DNA from: Carcharhinus longimanus
Taxonomy: Eukaryota
Direction of reading: 5' to 3'
DNA length: 64,000 nucleotides
NCBI GenBank assembly: GCA_030264375.1
Contig: JASCQW010000098.1
Coordinates: 13,159,653 to 13,223,652, forward strand
Numbering within the stretch: position 1 is the first letter of the stretch; each line of letters begins with the position of its first letter. A model generated the notes under the pieces. That model saw only the letters and a program-made list of their open reading frames with translations, ran no database searches and was not told the DNA's origin. Both the position numbers and the translations under genes were made by a program. Positions 1-64,000 of this stretch are shown here, piece after piece.

Positions 1-150
1 AGTTTTGAAGTGCACTTTGGCAAAGTAGAGGGAGTCACTAACTTTGATTCTGGCTGCAACATACTGAAGCTTGGGCAGTTTGATGTGAAGAATGAACACA
101 AAGTGTAATGAAAATCTTTACCAACAAGCAGAAATGACAAAGAATCTTAC

Positions 151-285
151 CCATCATCAGTGGTGATAGACGCCTGACCGTGGGATCCACAATCACTACT
201 GGGCCCTGAAACTCGAGCCCAAGCCACATACCACCAACCAGCCTGCAACACCACAGGTTCATCAAACATCATTGCATATTTCTCT
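151..285 (-). CDS. MYCBP2: MYCBP2 exon 28 (135 bp), REKYAMMFDEPVVLQAGWWYVAWARVSGPSSDCGSHGQASITTDD (PHR1)
   Basis: tttcag acceptor, TGG|GTAAGA donor. Confidence 0.97.
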
Positions 286-1086
286 CTGAAAAATACAAAC
301 AGCGTGTGAACAGAATTCAGTATGAAACATATTCTTTATTTTGTTAAACTGGTTGATCTCCTCTGGCAAAGCTCATAGAAGTATATGCTTTCACGTTAAG
401 CAGAGTTGGTGGAGGGGGAATAAATGGATAATACTGCACAGAACTCATTCATTCCTTCCATATTTTTAGTTATTAGCTGTGCACACAGCAATTTGGGAAG
501 CAGGAAAACAGAATTGGTTATAACAAGAATTTCTTTACGACACATACCAAGGAGCTGACATGCAAAATTGAAGTGCTTTAGCTCTATTACTGGCAAGCAG
601 CTGCATTTACAGGAAGTGCACATTTATATAAGAAGCTAGAATTACAAAAGGTGGACAGATTTATAATAGCAACAAAGACTTGGCAGAAATTACATAACAT
701 TCAAACATTTTGATATATTTCAGACAGACGCTTCTGTTCAACATGAAACTCAAGAAATCTAAAAAATATAGTTTGGAACCCCTATCACAAATGCATGACA
801 GAGCTGAATAGTAAAAAGAAAAACTTACACAGAAAGCAAGCTAACCATTTAACCAAACTATAAACTATATAAGCATTTTGTTACACTCAAGTTAATGTGA
901 TACTATCACCAAGCACTCTAGATCCAATGCAATCTTTATTATTACCAAATTGTTCAATTGACGTTTTATGGCACCCCATGTGAAGTATCAGGGTGCTTTG
1001 CAAAAAGGAAAAGAAGTTGCTCTTATGTTTCTAGATTGTCCTTGTTATTCAAGATTTGTCCAGTTTCTGAATTTTAGAAAACTGTA

Positions 1087-1390
1087 GGCAAGTTGGCACA
1101 GCTGCCTCACAACGCCAGGGACCCAGGTTCAATTCCAGCCTTGGGTCACTGTTCGTGTGGAGTTTGCACATTCTCCCCGTGGCTGCTTGGGTTTACTCCG
1201 GTTTCCTCCTACAGTCCAAAGATATGCAGGTTAGGTGGACTGGCCGTGCTACATTGCCCCTCAGTGACAGGGAGATTAACAGGGTAAACGTGTGGGGTTA
1301 TGGAGATGGGGCTTGGGTTGGATTGTCGTTAGTTCAGGCTCAATGGGCCAAATGGCCGCTTTCTGCACTGTAGGGTCACTCTGATTCTAT
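1087..1390 (+). mobile_element. tRNA-derived HE1/V-SINE-like element, tail type A (CR1-like ...gcactgtaggg..attctat)
   Basis: B-box-like ggttcaattcc; central gtggagtttgcacattctcccc...tcctacagtccaaagat; multiple copies in window. Confidence 0.85.
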
Positions 1391-3163
1391 AAGAAGTTAT
1401 GGCAGCCCATGCTTCTAAGAAATTATCAATACCAGAGCAAACACTGTTAATTTTAGCTATCAAAATTATGCCTCAAAGGACCTTGTAAGTGGCTGTGCTC
1501 TGTTGCATCAATCATAGAACAGATTCATAGAATCCTTATAGTGCAGAAGAGGTCATTCAGCCCATCAAGTATGCACCAGCTGTCTAACAAAGTATTTTAT
1601 CCAGGCCCTCTCCCCAACTCTACTCCTGTAACCCTGTGCCACCATGTAGCCCAGTTAAGTTTAATTGATTCAACTAAGTTTACAAATCATGAATAATCTC
1701 AACACAAACACGTTAGTACAGTTGAAAGCCTTCTCTACTCAAAATGAAAAAGTTGCAAGTTAGCACTAAGCTGTTCTGTAAATAACACCTTTTTAAAAAA
1801 TTTACACTGCCCTTTCCTGGTCATTTTTTACCAACAATGAAAGTTAATCAAGTCTATTGTAAGTTTTTCAATCAGCTCAATGTGGCCTCCAGCAAACTCT
1901 CCAAACACATTTTATATCCCTCATTTAGGTCTGCTTCTTTCAATAATAAGTCATATCCATAGCTAAAGCAATTATGAAATCAATGGCTTGGCTCCTCTCT
2001 GAAATCAGTTACCATAGAAACAGCCACAAATCTTATAGCATCGAGTAGTTCAGGTCAAGAATGAGGAGGCTTTTTAAACATGTTATGCATTATGATGGAA
2101 TTAAAGGAAGACAAAACTGTTTTGATTTGTCAAGTGCACAGTAAGCCAGAAGTAAAAGGGATTTTGAAGAAGGCAGAGATAGAAAAAATACATTCAAAGA
2201 TATGCCTGGCGCCAGGGAGGAAAACACCATGGCAAACTGTTTTTGAAAAAAAGAGACTGAGACAGCAGAGACCGTGTGGCTGAAGTATTAACTTCTATTG
2301 GTGTCCTGGCATGAGGCAATGCAGTATTTCATAATCAGAAGAATAGGAATTGACATGTGGTTGGGACAACATTATTCAAAAAGGTGGACTAAGGCGATAG
2401 GGGAGTTGATAATAAGTAGAAGGATATTGAAATTCAATTTGCTGGAACACAAGCAGCTCATTGGGAAGAGAAGCTTTCTAATCAACCAAAATCTGTGAAA
2501 GAGGGCAGTGTAAAATGCATTTGATAAAACTAATCAATTACTGAGATGAAGGTAGTGAAAATATAGAATCATGGAATAGAATCATATCACTAGCAGCGTC
2601 CAGTAAATTGTTTCTGTTCACTGCATACGATATTGATTTAGATATAGGGCTAAACGGAGTGGTGTCTAAATCTGCAGAATGTAGCAAATAGGAGGCAAAG
2701 TAAATAATAATGTGGAACGCAAAGGAAGCTTTAAAAAGGATATTAATAAATCGGCAAAGCACACATAAAATATACAATTCAGCATCAGTAAATAGGTGGT
2801 GATACAGTTTGGGAAAATAAATTAACAATTATATGTTAAATTGGGGAACCGATGAAGTGAAAGATCTAAGGATTTGGAGATTCTGGTTCTGAAGACCTCA
2901 CAGCTGAGAGGATTAAAGTATGATTACAAAGAAGTGTTTACTATGAAGCAATTAGGCAGAGTAGATAGGAACAGTTTCCAGGAATTGAGGAACAAGATTC
3001 AAGATTAAATACAAAAGATTTAGGATATAGATAGGAATTTCCTTCTTTTATACAGATTCAAAACGGTAGAATTGATTGTTGAGGCAGAGACTATGTCAGT
3101 ACTTGTGAATTTAGGTAGTTGAAGGAAGTGGGAAATACCAGGATTTGAAAACCATTACGTGGA

Positions 3164-3355
3164 GATACTGGTGTCGGACTAGGGTAAGCACAGTAAGAAG
3201 TCTCTCAACAGCACGTTAAAATCCAACAGGTTTATTTGGTAGCACAAGCTTTCAGAGCACTGCTCTTTCACCTGATGAAGGGGCAGTGCTCTGAAAGCTC
3301 ATGCTACCAAATAAACCTACTGGATTTTAACCTGGTGTTGAGAGACTTCTTACTG
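3164..3355. mobile_element. Palindromic Penelope-like element terminus (165-bp inverted repeat 3191-3355) with a minimal hammerhead motif
   Basis: Arms cagtaagaagtctctcaaca...gagcactgctctttca and tgaaggggcagtgctc...tgttgagagacttcttactg are near-perfect reverse complements; CTGATGA...GAAA core at 3272-3296. Confidence 0.75.
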
Positions 3356-3685
3356 AGGATATGAAAAGAGAGCAGACACTTTGGATTAGGACTAAAATTC
3401 AAGTGGAAGATCAGTGCAACTAGCTGGGTCAAACTTTCTGTCCCGTATAATTATTTCTCTTAATAACTGGTACATTTAAAAATTGGACAGAGAAATGAGA
3501 AAGAGCAAAAGACTGCATCAGCTTTACAACAGGTAGGACCTCTTACTATCAATTCTATTTTGATATGAATGTGTGAACTAGGAACTAATTCACTAATTGT
3601 ATTCCAAAATTCAAGGGAATTATGTCACTGGTTATCAAACTAGGTTGACAAATTTAAAGTTCTGCAAATATAGATTAACACGTAC

Positions 3686-3777
3686 CTTGCAGCACAATCA
3701 TATGCCAGGACATCAGTTTCTGCCAGCAGGTCACCATCAGTTTCATGATCTCCTCCATCAGGTCCAAGCTCAAATAA
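3686..3777 (-). CDS. MYCBP2: MYCBP2 exon 27 (92 bp), LFELGPDGGDHETDGDLLAETDVLAYDCAA (PHR1)
   Basis: aactag acceptor, AAG|GTACGT donor. Confidence 0.97.
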
Positions 3778-4109
3778 CTAGTTTGAGGAAAAGAAAAACA
3801 GGTTCAATACTTTATATTTAAGTTTAGGCTGCTGTTATTTGTTTAAAAAACATTATTGTGGCTTCTATGTTAAGTCACCATGTGACATGTCTGAACAGGC
3901 AACTGGATCTGATGTTTCCCCTACTTTCTTAGGTGACTCAATAAATCCAAACTGTCAACGCCAGATAAAAAAGATGCTTTCTGCTACTTACACTATATTT
4001 GTATTAATCCAGCACTAGCACTCTGTGCCAAAATTTTGTACAGTTGTTATTCTTTTAATGGGAATCCTAACGAAGAATATACCTAATCTAAGAGGGCCAT
4101 TGACAAGGA

Positions 4110-4525
4110 CAGCATTTACTATCCAGCTCTAATTGAACCACTGCACTGCATGTGGTGTAGGTATTCACAGTGCCATTAGGGAGCGAGTTCCAAGATTTGA
4201 CCCAACAACAGTGGGTGGAACTGCAATATAGCACCAAACTGGGTTACTGTGCAAGGTGCAGGGAAACTTGCAGATGGAACTGCTCCCATCAATCTGCTGC
4301 CCTTGTCCTTCTGGTAAACGGAGGTTAAAGGTAATGTCGAAGGAGCCATGGTGAATTGCAGCAGTACATCTTGTCGATGGTAAATATGGCTGTCACTGTT
4401 TGCCAGTTGTGGAGGAATGACTGTTTAAGGACCGCAGCTTTGTCCTGGATGGTGTTGAGCTTCGAGTGTTACTGAAGCTGCATTCATCCAAACAAGTGGA
4501 GCACATTCCAACACACTCTTGAACT
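4110..4525 (-). mobile_element. CR1/L2-group LINE 3' fragment
   Basis: Reverse complement of the family at 14340-14890 and 60345-60900 (tttgtcctggatggtgttgagcttc). Confidence 0.7.
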
Positions 4526-4584
4526 TGTCCCTGTTGCAAAGAAATATGATTGTTTTCAATTATTTTCTTTGTTGGTTAATTCAC

Positions 4585-4712
4585 CTTTATTTTTGCTGTG
4601 TATTCACCTCTGCCACCAAACAGACCAAGACCTCCAAGTAATATATCTGTGTCAGCACAAAAGCGAATGGCTTCCACAGAATGAGCAGAATACCCCCAGC
4701 CACCTCCATGGC
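4585..4712 (-). CDS. MYCBP2: MYCBP2 exon 26 (128 bp), [43 protein letters not shown] (PHR1)
   Basis: gtttag acceptor, AAG|GTGAAT donor; PHR domain signature. Confidence 0.97.
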
Positions 4713-4803
4713 CTAAACATTAACAGCAGACAGGAACATAGTTAATACAAATTGTTTCTCAAAAACTAAAGCAATTTAATGAAATAAATATATATAAACC
4801 TAC

Positions 4804-4929
4804 TTTCAAATCTATTAACCACACTATAGTCTTCTTTGGAATATACTTTAGTGACTGCTTGGATCTCCTCTTCTGTATTAGTGACGCCCATTTTCAGATC
4901 CTGCATAACAGCTAATGTATCCAAACAAC
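4804..4929 (-). CDS. MYCBP2: MYCBP2 exon 25 (126 bp), GCLDTLAVMQDLKMG...KEDYSVVNRFE
   Basis: Manual translation; aaacag acceptor, AAA|GTAGGT donor; ends at start of PHR domain. Confidence 0.96.
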
Positions 4930-5259
4930 CTGTTTTAATATTTGAAAAGAGTTATTCAGGAAAATCCAAATACTTCACAGCAGATAATACATAATCAGAG
5001 CTCAACACTACTTTCATTTCCGCCATACACAAATGCACAATTAGAAGACATTCACTCATAACAGTGCTAAATTAAGTAATTATAAGCCCTGGGATTTTAC
5101 ATAAGCTGAATACTCACATATCAGCATTAAAGACCCGGTTTCACTGAATAAAAATCTAAGNNNNNNNNNNNNNNNNNNNNNNNNNNNNNNNNNNNNNNNN
5201 NNNNNNNNNNNNNNNNNNNNNNNNNNNNNNNNNNNNNNNNNNNNNNNNNNNNNNNNNNN

Positions 5260-5790
5260 GTCACTGGGGAGAATGCACCAGTTAACTGTTGACTGACAGT
5301 TAACTGCCAAGTTTTGTTTAAATTAAAACCAGATGGATCATGACATTGCCCTGGGGAATGAACTAGAGAATGGCTGTCGCTTTGTTTGTTCAGTTGAAAC
5401 AGGTGTCATGTACATACATGTTCTTTCTGTCTGCATTAATATATGGAGCCATCAGTACAGGAAATTGCACCACACTGCGAGCGGACCGAGGATCTTAAAT
5501 TGGTTGTTTAGCGAATACTGTTTAATGGTGCAATCATATCGAATGCTGGACACGGTTTGAACTTTTGCAAGCATGAGCTGGCTGGATATGGTCAGTACTT
5601 TGCCTGTTGCAAACAGCCAACAGGACATGCTGTTTAATATAACCTGCCAGCTTTTGGCATGTGCAGCCTACATAATTACCATCACACTGTCAGTGAAATT
5701 CATACATCATGATTCATTTGTGCGAGGGGCAAAATATAGGCAGCTTCCTCTTACTAGTCTAACCACTTGTGTTGCTACTGCGTAGCATTA
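5260..5790 (-). mobile_element. Decayed Penelope-like element 3' region with GIY-YIG endonuclease remnant
   Basis: Minus strand 5710..~5624 reads MMYEFH*QCDGNYVGCTCQKLAGYIKQHV, a GIY-YIG-type xxY...YVG motif with an in-frame stop. Confidence 0.7.
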
Positions 5791-6714
5791 AATGGATAGC
5801 TTCACCTGCTGCTCAAATACTTGAGATACCCTACCCTTCCAGAGTAATGAGATAAACTGGGCACTTTTCAAGATAGAAGGTGGCAGGCTTAAGCCCATTC
5901 ATGAGTTTGTGAATGCAAATGGAACAACGAGCAGTACTCTTGGCAATAAACACAGTATGGGAAGGAAACTCAAGGTACAATATGATACCCAAGGAATAAC
6001 CTGAGTGCTCAGATATAATCCAGAATAAAGGGATACGAGCATTGGCAAAAACTGAAGAGAACAGCTTTGATTTTGAAGCAAAGGCAAATGTAAATCATCC
6101 AGTATTCACATCCAGCAGTCATACAGCTAGTAATAAAATATCGCAAGTTTTGGTATTGCTGGTAGGAATAGATGCTGCAATGGATCACAGCATCATATTT
6201 GCGGATTCTGATCTTTTGTGTAAATAATACAGGTGATGCGGACAGGATTTTAAATGAAGAAGCCTGGACCAGAAATAGAGCCCTGAAGAACGGTCACTTG
6301 GACAAGAAACAATTACTGCCTTCAAAGCAAGTATTCCAAAGCAAGCAAATGTCATTAAAAGAACAAGTGAATAATATAGGTTAAATCAAAAATACAATCC
6401 CATAAAATCCCATGAAGAATATCATTTTAATGCTCAACACCTTCCTAAAATTGCTGCTGTAAGTCTGACGAAAAGATTCAATATATGGTACTGGTAGTTT
6501 CCCGTATAACATCAGCAAAGTTTATTATAGTGAATCACATACTTACGATGTTTTTTTTAAATATATGAGTGCCTGACACATCAGGTTGTAAATAACAATG
6601 ACCAACAACATCATGGGTGCTTCAATGTTAAAAGAACTTGTCTTTGAATGACTAGATCTCATTGCATAGCTGCTGAATTAACTTGCATACTTATAATTAT
6701 CCACAAATTCATAC

Positions 6715-6887
6715 CTAGAATGTGCAAAGCCCCATGAGACCTGGTGGTATTTGCTTTAGATCCTGTTGGTAAAGCAAGTTCAGGGCTCAATATACTACAT
6801 CTGCTCTGCATATCTGGTGATGTAGGAAGCCTGGCATCTGCTGTAACTGCATTGTAACACCAAACTTCCTTTGCACCAGGTATAAAC
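6715..6887 (-). CDS. MYCBP2: MYCBP2 exon 24 (173 bp), RFIPGAKEVWCYNAVTADARLP...RSHGALHIL
   Basis: Manual translation; ccacag acceptor, TAG|GTATGA donor. Confidence 0.96.
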
Positions 6888-7402
6888 CTGTGGAGAGAAA
6901 GAGAAGAGCCCGTTGATGTATGAAATTAAAGAGTAAATGTAACTCAGTATCACATGCCCCATTTCTTTTTAATTAGTGTTACATTTAGGAATAGGCCATT
7001 CTGCTTTGAAAGCCTGCTTATAATTTAATTCATTTATAGTTGATCTGTATTCAATTTATTCACCATTGTTAAATATCCTACGATAGCTTTGCCAAACAAA
7101 AATGTAATCAAAATGAGTCATTAAAATTTCTATTAACTGAACATCCATAGCCTCTACTCAAAGGTAGTTTGGGTGTTTAACTACCTTTGCTACAAAATTA
7201 GAAGTTTATGCGTAAACCAGAAGTATTCAGATATTATCATAAATTCAGGAATCTGTCAACTGGATATTTGAAATACAACTAAAAATGGTTACCGACAGTG
7301 GAGTTCTCCATTCACTTGGAAATCTGCTAATAAGCCTGCTGTACATTCATCATTTTTTGAAAAAACAAATTAAGGACTCCATAAAATTGGGATGATCAAA
7401 TT

Positions 7403-7737
7403 GGGTGGCACAGTGGCTAGCGTTGCCACCTCACAGTATGCAGGACCTGGGTTCAATTTGAGTCTTGGGTGATTATGGGGAGTTTGCACATTCTCACAGT
7501 GTCTGTGTGAGTTTCCTCTGGATGCTTCGGTTTCCTCCCACAGTCCAAGAATATACAGGTTGCATGGATTAACCATGATAAATTGCCTCTTCGTGTCCCA
7601 AGATGCACAAGTTAGGGGGATTAGCCATGGTAAACAGGTGGGGTTACAGGGTTAGGGCCTGGGTAAAGGTGCTCTGTCAGAGGGTCAGTGCAGACTCAAT
7701 GGGCCAAATGGCCTCCTGCATTGCAGGGATTCAATGA
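7403..7737 (+). mobile_element. HE1/V-SINE-like element, tail A
   Basis: Same head, central domain and tail as 1087-1390. Confidence 0.85.
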
Positions 7738-8408
7738 ACAAGATTGAGATAACAGCCTCCAGGTCGTCTACCAAAATGAAGGAAATAAAAACCTCAAATT
7801 AAAGCAAGTACCAATAATGGGTGACAAATGCCACCAAATCAATAAGTATTGATAGCTAGACTCGTGGAGTGTGGGTGGTGGTGTGTGGAAATACAGCAAC
7901 AACAGTGGAGTTAGGCCATGGAATTCAGCAAGGGTGTGTGATGGAACACAATTTAAACAAGGCTAATTAATGATCCACTGTCCAGTCTTATGATCATGGA
8001 AATGTTTAATTTAAATTCGAAGCAAGGCAGGAAATCTTGTTGTCACTGAGACATTCATGAATAACATTAATGCTAAACTCAGAATCATTTAACATGATAT
8101 TCAGTTTTGTTTTTTCTGCACTTGTAAGAATCAAAGTTTTTTTCAATTTAACTATAGAACTGCAGGAAAATGGAAAAACCACCTTTAATGTGGTCGGAAA
8201 AGAAACCTCAGGATGCTACAGCTGTGCAAGAGCTTCTAATTAACACAAGCATAGCTATGACAGCATAGCAGGTGTTGTCCTTTGGGGATAAAATGTCTTT
8301 AAAATGTTTCTAAGCTGTTTCAGGTGTTGATCCAATTGTAAATCTGGTTATTTTCCTCTACTGGACTGGAGAAGATGTCAGAGTTGCAACTATTGATTTA
8401 ATAAAAAG

Positions 8409-8616
8409 GTAAGATTGCCATGGTCCCAGACAACCATTAGTTCCTCTCCCTCTGACAGGTGGTGGTGATTTAACCCTAGGATCACCACATTTCAGGCAAG
8501 GGACAAGGTTGAGAAGGTGGGTCTTCATGAATAGCCTCAGCCGGTACAGTAATTAAACCCACGCTGTTGGCATCACACTACATCACCAACTAGCTACCCA
8601 TCCAACTGAGCTAAAC
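8409..8616 (-). mobile_element. tRNA-derived SINE of a separate family
   Basis: Minus strand begins gtttagctcagttgg (A box) with a decayed B box (gcgtgggtttaattac). Confidence 0.6.
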
Positions 8617-9202
8617 ATTGAGTTTAATACATCATACACTCACGCAAAGACAAATGAATTATGCGGGTTGTGAGACTAGACCCAATCCCCACTGTTCAAG
8701 TGATGAACTGTAAGACTTTACACAAAAATAATCAAATTAATTTGTAAAATACAGAATCACTCTGAAGCTACAGGAGAAACTCTTGTCACTCTATTGCATT
8801 TGTCCTATTAGGTTTACAGTGACAATCAAATTAATATTTACAACTGTACTTGTGACTTTCAGTAGTATATGCTGCATATTAATTCACATGCCAGTAGCTC
8901 GACAAATGTCTAAACCTATAATTTAATTGTTAGTCATCATGCTCTGAAGTACAATATTCAAATTCAATAGAACTGAAAACATGATAATCATGGGCAACTT
9001 CAGCAGTTGATTTTCATGTTTAGTTTTGCATTAATAATAGAAAACAAATTTTTCAAATACAAGGCTTTGTAAACATAGCAACAAGTAAAGGATAAAGCAC
9101 TGGGGCATCTGAGCTGCCAGGAATTTTAAAAAAGTGAAGTAAACATAGCTTTTCAAATACCAACATTTCAGATTTCCCCAAGTTGACAAAGAGGAGTTAA
9201 AT

Positions 9203-9302
9203 GAAAACAGAAAATGCTGGAAAAACTCAGCAAGTCTAGCAGCATCTGTGGACAGAGGAACAAGGGTTAACATTTCCAGTCCGTATGATTCTTCTTCAGG
9301 AC
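9203..9302 (-). mobile_element. Short Penelope-type terminal remnant with decayed hammerhead motif
   Basis: Minus strand CTGAAGA-agaatc-atacg-gactg-GAAATGTT-aac; shared block aaaacagaaaatgctggaaaaactcagca. Confidence 0.65.
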
Positions 9303-9401
9303 ACAGGGTTGCCCGATTGTGTCTACAAGTTGAAAATCCAAAAAATGACAAAATAAAATTATGCTCAAACTTTCTATTGCAGGGAACCATTGCAAGATTA
9401 C

Positions 9402-9555
9402 CTCCAAATTACATCATACACAGGATCCAAGCAAACTCCAAATCCTCGCAAGTCTTCCTGCTCTGAATCATTAAATGTCCTGCAGCTTCCATCCAGCTTA
9501 TTGATTAATAGACATTTAAAGGGCGGTGGCTCAGTTATGGATGCAGGTACCAAAC
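9402..9555 (-). CDS. MYCBP2: MYCBP2 exon 23 (154 bp), GLVPASITEPPPFKCLLINKLDG...DPVYDVIW
   Basis: gaatag acceptor, GAG|GTAATC donor; ORF 9398..9607. Confidence 0.97.
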
Positions 9556-9943
9556 CTATTCGAACAAACCACAGATCAGACTCCCGTAAGACATTTAGCC
9601 ATATCATTACACCTCTTCAAAAAAATTTCAGATTTTAAATACAACTAGAAATCAAGACCTCACCCTTATATTTCCCCATTCCCAGCAACTTAACCTACAG
9701 CTTACCTTCTAGTCTATGTGGCTAATACAAAACACCGTACAGATAATTTACCTCTGGTTTGTCTTGGTACAATTTAATTCCACTTAAAATGAAAGTCTTG
9801 TGCTTTGTGGTACATTATTCAGATTATATGTTGATGAAATCTAACATTTTGAAGCCTTGCTTCAATTTGCAATGAGGTCACTTCTGTTAATATTTTAGAA
9901 AATTCACAACACATTGAGCATCAAAGAAAGAAATCAGTCTTGC

Positions 9944-10159
9944 CTATAATGCTTCTGCTAGCAAAGATTTCTGAAGTTGATAAAACATNNNNNNNNNNAA
10001 GATGTTGATAAGTGCTTCATCAATGCGGAGGAAAGTCTGGTCACCACTTGCACCAATCCAGGTAGCCTTTCTGCCATACTTTGATCCTATATTGGGCATT
10101 GCAGATGGTCTTGTGTTCCAGAAGGGTACATCCAAAATTGGTCTACCAAGTTGCCCTTT
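9944..10159 (-). CDS. MYCBP2: MYCBP2 exon 22, KGQLGRPILDVPFWN...DEALIN[gap]VLSTSEIFASRSII; interrupted by 10 N at 9989-9998
   Basis: ttgtag acceptor; donor TAG|GCAAGA (GC); conserved peptide on both sides of the gap. Confidence 0.9.
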   Translation of the reverse strand, partial: KGQLGRPILDVPFWNTRPSAMPNIGSKYGRKATWIGASGDQTFLRIDEALINIXXXXMFYQLQKSLLAEAL

Positions 10160-10930
10160 CTACAAGAGACAAAAAAAATTTCATTTTCACTTCCACGAAA
10201 ATGAATTTGATGGACAGCTTGCATTTATGTACCTCTTTTAAAATAGAAATGCATCCCAAGGCACTGTATCCCAATTTTAGTGCGTAAGTTAGGAGTCGAC
10301 AACATTAGGGAGAATGAAGTAAACAGTCTTGATACTGGAGAGATTATGGGGCCAGAATTTCATTTCAGGACTAAATAAAACCCAGTGTTCAAGAACAATG
10401 TGGTGTAATTTTAAATCATTACTTTACACTTTCAAAATGTACACACTTCATCTGAATTTTTTTCCCTGGATCAATTTTACGCTTAGTAACGGGAATGATG
10501 ACCGAGATCAAAACACTTTTGACGTACAGATGAACCCTAAATAATCTACCATGACAGAGTAAAGCTCAAAAGCCACAGTTACGATTGAGCATTTAAATCT
10601 TAATTCTGAAAACAAATAACCTATGAAATGTTTAGGTTCATTGCTCAAGAGGGGGTTAATTGTTAGATGGCACTTAGGCTGTGGGTGTAATACCAGCCTG
10701 CATTTGAGAGCAATACAAGATTGAGGAATTTCTCCATGTTAAGGTTTATTCCATATAATCTACAGTACAAGATTATACAGCAGAAATTTATGTGCGTCTT
10801 AAAAACCATTCCATTTTCTTTGACATATTGCACGCAAAATATTTTATGCCCATACATTATCTTCGGTACACTCCCTTTTGTTGAAAAATTGCATAAAATA
10901 GCAAGCAAATGATAAGAAATATATTCTTAC

Positions 10931-11048
10931 AGAGAAGCTTCCAAATGTGAAGACTTGTCCATCTGCTAACAGTAGGGCTGTATGGTTACTGCCTGCAGTT
11001 ACTTGGGTGCAAGGAGCTGGTAAGTCCTGCACCAATGTCGGCGCACCT
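10931..11048 (-). CDS. MYCBP2: MYCBP2 exon 21 (118 bp), RGAPTLVQDLPAPCTQVTAGSNHTALLLADGQVFTFGSFS
   Basis: tttcag acceptor, TCT|GTAAGA donor; ORF 10844..11137. Confidence 0.97.
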
Positions 11049-11150
11049 CTGAAACAAAAAATATATTTAGCAAGGTACCAGTCTTGTCCGGTAATGCACA
11101 TTCCTATCTCAAAATACCACGAATACAAAGTTTTCACTTTTATTTATTAC

Positions 11151-11232
11151 CTTGAATTTACATCTCCATGTCCAAGTTGACCATGTTGTCCATATCCAAA
11201 TGTATACACATCACCATTCTCCATCAGAATCA
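11151..11232 (-). CDS. MYCBP2: MYCBP2 exon 20 (82 bp), VILMENGDVYTFGYGQHGQLGHGDVNS
   Basis: RCC1 motif GQLG; ctacag acceptor, AAG|GTAATA donor. Confidence 0.97.
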
Positions 11233-13112
11233 CTGTAGATTATTTGGAAAACATTAAAACCCTTGGAGTAATAATTTGAGTACCAGTAGCATATAAATAT
11301 TTATTCCTCTGAAAAAAATGCAAATTATATTGACTAGTGCAAATCTAAATATTCACCTAATTTATGAATTCCCAAGCTTTTATAATTACTGGATATTAAA
11401 ACTTTCTAGTTGGGTTACAATTGAAAAGAAACTTGGCTCCTCCAAGAAAGATCGGAGGAGTTTAGCCAGCTAGCAGCTTAGTCACACAGCCTAAAACGGC
11501 TGCAAATGAAATGTTTACTCTGTCCTGAAGCCATAATTCAGTGTCCTTGTATTTTGAGAGTGAGCATGGGATGGGAAAAGAGGATGGCGGGGATCAGGAA
11601 GTGAAAGAGGAAAGGAAGGAAGGAAATATAGTCAACTCCTTATTACAACACAGTGAAAATGATTGGTCATGTTTGCATATGCATAGAGGTCAGGCAAAAA
11701 GCTAAGGCAGAATATTCCAGTGATGTCCACCATTAGCAAAATGAGCATCTCAACACGCACTGAAGTTTAGTGATAAACAATAATCATGTAGGAAGGGTTG
11801 CAAAGAATGAACCATATCCCAGGAGATGCAATGTGTTTGAGGGAAGGTGTGGGAAAGCAAAAAAAGGGAAAGAATTTTTAAAAGTTGCAAATAGCTCTGT
11901 TTGAACATTACTTGAAATTCAAGTACTAATGTTCCCAAATGGATAATTACTTCAGCTGCAACAAATTAGTTACTGCAATTGTCTGTGTCTTGGGAATATG
12001 TTAAGACAAACAGATCAATAGGTGACCTTTCTGCTATGGATCTCTCATGAATCTATGAATCAACACCTTTGAAACACAAAGGCACAATCATGACATCTTG
12101 TTCAGCAACACCGAACTAAATGTAATGCATTTGAACTTCAGCACCCAATTAACTAAATCTAAATATGGTAGAAATTAATTATTGCTCCTTAGTTGACCTA
12201 ATAGGACTTTGCACTTTGCTGGTATATCAGCAGAGCCTGAACTACTTGATTCATATAATGTAGAAGATTGATCGCCACAAACTTATGAATGCCTTTACCC
12301 AGAGTTAAAACTTTAAAAAAATGACCACGTGGAATATCTAGTCAGACAAGTTATGCTCAGTCGAATTTTATGCCAACTTTCTACTCAGAATTACCAATAA
12401 ACCCCTCAATTTGTAACTGATAACAAGAACTTGGTTCCTTAGGAGGTACACAACTCTTGTAAAACTATTGTGAATTATGCAAGAATTATACTGCTTTTAA
12501 ACAAGTTTTCATCAAGATGACAGTACTGCAGACTTTGTGTTATCAACAACTTCAGAGTTGAAATAACTTAATTGCGATCTGATTTTTTTTAAAAATAGGT
12601 GAATCATTTTACCGATTCTTTAGAAATAAAGTACACTTAAACACCTGGCAACAGACATTTTAAAAAAGGAGTCCACAAAAACACTGGGGTGAACTTATGG
12701 ATATACTCAAAATCCTTAAAAAAAACTAACTTCTGAGAACCTGCTTGCCATACAAGGAACAACAAGGGGCCGTGAGATGAAACTCAAAATGGAAGACAGA
12801 GATAAATTCAAAGTAATGTCTTGTAATGAGTTGGTGAATCTTCTGAATGGACTGCCCAGGAAAGTGATTAGAAATTTTTAAGTGGGTCGGTCAGTCATCT
12901 GGCAAGAAGCATAACTGAAAAAACCATAATGAACTATGTGTTTGAACAGGGAGATGGACCAAAATGGTCATGTCCAACAATGTACATTCCCATTTCAAAA
13001 GAGACTGCACTTAAAGTAATTAATTGGATATGGAGCATTTGCAGATTTCCAGAGCACAGGAAAAACACTTAGTTTTTTTTGCTTCATTCAAATAATTGTG
13101 TATTATGCATAC

Positions 13113-13232
13113 CTGAGTGATGGAATCCACAGCTAACCTGGATTGCTTGAAGCTCATAGTCAAGACAGAGAGCACCTGGAGGATATGTTGCAATCTTGCT
13201 GGTGTCTTTATCCCCCCTTTCTCCATTAGCAT
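13113..13232 (-). CDS. MYCBP2: MYCBP2 exon 19 (120 bp), DANGERGDKDTSKIATYPPGAL...IQVSCGFHHS
   Basis: Manual translation; tttcag acceptor, CAG|GTATGC donor. Confidence 0.96.
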
Positions 13233-14339
13233 CTGAAAATAAATGTCCAATCACACACAGTAATCCACATATCTACACAGAGCAAACGGTTATAACAGTT
13301 GAGTCCGATATTTATGGGAGACTCAACTATAACACACAGCAACTTAGGTTTCATCATAAAGCCAAAACACACTTATTGCAAATATAATGCAAATTTTAAA
13401 AACATAGTCTTTGTTCTTCTATTCAACTTATATTGTGGCTGTGCATTATTTAGAGTTGCTATTACTCTTCCTTGATTTGGTAACTTCTATCATTAAAGAG
13501 ATAGTAAAGAAAACACACCAAAAATGTTAATTTGTCAAAGGTTTCTGTAATGTAATTACGTCAAGAACTGCAGCTACTTGGATCATGATAAATTATTTGA
13601 CGTGCAAAGTGAAAGGAACCAATTTCTGTACCATGTCCATTGATCTCAAAAAGTTCACCTAAATAACCTTTGTTAGAAGAAAGGGCAGCAGATATGTGAA
13701 AGCCTTCAGATAAAAATGTTCCCCTGGAGGAATCTATAAATAAGAACTAAATAAAAATCATTGGTTTGGCTGTCCTCGCTCTCTGAAAGTTCAACCTCCA
13801 CACGCAAATGCGGCAATATACCAAAGCAATAGCCCTCTGAGTAGGTCTCACCTTGCCGGTTCCTTGATCACCATTTGTTTTGGTCAGTTAAGTGTGTGAT
13901 GCATACAGAACCCAGCAGTTTAGGAATCTGGAAATCAAACTACCAAAAAAATCCAAACTTTGGAAGGGTTTTCTCTCACTTCCTTGCTGCCAAAATACAT
14001 TGCACTTATTCAAGTTTGGGAAGCTCAGGTTCAGGTTGGCAAAGCCAACGTTTAAAACTGCATTAAAGGTTAAAACACAAACAGGTCTATGCTCTACATG
14101 AAACTCTCTCTCTTACCTGACTATCATATCCTTCAATTTATTTTTCCTCTTTTGTACTTGCAGCTTCCACAAGTGGACTTATGCTAATTGCCTCAACAAA
14201 TCCACACACCAGCAAGTTATAAATTCTAACCACTCTCGGGATAAAGAAGCTTCTTCTGAATTTCTTATTGAGTTTTTAAGTGACTGTATTAAATGACCCT
14301 AGTTTTGGATTTCTCAAGTGGAAACATCTCTTACATAAG

Positions 14340-14890
14340 TGACATTTGTGTCACACAAGGGCAAGGCGATGACCATCTCCAACAAGAGAATCTAACCATC
14401 ATCTCCCGGCATTCAATGGCATTATCATCACTGAATCCCCCATTATCAACATCTTGGAGGGGGGGTTACATAACTGCCACGGTAGTTACACGACTGTCAG
14501 TTTCTGGTCAAAGAAGCTGGGAATTCTGCAGTCAGTAAGTCACCTCTTGACTACTTAAAGCCTGCCCAACATCTATAGAATACAAGTCAGAAGTCTGATG
14601 GGAATATTCTCCACTTGCCTGAAGCACAACTCCAACAACAGTTAAGACGCTCGACACCATCCAGGTCAAAGCAATCAGCCAGACTGACACCCTATCCACC
14701 ATTTTCAATGTTCATTCCCTGCATCACTGACCCAAGTGGCAGCAGTGTGTACCATTTACAAGATGCACTGTAGGAGCTCCAAGGCTACTTCCACAGCACT
14801 TTCCCAATCTGTGACCTCTACCACCTACAAGGGTGTGCAAAGCAGATACAAGGACAGACACCTTCCCAGATGCATACCATCCTGGGTTTT
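14340..14890 (+). mobile_element. CR1/L2-group LINE C-terminal fragment
   Basis: caagtcagaagtctgatgggaatattctccacttgcct...ctcgacaccatccagg (QVRSxMEYSPLA...LDTIQ-like). Confidence 0.7.
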
Positions 14891-14967
14891 GGTAAAAACT
14901 TGCTCATAAGTAAGATTTCTTATTGACAATTTTCTGCCTCATCTAAAGGGAAGACTATACAATGGGC

Positions 14968-15104
14968 ATAAAAGCGAAATATACTGCAGATGCTTGAAGC
15001 TGAAACAAAAACAGAAAATGCTGGAAAATCTCAGCAGGTCTGTTAGCATCTGTGGGGAGAAAACAGGGCCAACATTTCAAGTCTAGATGATCCTTCGTCA
15101 GAGA
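14968..15104 (-). mobile_element. Short Penelope-type terminal remnant with decayed hammerhead motif
   Basis: Minus strand CTGACGA-aggatc-atcta-gactt-GAAATGTT; same shared block as 9203-9302. Confidence 0.65.
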
Positions 15105-17249
15105 ATAAGAATTAAAGTCCACATTGGTCAAAACCAGATGGACTGCAGACTTAAGTATAAATAAAATGAGAAACCTGAAGAACTCCAAAATATCTTCACT
15201 ACAAGTGTCCCAGAACTGTGGCATGGCCCAAACTCATTTTGAATGAAGAAACTATGAAGAACCACTGACTTGTTCTGGTGTGGGAGGTAAGTGACTGGTG
15301 TGTTTCTGGTGAAAGTAGCAAAGATGAAAGACAGGTTCAGCTCAAAAAGGGGATGAGGGGAAGCACGTGAGAGGAAGTACCACAAAGTGTTCACAAGTCT
15401 TTTTGAAGTGATCCCAGTACCTTTTATTTGTGGATACTAACTCATGTTACGCAAGGTGGGCCAAAAGCTTTAGTTCTAATATTCAACATATGAGTTGTAA
15501 AGTGCAGTCAGATTTATTTTCCATTATAAAAGCAAAGAGTATTTTCTTCAGAAGAACAAGCGCAGGCCAAATAAAATTGAGGGAGTTTAGAATTTTAACT
15601 TCAGATGCTACAAATAAGGCAAGTCAAAAACATCTGTGTTATATGGCTGTATGATTACTACCAATTGCCAGAATCCTGTTCACTCAATCTCAATAGTTTA
15701 GAAATGAACTTTAAAAAAGCATCAGGATCTGAAAATAAAGCGTTGCCACTAGGATTTCAGTGAAGTCAAAACTCTGTATAAAACATTCATATAATGGTAC
15801 TTTGAACTGTAGAAAGTCACCCAACAATGCAAATATATTTCCACATTTCTGGAGAAGTACATATTAATACAAAGTGAGAGTGGTCACCTGTCACTCTAGT
15901 GGGAACAACTTGTGGCGATGATTTATTTGAAAGCATCATGCATATTAAAGCCTAAATGCAATTAAAGCTGAAGTACAATCAAAAGGTATGTTAATGCCAA
16001 CATGAAAGAAGCCTGGTGACAACGCTACAGTTAACAAGTGCATTCAATCCTAAAGAATTTTTAGTCCAGGGGAAAAAAGGGTTGCTGAACCAGAACTCAA
16101 TGCAGTGTTATGTCCAAGTTGGTCAAATCAACGAGTAATTAAATTAATGTTCAGTCACTACTTTTTCACCAAATACAGATTAATTCCTGAGATTGGTTTC
16201 TAAATGCAGATATATTTTAATCAGACTGACAACTTGCAATTTTTGTCAGCAGAGTTCAGGTTCAAGAAGAAATTTCACACATTTAACTCTTTCCAGTCAA
16301 AGCAAAAAAAGTACTAATTTCAAATCTTATCAGTAATTTGACCTTCTTTTTGCACAACTCTGCAGAGATTAAATGCAAGAAATGCTTATACCACACGAAA
16401 GGAAGCAATTTATAGGAATATTTTCACAAAATTACTACTTTTGTCACAGGTGCTTTCCTGTTTGGAGCATAAGCCTAAGCAAATGGCTCAGTAATTCAAT
16501 GATTTTAATTGCTTTTCAATAGCCCAGGAAACCACCGAATTTAAGTTTATGTCTCAAAAGAGAATCAGCAGAGAGGCAAAATAGATGATTAATTTAGCTT
16601 ATAAGAGAGTCTGAACCTACAAGTCACTACTTGTGGACCATAAGTTGCATTAAATTGCTCATCTCACCATTACCCAATAGATGGAGCATACAGAGAAAGC
16701 CAGAAAGATGCTGACTGCAATACAAGCAACTACTTTTAATCAAGACACGTCTGACTGGAAAGGATTAATTGCAATTGTCAAGACAAAACAGCTGGCAAGT
16801 TTTCTTTCAACTCGAGAAAGAATACAGAAAGCATAAATGCAATGCAACGTGTTACATAATGTACCGCAACCTGTAAGCAGAATAATAATTTAGCAAAAAA
16901 TAATTCTCCATTTCTTCAATGCAACAATCTCCATTCTTCAAAATGGAATTGCAAAATTCCAAACAAAACAATAAGGGAAAAGAAAAACCTGACCAACAGC
17001 AAAACGTGTTATTTCTTGTACAAACTAAAACAATTAAGCAACGTAATTACTCGCTGGTTTCCATTCAATCTGGTCAAACTTAAACAAGACTAGCTTTATT
17101 TTCTCCTTGGGTTACTCAACATTAAGACATGAAAAGTAAAATCTGTTCTGTACAGTTGTCCACATTAGACAGAGACTCAGATGACAGAAGAATATGAATG
17201 GCAGGATAGGTTGTAGTCCTCCAGCCAGTAAGGAAGGATGACCAAGTAC

Positions 17250-17357
17250 CTTTATGCTTGTCCCGTTTATGCTTTAGCTTTGATGGAAGGGGTCTTAGCC
17301 TGGCTATGGTCTGTTCTCGATGATTCAAATAAATGGGACCAGGAAATACAATGGGGC
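17250..17357 (-). CDS. MYCBP2: MYCBP2 exon 18 (108 bp), GPIVFPGPIYLNHREQTIARL...KHKRDKHK
   Basis: cctcag acceptor, AAG|GTACTT donor; ORF 17122..17421. Confidence 0.96.
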
Positions 17358-17651
17358 CTGAGGAGAAATAACTTGCACATGCATAGGAAAGCTCACAAAT
17401 GAAATAACTTGTCAAAAGCAAAAAATATTGTCTACAATATGAAAAGAAAATGGCATCAACTGTATTTGAGGCATTGAGTAAAGACTACATTGAAGGTAGC
17501 AATATAATAAAATAAAAGAATCAAAAAAAAAAGACGATGAATGGTACACGACAAATTATAAACATGATAATTTCCAAAGAAATTCCGGTGTGCATATAAT
17601 GATTAGGCAAAACAAAACCTGAATAAATTCACAATTTTAAATTCTGCGCAA

Positions 17652-18125
17652 TAAAAACAGGAAATGCTGGAAAAACTCAGCAGCTCTGGCAGCATCTGTG
17701 GAGAGAGAAACAGAGTTAACGTTTTGAGTCCGTCTGACTTCTTCAGAGCTAAACAGAGGGAGAAATGTGCTGGATCTTGCACACTTTAGGAGGGGGTGGG
17801 GCACGTGGAGCTAAATAGAAGGTCAGGGATAGATGGCAGCTAAGGCAGAATTTGACAAAGACATCATGGAACACAAAACAAAGGGAGCGTTAATGATATT
17901 GTTACAACTAAAGGTGGTGTTAAAAATGGCATTAAGTCAGGAGAGCAGAATGTGTTAATAGCAGAACAGGTTAGCACTCTGTGAAAGCAAAAGTTAATAA
18001 ATGACAGATGACACTGCTGCTGGAAGAGGAATTGGATTAAAAAAGGGTCAAAATGGAGAGTTCAAGGTCTGAAGCTCAATATTAAATCCAGAAGGCTATA
18101 AAGTGCCTAATCAGAAGATGTGGCA
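17652..18125 (-). mobile_element. Penelope-type remnant (terminal block plus ~370 bp body) with decayed hammerhead motif
   Basis: Minus strand CTGAAGA-agtc-agacg-gact-cAAAACGTT-aac; same shared block; body extent approximate. Confidence 0.6.
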
Positions 18126-19330
18126 CCTGGGTTCAATTTATTTATTTCCTATATTATTATTTGATGAAATGCATACAAAAAAATGCGAATGTAAAAACAT
18201 ATTCTTTTTTTATTGAGAAATATGTAGTTTGGCACATTTTGCTTAGCAAAATAACATATTTTGATAAAAATCTGTATTCAGATCATCATGTTGCTGTTTT
18301 GAAGCAACGCTCAAACAAAATCAATTTAACCATTGCTCTCACGAACAGTGATGACGACCTCCCTGGTAGTAGGAAGTTACGAGAATGTATAAATGATGTA
18401 GGCAACCCATTTGTAACACGGTTAGATGAAAGCAGATCATGATCTTCTTTGTGAATGATAATTCTAATGAATTCATTACTTGTGTGCCAGAAGAAGCTTC
18501 TATGTTTTGTTAGAAATAAATTAAATAGTATTTAAGTCATTCCTTCACCCAGAGGTAGCTTTCAGCAAAACAAATATCCATCTGAAGTGGTAACGACAGC
18601 ACTGGAAAATATATTTCCAACACTTCTTCATACATGACAGAAGCAATGCAATACAACACTACAAGACTAGGAGTTAATCTTTGATTTAGGACAGTTAACT
18701 TATCTAACAATTTTCACTCCATTTTGACTGACACTTAGAGGAAAAAAAACACAAGGGGAAAATGAATTCTATTACTTTAAAAAGAAACAATGCAACTGAT
18801 GATGCAATGCTGAAAGAGTGTTATATTGTCTATGGTGCTATTCTTTAGATGAGATGCTGAACTGAGGCTTTATCTGCCTACTCCAAGTGGACATTAAAAG
18901 GTTCAGTCATGCTGTTTAAAAAGTGGAAAATACTCTGGCCTTATAAATATTCATAATCATAAACCTATAACCAAAGTTAAATTAGTTACTAATTTTTAGG
19001 CCAGTTAAAATGTGCTATTTTTAGAACTATAATGCATTTTCCATAAGAATTTATGGAGGAATATAGGATTCAAGTAATTAAGCTGATTATGTTACAAATG
19101 TTTAATCAGATCAAGGTGAACTGAATATTGTACCACAGTGCGAGTAGTTTTTAAAAAAATCATTCAGCATGACACTTCAAATTTAGATTTCGATATTCTG
19201 TGTGATTAATGGAAATCAATAGTCATCCAGAATATTTAATTTGTGCAAAGATTTTTTTGAAACTTTGGTTTGAGAAACATCACTTTAGAAGGATGTCAAT
19301 CTATCACTTAAGCCTTTGCAAAAAACATAC

Positions 19331-19432
19331 CTCTCACTTCTTCCAGCCTGTGCCTTCTGCTCAGCCGCTGCCTTTTCTCTTCTTGTCGTAATTGAATATG
19401 TTCTTCTATATTAACTCCTGGCGGGACAGGTC
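19331..19432 (-). CDS. MYCBP2: MYCBP2 exon 17 (102 bp, or 105 bp from 19435), GPVPPGVNIEEHIQLRQEEKRQRLSRRHRLEEVR
   Basis: Manual translation; tandem cag|cag acceptor, GAG|GTATGT donor. Confidence 0.93.
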
Positions 19433-20343
19433 CTGCTGATGAAATCACATTTAAATAAAAAATTGTGGGTACTGGAATCACGTTCATTTCTCCATTCTTC
19501 CTAATTTAATTTCATCCTGCAGCAATAAGGTACATACACCCCAAACTCTTATTTATGAGAGGGTATTTTAAGAGCTAAAATTGTATTAGGCACCATTTAA
19601 TTTATTTCGTGCAGAGCACTGGGGATTTTTTCTGAAAGCTTTCTATCTTTTAAAGCTAAGTAATATCTTCCATCCTGCAACAAACAGTTTAATGCAATGT
19701 ATTCTGTGCTGCTGTGCAGAGCTGCTGATAATTAAATATTGTAAACACTGTTTACTGTGCAATACTTTATAAAACAAAATATATGTTCAAATGTTAGGAC
19801 TGAATGCCAAGAATAGGTGAACAGTCATCATGTAAAGATGAATTGAAAATGCAGTTACTGACCAACTCTTGCAAATAAGAATGTTACACCAAAAATTAAA
19901 GCAAAAACTAAAACTAAGTCCATATGTAGTTAACAAGAAAAATTATAAGGAGGATACCCGGGAAAGGAAAGGAAAGGGATGCGAGTACAATAGAGGTAGC
20001 AATTGCTATATGTTTAGTATGCCAAAGTGCCTTCATCTCACAATTTTTAGGATTCCGAGTTATATTTCACTGCATTACTTAATATTATATCCTTCAACAC
20101 AATGTGAAGAGATGTTTCAAATGGCAATTGCTTCAGATACACTGTAAAGATTTACACTACTGCCTATAAATCTTATTAAATTTGATTATCTGCAGGGCAA
20201 TCTCAAAGAAACTTACTTTCTTTCTGGTTGAAATTTTAAACAGATGACAAGGATTCTACGAAAACACACTGCTGGATCTTGTTTAGACATCATGTGAAAC
20301 TAAGCTTCAGGGAAATTGAGTTGTGCTTTTAAAAGACACTCAC

Positions 20344-20489
20344 CTAAAAGAAGATCTAGAGGGATCATCTCTTTAACAGCATCAAGAATTCCTCGCTGTC
20401 TCGCTTCTTGTCCATCCAGTTCTCGGGCACAGGCCTTACAGCAGCCACACAAAGCGCAACCAGACTCACCAGACCCACATCCACAGAGC
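20344..20489 (-). CDS. MYCBP2: MYCBP2 exon 16 (146 bp), GLCGCGSGESGCALCGCCKACARE...PLDLLL
   Basis: ttttag acceptor, TAG|GTGAGT donor; ORF 20300..20527. Confidence 0.97.
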
Positions 20490-22714
20490 CTAAAATAGAT
20501 CATGATAAAAACATTTAATTGAAACAAAGACTTTCTTAGACATGTCCTTGGTGTTTATTAAAATCCACAAATGCAGTTACCTTTAAACTTGTTTTTTCCC
20601 CCTATACAAATTACAACAGACGCATCACCTACAAGTTATAGATGATTTCTAACCAACTGAAGATGAATCAGCAAAACAATAATGCAGCAGTCAGTAACAC
20701 AGCAAAACCTGCAGCAGTGTAATATGAGCTAACAAGTAACATTAGACAAAAATGCTGTAATGGTTGATGCGATTGACTTGGACTTTCCCAAAATTGGAAC
20801 TTGATTATATATTTAGTTTGGTTGCCTGAAAGGATTAAAAACAAAAATGAAGCAGATCTACAATAAACTGAGAAACTGTATATAAATTGAGATGCACGCA
20901 AGATATAATAGACATTGCTGCCAGAACAAGAGTTGAAATTAGAGCAATGATCTAGCTAGTACTGTCAGAGGTTCACTTCTAATCAGAGTGGCCAAGTCAG
21001 AAGAACTAACCACCTACGAACATTGGCCATTGCCACTTTGATCATATGATTTTGCTCCACCTTGTGTTGAGTACAATACCTTGTTCTAAAGCATGCTTTG
21101 ATCTTTGAATAGAATAGCAAAGGCTTGAGGCATTGAGGGAAGATGTTACAAAGACATAATGGTGGACCTTACACTTGCTATAAGCACTCATCATAAAGCT
21201 CTGAGCCTAGACAAGCTGTTGGGCAGACAGGAATGGAAATTTTGCTTGATTATATCCACAATCTTTGGAAGGAAGCAGAAACTAGTGCGGGACAGACTAA
21301 ATACTAAAAGTGATGTGCACAATACACTGAATTTTGGCATCTTAATAAACTATTAGTGCACTTAATTTTGAGCTTTTGGGATTATGGAATGTGTCAGTGA
21401 TCAGGTTCAGTCACAGGCATCTCAAGAGTCGCATTGATTCATTAATGAGAAATGGTAGCTGCTGCCATCGACCCTAGGATATGCACTCCCACATACAAGC
21501 ACATACCAAGTGCTAGAAATGGAATTAGAATAGATAGATGCTTGACGGCCAGGCTAGACATAATGGGCCGAATGGCCTCTTTTATGCTGCAAGGATCTGC
21601 AACTCTGACTCAAGTCAAAGGAAAAATTTCACTGCCAATGGTATACTTCAAGTGTGCCAATGATAATGGCATTACTGACTTCTTCAGACATCAATAATGT
21701 GCAAAGTAGCTTTTAAACTTAGTTTGTGCCTAATGAAGTCTTTTGGGGTAGCCTCCATTTAATTCAAGAGCTCTTTAAGGAAAGTTAATTCCAGAGTTTA
21801 ATCTGGTTGCCCATAAGAGAACTGAACTTCTTAAGTCATGCATATCTGCTCAGCTAAGGATAATTATGTATTTGACTTGTTCGCCAGATTACAAGCCTTT
21901 CTAACACACAAATTGTAGGTTTGTATTCCGCTTCGGCTGGTGGCAACTACCACAGCAGCTTGTACTATTGTAGTATTGACCTGACAAGTTTCTTCACACA
22001 AAGAGTTAGGTACAAAGAAAGCCTTTCTTGGATGGTCCTTTGAGAATGGCTTCTTTTGGCATCTGAAGGAATAGATACAATAATTTGAACAAAGCACTTT
22101 TTGCATAAACGGCCAGTTATTCTGACACAGGCCATGTCAGTGGCTATAAAAACTCAACATACCTGTCTGAAGGGAAGCTGCATTTATTAATTTTAATCAA
22201 AATAACACTTTCTTGGGGAAACATGGCAAGGAAGCCATTGTGAGCTGAGAGATAAAGGACTGAATAAAACAGAATAAGAGAAAAAAAAAATCATTGAACG
22301 AAAAGGCAGAGAAGAAAGATGTTACTTTTAAAGTAAAAGAATTTGCATGTGTTTTGCTTTCCTTTGTTCCTTACTCCCACTTGCAAAATATATGAGTCAC
22401 ACCTGACTCGCCATTTGAATAAGGAAGATTTACAACGATACCCTGAAGCACAAAGATGAAAAACCTCACGTTTCCGTTAATAACAATGTCAAATGGTTCA
22501 TTATTTAATTGTTTAAAGCAAGGTTAGTCCATAACTAAATTAAAATAAACAAGACTTCCACAAGATCAATAAAGGTGCTGCAAGATTTGTTGATAGCAGT
22601 TGATTAAAAATTGATATGACAGTTTTGAAACGCAGTTTCTGCCAGGCACAAAAAAAGAGATAATTTCACTTTAAACATGGGCATAATTAAGCTGACTCCT
22701 CTACGGATCACAGT

Positions 22715-22830
22715 GAGGACAGATCATTGGCTCAAAACATCAAGTTACCTTTCTTCACAGATGCTGCCTATTCAGTTGTGTTAAAAACATTTTCTATTGT
22801 TACTTCAGATTTCCAGTATTTTGCTTTTGT
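22715..22830 (+). mobile_element. Highly decayed copy of the same Penelope-type terminal block
   Basis: cacagatgctgcc...cattttct...ttcagatttccag...ttttgctttt is the reverse orientation of the shared block. Confidence 0.5.
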
Positions 22831-22945
22831 TACATATTATATTTATTAACTCTTAAGCACTTTGTTCAATTAAATCATTTTATTTTTGATATTTTAACAT
22901 AGCTACTGGTTCAATTCGCAACAAAGGACAGCACACTGAACTCAC

Positions 22946-23150
22946 CCTCCAGGAACTCTGTCTGGTCGCCCACTGCTGACACAACTGGCTCCATAACCGG
23001 TGCAGTCTCCACACACAGTGCAGACCATGCACTGGTCCAGTTTCCATTTGTGCATTCCAGGGGGACACATAATAGATTTCTCATCCTTTTCATCCAATTC
23101 CTCTTCCAAATCTTCATCCATTGCTGTTGCCATGTTTTCCACATTGAAAC
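22946..23150 (-). CDS. MYCBP2: MYCBP2 exon 15 (205 bp), GFNVENMATAMDEDLEEE...CMVCTVCGDCTGYGASC...RVPG
   Basis: gagtag acceptor, AGG|GTGAGT donor; ORF 22942..23142. Confidence 0.97.
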
Positions 23151-23673
23151 CTACTCAAAAAACAAACACAGGTTGCTTTGTTCAAAATCTGCCTTCCTAA
23201 GTTAGTTCTACCATTGATTTAATATCCACTTATTTTAATTAAAACTGGCCAAGAATAAGACTATTCATGGAATTAAATAAAATCAGCTGGATGTGAGGGA
23301 TATCCAAAGATGTAATCTTACCCCCTCCTGGATTATCATCTAGTGAGTTAGTCTTTATTAGGTTATGCAGCTTATATGTTGACCAGACATAAAAAGCAAT
23401 GCTCGCAAATGCAACAGCATTAGATGTTTGGAGGGCCTCAAAGTTCTCCCTTGCCAAATCATGACAGAGGTGAAAATTTGTTCTAACCATTCCAGCACAA
23501 CAGCCAATGGAAGAGGTTTTTTTTAAATATAAGTTTAACAAGTTTGGCTGAGCTCAAAGTGCTAACACTCATCAAAAAATTTAACAGTGAAGCATTACTT
23601 GGTTGTTTCATCCAGAATGGCCATGTAGATAGCTGATATGGAAAATCAAAATGGACTGGCTCAAATAGTCAGG

Positions 23674-23747
23674 AGCAGAGTGGCGCAGCGGAAATGGGGA
23701 AATGTCCATAACCCCCAAGGTTGATGGATCAAAACCATCCCCTGCTA
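23674..23747 (+). pseudogene. Degenerate initiator tRNA-Met (CAT) copy
   Basis: AGCAGAGTGGCGCAGCGGAA...CCATAACCC...GATGGATCAAAACCATCCCCTGCTA resembles recalled vertebrate tRNA-iMet. Acceptor and T stems largely intact; D stem and 5' strand of anticodon stem replaced; T8 run at 23755-23762. Confidence 0.85.
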
Positions 23748-23917
23748 AGTGCAATTTTTTTTCAGTTTAAGTCTGAGATAGACAAATGTTTATTCAGCAG
23801 GGCTTTCAAAGGATATGGGCTTAAGACAGGTACATGGAGTTAGGCCACAGGTCAGCCATCATGTTATTGAATGACAGAGTGGACTGAATGGGGGAGGGGG
23901 GGGGGGGAAAGTGGGAA

Positions 23918-24203
23918 GCACCCAGTGGTTAGCACTGCTACCTCATAGCGCTAGGGTTTGATTCCTGGCTTGGGTCACTGCCCGTGCGGAGTCTGTACAT
24001 TCTCCCCGCTTCTGTGAGAGTTTCCCCCAGATGCTCTGGTTTCCTCCCACAGTCCGAAAGATGTGCTGGTTAGGTGCACTGGCTATGCTAAATTCTCGCT
24101 CAGTGTGCCTGAACAGGTGCCGAGTGTGGCAACTAGGGGATTTTCACAGTAACTTCATTGCAGTGTTAATGTAAGCTTACTTGTGACACTAATGAACCTT
24201 AAA
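23918..24203 (+). mobile_element. HE1/V-SINE-like element, tail B (cacagtaacttcattgcagtgttaatgtaagc...)
   Basis: Same head and central domain as tail-A copies, different 3' end. Confidence 0.85.
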
Positions 24204-25337
24204 CTCCTGTTCTTATGTTCCTAGCATGAAAAAGATTTGTCCTTCATTTAACCTGCACCATATCCTATGTTAAAGCTGGAACTGAGTACAAAAAGGGAAC
24301 CTGAGCAAACTGTTGAGCAGGAACAGGAAGTTTGACCCTTCTCACTGGTGGGCTGTAGAGAAACCTTTGACAGTATTTTTAATTTGAATTATTTCTGGTT
24401 ATTGCCACATGCTTATTTAAAAAAATCAGTTTGGGGATAATAAGAACATAAGAAATAGGAGCAGGAGTAGGCCATCTAGCCCTTCGAGCCTGCCCCGCCA
24501 TTCAATAANNNNNNNNNNNNNNNNNNNNNNNNNNNNNNNNNNNNNNNNNNNNNNNNNNNNNNNNNNNNNNNNNNNNNNNNNNNNNNNNNNNNNNNNNNNN
24601 NNNNNNNNTATCAAACGCCTTTTGAAAATCTAGAAACACCACATCCACCGGTTCCCCTCTGTCTACCGCACTAGTCACATCCTCAGAAATCCAATAAATT
24701 CATCAAACACGACTTCCCCTTAACGAATCCGTGCTGCGTCTGCTCGATCAAACCATCAAATAGCAAGATATTTTCTTATACCAATGGCCATCTTCAACTG
24801 CACTCAAAGCAATGCCAATGAAAACATACACACCAATTTCAAACTGGTCTAGGTCCAATTTGGAGGCAATCAGGTTATGAAATAAACTTTAAAGGCTGAG
24901 TATGCAGCATCCATGCATGACTTAATTTTTCACATTTTTGATAACTGCATTCAAACCACTGCTCCCAGTGAAGACGAAAGACAGCATTTTCCAGTTACCC
25001 TGAACTGGCATGACCACAGGTGCAAAAACAGACTAGAATAGATATCCATTAAAGAAAAATGAAGAATCATTACTTTAAAATAATGCAAACGTGTCCACTC
25101 AAACATTAACCTCTTCTCCTTTCATAGGCTGATAGATCTTTGTAATTCAAGTAGTTTTGATTCAAGAATCTCATATTTTTACCAGGTAACAGACTTTTTC
25201 ATACTCCTGGCAAGAACCAGAAATCACTCACTCAAAAGAAAAGCATTTTGGAAAAAAATTTACTATCAAACATTCCTGCCAATAAATACGCATTTCAAAA
25301 TAAAATTATGAATTGCTCCTAAATAAACACTTCTTAC

Positions 25338-25496
25338 CTTTCCCACCTTGACAGAGTGCACCAGTCTCCCTGCCACATTGTCCTTTATTGTTCACACCAA
25401 ATGTCCATACTTCTCCATTCTTAGTCAATACACAGGCATGAGCTTTACCCATTGCTACCTGCGTCACAAAGTGACCCTTCAACTCAGTCACAAGAC
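25338..25496 (-). CDS. MYCBP2: MYCBP2 exon 14 (159 bp), GLVTELKGHFVTQVAMGKAH...NNKGQCGR...QGGK
   Basis: aaatag acceptor, AAG|GTAAGA donor; RCC1 repeat motif VWTFGxNxxGQCG. Confidence 0.97.
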
Positions 25497-25612
25497 CTAT
25501 TTATAAATTTATATTAAAAAAATGAGAATGTGCTTAACCAAATAAAGAACACTGAAGAATGTTTTTACAGATGTAAACAAACATTATGCATTAGCAATTT
25601 TAGATTACTAGC

Positions 25613-25777
25613 CTGAGTTGTCACAGTAAACAGCATCTTTGCCAAACATGTACAGTTCTCCATCTTTTGTTGTGATAGCGCTGCTTCCATTGTTACATGC
25701 TGCATATACTGCTATTTTACTTTCGATTTTGATCATTTTCTTTGGCTTATAAGGCTTTGGCTGGCGTCTGCTTTTAG
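25613..25777 (-). CDS. MYCBP2: MYCBP2 exon 13 (165 bp), AKSRRQPKPYKPKK...KDAVYCDNS
   Basis: ttgtag acceptor; donor must be CAG|GCTAGT (GC) because the nearby GT creates a TAG stop; ORF 25608..25805. Confidence 0.93.
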
Positions 25778-26757
25778 CTACAATGAAATAGAGAACCCAA
25801 GTCAATAGTTATACATTTCAGTATTTGAAAGGAACACAGTTTGGAGATAATTAACTCCTTTAAAGTATGGATTATGCTATGCACAAGTTCATTTCCAAAC
25901 TCTCAAGCTTCCAAACTTCTCTAGGGAAGACAACTGCATCAAAATTATATGACTAGCAGGTGGAATGGGAATACTTCTGTTTATGCAGTATACCCACCTG
26001 GAAACATGGTCCCCCAAGGTGAGGTGTTTGCGCATCAGCTTATATGCCAGATTCAAGTGGCAACCCAAATAAATGAACATGGCTGTGCCATGATGCAGGT
26101 ATTTCCAATTCATTACTAACAGCTGGAAGGTAATCTCCTCCAAATGGGACATCAGTTTTAAAAGTTTGCCTATATTCTGCTCCCTATTCCCCATCTCCTC
26201 AGGACATGAAAAAGTACTCTCCAACTTCTCCCAAGATGGTAATTCAAGTAAACCAAATACAAAAGAAAACTTCTGAGAAATAGCAGTTAGATCAATGACC
26301 TAGAAAGTAGAGTAAATATTTTTCTATTTCATTGTCTTAGACAGCAAATTTTTGTGACTCATGTATTCAGTCAAACATGAGATACCAGGATGTAATATGT
26401 TTTTCTATTAAGAAATTTGTTTTCAGTATTTGTAGATCTGGAGACCAAAAACTTAAAATATTACTCGTATTTTTTAAAAATAGAGTGTTAGATTTGAGTA
26501 ACAAAAGAATATTAAAAAGGATTCTTTTGGGACTCCTCAAATATCCATTATAGGGTTCCATCAAAATCAGTTCCATCAAACCCAAAGGCACAAACTATTT
26601 TCATGTTTGCTGCCATTCATAGCTGCCCAACACTTCAATTTTACCCTGCTTTTGAAGAACTAATGCTCTGAAATGGCTGTGCAGATAGTTATTTCAAACC
26701 GGAATACTAGCATTAATACAATTTATTAATTAAATATGCCCACTTTGAAGCTTGTAC

Positions 26758-26962
26758 CTGATTCACCATCCTCTCCTTTACTAGCTAAGCCAGTGAAGAA
26801 AACGCTTCCATCTTCAGCCACCATTAAGGCATGAGAGCCATCATGGCCCACAGAGAACTGTACAATCTTTGGTGATTTGGTGATGGGTAGTTCAACCCAT
26901 TTCCCTGCAGTCGGACCTCCTTGTTTGATTCCAAGGCTCTGATATTTACCAGTATAATACAT
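26758..26962 (-). CDS. MYCBP2: MYCBP2 exon 12 (205 bp), MYYTGKYQSLG...KGEDGES (RCC1-like)
   Basis: gattag acceptor, CAG|GTACAA donor; ORF 26726..26962. Confidence 0.97.
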
Positions 26963-27589
26963 CTAATCACAAAACAGGAAAGTTGTTTTAAAAACTGCAC
27001 AATTTAAATATGCATATTCCATCACATTGCAAATAGAGTAGCAACATCTATGATTTGTCTACAAATCTGCAAAAAGCTAAACGTGGTGAAATTTTTAAAT
27101 TGTAATTAAAAATGTAATTGGGATTGAAGGTGCTCATTTGTTACAAAAAATTAATGTTCCAAAACATGTACTCCATATTTTGGAATTAACCAAGTCGAAG
27201 GCTGGCTTTTGTCCAAAGTACAAATTTTATTCAGCCACGATAATCAGTTTTACAGCATTCTCTGCTAAGTTACTATAGCTATACAAGACCACATTACGAT
27301 ACTGAGTTAGTAACATTAATTACTTGCGATCAACCTCCTCGAATTAATGCATTTCAACTTCAGTTATGTCAATACCAATGTTCATAGATTAAGCTCGTCC
27401 TCAAAGTATGCAGACCACAAATTAGACATCTACTATATACATTTTGTCCTGAATTTTACAGTTAGTTTAGCCAGAGGCTTTCTGGGATCTACTGTATTTT
27501 GACAGTCTGACAGTTTCTACAAGGGGTGTGGAACCTGCGTGTCTCCTTAACCAATCACATTCAGGTCTCAGTTAGAAGCATCCCTGTTT

Positions 27590-27970
27590 CTGATCAAGTA
27601 TTCATGTCCCACTCAAAAGACTTGAGAAGAAGTATCCATGTTCACACTCCAGTGTAACAAGGACATTCTGCAGTGTTAGAATAGCCCTTTTTCCAGATGA
27701 AATGTTAAGCCAAGGTCCTGCCTGTTCTGAGATGGGCATAAAGTATCCAGTTATACAATTAGGAACAATAAAAATGTTCTCAGCAAAGTAACAGCCAATA
27801 TTTATAACTAAAATATCATAACTAAAAACAGATTATCTTGACAATATCACATTGCTGTTTCTGGGAGCTTGCTGCGTTCATACTGCAACAGTTTCCCAAC
27901 TTCAAAATAATCGCAGCAAATCATTTTGGAAAGACCTGAAAGGTGCTTTATAAACATAAATCTTTCCTTT
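27590..27970 (+). mobile_element. Decayed Deu-domain SINE
   Basis: Collinear similarity to 37205-37620 (gtcccact..gacttgag, cagatgaaatgttaagccaaggtc, atcacattgctgttt). Confidence 0.6.
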
Positions 27971-28309
27971 ATGCTGAAGGATCTGTACCGACATGTGTAG
28001 AGTTTAAACCAAGTGTAAGTTGAAATATTTGATTTAATGCTAAATCTCATGCAGAAGGGGAAATGGAGAGAAATGTGGAACTGAGAAATAGAAGAGGCAG
28101 AAAGGAAAAGTAAAAAAACTTCAAATCTTTGAAAACAATTACAACCTGCTGAAAATTAACTCCACATTTTCCAATTTTCAGCACCCGAAAGGCAACTTGC
28201 AGTAATATGGCTCATCACACCATTAAACCTTTATTTACATTTGAACAGTCAAACATCAACGTTTTCTGACATATAGTTACTAGATAAACAGATGAACTTT
28301 TTAAAATTA

Positions 28310-29420
28310 AATCATGCCATGTGGGTGACAGCAGCAATATCAGCTTTTATTAACCATCCCAAATTGCATTCAAGTTAGTGATGATGAGCTGTCTTCTTGA
28401 ACCATTGCTGCAGGTACACCAAGTTCTGCTATAGAGGGAGTTCCAGGATTTTGATCCACTGACAGGAAAAGAACATTGATATATTTCCAAACCAGGATGG
28501 GTAGGAACTTGCAGTTAGTGATGTTTTTAAATCCATTTATGGGAAGTGGGCACCATTGGCTAGGCCAACATTTGTTGCCCATCACTAATGGGCAGACACA
28601 TCCCTGAAGGACATTAGTGAACAAGGTGGGTTTATGACATATCAACAATGGTTTCATGATCAATAGACTTTAAATTCACATTTTCAATTTGCACTTCATC
28701 TGACGTGGTAGGATTTGAACTGGGTATCCTGAGCATCTTCGTGTCTCTGTATTACTGTTCCAGTGACAATATAACCTCTGGGTGGCAAAGTGGCAAGCAC
28801 TGCTGCCTCACAGTGCCAGGGACCCAAGTTAGATTCCCAGCTTGGGTCGTTGCCTGCATGGAGTTTGCATATTCTCCCCTTGTCTGCGTAGGTTTCCTCC
28901 CACAGTTCAAAAGACATGCTGGTTAGGTGCATTGACCTGAACAGGTGCAGGAATGTGGAGACCAGGGGAACATCACAGTAACTTAATTCCAGTGTTAATA
29001 TAAGCCTTACTTGCTACTAAAAAATAAACTTTAAATTGCCCTTGAATTCAGTGACTTGTAGGTCATTCATGAGTCAACCACAGTCCTATGGATCTGGAGT
29101 CAGATATGGGCCAGGCTAGTCCAGGTCAGGATGGCAGAATTCCTTCTCTGAAGGACATTAGTGAACCAGGTGGGTTCTTTAGAACATATCGACAATGGTT
29201 TCATGGTCATCAGTAGATTTTAAATTCACATTTTGAATTTCCACTTCACCATCTGACATGGTAGGATTTGAACCTGGGTATCGTGAGCATCACTGTCTCT
29301 GTATTACTGTTCCAGTGACAACATAACCATGCCACCATCTTGCCATGTGCCTTGCCTTCTGGGTCATAGGAGTCACAGCTTTGGAAGGTACTTCCCAAGT
29401 AATCTTGCCTTCACACCCCT
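28310..29420 (-). mobile_element. Nested cluster: LINE 3' end containing a reverse tRNA-SINE, itself interrupted by a ~175-bp duplicate and a V-SINE
   Basis: Direct repeats 28604-28776 and 29148-29328; LINE-like sequence resumes after ~29330. Confidence 0.6.
28780..29034 (+). mobile_element. HE1/V-SINE-like element, tail B
   Basis: Head ggtggcaaagtggcaagcactgctgcctcacag; ends aaataaacttt. Confidence 0.85.
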
Positions 29421-30036
29421 TCCTTTGTTTGAATGCCAAATCTCTCTACAGAATACCAAAAAAGTGAGGCTTCTGGAGGAACAAGGCAAGTTAGACTGCA
29501 ATTTTAACTGTACATAAGCAAAGGCAGGAAGCTGCTGTCTAATTTATTCCTTAATACCAGTTAGCACTGCTAGTCTCACTAATTATTCTTACTGCAAAAT
29601 CTAAGTCATAGCGGCTATTTAGTTACAGAACACAAGAGTAAAACAAATTATAATATCTGTCCTTTGAAGTTGAGCAATACAGTAGTTCCGAAGATTATGG
29701 ATGAGGGGCGGATCATGGAACGGTTCATTGACCTGTGGAAGGATTTTCTGGTTTCAGGGCGATCGTGACCAAAAAAATCCCACCCTATATACTTCCAGGT
29801 CATACTGTTGTACTATTCTAGTACTAAAGCATCTCTAATGTCAGGAGTTTTATTATACTATATTATGAACCTTTCACAAATAAAACATTTGGAAACATTA
29901 ATTCTTCACATTCCACCTGTGTATACTATTTCCTCATTTTCTTCTCTCTTTTGATACTGTCTTAAGTTTCAATTCTTCTTTTGCCTCCAACACCACTTTC
30001 ACATTTGCCAATCCCAAGAAAAACGTACTTGCTTTC

Positions 30037-30320
30037 TAAAGTTTATTTATTAGTGTCACAAACAGACTTACATTAATGCTGCAATGAAGCTACTGTGAAA
30101 ATCCCCAAGTCCCCACACTCCAGCGCCGGTTCGTGTATACAGAGGGAAAATTTAGCATGGTCAATGCACCTAACCAGCATGTCTTTTGGACTGTGGGAGG
30201 AAACAGGAGCACTCGGAGAAAACCCATGCAGACAAGGAGAGAACTTACAGATAGTGACCCAAGCTGGGAATTGAACCCAAGTCTCTGGAAATGAGACAGC
30301 AGTGCTAACCACTGCACCAC
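30037..30320 (-). mobile_element. HE1/V-SINE-like element, tail B, reverse orientation
   Basis: Reverse complement of the 23918 and 28780 copies (aaagtttatttattagtgtcaca...cagtgctaaccactgcaccac). Confidence 0.85.
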
Positions 30321-31037
30321 TTTGTTCAAAGTTCCAAGGGGAGCATTAAATATGAATGCAACATTTTAAAAATGGATTTTCATGAACTAAAATGGTCTTT
30401 TAAAGTCATTTTTTTTAAGTTCTCAAAAGGTCCAAGTAATCGCATATATCAGCTTACAGAGCCACTGTGAGCTAGCAAGCTTTTAATTGGTGTAGGATCC
30501 TATTGTTTCCTCCATTTTAGTGGCTCCCGGGTGTGCAAACTATGAACAAATTAACATTTTCCTAACATTTCACAGAAAAGCATTAAAATTAAAAAAATAC
30601 TGATTTGAAAAGATTCAAAGAGATGCTATATCTGGACAAAATCCAACAGATGCACAGAAGAGTGGATTATTTTGCCTTTACATTCTACATTTACTTTTTT
30701 TTAAAACAATGGCTTAATCAACTGAACAAAATTCCCATTTTCTCAAGAGGACCACAACTGAAAAAAAATCATTAATTAGTTGATAGAATATACAGAAATA
30801 GACAATCAACTCTTAAATATTTTCTATGCATTAAATGCCAGTAGAAAATGCTACAAAACACAAAGGGGCCCATGAATACGAAATTGCGCCTGTGTAAGGC
30901 ACAGATTGAGAGGGGAATTGGGAATTGGTTCAGGTGGGAATTTCTGGTGACCCTTTCTTCACTTTAAATTTAGATTAAGAGTTAGGCTCTTATTTTCAAG
31001 CATTGTTAATTGAATACCCTAGTTAAACAGGGAGCTA

Positions 31038-31175
31038 CATGGATGCTGGCAATCTGAAATAAAACAGAAAACGCTGGAAAAACTCAGCAGGCTTGGTGGC
31101 AGCATTTGTGGAGTTGTACAACTATACTTCACAGCTGCCTGAAGGTGACAGTTAACTGTCAATCAGCTGATAGTA
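31038..31175 (-). mobile_element. Truncated Penelope-type terminal block (hammerhead part missing)
   Basis: gatgctggcaatctgaaataaaacagaaaacgctggaaaaactcagcagg; nearby gacagttaactg also occurs in the 5260 element. Confidence 0.55.
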
Positions 31176-31329
31176 GTTGCCCTCAACAGATGTTATTTAA
31201 TGTAACAGAAAGCTGAGCTAGTTGGTGAATCCCAGAGATTCTACATAAAAGCAGACTCTACAGTCAGCAAGAGTTTCTATAGATACTGAAAAAGGAACAA
31301 AGCTAACAAAATGAGCAATGGTCCTGTAA

Positions 31330-32390
31330 AAATAAGTCTGGGAAATTAATAGTGAAAAACAAGGAAATGGCTGGTGAACTGAACTGGCATTTTGCATCTG
31401 GATGGTGAACTGAACTGGCATTTTGCATCAGTCTTCACTAGAGGATGCAAGTAATGTCTTAAAAGTAGCTATAACTTAGTGGGGGGGGGGAGGGGAGGTG
31501 CAGGTGGTGACGCAAGGAAAACTACAATCACCAAGGAAGTGGTGCTGAGAAAATTGTTAGAACTATAGGTTGAGAAGTCCCCAGGTCCTGATGGGCTTCA
31601 TCCTAGGGTCTTAAAATAAGTGCATAGTGAGATAGTTAATGTATTGGTTTTAATTTCTCAAAATTCTTTACATTCAGTGAAAGTTCCATTTGATTGGAAA
31701 ATGGCAAATAACTCCTTTATTCATAAAGGGAGACAGCAGGAAACTACAGGCCAGTCAGCCTTAAAATCTGTCACAGGGAAAACGTTAGATGCTATTAATG
31801 ATGTTACAGCAGGGCACTTAGAAAAATTCAAGGCAATCAGACAGAGCCAACATGGTTTTGTGAAAGAGAAATTATGCTGAACCAATCTACTGAAGTTCTT
31901 TGGATAAGTGATGTGCTATGGACAAAGGGGAACCAGTGGATGTACCGTGCTTAGATTTCCTGAAGGCATTTGATAAGGTGCTACATCAAGCGTTATTGCA
32001 GAAAATAAAAACACATGATGTCGGGGATAACATACTGGCATGCATTGAAAGTTGCCTAGTTAACAGGATGAAGCCAAAAACAGTCAGTTGGCATAAATGA
32101 ATCATTTTCTGGATATAACGAGTGGTGTGCCACAGGGATCAGTGCTAGGACCTCAACCTTTTACAATTTATATAAATGACTTGAATGAAGGGATTCAAGG
32201 TATGCTTGCTAAATTTGCTGATGTCAAAGATAGGAAGGAAAGTTAGTTGTGAAGAGAACATAAGTAGTTTAAGCAAGTGGATAAAAATCTGGCAACTAGA
32301 ATCATAAAAGATTAGCATGCAGGTACAGCAGGTAATTAGGGAAGTTAATATGTCAATTGTGAGGGGAACTGAACACAAAAATTGAGCCTG
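31330..32390 (+). mobile_element. CR1-type LINE reverse transcriptase fragment (frameshifted)
   Basis: ORFs 31620..31880 (QSQHGFVK) and 31918..32100 (LDFLKAFDKV); [11 protein letters not shown]...IYINDL...KFAD readable at ~32120-32222. Confidence 0.9.
31372..31429. repeat. 27-bp direct repeat with period 31 (tggtgaactgaactggcattttgcatc) inside a CR1 fragment
   Basis: Read directly. Confidence 0.9.
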
Positions 32391-32961
32391 AGAGGCCTGC
32401 TCCCAATCCGTATGTAATTCATAATGGTTGCATGACGGATTTCTCAAAATTCTAAAGTTGTAAAGTTTGTGCCTTAAATTAAAAGTAGAGAAATTACAGG
32501 CTGTTACCAGACAAAAGCAAAAAAAATCAACTTGTTATCCAGATACTTTCTACCTGATTGCAGTAAAATATCAAAACTGATTCAAGCTTCTAGCTGTTGT
32601 AGCTGAGGATATGATCAATGAAAAGCCTAAACATTAAGGCTGGTTACATTAGCAGATGAAATGGTTCATAGGTTCACATAGCTTCTTTTGTCCACTATTT
32701 TAGCAGAGGCATTGATACATTTCAATGGATTAGCACTTCTAAATAGCAGACAAAAAGCCTCACAGCATTAACCATCCATTAACTGACATCACCAACTGCT
32801 AGATTTTTAAAAATTAAAGTTAATATAGCCATTTATNNNNNNNNNNNNNNNNNNNNNNNNNNNNNNNNNNNNNNNNNNNNNNNNNNNNNNNNNNNNNNNN
32901 NNNNNNNNNNNNNNNNNNNNNNNNNNNNNNNNNNNNTTAATATAGCCATTTATCTACATAC

Positions 32962-33038
32962 CTTGCCGTTAGCAGTTTTCATTAGTGCAAACTCTCTGCC
33001 AGCTCCTACAACTGCTGATTCCTCATCAAATCCTGTAC
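32962..33038 (-). CDS. MYCBP2: MYCBP2 exon 11 (77 bp), STGFDEESAVVGAGREFALMKTANGK; start of RCC1-like region
   Basis: tatcag acceptor, AAG|GTATGT donor. Confidence 0.96.
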
Positions 33039-33729
33039 CTGATAAAATAAGAACACGTATGGGATTTCAGAATATGCAGAAGGATTTAGATTTGAGCATA
33101 AAGAGATGTATTTGAACATGGGTGTTAATCCAAGTATACTGATCATTCAATAACAGTGTCAGTAGAAATTTATGGGTGCATTTTTTTTAAACATAAAAAG
33201 GTATACAAAAGAACTACTTCTTACATCTCTTCCAGTTAGCGGTTTACTTATGAAAAATCACACTTGAAAGTGCCAACCAGAACTGGTTACACCTGTAAGT
33301 GCTGCTAATAATATGGGAGTTTCAATGTTAGCAGTACAGTGAATAGTGTGTATTGTGAATAAGTAACGACTGATGATGGTCATCAGTGTAAAAAGCAGGC
33401 AGCCAACAGGTCATGTGGTCGGGGTGGTGCAAATCAGCTTGCAGTGCAAAGACAGAGACGGCACTTGGGGAGTGGGGGGTGAGAGGAGAGAGAGAGAGAG
33501 GTGCAAGGCAGAACAAAAAAGGAGGCGAAAAAAGGGATGCAACATGAGGAGGAGGAGCAGGATGTAATGTAAAGGAAAAAAACAGGACAAGAGTAAAAGA
33601 GAGAAGAGCAATAACCAGATATATCTTCATGATCACAAGCCTGTGAATATTGTGCCTGTATTCATGTTGTGTAATAACTAAGCAAGCACATTTAGTTCTT
33701 GAAATGCAAGTTAAAAAAGGATTTATAGA

Positions 33730-34680
33730 GACAAACAATAGGAGCAGGAGGTGGCCATTCATTACGATCATCCAAATTCAATAGCTTGAACTCGCCTTCC
33801 CCCTATTTCCTTTGATCCCCTTCGTCTCAAGTGCCATATCTAAAAGGTTACTGAGAACATGCAATATTTTGGCCTCAACTACCTTCTATGGTAGTAAATT
33901 CCACAGGCTGACCATTCTCATTTTTGTCCTACATGGTATACCCTGTATTCTCAAACTGTGACCCTCTGGTTCTGGACACCCTCACCATTGGTACATCCTT
34001 CTTGCATCTACCTTATCCAGTCCTTTTAGAATTTTATAGATTTCTATGAGATTCCTCCTCATTCTTCTGAGGTCCAGCAAAAACAATCTTAACCAATTCG
34101 ATCTCTTCTCACATGTCAGTCCTGCCAACCCAGGAATCAATCAGGTAAATCTTTGTTGCATTCACTCCATAGGAAGAACATTCTTCCTCAGAAAAAAAGA
34201 CCAAAACTGCACACAATAATCCAGACCCTGCATGACTGCAGCAAGACATCCCTCTTCTTGTACTCAAATCCTCTTGCTATGAAGGCCAAAATACACTTTG
34301 TTTTCTTTACAGCCTGCTGCACTTGAGTGCACTTACTTTCAGCAACTAATATACAAGGGCACCCTGGTCTTCTTGCACATTCCCCTCAAATCAATAGCCA
34401 TTCAGATAGTAATCTGTCTTCCTGTTTTTGCTAACAAAGTGGATAACCTCACATGTAACCACATTATACTGCATCTGCCATGCATTTGCCCCATTTCACT
34501 CAATTTGTCCAAATGACACTGAAGCAACTCTGCATCCACCTCACAGCTCACCATCCCACCAGCTTCGTAACATCTGCAAATTTGGAGATATTACATTCAG
34601 TTGGGATCCTAGCACTGATCCCTGCAGTGCCCCACTAGTCACTGTCTGCCATTCGGAAAAAGACCAATGAAGAAAATAGC
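33730..34680 (-). mobile_element. CR1-type LINE 3' fragment
   Basis: aataggagcaggag..ggccattc tail and ccaaaactgcacacaata (reverse of YCVQFW). Confidence 0.8.
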
Positions 34681-34760
34681 AATCGACCAAGCTTGAAAAC
34701 AAAGATGAAAATAACAACTGACAGTTTCTTGATCTGCGTAAAAATTATCCATTTCAATTA

Positions 34761-35328
34761 GCACAGTGGTTGGCACTGCTGCCTCACAGTGGTTTGCATC
34801 TCCTCTCATGTCTGCGTAGGTTTCCCCCAAGTGCTCCGGTTTCCTCCCACGGTCCAAAAATGTGCAGGTTAGGTGGACTAGCCATGTTAAATTACTCCTT
34901 AGTGTCCAAAGATGTGTAGGTTAGAAGGAGCTTAACCATGGTAAATGTACAGGGTTACGGGTATCGGATTTAGCTAAGTTGGAGTTGGAGTGTTAGTGCA
35001 GACCTGATGGGCTGAATAGCCTCCTTTTGATGGGTGCACTGCTGCCTCACAATGCCAGACATCGAGGTTCAATTTCCAGCTTGAGTCACTGTGTGGAGTT
35101 TTCATGTTCTCCCTTGTGTTTGCATGCGTTTCCTCCAGATGCTGTGGTTTCCTCCCACAGTCCAAAGACGCATGGATAGGTTGACTGGCCATGCTCAATT
35201 GCCCCTTAGTGTCAGGGAGATTAACAGTGTAAATACGTGGGGTTATAGGGATAGGGCCTGGTTGGGATTGTTGTCAATGCGGGCTGGATGGGCTGAGTGC
35301 CCCTTTCTGCATTTAATGATTCCATTCT
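34761..35328 (+). mobile_element. Two head-to-tail HE1/V-SINE-like copies, tail A (~34761-35030, ~35035-35328)
   Basis: gcactgctgcctcaca head and cctcccacagtccaaa core each occur twice. Confidence 0.8.
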
Positions 35329-36324
35329 TTGAATTATGGGGGAAAGATTCTTACTGACTAACGAGTGTAACATGCGATAATACAATATTATGTACCACAG
35401 TGAGTATACTGCGAATTAATGGTTAAAAAACAGGCTGAGTCACCACACACTTTTAAATTACAGTCTTTCACCTGTGGGCATAATGACACTACAAGCAAAT
35501 GTTGTCTCTAATGCATTTTTCACACAAAAGACGACATGACACAGAAACCTTTAGAAAATAAGGTTGCAACCCACTCAGCAATTTTAATAGGTATTTATAT
35601 TCTAAATCTAAGCATTTGTTTCCTCATCAATTTGGTCCACTCATTTTCTCCTACCCAGTCCTCAAGTCATTAACTCCTCAGCACACAGCCTCTTTGAAAG
35701 CCTTCAAAGGCTGACCTACTATTACCTGAGAACAGATTGTTTAAATGCGGCAAGAGGTAACCAAAGTTTGTTCATGACATATGGGTGTCACTATTGGCCA
35801 GCATTTGTCATCCATCTTCAATTGCCTTCAAAAGGTGCGTGGGTGAATTTTATTAAAATTTTAATTTCCACTTTTTTTTGGAGGGGGGGTGGGGAAGTGT
35901 TAAGACTTTCACACCTCCTCTCCCACCACCACACACCCCCAACCCCCAAGACCTCTAGTATTACTGTCCCCAAGTCTCAGTGTCAGCTGCTACATAAAAA
36001 TTTTACAACATTGGAAGGAACTACAGAGATAAATGGCAGCATGAGTCATGCTAGCCACCGTGATAGTTTAGATGTCCAAATTCAATGCTAAATATCTAGC
36101 TCATTCATTACTGGCTGTGTGGTCTGATAGTACATTCCATTGACACACAGAAGAGAGAGTTCATCGTCAAACATCTTTAAATTCAATCATTGAACATCTG
36201 CGAACAAACTAGTAGAGGAAAAATGTTTATACCAAGTGAAAAAAAACACAATGTCATGTAATTATTTCCAGACATAAACATCTTTTCAAAACAAGCAACA
36301 AGAAAATAAATCAAGGATCCTTAC

Positions 36325-36463
36325 TAATAATGTGCAAGTCTTTTTCAAGATCAAACAAGGAGAGCCCACAAGCATGTAGACACTTCCTGGCTAGCTTGAG
36401 CTGCAGTTCCTGTTGAAGAACAGGCTCAGTGCTTGTTGCGTATATCCGAACTACAAAACCATC
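36325..36463 (-). CDS. MYCBP2: MYCBP2 exon 10 (139 bp), DGFVVRIYATSTEPVLQQELQLKLARKCLHACG...DLHII
   Basis: ttgtag acceptor, TTA|GTAAGG donor. Confidence 0.96.
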
Positions 36464-36595
36464 CTACAAGGGAGAAGGGACAAAAATATTATTGATTACT
36501 TTGTGTAAATCTCATTAAGCAATTACACTACCACCATAAAAATATTTTAATGCAAATGTGTTTGTAAACTTCACTGTTACAACTAATATACTTGC

Positions 36596-36669
36596 ATCTT
36601 TTGATGCTGTAATTTGATTAATGTATTCTCCATCCGTGAAGAGGATATTCTGTCCTTCAGTCTGGCAAC
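36596..36669 (-). CDS. MYCBP2: MYCBP2 exon 9 (74 bp), GCQTEGQNILFTDGEYINQITASKD
   Basis: ttttag acceptor; the frame-preserving donor at the conserved position is GAT|GCAAGT (GC). Confidence 0.93.
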
Positions 36670-37204
36670 CTAAAAACAGAAACTCATTTAAAATCTATGT
36701 TTTAACCTTTCCAGCACAAGCATTTCAGAAAACTTTGGAATTTAAGTTAACACTTATGTATAAACAAGCCCCTTTGCTGTCATGATCTTAAACATGTACT
36801 TCAACTTTCAGGTTTCCATTGTTTAATTTTAGTTCAGGTGTTTGATTTGAGATTCCTTAAACAGAAATTATCACTAATCTCACTATTTGCGACAAAAGAG
36901 CCCATACACTGAACTGATCACTTCTGCTTGCATCTCACCACTAAACAAGAACATGGACATAGTAAGCTCTGCTTCTAGCAGTCTTGGATGTGAGAAATAC
37001 ACAGGAGTCTCCAAAAATCATCTTGAAAGAAAATGATCATTTAAAAAAGTTACTATATCAAACAAAGGATGGGTTTGCCAAGAGTAAAAAGGACAGCAAA
37101 TGGGATGAAACTGTTTCCACTCGCGGAAAGGACAGTAATCAGCAGATACTGATTTAAGGTAACTATCACAGTTAAGAATATTGTGCTTACACACAGTTAT
37201 GCCA

Positions 37205-37620
37205 GCGGGCGCTCAGCTGGCAGCAACCTTGCCTCCAAGTCAGAAGGTGAGCTCAAGTCCCACTTTAGGACTTGAGCAAGAAACTTACGTTACATTGCAG
37301 CACTGAGGGGGTATTGTATTGTCAGAGGTGCTGTCTTTCAGAAAATATGTTAAACTGAGGCCATTTGCCCCCTCAGGTGAATGTAAAAGCGCTCATGCCA
37401 CTATTTTGATGAAGAGGAGTGATCCCCAGTGTCTCAGCTAAAACTTAATTCCGCAATCAACATCACAAAATATCATCTGGTCACTATCACACTGCTGTTT
37501 AGGGAGTTTGATGCGCTTCTTGCGCTACGGCAATGACTAAACTTTAAAGTGCTTTATTGCTGTAAAGTGCTTTGTGGCATTGTGTGGTCACAAAAGGCAT
37601 CAAGTAAACTCAAGTCTTCC
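37205..37620 (+). mobile_element. Deu-domain SINE (SacSINE1/AmnSINE-related) inserted in a CR1 3' fragment
   Basis: tRNA-like head, central cagaggtgctgtctttcaga...gttaaactgaggcc...ctcaggtgaatgtaaaa; CR1-like sequence on both sides. Confidence 0.7.
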
Positions 37621-38206
37621 TTTTTCTATGATCTGGAATGCACTGCCTGAAAAGGCTAGCGGAAGCAGATTGAATGATAATATACATAAGGTGGCTGGAT
37701 AGATATTTGAAAGGAAATTTTAAAAAACTTACAGACAGCGGAATGGGACTTAAGGGGCAAGATGGGCCATATTGTTTCCTCCTATGCTCTATGGTTTCAC
37801 GAATGAGGGGACAGTTAGCATGAAAACAATCCACAATTATTTCTCTTTGATTAAACAATCAAACCATCCTAGAGAACCTTTTTTGAATTCATAATCAAAC
37901 CCTTTTGGGTGAAAGGCAGGGAGATGAGTTGTTTGGGAAAGAGCAGCCTCTCAGATCAAGGAACCTTTCACAACCTAGATGGTCTCACTTTTGACAACAG
38001 TTACCCATAGTTTGCTACAGAATATCCCAATGGATTACTTTTCAGTTAGTAGTTTACGTTACATATCAAACCTACTCATCTGTTAAAGATCCCGCTTTAC
38101 AACTTGCAATGCAAATACTATCCCAGCTTTTGTTTCATATCTCTATATACCTCTTCCCAAATACAAATTACTTCATCATTTAGACTTGCAACAAATTATT
38201 ACATAC

Positions 38207-38303
38207 CTGGAAGATTAACTGTGCTTTCTTGTTCCAATGTTTCTGGGTTTATGGACATGGCTGTCATATTATGATTATTTAAATCCCTATACAGTAAAGA
38301 ACC
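38207..38303 (-). CDS. MYCBP2: MYCBP2 exon 8 (97 bp), GSLLYRDLNNHNMTAMSINPETLEQESTVNLP
   Basis: Manual translation; gaacag acceptor, CAG|GTATGT donor. Confidence 0.95.
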
Positions 38304-38931
38304 CTGTTCAAATAGGCACAGAAAAAGTTATAACACTTTTGGGCTAAAATTGTTCATTTCAGCAATTTCAAACAAAAAAAGTTAACATTTCAAAGTAAAT
38401 GTTTCTCACTACAATGGCATCTGATTACACACATCACAATTATTTTCCTACTAAAACTTCAGTGATTAGATATTGTGCAATGATGCTTGTATGCCATTCT
38501 TTATTGCATTAAACATGAAATCTTTTAGCAAAAGATTTACTGCATGTTGTTGAAGATGCCATCAAAATCAGATACCCAGAAACAGTTCAATAATAGAAAC
38601 TCTGAACTTCAAGTACACGTTAAAACTAAACATACAATCCAACTATCAGATCTAAATTTATCATAAAGTTCAAATAGACTTGAAAATAAATATGTAGTGA
38701 GTTCATTTTTTTAAATAAACAAAATTAACTCCATTTGTGTCATGCTTTCTCCCTTAATAAACCAAGGGCAGGAAAGTCAGAGTCACAGGTTTCTCCACAA
38801 TCGTCAATAAAACACAATAGGTTGTCTGAAATACATCCGTTCTACTTAACAGTGCAGGATAGAATTAATGTCAGGTTCTTCTTGATATCAGTCAATGAAG
38901 CATAACCACATTACTAAATCCAGTTTCTTAC

Positions 38932-39003
38932 CTGTGCAAACCCCAGCCATGACTTTCTATCCTTCCTGTTCCGTATGCGGGAAGTAGAGTTGTACACATG
39001 ACC
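38932..39003 (-). CDS. MYCBP2: MYCBP2 exon 7 (72 bp), GHVYNSTSRIRNRKDRKSWLGFAQ
   Basis: Manual translation; ttcaaag acceptor, CAG|GTAAGA donor. Confidence 0.96.
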
Positions 39004-42000
39004 CTTTGAAAAATACATTAGACATATGGAATCTTGTTGGCATTTATGTAAAGCTAAATTGTTCATTACATACTTTTTCATATGTATACGTAAAGGTTTG
39101 ACTTTCTTTTCTTCTGTACTTTAACCACCCCTATTTTATCTGGCTGCCTTTTTCTCTCTCCTCCCATGCGAAATACGAGTCAGGTTAAGGCTCTGACCTT
39201 ACAGCCACTGAATTGCAAGTTTTCCCAAGTGCAGGACAGTGCTGTCTCCCGTCATATGTGCATGATTGTCCAGGTCACATACTCCCCAGCTCCACTGCAG
39301 CACACAGATTATTCCTTCCCTACTGTCAGGTCAGAAGAGCTCAAGCAGGAAGGCTGGAGAAATGGGAATAGGCGTACAACATAATGCAAAATGCAGAGAG
39401 GGCATCTTTCCCTTTTTTGATCAAGTTAATTGTGTCAGTCCCAGAATTATTACATGCACTGCTCATAGCTTACAACTAATTGCATCCAATTAATTGCACA
39501 AAAAGAGGTCAGGCAAATGGTGATCACAACATTTTTTTAACTGTTAATGCCCTACCATCCCTATTTTGAGAGGAGGCCTTACTTTTTATGCCACTGAGTA
39601 TATGCTTAAAGGCTAAAAAATTTCAAAGCTTAGTTCTTGCTCAATTAGGATTTTGTGATAACCTTTTACTTGAATTTAATGTGTTTTTTAGAATAGCTTT
39701 TTATTTGTCTAATATTCCCCCAAATCCTTGCACCATACCATTTTCCCTTCCACTTATAAAAGCTTCCTCATTACACTCTCAACTTACACCTTCTATCGCC
39801 TCTCCTCATTCCTGTTCAGTGGTAGTTTTCCCAGCTCCCTACTTTATGAAGGACCCAAGGGATTTTCACTTATAACAGATGCATTGCAAGTATACGCTGA
39901 TGTCATATTACTTTTAGGCAGCCCAGGATTCACACTGCATCTTACATAAAGCATAGTTCAACAAAAGGAAAAATGGGTGATCACCCTCAACCCTTCCTTT
40001 TTCTCATTTTACTACATTTTTAATGTACAACTTGACAAGTATTACAGCTTCCACAGCCAAAAAAGACTACAGCCTACAAAAATCATTTGGCAATTCTTCT
40101 AAAATACAATTTATGCAGCCTTGGCGCATTTACTGTTGCGGCCCACCACAAAAAGCTTCATCCTGCATATCAGTCGCTGAGAATATTATTCACTGAAGGG
40201 AAAGTAATTTAATAGCTAAAGGAAACTCAAACTGCAGAGCCGCTGAACCTGCAAATAAGCTTAGATCACAATGAAGATTAAAAATAATTCTGCCTTGTGG
40301 TCACAGAAGGCACTGGAACCTAGAAGAATGCCCCAAGTGCAGTTCAGGGAGATGCTGAAAATTTGATTTTATTAACTGGTGACTAGTTCTTTCTTGTATA
40401 AAGCAGAATTTCTGAAAACATGATAGGGTGCTGCCAGACAATTATGATAAAAGTCAGGTCTCAAAAATCTGCTAGCAGTCATCGGGAGCATAAAGATGGA
40501 ATAATTAATAGGGCACCATCAAGCAAGGTACATATTTCCTCGTGTAGTACATGCTTTAATCCTTGAATATTTTTCTTCCTGCTGTGATCCATTGTCTGAT
40601 CCTCAGCACCCGCCAACTTCCACACATGACTTTGTGTGGATAAGCACTGCTAGCAAACCATATAAGTATTAACTCATATGGCAGAACCTTGATGCACATG
40701 GCATTACTTCCCTGCATTATCCCATTTCAACTTTTAAAACACAGATCAATAGTTTTTTCTGATTTAAAATGCTAAACACAAATAAAAAAACTGTAATATC
40801 CAAATCATTAAGATAAGCCTTAATCATCAGATTAACAAACATTATGCAAATCTACTGCTCTATCAGACAATTTTTTTGGACTATTATATCTTGCTAATAG
40901 CATATGATATCACAACAGAGCTCCTCCAAATAAGGAGACCTTCCAAATGCCTTCTTGGCCAAAATGCTTACTGCCATGCGCTAATATAAGTGCTCAGAAC
41001 TACAATGGAAAAGATCAAGACTAACAACTGCACAAAAAAAATCACTGGATGGTTCCACTATAAGTCATTATCTCTCTGACTGTGGAAAGGAATAAAATCC
41101 AATAGCGAAACACCAAATAGCCACATAGTGCAAAAAGATCCAGGCATGGTTTTGTCAAAGTACACAACCAGCACACAAGTACCACTCAAACGCAACCAGA
41201 TAATAAAAGCAGCTCAACATCCACATTACAACCAACAGCAAGAATACAATTGGCACCAATCCTGCAGTATAAATGCTACCTGATAGAAAACCCTCTGGGT
41301 TGGTGTTTCATTCACTTGCTGCCAAGATTAATACCAGTGAAAACAAAACTAAACAGAACATTAAATCATATTCTGATTTTTTTGTCTGGCTGCAGCCCAA
41401 CTAAGCTATCAGTGCACCAATGCGACTTCACCATTATTGAGCTCCACGAACATTCCCGTTCTTAAGACTGTGCAATTCTCCACTGTTGACACGTTGACAC
41501 ATTAACGGGGCAAATGTGACATAAGAAACTGACTTAGTCCAAACCTAGAGTGGAGAGGGTGAGATGAGTACTAGACCGGAAACTGTTACAAAGATGGAGT
41601 GAAGTGAAGCCATGGATGGATTTCTAGAAGGGAAAGATTTTGAAGTCAATGTTTGAGGTCAAAGAGCTAACCAAGGTAAACATAGACTGAAACAGCTTGC
41701 ATTTATATAGTCCGTGCCTTCAGCATAACAAAGCATCCTGCAGCAACTCATTAAAGCATGATCAAACAAAATGTGATGCAGAGGGAGATAGGAGGACAGG
41801 TGACCAAAAGTTCAGTCAAAGAGGCAGGTTCGAAGGAGCATCTTCAGAGGCAGTACAGACGTGCAGCAGTTTAGAGAGGGAACGCCAGAGTTTATCATAG
41901 ATACAGCACACTGGTCCATCAACATTGTTCCATGGAGAGCATATCAGATGCTCACTGCATTCTTCAATGGTCCCAAAAGGTAGAAAATATTCCATGAGAC

Positions 42001-42096
42001 CAATGCAAACAGATTAAAAATTACTTGACCAAATTTATTTACAGGTTGAATGCAGCAATAAGAATTCATTTATGAACTGTCTTTAATGTTGTTAAA

Positions 42097-42392
42097 GGTA
42101 CAGTGGCTAGCACTACTGCCTCACAGCACCAGTGAGGCAGGTTCAATTCCAGCCTTGGTTGGAGTATGCACTTTCTCCCCATGTCTGCGTGGGTTTCCCC
42201 TGGGTGTTTTGGTTTCCTCCCACAGTCCAAAGATGTGCGAGTTAAATTGGCCATGCTAAACTGACCCCAGTGCCAAGGACATTAGCAGGGCAAGTGCGTG
42301 GGGTTACAAGAATAGGGCCTGGATGGAATTGTGGTCGTTACAGATTCAATGTGCTGAATGGCCTCCTTCTGCAATGTAGGGATTCTACGATT
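42097..42392 (+). mobile_element. HE1/V-SINE-like element, tail A
   Basis: Head, core and gaatggcctccttctgcaatgtagggattcta tail. Confidence 0.85.
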
Positions 42393-43139
42393 GTAAAATG
42401 TACACAGGCACTTCACAGAAGCATAATCAGACCAAGTTTTATATTGAGCCAAAAGGTAAGAGATAGGCTTTCTATAGTGCTTCAAAGGCAGGAAAATACA
42501 GACGTTTAGGGGGAGAACTGTGCCATATTATATCCAAGTGCCTGAAGTGGGACAAAACAGATTCCGAACAGGCTAGCATTAGAGGAATCTTGAGCTCTTG
42601 CTGAATGACTGCACAGCTGGAGAAGACTGGAGATAGGAAGAATGAGGTCAATGGGAATCAAACAAAAATGCACTAATTTTAAAAATCACCATGCTGGTCA
42701 CCAAAAGTCAATACAAGAGTCAGAGAGCAGAGAGTTGATGGACAAACAGAACTTTGTACAAGTTAGGATATGGACAGAGATTTGAATCAAGTTAATGAAA
42801 AGGTGGAAGATGGGAGGCTGGCCAGCACTGAAATAGTCACATCTGAAGAAATTGGTCCACAAAGTGTTTGATAAATGATAGAACTTACAGATGTAGCAGC
42901 TCTTTGTAGACTTTCATAATGTAACATACAATATGAATATCTAGTCAGGTCTAGATATCCACCCCACATTTGTTCTTCCAGCTACAACCAAGTAAACCCA
43001 GTTATGATTTATGCCAAAGTTACATTCTCAAACCAAATCTTTTAGTTAACAAATACTGAGAATTTGAAAAAGACTTGTACTTTGACATTAATTATAGTTA
43101 ACCATCTTTCCCCTTGGACCTAATTTCACATTTATAATC

Positions 43140-44800
43140 AAGCTCATAGAATTATGAACAGCTCAAGAGGCAGACATTCAACCCATCATGCCTGTGCCAG
43201 TTAGTTGATTTCCCAGCTATTTCCCTCTATCACTGCATTTTTTTCCTTAAGTATTTATGCAATTCCCTTTCTTAAATTCTACAACTGAATTCGTTTCTAC
43301 ACCCTCTACTCCAAGGCAGTATAGTCCAAACCCTAATGACTCACTGCAAACAAAAAAAGCTTTCCGCGTATCACCTGCACTTTCTTTTGCCAAATCACCT
43401 TAAATCTGTACACTCTGCTTATCAACACTTAAGTTATTGGAAAGTTTATTTTTATTTACTCAATTTAAATCTTTAATAACATTTTTTCAGTATTAGCATA
43501 TCAATTATTGCATTTCCTGCGCTGAGGAGAACCACTCTAGCTTCTTCAGCTCACTAATCACCCATCCTTGAATCCATGCTCTAGTGTAAATCTCTTTGAA
43601 GCTTGCACACTTTCTGAAAGTGTGATATCCCCAGATTTAGATATTGTAGCCCAGTTGGGGCTGTACTTTTGTTCTGCCAACTCTGACTTTATGCCCATAT
43701 GCATAACCTCTAATGCCAACTTCAAAGATTTGTGCACAACAGAGTCCATTTTCTGCACTGCCTTTAAAATTGTACCACTTAGTTTATATTGTTTTTAGAT
43801 GGATTTCCTAATTATTTCTATCAAAATATATTGGGGTGGGGTGGGGGGGGGGGGGGGGGAGGGGGGCGCGGAGANNNNNNNNNNCGGAGAAGATGCATGC
43901 AGAGAGAGATTTCATGAGAAATCCACAGAAATTGTATTGGGAGGCATCTGTCACTTGGTTTCAAAGGATGCTGTGTCTGACCACATCATGCCTGTTTACA
44001 TGGACTGTGTACTTACTGAGAACATCAGTGTGCTATATATCGTCAAGGTATAGCTGAGCTGAATGAGTAGTGTATAATAGTCATTTTTTTCTTGTTTAAT
44101 AAATATTTTATCCTTTTCTTAAAGTTAAACAGCAATCTTGCCACTCTATTCATCCACGACTCTAAACGAAAGTTATGGTCTACTGACCTGGAATTGTAAC
44201 AGAATTTTACTAAGTCTATTTTGTGATACTTTGCCAAACACCTTTTGAAAGGCTATTTACATAACATTAGTTGCACTATCCTCATCCAGCCTCTTACCTC
44301 ACCATTTCAACTGAATTAATCAACACAATTTGTTCTTAAAATATTCATGCTAGGTCTCCTTTATTTGTCCACGTTACTGTTGATTTTCCCCTGGATTTCA
44401 TTTTTAAAAGCTTCCCAACATCAATGTTGAATTGACTGCCTTTTAATTGCCAGGTTCGCTCTTCTTGGTAACAAGGGTGTAACATCTGCAATCTTCCAGT
44501 CCCTTGGCACCACCCTTGGGTTTAAGAACAGAAAGATTATAGCCAGGACTTCTGCAATGCCTACCGTTGCTTCCCTCAGTAACTGAGGATGCACCCCATC
44601 TTGACCCGCTGACGTTTCCACTTTAAGTGATGCCAGCCTTTCAAGTACCTCTATTTGCATCTCATCCAATACCTTGACACCCTCTTTGTTCACAGCAGCA
44701 TTGGCAAAATTGTCTTCTCTGGTAAACATTGATGCAAAATTATCATTTAGTTGCTTGGGCATGTCTTCAGGCTTCACTTTCATCAGCAGATCTTTATTTT
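43140..44800 (-). mobile_element. Decayed CR1-type LINE fragments (with unrelated insert and gap near 43830-44050)
   Basis: ORF 44421..45068 contains LNDNFASMFT...GQDGVHPQLLRE...VPRDWKIADVTPL, typical CR1 pre-RT sequence. Confidence 0.75.
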
Positions 44801-46550
44801 GAAATTTGATGCGCCAACAGAAATTAACTAATGTTTTTCTGGTACAGGCAATGCAAAGGAGATCACCCAAGTCTATCAATTCATATATTAGCGTTTCAAT
44901 TAAGCTGTTCCAGCTACAAACCACTTTGCCTTTATTTCTGAATGAAGGTATCAATACCAAGTAAATCATTTCAGGAGAAACATGTTTCACTGAACAAGTG
45001 AAAAGATCTGGCCAATTGGGAGTATTAAAACAATGAAATTGCCATAAACAAACATACAGCTGTAGCACTTGTTAAATCTAACTTGAATCGACCATAAAAC
45101 TGCAGAGCTCTCCCATTTCCTCAACTGTTTAATCGTTGGTTGTGCTCAAGCAAATTTAAGATGCATCTTTTTCATTATTCAAGTAGTTTTGCTTCAAATC
45201 CTTTCCTTCATTATTTGACAAACACTCTGGGTTACAGAAATAAAATTAAAGCACAAGTATCTTAACTATTAAGTATTTTGATGTACTGCTTTACTGGCCA
45301 AGCTGAACAAGTCAATATACTAGACGACTTGGATACTGTCCTCTGGCTTAGCCCATTGGAAAGCTTGCTTTTAGGGAAAACCGCTGTTTTCTCTTCCTGG
45401 TCACTACCGTCTTGTGAGAGATTGTAATGTCCAAGGGTCCAGTCAATTACTTGATTTTGTCATTTGATGTGGCAAATGGCTAAAAAACACAAATCTTGAA
45501 GATGGAAATACATTACCAAGTAGAATCTGCAAAAGGTCTAAGCCACAAAAACACTGACTGGAACTGGGAACACCTAGCAGCTCCCTACAAGCGCAGAAAT
45601 CCTGTACAGTTCTGCATTTATTGCCATACTGAACAGACATTCCTGAGGTTGATTGCTGCAAACCTGAAGCCACATGCTGCCTTTTTAAAGGCCACAACCC
45701 TATTATTGAACTTTTACTTCTTAAACAAGTTGCTTTATCTCAAATATACACAACAAGCAAAGATTTTCACATCCTTCTGGCCTTGAAGTCATCGGAGATA
45801 CAGAAGAACAACTATTTTACTTTGAAAAAACTGGTTTAATATTCTCTTCAATGTAGCTAACGCCACTAACCCAAAAAGCTCCAGGGCATATCCAAAAATT
45901 AACTCAACCCGTGCAGAATTTTAAATCAAAGCATAAACAAATTCTACAACTCTACAAGAATATTTGCAAAACTGAGCAGCCTAATATTACTAGGATGTCG
46001 CATAATAATACATGATAGCAATCCAGACCTTGAAGTGACAATGGGAAATAATTAAACTGAATGTGATTAAACAATCTAGGCTGGCACTAGTACAAATGAA
46101 TTTGCAAGCTGCTTGATATTTCTATCATTCAATGCACAACTCGCTTACTAATATTCTTCAGGAAATAGAACCAACAACCCAACCTTGTCTGGCCAAAGCA
46201 ACTCTACCCTACATTACACGGCCTACTCATAATACCCTAGGGAATAGCTGCCAAGTCAGTCAGATAGACAAACAATTGCTATGAAGCAGGGCAACTAGGC
46301 AAGGGCAATACATTGGCACAAACATAATAGGGATGTGTTTCAAGAAGTAATAGTTTAAAGCAAACAGTTTACAGTGAGACAAAAAGAACCAGCCAAGCCA
46401 CAGCATATGGCTCAGCCTCAATATCATGTGTCTGGGGATGTACTGACAACTCATTGATGACATATCTAACATTTATTTTTCAATAATATAGACAACTTTT
46501 AAACAGTGTGTAATAGCACTATNNNNNNNNNNGTAAAAATATTTACTTAC

Positions 46551-46793
46551 CCTCACTGTCCCACTATAACCAGAACCAATTTTGTACAATCCGTCTTTAG
46601 CCAAAAGATACAGGAATGAGCCATCACTCTGCAGTAGACACCAATCATCTTCATCTGTAAATACCTCTTTTAGAAACCACTTGTGCATTAAAGCTACTTT
46701 CTTTATTCCATTTGTGAACCAGTCCTGTATTTGAATTTTTCCAACTAAGACTGCTTGCACACTCCTTTGCAAAGCATTTAGAATGGTTGGCAC
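46551..46793 (-). CDS. MYCBP2: MYCBP2 exon 6 (243 bp), VPTILNALQRSVQ...IGSGYSGTVR
   Basis: ttttag acceptor, AGG|GTAAGT donor; ORF 46473..46793. Confidence 0.97.
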
Positions 46794-47249
46794 CTAAAAG
46801 CAAGTAAAACTGAAATGTTAAATCACATAAAAATGCTGATAATATAGAACCATTAACTGAATAAGGACTTCTGAATATCAAGTTGCAGTAGCTTCATTTG
46901 ATGCAAGATATTTATTAGATATTCATCATAAACTATGAGAATCCTCAATCGGTATAAAATTCCATGAAAAATCAGGACAAGGAAATAGACTGCCCATTTG
47001 ATTAGACTACTAAATTCTTCCAATGACTTAAGCTATTTACATATATGTGAAAGTATTTTCTTTGTAAAATACACATCAAATAATTTATATTAAAGTTCAT
47101 CCATCTCCAATCAATAAATTCAACCATCCAGAATATTCTGAACAATGAACAACAATTTGTATTCATATAGGGTCTTTTACATAACATCCCACAGTGCTAC
47201 ATAGAAATTATTTACATGGAAATAAATAGGCTTACTAATAGCATGCATA

Positions 47250-47760
47250 TTTGGTTGAAAGGTCATCCTTGGGATCAAACATGACACTGAGGTTCTGAAG
47301 AATCTGGTTTGGCCTCAAACCTGTTGCCAAAGCAAGGTGCGGGAGTTGGTTGTTGAGAAATGGAATTTCTGAGGGGTACCAAAGGCTTCAAATCTTCCCA
47401 ATATTAAATTGAAGAATTTCTGGTCATCCAGTACTGGATGTCAGACCATTTAAAGATAGTGGAGAGGTGAGAGAGGTGATGATGAGGTAAAGCTGGATGC
47501 CATCAGCATACACTTAGAAACGGATTTTTTTTTAAAAAGATGATGTCACCAAAGAGAAGCATGTAGATCAGAAATAGGAACCTGACCGTGGATGGATCCT
47601 TCGGAAATGTCAGAGTAACCGTGTGGGAATGGGAAGTGAAATCATTGATGGAAAATCTCTGGCTAAACTTGGATAGACAAGAATGGAACCAAGTATGTGC
47701 AGTCTCATCTAACTACATTATAGTGGAGAAGCATCATTGAATGGTGTGATTTATACTTAG
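47250..47760 (-). mobile_element. L2-type LINE RT fragment
   Basis: Minus strand ...VYADGIQLYL near 47480-47515 resembles the YADD motif region. Confidence 0.6.
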
Positions 47761-47914
47761 CATGTTCATTAGTGATGTGAAAGGAATGCATTTTAGAAAT
47801 TTAATATCTCTGACTAAAAGCATGGGTGGTACAATTTAAACCCTATCCCGAGATCTGTGAAAATAACCATCGAGATGGTTCGCATTAGTACAAAACATCA
47901 AAAGTAGATTTTAC

Positions 47915-49000
47915 ATGTATGAATTAATAGGCCACTCAGCGCCTCGAGCCTGTTTTGCCAATCAATAAGATCATAGCTGATCTGACTGCAACTTCAACTG
48001 CACATTCCTGCCTACCCCCAATAACCTTGCACCCTCTCATTAATCAAAAATCTATCTAGCTCTGTCTTGAAAAAATATTCAAACACTCTGCTTCTATTGC
48101 CTTTTGAAGAAGAGTTCCAGAATCTCACGAACTTCAGAAAAAAATTTCTGTCCAAAATCAGTGACCCCTTATTTTTAAGCTGACCCCAAGTTCTAGAGTC
48201 TCCAACAAGAGGAGACATCAGCTCTCATCCACCCTGTCAATATCCCTCAGGGGCTTAAAGGTTTTAATCAAGTTGCCCTTTAATCTTTTAACCTCCACCT
48301 AACCTCTCCAACTTTCCTCATAAGACAACCTGCCCAATCCTGGTGTTAACCTAGTAAACCTTCTCTGAATTGCTTCTAATGCATTTAAAATATTTCAAAT
48401 TATGAGACGTGTACTGTATTCAATATGCCATGTGTGGTCTCAGCACTGCATTATACAACTGAAGCATCACCTCCTGAGTTTTGTAAAATTCCTCTCACAA
48501 TAAACAATGACATTCCATTAGCTTTCCTAATTACTTGCTGTGCCTGTGTCTTTTGTGATTCGTATACTAGAACACGCAGATCTCTCTATGCCTCAGTTCT
48601 TTAATCTCTCAAATATTTACCTAATCAGCTTCTTTTTTATTCTTCCTGCCAAAACAGACAATTTCACTTTGCCCACATTATACTCCATTTGCCAGATTTT
48701 TGCCTAATCATCTAACCTATCTCAGCCCCTTTGCAGCCTCTTTACACCCTCTACACAAGTGACTTTCCTACCTTACCTTATTTTGTGATGTCAGCAAATC
48801 TAGCAACCAGATCTTCAGTCCCTTCATCCAAGTCATTTATATAAAAAGTTGAGGCCCCACTTGTCAATCAGGAAAAAAGTCCATTTATGTCAACTGACTG
48901 CTTCCTGTTAGCTAGCCAATCTTCAGTCTAAGCCAATATATTAACCCTTCCACGGAGCTTTTATTTTTGACAAAAATCTTTGAGGTAGTGCCTTATTGTG
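47915..49000 (-). mobile_element. CR1-type LINE 3' fragment
   Basis: CR1 tail ggccactcagc..ctcgagcctg..ccaatcaataagatcat; ccttcatccaagtcatttata (reverse of YINDLDEG). Confidence 0.8.
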
Positions 49001-49863
49001 TAATCTAATAGTAACACAGCTCTAAGCAGCAAGTACACAAAATTAATATAATTTACACATAGGAATTCAATGAGGATAGCATGGAAAGTAGTTCAGTAAA
49101 TTTATTCATGGGCACACGTCTAACTCTCAGCAAAGTCCAAGACATTGGTCATATCTTTGGGTCTTTCAACATCCCACCACAGCACATAGTTTATCATGCA
49201 GTCAATCCTTTACTCAGCTTCAAACAAGTCATATTCTTTTACTGAAATGGCTAGAATGAGCCCTCAGCTTCCTCCTAATTTCCAGATAACCATCTTACTC
49301 TTCCTCTGTGCTGTGACTTTACTGCACTGAAATGAGGACTCGCATGCAATCTCCTTAACTTGTTATTTTCAGGTTCCCAAAACTTTGGACTGGACCTCAG
49401 TCAAACTTTTCTTCAAATAATATGTTTTAAAAAATCAAAATAAGCATCATCTGATTGCATCTTACTTTAATAGACTTTTGACAGCAACTTCATTATGATC
49501 CTTTTTGTCTTGACTTTGCAGCAAAAAAAATTCTACATAGTATTGCAATAGATGCACTCACCAAACTGATAAGTCACCTTGAACTTTCATGCTATTGCTG
49601 CCTGCAATCCTTCACATAATTCAAACAGATTTTCGTTAATCTGTGTCCCAACTCCCATTCATCCACCTTAATTGCCATATCCCTTGAATATCCTCATCCA
49701 ATAAAAAAAGTCTACCGAACTCGAGTCTTGAAACTTTCAATGGATGGAGCACCCATAGCCGTTTGGAGGACAACATTTTAAACTTGGCAGAATGATAAAG
49801 GTTGGCCAAAGCAAATATTTAGGAAATTGAAAAATAAAATCTTTCAAAACAAAATCAAGTTAC

Positions 49864-50060
49864 CTGAATAGGTTGGCAAGCATGGCTGCCATTACTGGTA
49901 AGAATTGCTGACACGGCCTGTAGAATCTTGCCCGTATCTCCCCAAGCAACTACCAGACTGAAGAGGCAGGCACAAGATAATGCAGTCAGTGACTGGCTAA
50001 TATTGTCTGCCATTCCAGTGCTTCTTATTGTTGTTTCTAACAATAAATGGAAGAGAGATT
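49864..50060 (-). CDS. MYCBP2: MYCBP2 exon 5 (197 bp), ESLFHLLLE...SHACQPIQ
   Basis: ccacag acceptor, CAG|GTAACT donor; ORF 49855..50088. Confidence 0.97.
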
Positions 50061-51169
50061 CTGTGGACAAAATCACATTAACCATCAATTAAGGCCCAAA
50101 TTATTCAGGATATAAACGGCTCAATTCATCACTGTCATCCAAAGTCAAATAAATAAATCAGATCTTTCACTTAACCGGGATCTCAGGAATGGTAATTTGA
50201 GGGAAGCCTTTGCCCTCCCATCCCTCATCTTTAAATTATTCTTGAGCATACCTTGGACACTGACCAGAGACACAGAAAAGATAATTGTTCTCAAACTTCC
50301 AAACCACTAAAACCAAAGTTCATGCAAGCGCAGACCTTTTGTCAGCAAGCATCCACTGTCGACTTCTTATTGCCCCACAGTGACATGGCCAAAACCAGTA
50401 ATTTGCACACATCAGGGAATACAAGTGTGAAGGTTAGAAGTTACAATTTACTTCTTAATACCACATTGCCAATCAGGAATAAAGTAGTGGATATTGTCTC
50501 TGACTTTTGAAACACAATTTTCTTCATTTGACTCATTTGGAAATCAATGTTAACTTGCGCCATTCATAATTTAATGCAATTTTAAAACATTAAAAAAAAA
50601 TCAAAAATTTCTTCTTTCTCAAGACCAAGCTCCTATAACTTACTAATGGCTGCTCCCTGGATTGTGGTCAGCATTGAAACTAGCCACTGAGCTTGAGGGA
50701 GGTGGCCACAAAGATCTAGCATCTCTGCACAATGGATTTCACTTTTCCCTGAAGTTGATCCGAATATGATGTAAAAAGTCAGGGGACTCTTGCAGAGGTC
50801 CAGCAACAATATCGTCAACAAGGTACACAGAGAATCTCAATGAAGTTTCCTCAGACAGCCAAACTAGGAAGTAAATGCACTGGCAACGCTTCACTTCTAT
50901 TAAATTTTACCAAGTGCGAAATAAACGATTGGCACATTCACACTGCAAGTTAAATTACCAAACATCAAAAAAAATTTCGAACTTGGAATTTTACCAGAAT
51001 GGCACATAAATATAACATTTATCAGGGCCTCAGAGGATCTTCAGCAATAGTTATGACTTTGTACAATGCTAATACTCCAGTTGCACCTCATTTTTGAGTT
51101 TTCAACAGGGATATTTTAGAGTGAAAGGAGAACTTCTGGCGAGTTCAGTGATATCTAGTTGATTAGTCT

Positions 51170-51752
51170 GTAGGGGCTAATGGTTTCCTACAGACTTTGG
51201 TCAGAACATTGACTACAGAAGTTGGGATGTCCTGTTCAAGTTGAACAAGATATTGTAGGGCCACACTTGGAATACTGTGTACAGTTCTGGTCACCATAAT
51301 CATAAAACTTATATTATGAAACTAGAAAGAGTGCAGAAAAGATTTACTAAGAATGCACCAGGACTTGATGGTTTGAGTTATAAGAGGCTGGATAGATTGG
51401 AACCTTTTTCCCTGGAGCGCAGGAGACTTAGGGGTGGCCTTATAGAGATTTATAAAATAATGAAGGACATGTATCAGCTAGATACATTTTTTCCCAAAGG
51501 TAGGGGAGTCTAAAACTAGAGGGAGGGAGACACAAGGGTCTAGAGTGGCAATTTTTTCACACAGATGGTGGTGAGCATCTGCAACAAGCTGCCAGAGGTA
51601 GCAGTAGAGGCAGGTACAATTTTATCCTTTAAAAAGCATTTAGATAGTCACATGGATAAAATGGGTATAGAGGGATTAGTGGTTAAAAAAGGCAGCATGA
51701 ACAAGTTGGGCCAAAGGACCCATTTCCATGCTATAAACCTCTGTGATTCTAT
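51170..51752 (+). mobile_element. CR1-type LINE 3' end
   Basis: ORF 51277..51513 LERVQKRFT...FSLERRRLRGGLIEIYKIMK. Confidence 0.88.
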
Positions 51753-52486
51753 AAATAGCACACCCATTGGAGAAGCACAGAACTATCGACAGCAACTTGC
51801 AGATTCCTACATTCACTACAAATGTGTGAACTCCAAAGTTATTGCCAGTTCAAGGGTTATTAATGATGAATACTGACAAATTCACCATAATTTCTACCAC
51901 AAAATCTAAACCATTCACTGGAGCACAATACATTAAGGACAATAACATTTCCACATCTTTTTCCCCTGAAAAGTTTTCATATGCATTGTATAATTTTAGA
52001 TGACTAACTGAAGCTTCAATTAACACTTCAAAACTCCTGCAATTTTCTTCCTTCTTTGTCAATGCACGACATGTATTGAATACCACAAAAATGTACATCA
52101 CCAACTTAGTTCAACTGCATTTCTTCATTCATCAAGTCCAATGCTCGTACTTGTCTCAATTTTGATTTTAGGAAGACCCCATTAGAGGATGGATTGATAA
52201 AATAGAACTGTCTATATAAAGTATAGCGCTATACTAACAGCAATAACAGTCAATTTTGCTCCATTGTCTCAAAATAGCCTGCATGAATACTAGCAATGTT
52301 GGGATGAAGGAAACAGCAAGTGATAAAATGCAAATGCAATAATTTCAGCTACAAATACAGCCAACCACTCCTTAAATAATTGTATATTTCAGTTTTATCA
52401 AACAATCCAATTAACGTTTCAGTTGAACAGTATATTAAAATGCTCAATATCTTAATAGATCCAATTTAGCTTATTATTAACTTTAC

Positions 52487-52640
52487 CTAGAACATCAGGT
52501 GGTTCTGACTGGAGACCTTCTGGTTGTTGTCCCTGAAGCATATCAAGTAGAGCTTGTAAACTTCTCAGACATAATGCAGGATGAGAGAACCGTGTCTCTT
52601 TTATAAGTTCAAATACACCACAAAGTCCAATTCCTATGAT
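52487..52640 (-). CDS. MYCBP2: MYCBP2 exon 4 (154 bp), IIGIGLCGVFELIKETRF...SEPPDVL
   Basis: ttacag acceptor, TAG|GTAAAG donor; ORF 52452..52649. Confidence 0.97.
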
Positions 52641-53279
52641 CTGTAACACAAGAATTTATACAATTGTACACTTAAGTAACAATGAATTTAAGTCAGCTTA
52701 ACTTTTAAGTTTAACTTTTCTATGGGAGGAAAATACATTCTTGCTACAATTCAAACGTCTGTACATTCCAAATAGACCTCTTCAAGCACTGTTTATTGTA
52801 AAACAATCTTTTCTGACTTGCAAAGACAGAAGAAATTGTATCATGTATTATATCGTATGATGACAGCGTATAACATGAAGCAACAAGGCAAAATTACTGT
52901 TGCAAGTTATATTAATGGTGATATTGCAAAGTGAATCCTTTTTTAAGAATGAGCATGTTAAACAATATTTCCAGTGCAGATATTAGACTTACTGGAGAAA
53001 CAAAAGTGGCAGATGGAAAGGAAATACTATGTTGGGAATCATTAGATTTGCTTCATATTGCTCTCTTCTTGCTTAATGTTAAATTTTAACTGGAAGTGCC
53101 AATTATTAGTTTCCACTGCAACTGACCGTGCGTTAATTAGGGTGTTCCACAGCTGTACAACTGTGATTCATCACTGCCGCCCAAGTACAAAATTTCAATA
53201 ATTCACGGCCATTTTTGATTTTCCATTGTGTCTGGGAAGAAAATTGGTATTATCTATTTAAAAACTAAGAAATAAAAAG

Positions 53280-53985
53280 CCCTGGCAAGGTGTGAGGTGA
53301 TACATTTTGAGAGGCAAGGGACAATGAACGGTAGGACACGAGGAAGTACAGAAGACTAGAGGAACCTTGGGTGCATGTCCAAAGGTAGATAAGATAGTTA
53401 AGAAGATAGAGGAGATACTTGTCTTTATTAGTTGAGGTATAGAATTTAGGAGCAGAGATGTCAGGATGGAGCTGTATAAAACACTCATTACGCCACAGCT
53501 AGAGTATTGTGTGCAGTTCTGGTCACCACACTCTAGGAAGAATATGATTGCACTAGGAAGGGTGCAGAGGAGATTCACCAGCATGTTGCTTGGGTTGGAG
53601 AGTTTCAGCTATGAAGAGAGGCTGGAAATGCTGTGGCTGTTTTCCTTGGAGCAAAGAAGGTTAAAGAGGGAGCTCATCAAAGTGTACAAAATTGAGAGGG
53701 ATATAGATGGGAAAAAACGTTTCCCTGTAGCAGAGGGGCCAATTTCCAGGGGTCATAGATTCAAGATAAGAAACAGGAGATTTAGAGCTGATTTGAGGAA
53801 AAACTGACCCGCCCAGAGGATGATGGGAATCTGGAACTCTGTCACATTTAAGAAGCATTTAGATGAGTACTTGAAAAGCCATAGCATACAAGGTTACAGA
53901 CCAAGTGCTGGTAAACGGGATTCAGAATAGATAGGTGCTTGATAGCTGTCATAGACAAGGGACTCTGCTATAAAACTCTATAGCT
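53280..53985 (+). mobile_element. CR1-type LINE 3' end
   Basis: ORF 53466..53807 LYKTLITPQLEYCVQFWSP...RVQRRFT...FSLEQRRL. Confidence 0.9.
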
Positions 53986-54241
53986 CCAAAATCTCTAGCT
54001 AAATTGTAAAAACAATTGCACTAAGATTCATACACATCACTATCTAGAGGTAAAAATCTTATCATCACTTTTTTAATTTAAAAAAAATTCACCCGCATCT
54101 TCCAACTCTATACACTGGCCTGAAACATGAATTTTGTTTCTCACTACAAATGTGGGCTGAGCTGAAGGTTTTAGCAGTTTTGTTTTTTCCCTTTAAATTT
54201 CCAACATGCAGTGCTATTGTAAAAGAATTTTAGCTGCTTAC

Positions 54242-54457
54242 CTTGGGTAGTTTAATTGGAGGCTCCCTTAACTCCTCCTCCTCATCAGTGTCTGACTCTC
54301 CACTCTGGATCGAATTCTTTGAGGCCAACGTCAGGGAGGCTTCTTTCCTTTGCCATTCCAAGACACATTGGCGTACATTGCAGTAAACATTGAAGGCCGA
54401 GGGGTTGCTATGGACCTTGATATCTGGAATAGGCGATGCGTTTTCCAAATTCTCAGT
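54242..54457 (-). CDS. MYCBP2: MYCBP2 exon 3 (216 bp), TENLENASPIPDIK...EPPIKLPK
   Basis: cttcag acceptor, AAG|GTAAGC donor; ORF 54230..54448. Confidence 0.97.
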
Positions 54458-55656
54458 CTGAAGGAGAAGTCATAATTCAGATTCTTACTTCATTAGTAAT
54501 AATGAAAATTCTTGAACAAATTTTATGGCTCATCATTCATGCTTAAGTAGAGCATAAAAACCATGAGCAGTAATCAACATAGGTCATGCTTCACAAGTGT
54601 ATTGAATATAATGCAAACAAGGACAGACATGACGTATCCAGCAAATAAAAGTTAGGATTTTCAAGGAGTATTTGGTAATTTTTTTTTAAACAGAAGTCAT
54701 CAAAATTGCAGCTCCATTGCTATTAATTGTACCTAAAAATTTGTGCTAAAAATTGGCATAAGATTAGAAATCAAGTAGCCAAATACACACTGATGACCAA
54801 TAACAAGCAGTCTAGTTCCTCAGTGTTAGGTCATTTGGCTTTTGTATTGTTCATAAGTATGATAGAATATGGTCATGACGTAGAAAACAGAGAAAAAGAG
54901 TGTAGAAGAAAGAATAGTGAAAATGTATTGGCTAAGGCAGCACATGTGATTCAAAGAGATGTCATGACTGATGAAATTGATTTTTCATATTGCACACAGC
55001 GTATACAAATAGAAACTACAAGTTATTTTGCACATGTGAAAGATGCATCAAAATGTTAAAAGATTAAATGATCTCTCCAATATTTAAATAGGCACTACCA
55101 GCCAAATGGAAAGCACTCAATAGAACAGTCATTCAAGATCTCAGTATTCTGAAAGGAAACAGTACCATATGCCCAATCAGGAATAACAGGTGATGCATTG
55201 CTTTCTGGAGTATTATCAACCTTCTAAATAAGACTGATGCTTAACCTTTCCAACAGTCATTAAAATGTAACTACGTAGAACACATAAGGTCAGACTAACC
55301 ATCTATTTCCAGTGTTACCTTGTCAACATTCTTAATTTCAAAACCTCATCCAGGCAGCGTACGAGTTCCACCTAAGCAGCAATAATTTAATTTGCAGGCA
55401 GTGGAAATTTTAATGAAATGAGTGCATTTATTCTTAAAAATTTTGTTAATATATCTTTTGTTTCTTGACATCTTGTAGAGTTCTTAAACATCCAGCTTAG
55501 GGAAATTAATAGCAAAGAAAAATTTTAAACAAAAATCAGATTTTGCATCAAAAGTAATGGTGAAGCCAATAACACTCAACATTATTATAGAGGAAAGCAG
55601 TGTGCGCACACATGCAGTCAAATCTGGAAATTAAAATACATTTCTCTCTCTCTTTG

Positions 55657-56030
55657 GTTCTAACAAAGAGTCAAAAGCACTCGAAACATTAACTCTGCTT
55701 TCTCTCAGATACACTAGGGACCTGGGTTCGATTCTCTGCTTGGGTCACTGTCTGTGCAGAATTTATACATTCTCTCCACGTCTGCATGGATTTCCTCCGG
55801 GTGATCTGGCTTCTTCCCACAGTCCAAGACGCAGTGCTTTGGCTATGCTAAATTCTCCCTCAATCTACCCGAACAGGTGCCAGAGTGTGGTGAGTAGGGG
55901 ATTTTCACAATAACTTCACTGCTATGTGAATGTAAGCCTAATAAATAAACTTTAAAGATGCTGCCTGACCTCCTGACATTTTCCAGCATCCTCTGTTCTT
56001 GTTTCAGATTCCAGCAGTATTTTGCTTTTT
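55657..56030 (+). mobile_element. Penelope-type terminal block split by a 5'-truncated V-SINE (55711-55955)
   Basis: gttCTAACAAagagtc...cactcGAAACATTaac...ctcagat, then SINE, then agatgctgcctgacc...ttccagcat resumes. Confidence 0.65.
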
Positions 56031-56464
56031 ACACTATTTCTTGCCTTATTCACATGTCCCAGATCACGTTTAGGAGGATGTGGAAATGTTCTGACTTTCG
56101 ATTTATCACAGGTTGTAATACAAAAGCCCACATAAAGTCTGCAGGAAACCAAGTATAGTTAACAGTTATTGCTATTCCTTTATCACTGACTACAAAATCT
56201 GACCCATGTAGCATTTCATGATAATTTCAAATAATTGAAACAGGGTTTTAAGTGTTCTGAGCATGACGGTGAAAGGTGGCATGTATTAGCAGTTTATCGG
56301 AGAAAATAAACAATAGCATTAATGCGACTTTAATGTACCATGCACTTCCTCAGATCAGTCTGTAGTTGTTAAATTATTCTAAGCAATAAACAATGGGAAA
56401 AGTCCAGAGCTTAAGTGTAAATAGTCCCACTGTACTTTTATTCACCTGTACAAAGCAGCATCAT

Positions 56465-57520
56465 AAAATTACAGAAAGACGCAGCAGAGCAAAAGGACAT
56501 TGGGCCTATCATGCCTGAGCCAGTTCTTTGAAAAAGCTATCCAATTAGTCCAATTCCCTTGTTATTTTCCCATAAGTCCAGTAAACATGTTTAATTCATT
56601 TATCCAATTGCCTTTATAAAGTTATTATTGATTAAAATTCTGCCATCTTTTCAGGCAGTGCGTGCCAAGTGATATCTCACTGCAAAAAAAGAAAATCATA
56701 TCAGCGCTCCATGTTTTGCCAATCACCTTCAGTCTAGGTCTGTTGACTATCAATCCTCTCGCCACTGAAAACAGTTCCTCATTCTTTCTTCAAAACTATT
56801 CATAATTTTGAACATATTTATCAAATCACCTCTTAACTTTTCTGCTCTAAACAACATAACCCCAGCTTCCATTCCAATGCTTCTAATCTACAGCTTTTCC
56901 AAGGCCTTGGCATCTTTCATAAAGTGTAGTGCCCAGAATGGAGCAAAACACTCTAGCTGAGAACTATCCGATGTTTCATGAAGATTTAGCATAATTTCCT
57001 TGCTTTTGTACTTCATACATTCTTTCCCAAGTAGTCTTCTCATCTTCTCCAGTCACTTTTGAAGATGTATATGTATGTCCCAGATTTCACTGTTGCCGCA
57101 CTCCCTTTAAAACTGTATCACTTTACATTGCCTGTCCTCTTTCTTCTTCCCATGAAAATATATCACTTCATACTTTTACACATTAACTTTGATCTGACAG
57201 TCTGTCCGTCTTACCAGTCTATATCCTCCTGAAGCCTGTTACTATCATCCTCACCCTTTACTAAATTTGAGTTTTGTAGCATCTGCCAACCTTGAAATTA
57301 TGGCCTGTATACCCAAATATTTTTCAAAAGGAGCAGTGGTCCTAATAGTGGTCTCTGGAGAGTGCCACATCACAATTTCCTCCAGTCGAAAAAACAAACG
57401 TTCATTACTACTCTCTGTTCCCCAGCCAATTTTGTATCCAATGTGACATTTTTCTAATTCAATCTCATGGATTTTAATTTTGCTTACAAATCTACTATGT
57501 GGTGATTTGGCAAATAAATG
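56465..57520 (-). mobile_element. Decayed CR1-type LINE 3' fragment
   Basis: gcccagaatggagcaaaacactctag (reverse of LEXXXQFWA); gcatctgccaac (reverse of FADD region). Confidence 0.7.
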
Positions 57521-57681
57521 GTGTTGGAGAGATAGAAAGATTTAGGGAGCAAATTCCAGAGTGTGGGGCCTAGGCAGTTGAAGGGTGTATTTTCATAGTA
57601 AATATTACTAACCACCAGCCACATCCTATCACAATGCATTTTTTTTCTTCTTCAAACTACTGAGCAAATAAATCTACTTGC

Positions 57682-57757
57682 CTTTGTTCGTGTTTTCACT
57701 TTGGACTTGGTCTTCTGTTTCCTTTTAAGTTTTTTCTTGCTCAAAGCTTTTTTATTT
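57682..57757 (-). CDS. MYCBP2: MYCBP2 exon 2 (76 bp), (R)NKKALSKKKLKRKQKTKSKVKTRTK
   Basis: tttcag acceptor, phase 2 start; Lys-rich peptide matches recalled orthologue; donor AAG|GCAAGT (GC). Confidence 0.93.
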
Positions 57758-58138
57758 CTGAAACAGCAATGAACAATTTGTAAATTAAAGATATATCTAC
57801 ATAATTATTCCTTGCAGCCTACAACTTAGAAAAAAACTTTTTTCCCACGAAAGAACTAAGCCATTTAAATCTGACCTACTGGAAATATTAAATAGAAATG
57901 TGTAATTATCTGGCTGACGTTTTGCTTGGTGATTATCTTATTAGCACTGCACTAATATACTTGTGTTCACTACAAGAGCAGACAAAAACATAAAAATAGG
58001 CTTCAAGTTTAATAATAATTTGACACTTCAACAATATGCTGATAAATTTCTATTTTGTGCACAAAACAGAGCAAAAACACTTATCTACCCCAATATACAT
58101 GGGTCAATAAATGGTTTTAAACAGGACCAAAAACCCAA

Positions 58139-58207
58139 GCAGTTTTTTGGATTGTAACTTGGAGCACTGCAGTTTTTTGGATTGTAACTTGGAGCACTGC
58201 AGTTTTT
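58139..58207. repeat. Perfect 30-bp tandem duplication (agttttttggattgtaacttggagcactgc x2.3)
   Basis: Read directly. Confidence 0.95.
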
Positions 58208-58779
58208 CAAATTTACCGTACAGCTGTTATTCTCATTGATTTCCAAGAGAACAGCACAATTGTTTTAAGTAGACAAACAATTTGCAATACCTCATGAATA
58301 GTGCTGAGTCTGCATTCTGAAGTGCACGTTTGCCGTGCTGTATCTGCTTTATCCACAACCCTTGCGCCACAGTGAGTCAGATCTCCTGGCTCACTTTGCA
58401 GTGTAAATAGGCTAAGCCCAGTACTTTGGACTGTTTCAACAGCCTTTGGTTTTTCAAGTTCGAAAATGGATAACTGTTTTTGTGTTTAGATATGCAGTGT
58501 GTATTTGACAACATAATATTATTTTAAAATTTATAACACAAGAAAGCTGTGTCTTATAGCATAAGCTGCTTCAAAATGGCATCAGTTAATTTGCTACCTA
58601 AATTAATGTTGAAAGTTGACAAATAAACAGGAGCTCTTACTTGTTCTTGGGACTCTTGGCCTTCTGCAGGAAAATCAGAACTTTCTTCACTGCAAATGCC
58701 ACAGGTGAAATGCAGAGGAATAGTATTCAATGAGCATTGTCCAAGCATACAATTTGCAATGCAAAACACTACCCATACA

Positions 58780-59340
58780 TTCTACGTCAAAAACAGCTAT
58801 TTTCTTCACTGCAGTACTGCCCATTTCTGACCTCATTTCAACCTACCCACTGCTAAAACCCGATCCATATTTTCTTCCCTTCAGGTTATTCTCATGATCA
58901 GCCTCCCATGCTCCACAAATGTCAGCCCTGCTGCACATATTTTAACCTGCACCAAGGCCTCCCCGCCCCCCGCCATCACTGATTGCTCATTGATTGACAC
59001 TGGCTCCCAGTGCATCAAAACCTCCACTTTAAAATGCACATTCTGGTGTTCAAATTTCTGAATGGCCCTGTTCCTTCCTTACCTCGGAAACCTCCTTCAG
59101 CCCTACAAGCCTCCTGAACCTATAAATTTCAGCAACTCTGGGCTCATGTACAACCCTGACTCTATTTGCCTCACTTCTGGTGGCTGTGTCAATATCTGGA
59201 CTCTAAATTGTAAAATTCCCTCTCAATCTTTTCAATTCACTCTTCTTGTATGAGATCTTCCTAAAACCTACTTCTAACTAATCTTCCAGTCACCCCTATT
59301 AATATCTCCTCATTTAGTTCAATGTCAATTTCCATCTGAT
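58780..59340 (+). mobile_element. Decayed L2-type LINE 3' end
   Basis: cactggctcccagt (HWLP) ...ctggtgttcaaatt...acctc..aacctccttcagccctac. Confidence 0.55.
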
Positions 59341-60344
59341 GCTTTGTTCCTATATTAAGGGAACAACAGAATTCTAAGTTGTTGTTCTGTAACTCATTCC
59401 TCATGTTTGAAAGCAGAAAACGTCTTCACACTTTAGCTTTTCAAGGGAATATTTTGCGCAAAAGGCTTTCTTTGAAAAAAATAATTAATTGGCTTACATA
59501 CACAACAGGAAAACACTGCATTATCTGGCGGTTTGTCTCCCATTTGACAACCTCAAAACATAGCCAGCAGACAAACCTACTGTCTGTCTGATAGTTTTGG
59601 AAACTTACGGGGAAGCTCAAGGACACATGACTGTGGCATTGACATTGGTGCATGCTATACCAAAGCAAAGACTTTTCTCACTTAGATTCAGGCATGGCAT
59701 TTGCAATGAAGAAACATACCCTTTAACATCTGCTATAGGCTTTATCCAAGAAAATTGAGAACAAGCCTACACATGAAGTATCCAATTAATTCCTCAATAT
59801 ACTCAATGCAATTTTATTGTAAAATGTACAATTTTAGTCATATTATTGTTGTCTTCAAACTGAAATGTAGTTTTTAATGCTGTGAGCTTAAAGCAGTCAT
59901 TAATGACTTCAAATTATGTGGATTCACATCCCATTTATTAAACAGCAAATTATCACAGTTAAAAATAATAATCTTGACAAGATGGACCATAAATGCTTTC
60001 TTGAAATGGCTCAGAGTGAAATGCTAAAATACTAACACTAGGATAAGTAATATGAAGGAATTTTATTGAAACAAATACACTTTACAGAAGATCACCTCAG
60101 ATCATGTTAACCCCATGTTACTTAATCGATGAAAAACAACAAAATTCAACATTTCCCCTTATTAATGCTGTGTAAGACTGAAAGTCATTGTTACATCTCT
60201 GTATTGTATACATCTGACCACTCGGAAAATCTAACCCACTATTGCTATATTAGTTCTATTGATTTTAGAAAATGTGTTTATTTCACTTGTTCCTTCTACA
60301 TCTTTTTGCAATTCAGATGGTAGGAATCCTACAAGTAACACCTC

Positions 60345-60900
60345 CTGTCACCCCAAGATCTGTCATAAGGCACAAATCAGATGCATGATGAACACTTGCC
60401 TGAATGTGCAACTTCAAGTCATGCAACTTGCTTGACACCATACAGGACAAAGCAGAATGGTTGAATGGCACCCCATCCACAAACATTAATTCCCTCCAAC
60501 GCTAACATTTAGTGACAGCCATATGTACCATCTACAAGATGCAATGGAGGAATTCACCAAGTCTCCTGAAACAGCATCTTCCAGATGCACAACCACTACC
60601 ATCTAGAAGGACACAGGCAGCAGAAACGTGGGAAAGCACCATCTGGAACTTCCACTCCAAGTCACTCACCATTGCTGCCATTCCTTCACTGGATCATAAT
60701 CTTGAAACTTCTTCTCTAACAGAACTGTGGGTGCACCTACACCACATGGACTACAGCGTTCAAGTAGGCAGCCCACCACTACCTTCTCATGGACAATTAG
60801 GGATGGGCAATCTAGTCAGTGACACACATCCCATTAAAAAATTTTAAAAATACTCAATTCAAGGGTGAACAGAGATGGGCAACAGATACTGGCCTAACAA
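60345..60900 (+). mobile_element. CR1/L2-group LINE 3' end
   Basis: ORF 60512..60847 (CTIYKMQ...LLKQHLP); tail ggacaattagggatgggcaa. Confidence 0.7.
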
Positions 60901-62714
60901 GTATTTCTTAGAAACTGGTAGTGATAAAATATAATTTAATCAAATTTCGCACTCACTATCTGAAGGAAACACCTTTTATATTTCAAGACATTGCCTCTGA
61001 ACATCCAAATTAAAACTGCAGGTTTATTAAGCAGCGAATTACCAAAGGCAAGAATCCACACTCTACACAAAATAGCAGTGCAAACATTCTTTGAAAAAAC
61101 AATTCAATACACAGACCATTTTATAAATTAACAAATTTATAAAATTTTAAATTTAAGATTCTCAAATTTATTTTAGAATCTAAAGTATTTTACATTTGAG
61201 AAATAGATTTTCTTAGTTTATGACTTCTATCATTAGCAATTTGCTACTATTAGTAGTTAAGACTAACTGTTAGTATATGCCCAAAAAAATTCAAATGAAT
61301 TTGCATTCAACTGTTCACAATGGTTAGACCGAACTGCAGGTTAATTAAATAGATTAGCAAAGAATTAAAGTATAATCCCATAAACTATACACAGGAGTGA
61401 CTTATGCCAATTGAACCCATTCCTTGAAATACTATAAAAGTTTGCTCCTAATCACATATGATTCCATATAAACACCATCTAGTTACTGGAAATGCTATGC
61501 TTAGATCAGAATTTCTGGAGAAATTGCTATACAGATAAAAATCAATTTACAAACTGTCATATCACTGCCCATCTAATTGCCTATTTTGCAAGGCAAACTA
61601 TAGATAATATTTATCAAAGGTGCAAGTATTTTTAACTTGAAGTTCAAACAATTAAAACCCCAATAAATCAGACTGATTTGCACTTGTTTTATATGATTTA
61701 TTCCAGTTTTAATGCTTGTGGGCCTGGAGATAGAAAGGTTTCTTTCCCTCACTATTACCACATTGGTGGCTAAATGCTAACTAGAAAAAATAAATTATTC
61801 AAGTGTTAAAGTTTGCAAATGAATGGAAATGCAGAACTAAACGACTCCCAAGGTGTCACGGTACCCATCCTCATGTGAGCAAGGAATAAACTGAACATAC
61901 CCAAGTGACATAAAAACCCAAGTGTTTTAATGTCTTTATTCGGGAAATTTCTACAATTTCCATATGACCAGAAGAAATATACAGCATATTACGTTTAAAG
62001 TAAAAAGGTACAGTTGTAAATTCTTTCCCAATAGTAAGCTGCCTGCTTGATCTACAGGCTAACTAGAACACAGTTAATTTGTTTCAAGAAATTGGATAAG
62101 TCATTGGCCATGCATGGGGCAATGGAAATTTGAAGACTAGGCACTACAACTTCTGTAAGCGAAATAAAACGAAGCCCCAAATAACCAAGATAGCCTAATT
62201 TTCTCAATAATTATCAGTAGTTAATATTTCAGTGCATTCATTGAAAGATTCTGAACTTGGCTACCTTTTAAGACCTAGAAAGTTCTACAGGAGCATGAGC
62301 TACAGGCTTTTCTTTCATCTGTAACTATCTGCTTCAAACAGTCTATCCCTTACCACCAACTAAATAAGCTGTCGGGGAGTCACCATGCATGTATCATCTC
62401 CAAGAAAACTGCAAAAATAAACTTCAGTTATTATTCTGCAAGTTTAAATCATTTTTAAAGCACCTCAATGTCAGTCGCTATGCAGTTTTGCAATGGTGAA
62501 TTTTTTTGGTTGCAAATAAATTTCAGTTTCAGACTGAAGTGTACAATGTGATATTATGATACTGACTGATGTTTGGAGGGGACAATGAGTTTGTGTTGCC
62601 TAAATAGCATCAGCCTCCAGAGTCTACAGCTGGTCACTCCAGTATAGGTCCTTAATAGTTGTATACCTGCAGTCTGAATTTAAGTACTACAAAATTCAAT
62701 AACTCAAGTTCCCA

Positions 62715-62921
62715 ATATGTAAGAAGATTACAGATAGTTCCAAGAAAAATAGGATGGTAATAGTAGGGGTTTTAACTTTCCCAACATTGACTGGGACGGC
62801 CACAGTATTAGAGGCTTAGATGAAGAGAAATTTGTTGAGTACATTCAGAAGAAATTCCTCATTCAGTATGTGGATGGCCTGACTAGAGAGGGGGGCAAAA
62901 CTTGACCTCCTCTTGGGAAAT
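62715..62921 (+). mobile_element. CR1 APE-endonuclease fragment
   Basis: Reads MVIVG/FNFPNIDW...FVEYIQKKFLIQYVDGLTREG/KLDLLLGN with frameshifts. Confidence 0.8.
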
Positions 62922-62999
62922 AGGTCTTTAGCATGCCCTGTTTTTCTAATCTGATAAATATGTGCTTCTCTGGAGAATTAAAATTTTAGGTGACAGCAT

Positions 63000-63360
63000 T
63001 GGCAGCACTGTCAACTCTCAGAGATAAGGTGTGGTTCAAAGTTGCATTAGAAACTTTAGTACATAATATATGACACCATTCAGATCAATAGTGAGCAAGT
63101 ACTACATTTGTTGCAGTGCCATCTTTCACTTAAAATGTTAAACCATCTGCCCTCTCAGGTAAGCATAAAGTTCTCACAGCACTATTAAGTAGCCTGGCCA
63201 ATATTTATCTCAAATCAACATCCCTGAGTGCTAAATTGTGTAGCTGTTAATCTTATTTAAATTTAAATTGGTTAATGTAGTTTCTTACCAACAAAAGCGA
63301 CTAAACATCAAAAACTACTTCATTCTCAATGGTGTAATATGGTACATTGTGAAAAGTGTC
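63000..63360 (+). mobile_element. Decayed Deu-domain SINE
   Basis: gtgccatctttca..atgttaaac..tctgccctctcaggt..cctggccaatatttatc; a partial copy also lies at ~18810-18960. Confidence 0.5.
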
Positions 63361-64000
63361 AACTAACTGCTAACTCTGTCTTGTTTGCCCACATGACTCA
63401 TCATGAAGCACAGCCATTATCCTTTGTTTATTTTACATAATTAGTTCTCCAACAAGGCAAATTAGAAAACATTCCAGCCAGAAGGAACTGCTGTGTTTTC
63501 TTTGAAATATGCTCACCTTCCTGACAATATAAATGCTCAAGCCACTGCAGGTATCTATCTTGTGAAAAGTCATTAGGTTTGACAACTTGGCTTCAGCAAC
63601 TTATGTCAGAAATGATATTTTCCCAATTGACATTTAGAATATGAATACAGACAGCTCACAGCAGTGTGCTCAGAAAGCATATCTGGTACGCTCATATCTT
63701 GGTGCCCACTGTTAATTTCATCTTATTCCATATATATTTATTCAATCAGCCAAACGTGGTTGTTTCATTTCCAGTGCAAAGATTTAGCTCTGAATGTGGA
63801 GAATAGTTATCCAATTCTGCCGATCCCAACAAGAACTATTTCCATCATGATATTAGACGTTGAATAGCCTGATACAGTCAATAAACCTCACACCACAAAC
63901 ACATTCTTTTTTAGGCTGAAAAGTTCAAATTAATTCTAGCTTGCAAAAAGCTGGGTACAACTGTTTGAACATCATTTCATGAGGAGTACTTATTGAATTA

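What the first reader, a model, noticed from the sequence alone, without database searches (positions are those of the whole stretch)
9938..57681. Four of 27 MYCBP2 splice donors are non-canonical GC
Seen: keeping the frame and the conserved peptide requires GC donors after exon 2 (AAG|GCAAGT, 57681), exon 9 (GAT|GCAAGT, 36595), exon 13 (CAG|GCTAGT, 25612) and exon 22 (TAG|GCAAGA, 9943). Established: GC-AG introns are roughly 1% of vertebrate introns and usually need a near-perfect U1 match elsewhere. About 0.3 would be expected here, and a simple binomial at 1% gives p of order 1e-4 for four or more. Three of the four deviate further from consensus (GAT exon end, T at +3, A at +6). Inference: this is either a lineage-wide tolerance of GC donors or gene-specific tuning of MYCBP2 output through weak donors.
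Basis: partly seen in the sequence, partly recalled or inferred. Interest (0 to 1): 0.7.

Follow-up and report, generated by a model that had tools for sequence, protein, structure and literature searches.

The report
Five GC splice donors in MYCBP2
In what is likely a shark or ray, 5 of 82 scored introns of the nerve-development gene MYCBP2 start with GC instead of the usual GT, about six times the normal rate; control genes in the same genome look normal and other animals have GT at the two sites we could compare, so these are likely tolerated single-base changes that piled up by chance rather than a conserved control switch.

Summary
Homology-guided junction scoring needs GC donors after exons 2, 9, 13 and 22 (4 of 27), and a spliced contig from a near-identical organism joins exactly at the intron-22 GC-AG. 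The rest of the gene adds one more (1 of 55), so the gene has 5 of 82 (p≈0.002 at 1.06%). Lineage-wide tolerance is rejected: control genes in this genome give 2 GC of 271, and two published cartilaginous fishes have 1.0–1.06%. Conserved tuning is not supported: orthologues have GT at both GC sites that could be tested (intron 9 and the fifth site). Outside +2 the GC donors match U1 better than the gene's GT donors, as is usual for U2-type GC-AG introns; only intron 9 is really weak. About 0.5 genes per genome would show a 4-in-27 cluster by chance. Best reading: near-neutral GT>GC conversions at strong donors, with this gene in the upper tail. Selected dampening of MYCBP2 in this lineage is not excluded but has no direct support. 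Introns 2, 9 and 13 have no read evidence.

The parts
151..57757 (-). MYCBP2 (E3 ubiquitin ligase) exons 2-28; exon 1 and the rest of the gene lie outside the window
   Evidence: tblastn and junction scoring against vertebrate MYCBP2 proteins, 82-85% identity
54458..57681 (-). Intron 2, GC-AG, phase 0, 3224 nt; donor AAG|GCAAGT
   Evidence: no read evidence
36464..36595 (-). Intron 9, GC-AG, phase 0, 132 nt; donor GAT|GCAAGT, the weakest of the five; GAT|GTAAGT in bony-vertebrate-like orthologues
   Evidence: no read evidence in this organism
25497..25612 (-). Intron 13, GC-AG, phase 1, 116 nt; donor CAG|GCTAGT; read-through meets a stop after one codon
   Evidence: no read evidence
9556..9943 (-). 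Intron 22, GC-AG, phase 1, 388 nt; donor TAG|GCAAGA; junction seen in a spliced contig
9989..9998 (.). 10-N assembly gap inside exon 22; the assembly is 11 nt too long here, which gives a false frameshift
   Evidence: X17 contig has 206 letters over 217 places; X2 leaves out 10+1 bases

Best explanation
The gene carries five GC splice donors (four in the window, one downstream) that are likely ordinary major-spliceosome (U2-type) GC-AG introns, each likely made by one T-to-C change at +2 of an ancestral GT donor and likely fixed by drift because the rest of the site still pairs well with U1 snRNA. Shown: the sites; use of the intron-22 junction in a near-identical organism; better U1 match outside +2; GT in orthologues at intron 9 and at the fifth site; a normal rate in control genes. 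Inferred: the direction of change (best supported at the fifth site, where distant homologues also read GT), neutrality, and that 5 of 82 is the upper tail of gene-to-gene variation picked out by scanning many windows.
For: U1 match at positions -3..-1 and +3..+8: 7,7,7,6,7 of 9 for the GC donors vs mean 5.5 for 66 GT donors, p=0.003. This is the compensation described in PMC1557818 (passages). Intron 9: 13 of 13 unspliced read-through proteins continue with Val, i.e. GT (control at GT exon 6: 16 of 16), and 3 of 3 DNA loci read GAT|GTAAGT, identical but for +2. Fifth site: 11 of 11 close read-throughs read Val. Background 2 of 271 (0.74%, CI 0.09-2.6%). Null simulation: 0.5 genes per genome with >=4 GC in 27 consecutive introns; 3.4 genes with >=5 GC if gene rates vary with CV 1. 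One fibrillin gene here has 2 GC of 16. In mammals variable sites (656) outnumber invariant GC sites (253), GT>GC outruns GC>GT 298 to 40, and the authors favour neutral fixation in strong contexts (PMC2490688).
Against: The gene-level excess survives: 5 of 82 vs 2 of 271, Fisher p=0.009. Under a uniform rate only 0.03-0.25 genes per genome are this extreme. Four of the five lie in the first 27 window donors (4/27 vs 1/55, p=0.04, post hoc). Intron 9 lacks G at -1, and its U1 duplex (-3.3 kcal/mol) is weaker than the weakest tenth of GT donors (-5.6). The simulations use assumed intron-number and rate distributions. Neutrality itself was not tested.
Confidence: 0.66

Rival explanations
1. Selection in this lineage favoured weaker donors in MYCBP2: slower or leakier splicing would send part of the RNA to nonsense-mediated decay and set the dose of this axon- and synapse-regulating ligase.
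For: Gene-level excess. Read-through of each GC intron hits a stop within 1-26 codons. Intron 9 is very weak. GC-AG genes are enriched for neurogenesis terms and alternative splicing in human and mouse (PMC7242645, passages).
Against: GT in orthologues at both testable sites, so any tuning is not vertebrate-wide. The one RNA run that covered intron 22 gave a single spliced form and no intron cover (contigs drop rare forms). Early stops are the rule in introns. GC introns are not significantly shorter (p=0.14) or poorer in pyrimidines at the acceptor (p=0.24).
Confidence: 0.17
2. Some of the donors without read support (introns 2, 9, 13 and the fifth) are consensus errors or private alleles of the sequenced individual, or a nearby GT is used instead.
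For: Fragmented assembly (68,774 contigs) with a local defect in exon 22 and exons misplaced on another scaffold. Weak out-of-frame GT sites lie at +4 of introns 2 and 9.
Against: The one site tested is supported by RNA and by a second DNA sample. Errors would not fall only on +2 of donors with above-average U1 match. In-frame GT alternatives score 14-21 points lower or do not exist.
Confidence: 0.1
3. Cartilaginous fishes, or this species, tolerate GC donors genome-wide.
For: The two published cartilaginous fishes are at the top of the six vertebrates looked up (1.06% and 1.01% vs 0.66-0.96%). Fibrillins gave 2 of 84.
Against: 0 of 187 in collagens, 2 of 271 in all controls, 1 of 55 in the rest of the gene. 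A rate near 6-15% is excluded by these.
Confidence: 0.04

Closest known systems
U2-type GC-AG introns (PMC1557818, passages read; PMC7242645, passages and section 19 read)
   Same: GC..AG ends, better match to the U1 consensus at the other donor positions, no U12 donor motif, switching with GT between lineages.
   Different: Five in one transcript; PMC7242645 says few protein-coding genes hold more than two per transcript. The intron-9 donor lacks G at -1.
GT>GC donor conversions in mammals (PMC2490688, part 1 of 2 of the text read)
   Same: Single-base conversion in an otherwise unchanged strong donor (GAT|GTAAGT vs GAT|GCAAGT).
   Different: Seen here in a cartilaginous-fish-like genome and concentrated in one gene. 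Timing within the lineage is unknown.
Deeply conserved GC-AG introns such as those of ABI3BP and NDUFAF6 (PMC7242645, section 19)
   Same: GC donor in a vertebrate protein-coding gene.
   Different: Those are kept from fish to mammals; both MYCBP2 sites that could be tested are GT in other vertebrates.

Membership tests
U2-type GC-AG intron | GC at +1/+2 and AG at the 3' end of a removed intron | tested here: met
   Homology for all five; spliced contig for intron 22 only
U2-type GC-AG intron | Higher U1 complementarity outside +2 than GT donors | tested here: met
   Mean 6.8 vs 5.5 of 9 positions, p=0.003; intron 9 weak by duplex energy
U2-type GC-AG intron | Removal by the major spliceosome | not testable with these tools
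   Inferred from the donor motif
U12-type GC-AG intron | GCATCC donor motif (PMC1557818) | tested here: not met
   No U12-like donor among 71 donors scanned
Vertebrate-conserved regulatory GC-AG intron | GC kept at the orthologous intron across vertebrates | tested here: not met
   Intron 9: GT in 13 of 13 read-throughs and 3 of 3 DNA loci; fifth site: 11 of 11. Introns 2, 13, 22 not resolved.
Vertebrate-conserved regulatory GC-AG intron | Regulated retention or alternative donor use | tested here: inconclusive
   One RNA run, assembled contigs only, one intron, single spliced form
Genome with relaxed donor recognition (e.g. Eurytemora affinis; PMC5714493, search listing) | Non-GT donors several-fold above 1% across genes | tested here: not met
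   2 of 271 control donors

The most novel reading that the evidence does not exclude
MYCBP2 of cartilaginous fishes is a hotspot where selection repeatedly converted ancestral GT donors to GC, building a lineage-specific multi-intron brake on a giant neuronal ubiquitin ligase; intron 9 (GC without G at -1) would be the rate-limiting site.
Probability: 0.13. Interest if true: 0.65.

Novelty: new member of a known kind. Interest (0 to 1): 0.26.

Why it matters
As it stands it is an annotation point and a good natural example: gene predictors that forbid GC donors will mis-model five junctions of this gene, and intron 9 is a clean GT/GC pair with an identical context. If the selected-brake reading were true, it would be a rare case of repeated, directional donor weakening in one gene, and a direct test of whether GC donors are fixed by drift or for regulation.

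Tried and rejected
Lineage-wide tolerance and U12-type identity: rejected above. Three further apparent non-GT donors from automatic scoring were dropped: one GC call downstream was a misplacement (a GT donor fits better), and GA-AG or single-reference calls did not hold. Read evidence: no RNA holder was listed as such; run X21 laid nothing and X13's differences were mostly not shown, so neither counts. Orthologue DNA: a metagenome scan with exon 13, a prokaryote-genome scan with an exon-22 pattern and a viral scan with an exon-13 pattern found nothing. Read-through proteins cannot tell GT from GC at phase-1 introns 13 and 22. One cichlid gene model continues K-V-R after exon 2 (P0021), a weak hint of GT that I did not count. 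A genome search for exon 1 found nothing; a candidate was then found locally. Literature: MYCBP2 with 'GC-AG' gave 0 papers; searches listed none on this gene's donors. The supplements of PMC7242645 held no MYCBP2 entry (2 files). Those of PMC2490688 could not be read and may list orthologous sites. Rfam: 0 matches in the window.

Full report
Gene and lineage. The minus strand of the window carries exons 2-28 of MYCBP2: an exon query returned vertebrate MYCBP2 proteins, and tblastn placed 27 exons. The window lies at G000:C98:13159653-13223652 and exon 6 is single-copy. The protein is 82% identical to a teleost and 82-85% to tetrapod references. The verdict does not depend on it, since all six vertebrates looked up have 0.66-1.06% GC-AG.

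Observation. Scoring all frame-keeping donor/acceptor pairs gives GC-AG at 57681, 36595, 25612 and 9943, 14-21 points above the best GT-AG where one exists. The other 23 of 27 donors are GT. For intron 22, a contig of run X17 (a run guessed to be RNA, under another organism code, with no differences in four of five exon pieces) skips 388 bases. Only the register 9556-9943 has canonical ends, GC..AG. The same contig confirms three neighbouring GT-AG junctions. The genomic donor of that organism was not seen. DNA run X2 covers the donor and none of its listed differences falls there (40 of 249 rows shown). Introns 2, 9 and 13 rest on the assembly and homology alone.

Whole gene. I fetched 200 kb downstream and 100 kb upstream and scored junctions against five full-length tetrapod proteins, correcting four by eye. 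There is a fifth GC donor, CAG|GCAATA, at C98:13079086, with no in-frame GT alternative. That makes 5 of 79. A candidate exon 1 and two exons on scaffold C184 add three GT donors, and one donor lies in an N gap: 5 of 82 (6.1%, CI 2.0-13.7%). P(>=4 of 27) is 1.8e-4; P(>=5 of 82) is 1.9e-3.

Background. Supplementary tables S1 and S8 of PMC7072748 give 1664 of 157,385 GC-AG in Callorhinchus milii (1.06%), 1529 of 152,088 in Rhincodon typus (1.01%) and 0.76% in human. In this genome I used genes whose exon ends are fixed by the protein repeat. Fibrillar collagens: 187 GT and 0 GC of 193 Gly-X-Y runs, 6 ending otherwise and dropped. Fibrillins: 82 GT and 2 GC of 87, 3 unscorable. Together 2 of 271 (0.74%, CI 0.09-2.6%); against 5 of 82, p=0.009. 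These are two gene families, not a genome-wide count. So the genome is normal and the gene is high.

How unusual after scanning many genes. With 17,847 genes, an assumed intron-number distribution of mean 8.7 and a uniform 1.05% rate, 0.5 genes per genome have >=4 GC within 27 consecutive introns (30-40% of simulated genomes have one), and 0.03-0.2 genes are as extreme as 5 of 82. If rates vary between genes, genes with >=5 GC and <=90 introns number 0.1 (CV 0), 0.25 (CV 0.5) or 3.4 (CV 1). The two GC donors among 16 in one fibrillin hint at such variation. The gene is in the tail, but not out of reach for a scan of many windows.

Donor strength. Outside +1/+2 the GC donors match the U1 consensus (recalled motif) at 7, 7, 7, 6 and 7 of 9 positions, against a mean of 5.5 for 66 GT donors of the gene (p=0.003). 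This is the compensation described in PMC1557818 (passages). The exception is intron 9: no G at -1, perfect +3..+8, duplex -3.3 kcal/mol, below the GT tenth percentile of -5.6. None of 71 donors has a U12 motif.

Conservation. At phase-0 introns, proteins mis-called on genomic contigs read through the donor and show Val for GT and Ala for GC. Control: 16 of 16 Val after exon 6, a GT donor. Intron 9: 13 of 13 read-throughs show Val; the other 9 of 22 hits were spliced or modelled. Three metagenome loci (two near-identical and teleost-like, one amniote-like, assigned by peptide likeness) read GAT|GTAAGT. Fifth site: 11 of 11 Val among read-throughs with >=36 of 43 identities, 16 of 17 at 31-35, and 20 of 22 at 26-30, one of which reads Ala; some distant ones may lack the intron. 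So both testable GC sites are GT elsewhere, and at the fifth site GT is likely ancestral. Introns 13 and 22 cannot be tested this way, and intron 2 has only a weak hint of GT.

Mechanism. Most likely each site arose by one T>C change at +2 of a donor that pairs well enough with U1 to stay usable, and drifted to fixation. PMC2490688 (part 1 of 2 read) reports 298 GT>GC against 40 GC>GT conversions in mammals and calls neutral fixation in a strong context the more plausible route. The abstract listing of PMC13129441 says 15-18% of +2T>C changes keep some normal transcript. Shown here: sites, one junction, compensation, normal background, GT in orthologues. Inferred: direction, neutrality, use of four junctions. 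The rival, selected dampening through leaky splicing and decay, fits the residual excess and the weak intron 9, but has no direct support: the one RNA run gave a single spliced form.

Verdict. Real and correctly read, a new instance of a known intron class at an unusually high count per gene. No paper on GC donors in MYCBP2 turned up; unreadable supplements of PMC2490688 may bear on mammalian orthologues. Interest 0.26.

Noticed in passing
window 9989-10007: The N gap in exon 22 is 11 nt too long and breaks the frame; RNA and DNA contigs give a 205-nt exon.
   Followed up: yes
L082 (G000:C184:12956095-12959280): Three MYCBP2 exons that follow exon 28 lie on another scaffold, probably a scaffolding error.
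   Followed up: partly
G000:C98, about 13235625-13235737, minus strand: Candidate exon 1, about 18 kb upstream of exon 2, with a phase-2 GT donor that fits the exon-2 frame.
   Followed up: partly
G000:C171, about 15452736 and 15469003, plus strand: A fibrillin gene has two GC donors (both GCAAGT) among 16 scored EGF exons.
   Followed up: no
window 19418-19436: Three in-frame acceptors before exon 17; homologues differ by the same short Pro-rich stretch, so alternative acceptor use is possible.
   Followed up: no
proteins P0072, P0121-P0123, P0126, P0132: Lizard MYCBP2 isoforms carry an insertion right after exon 9, suggesting an extra exon in intron 9 in that group.
   Followed up: no
protein P0256: A distant homologue reads Ala-Ser after the exon that precedes the fifth GC donor, possibly an independent GC donor at the same intron.
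   Followed up: no
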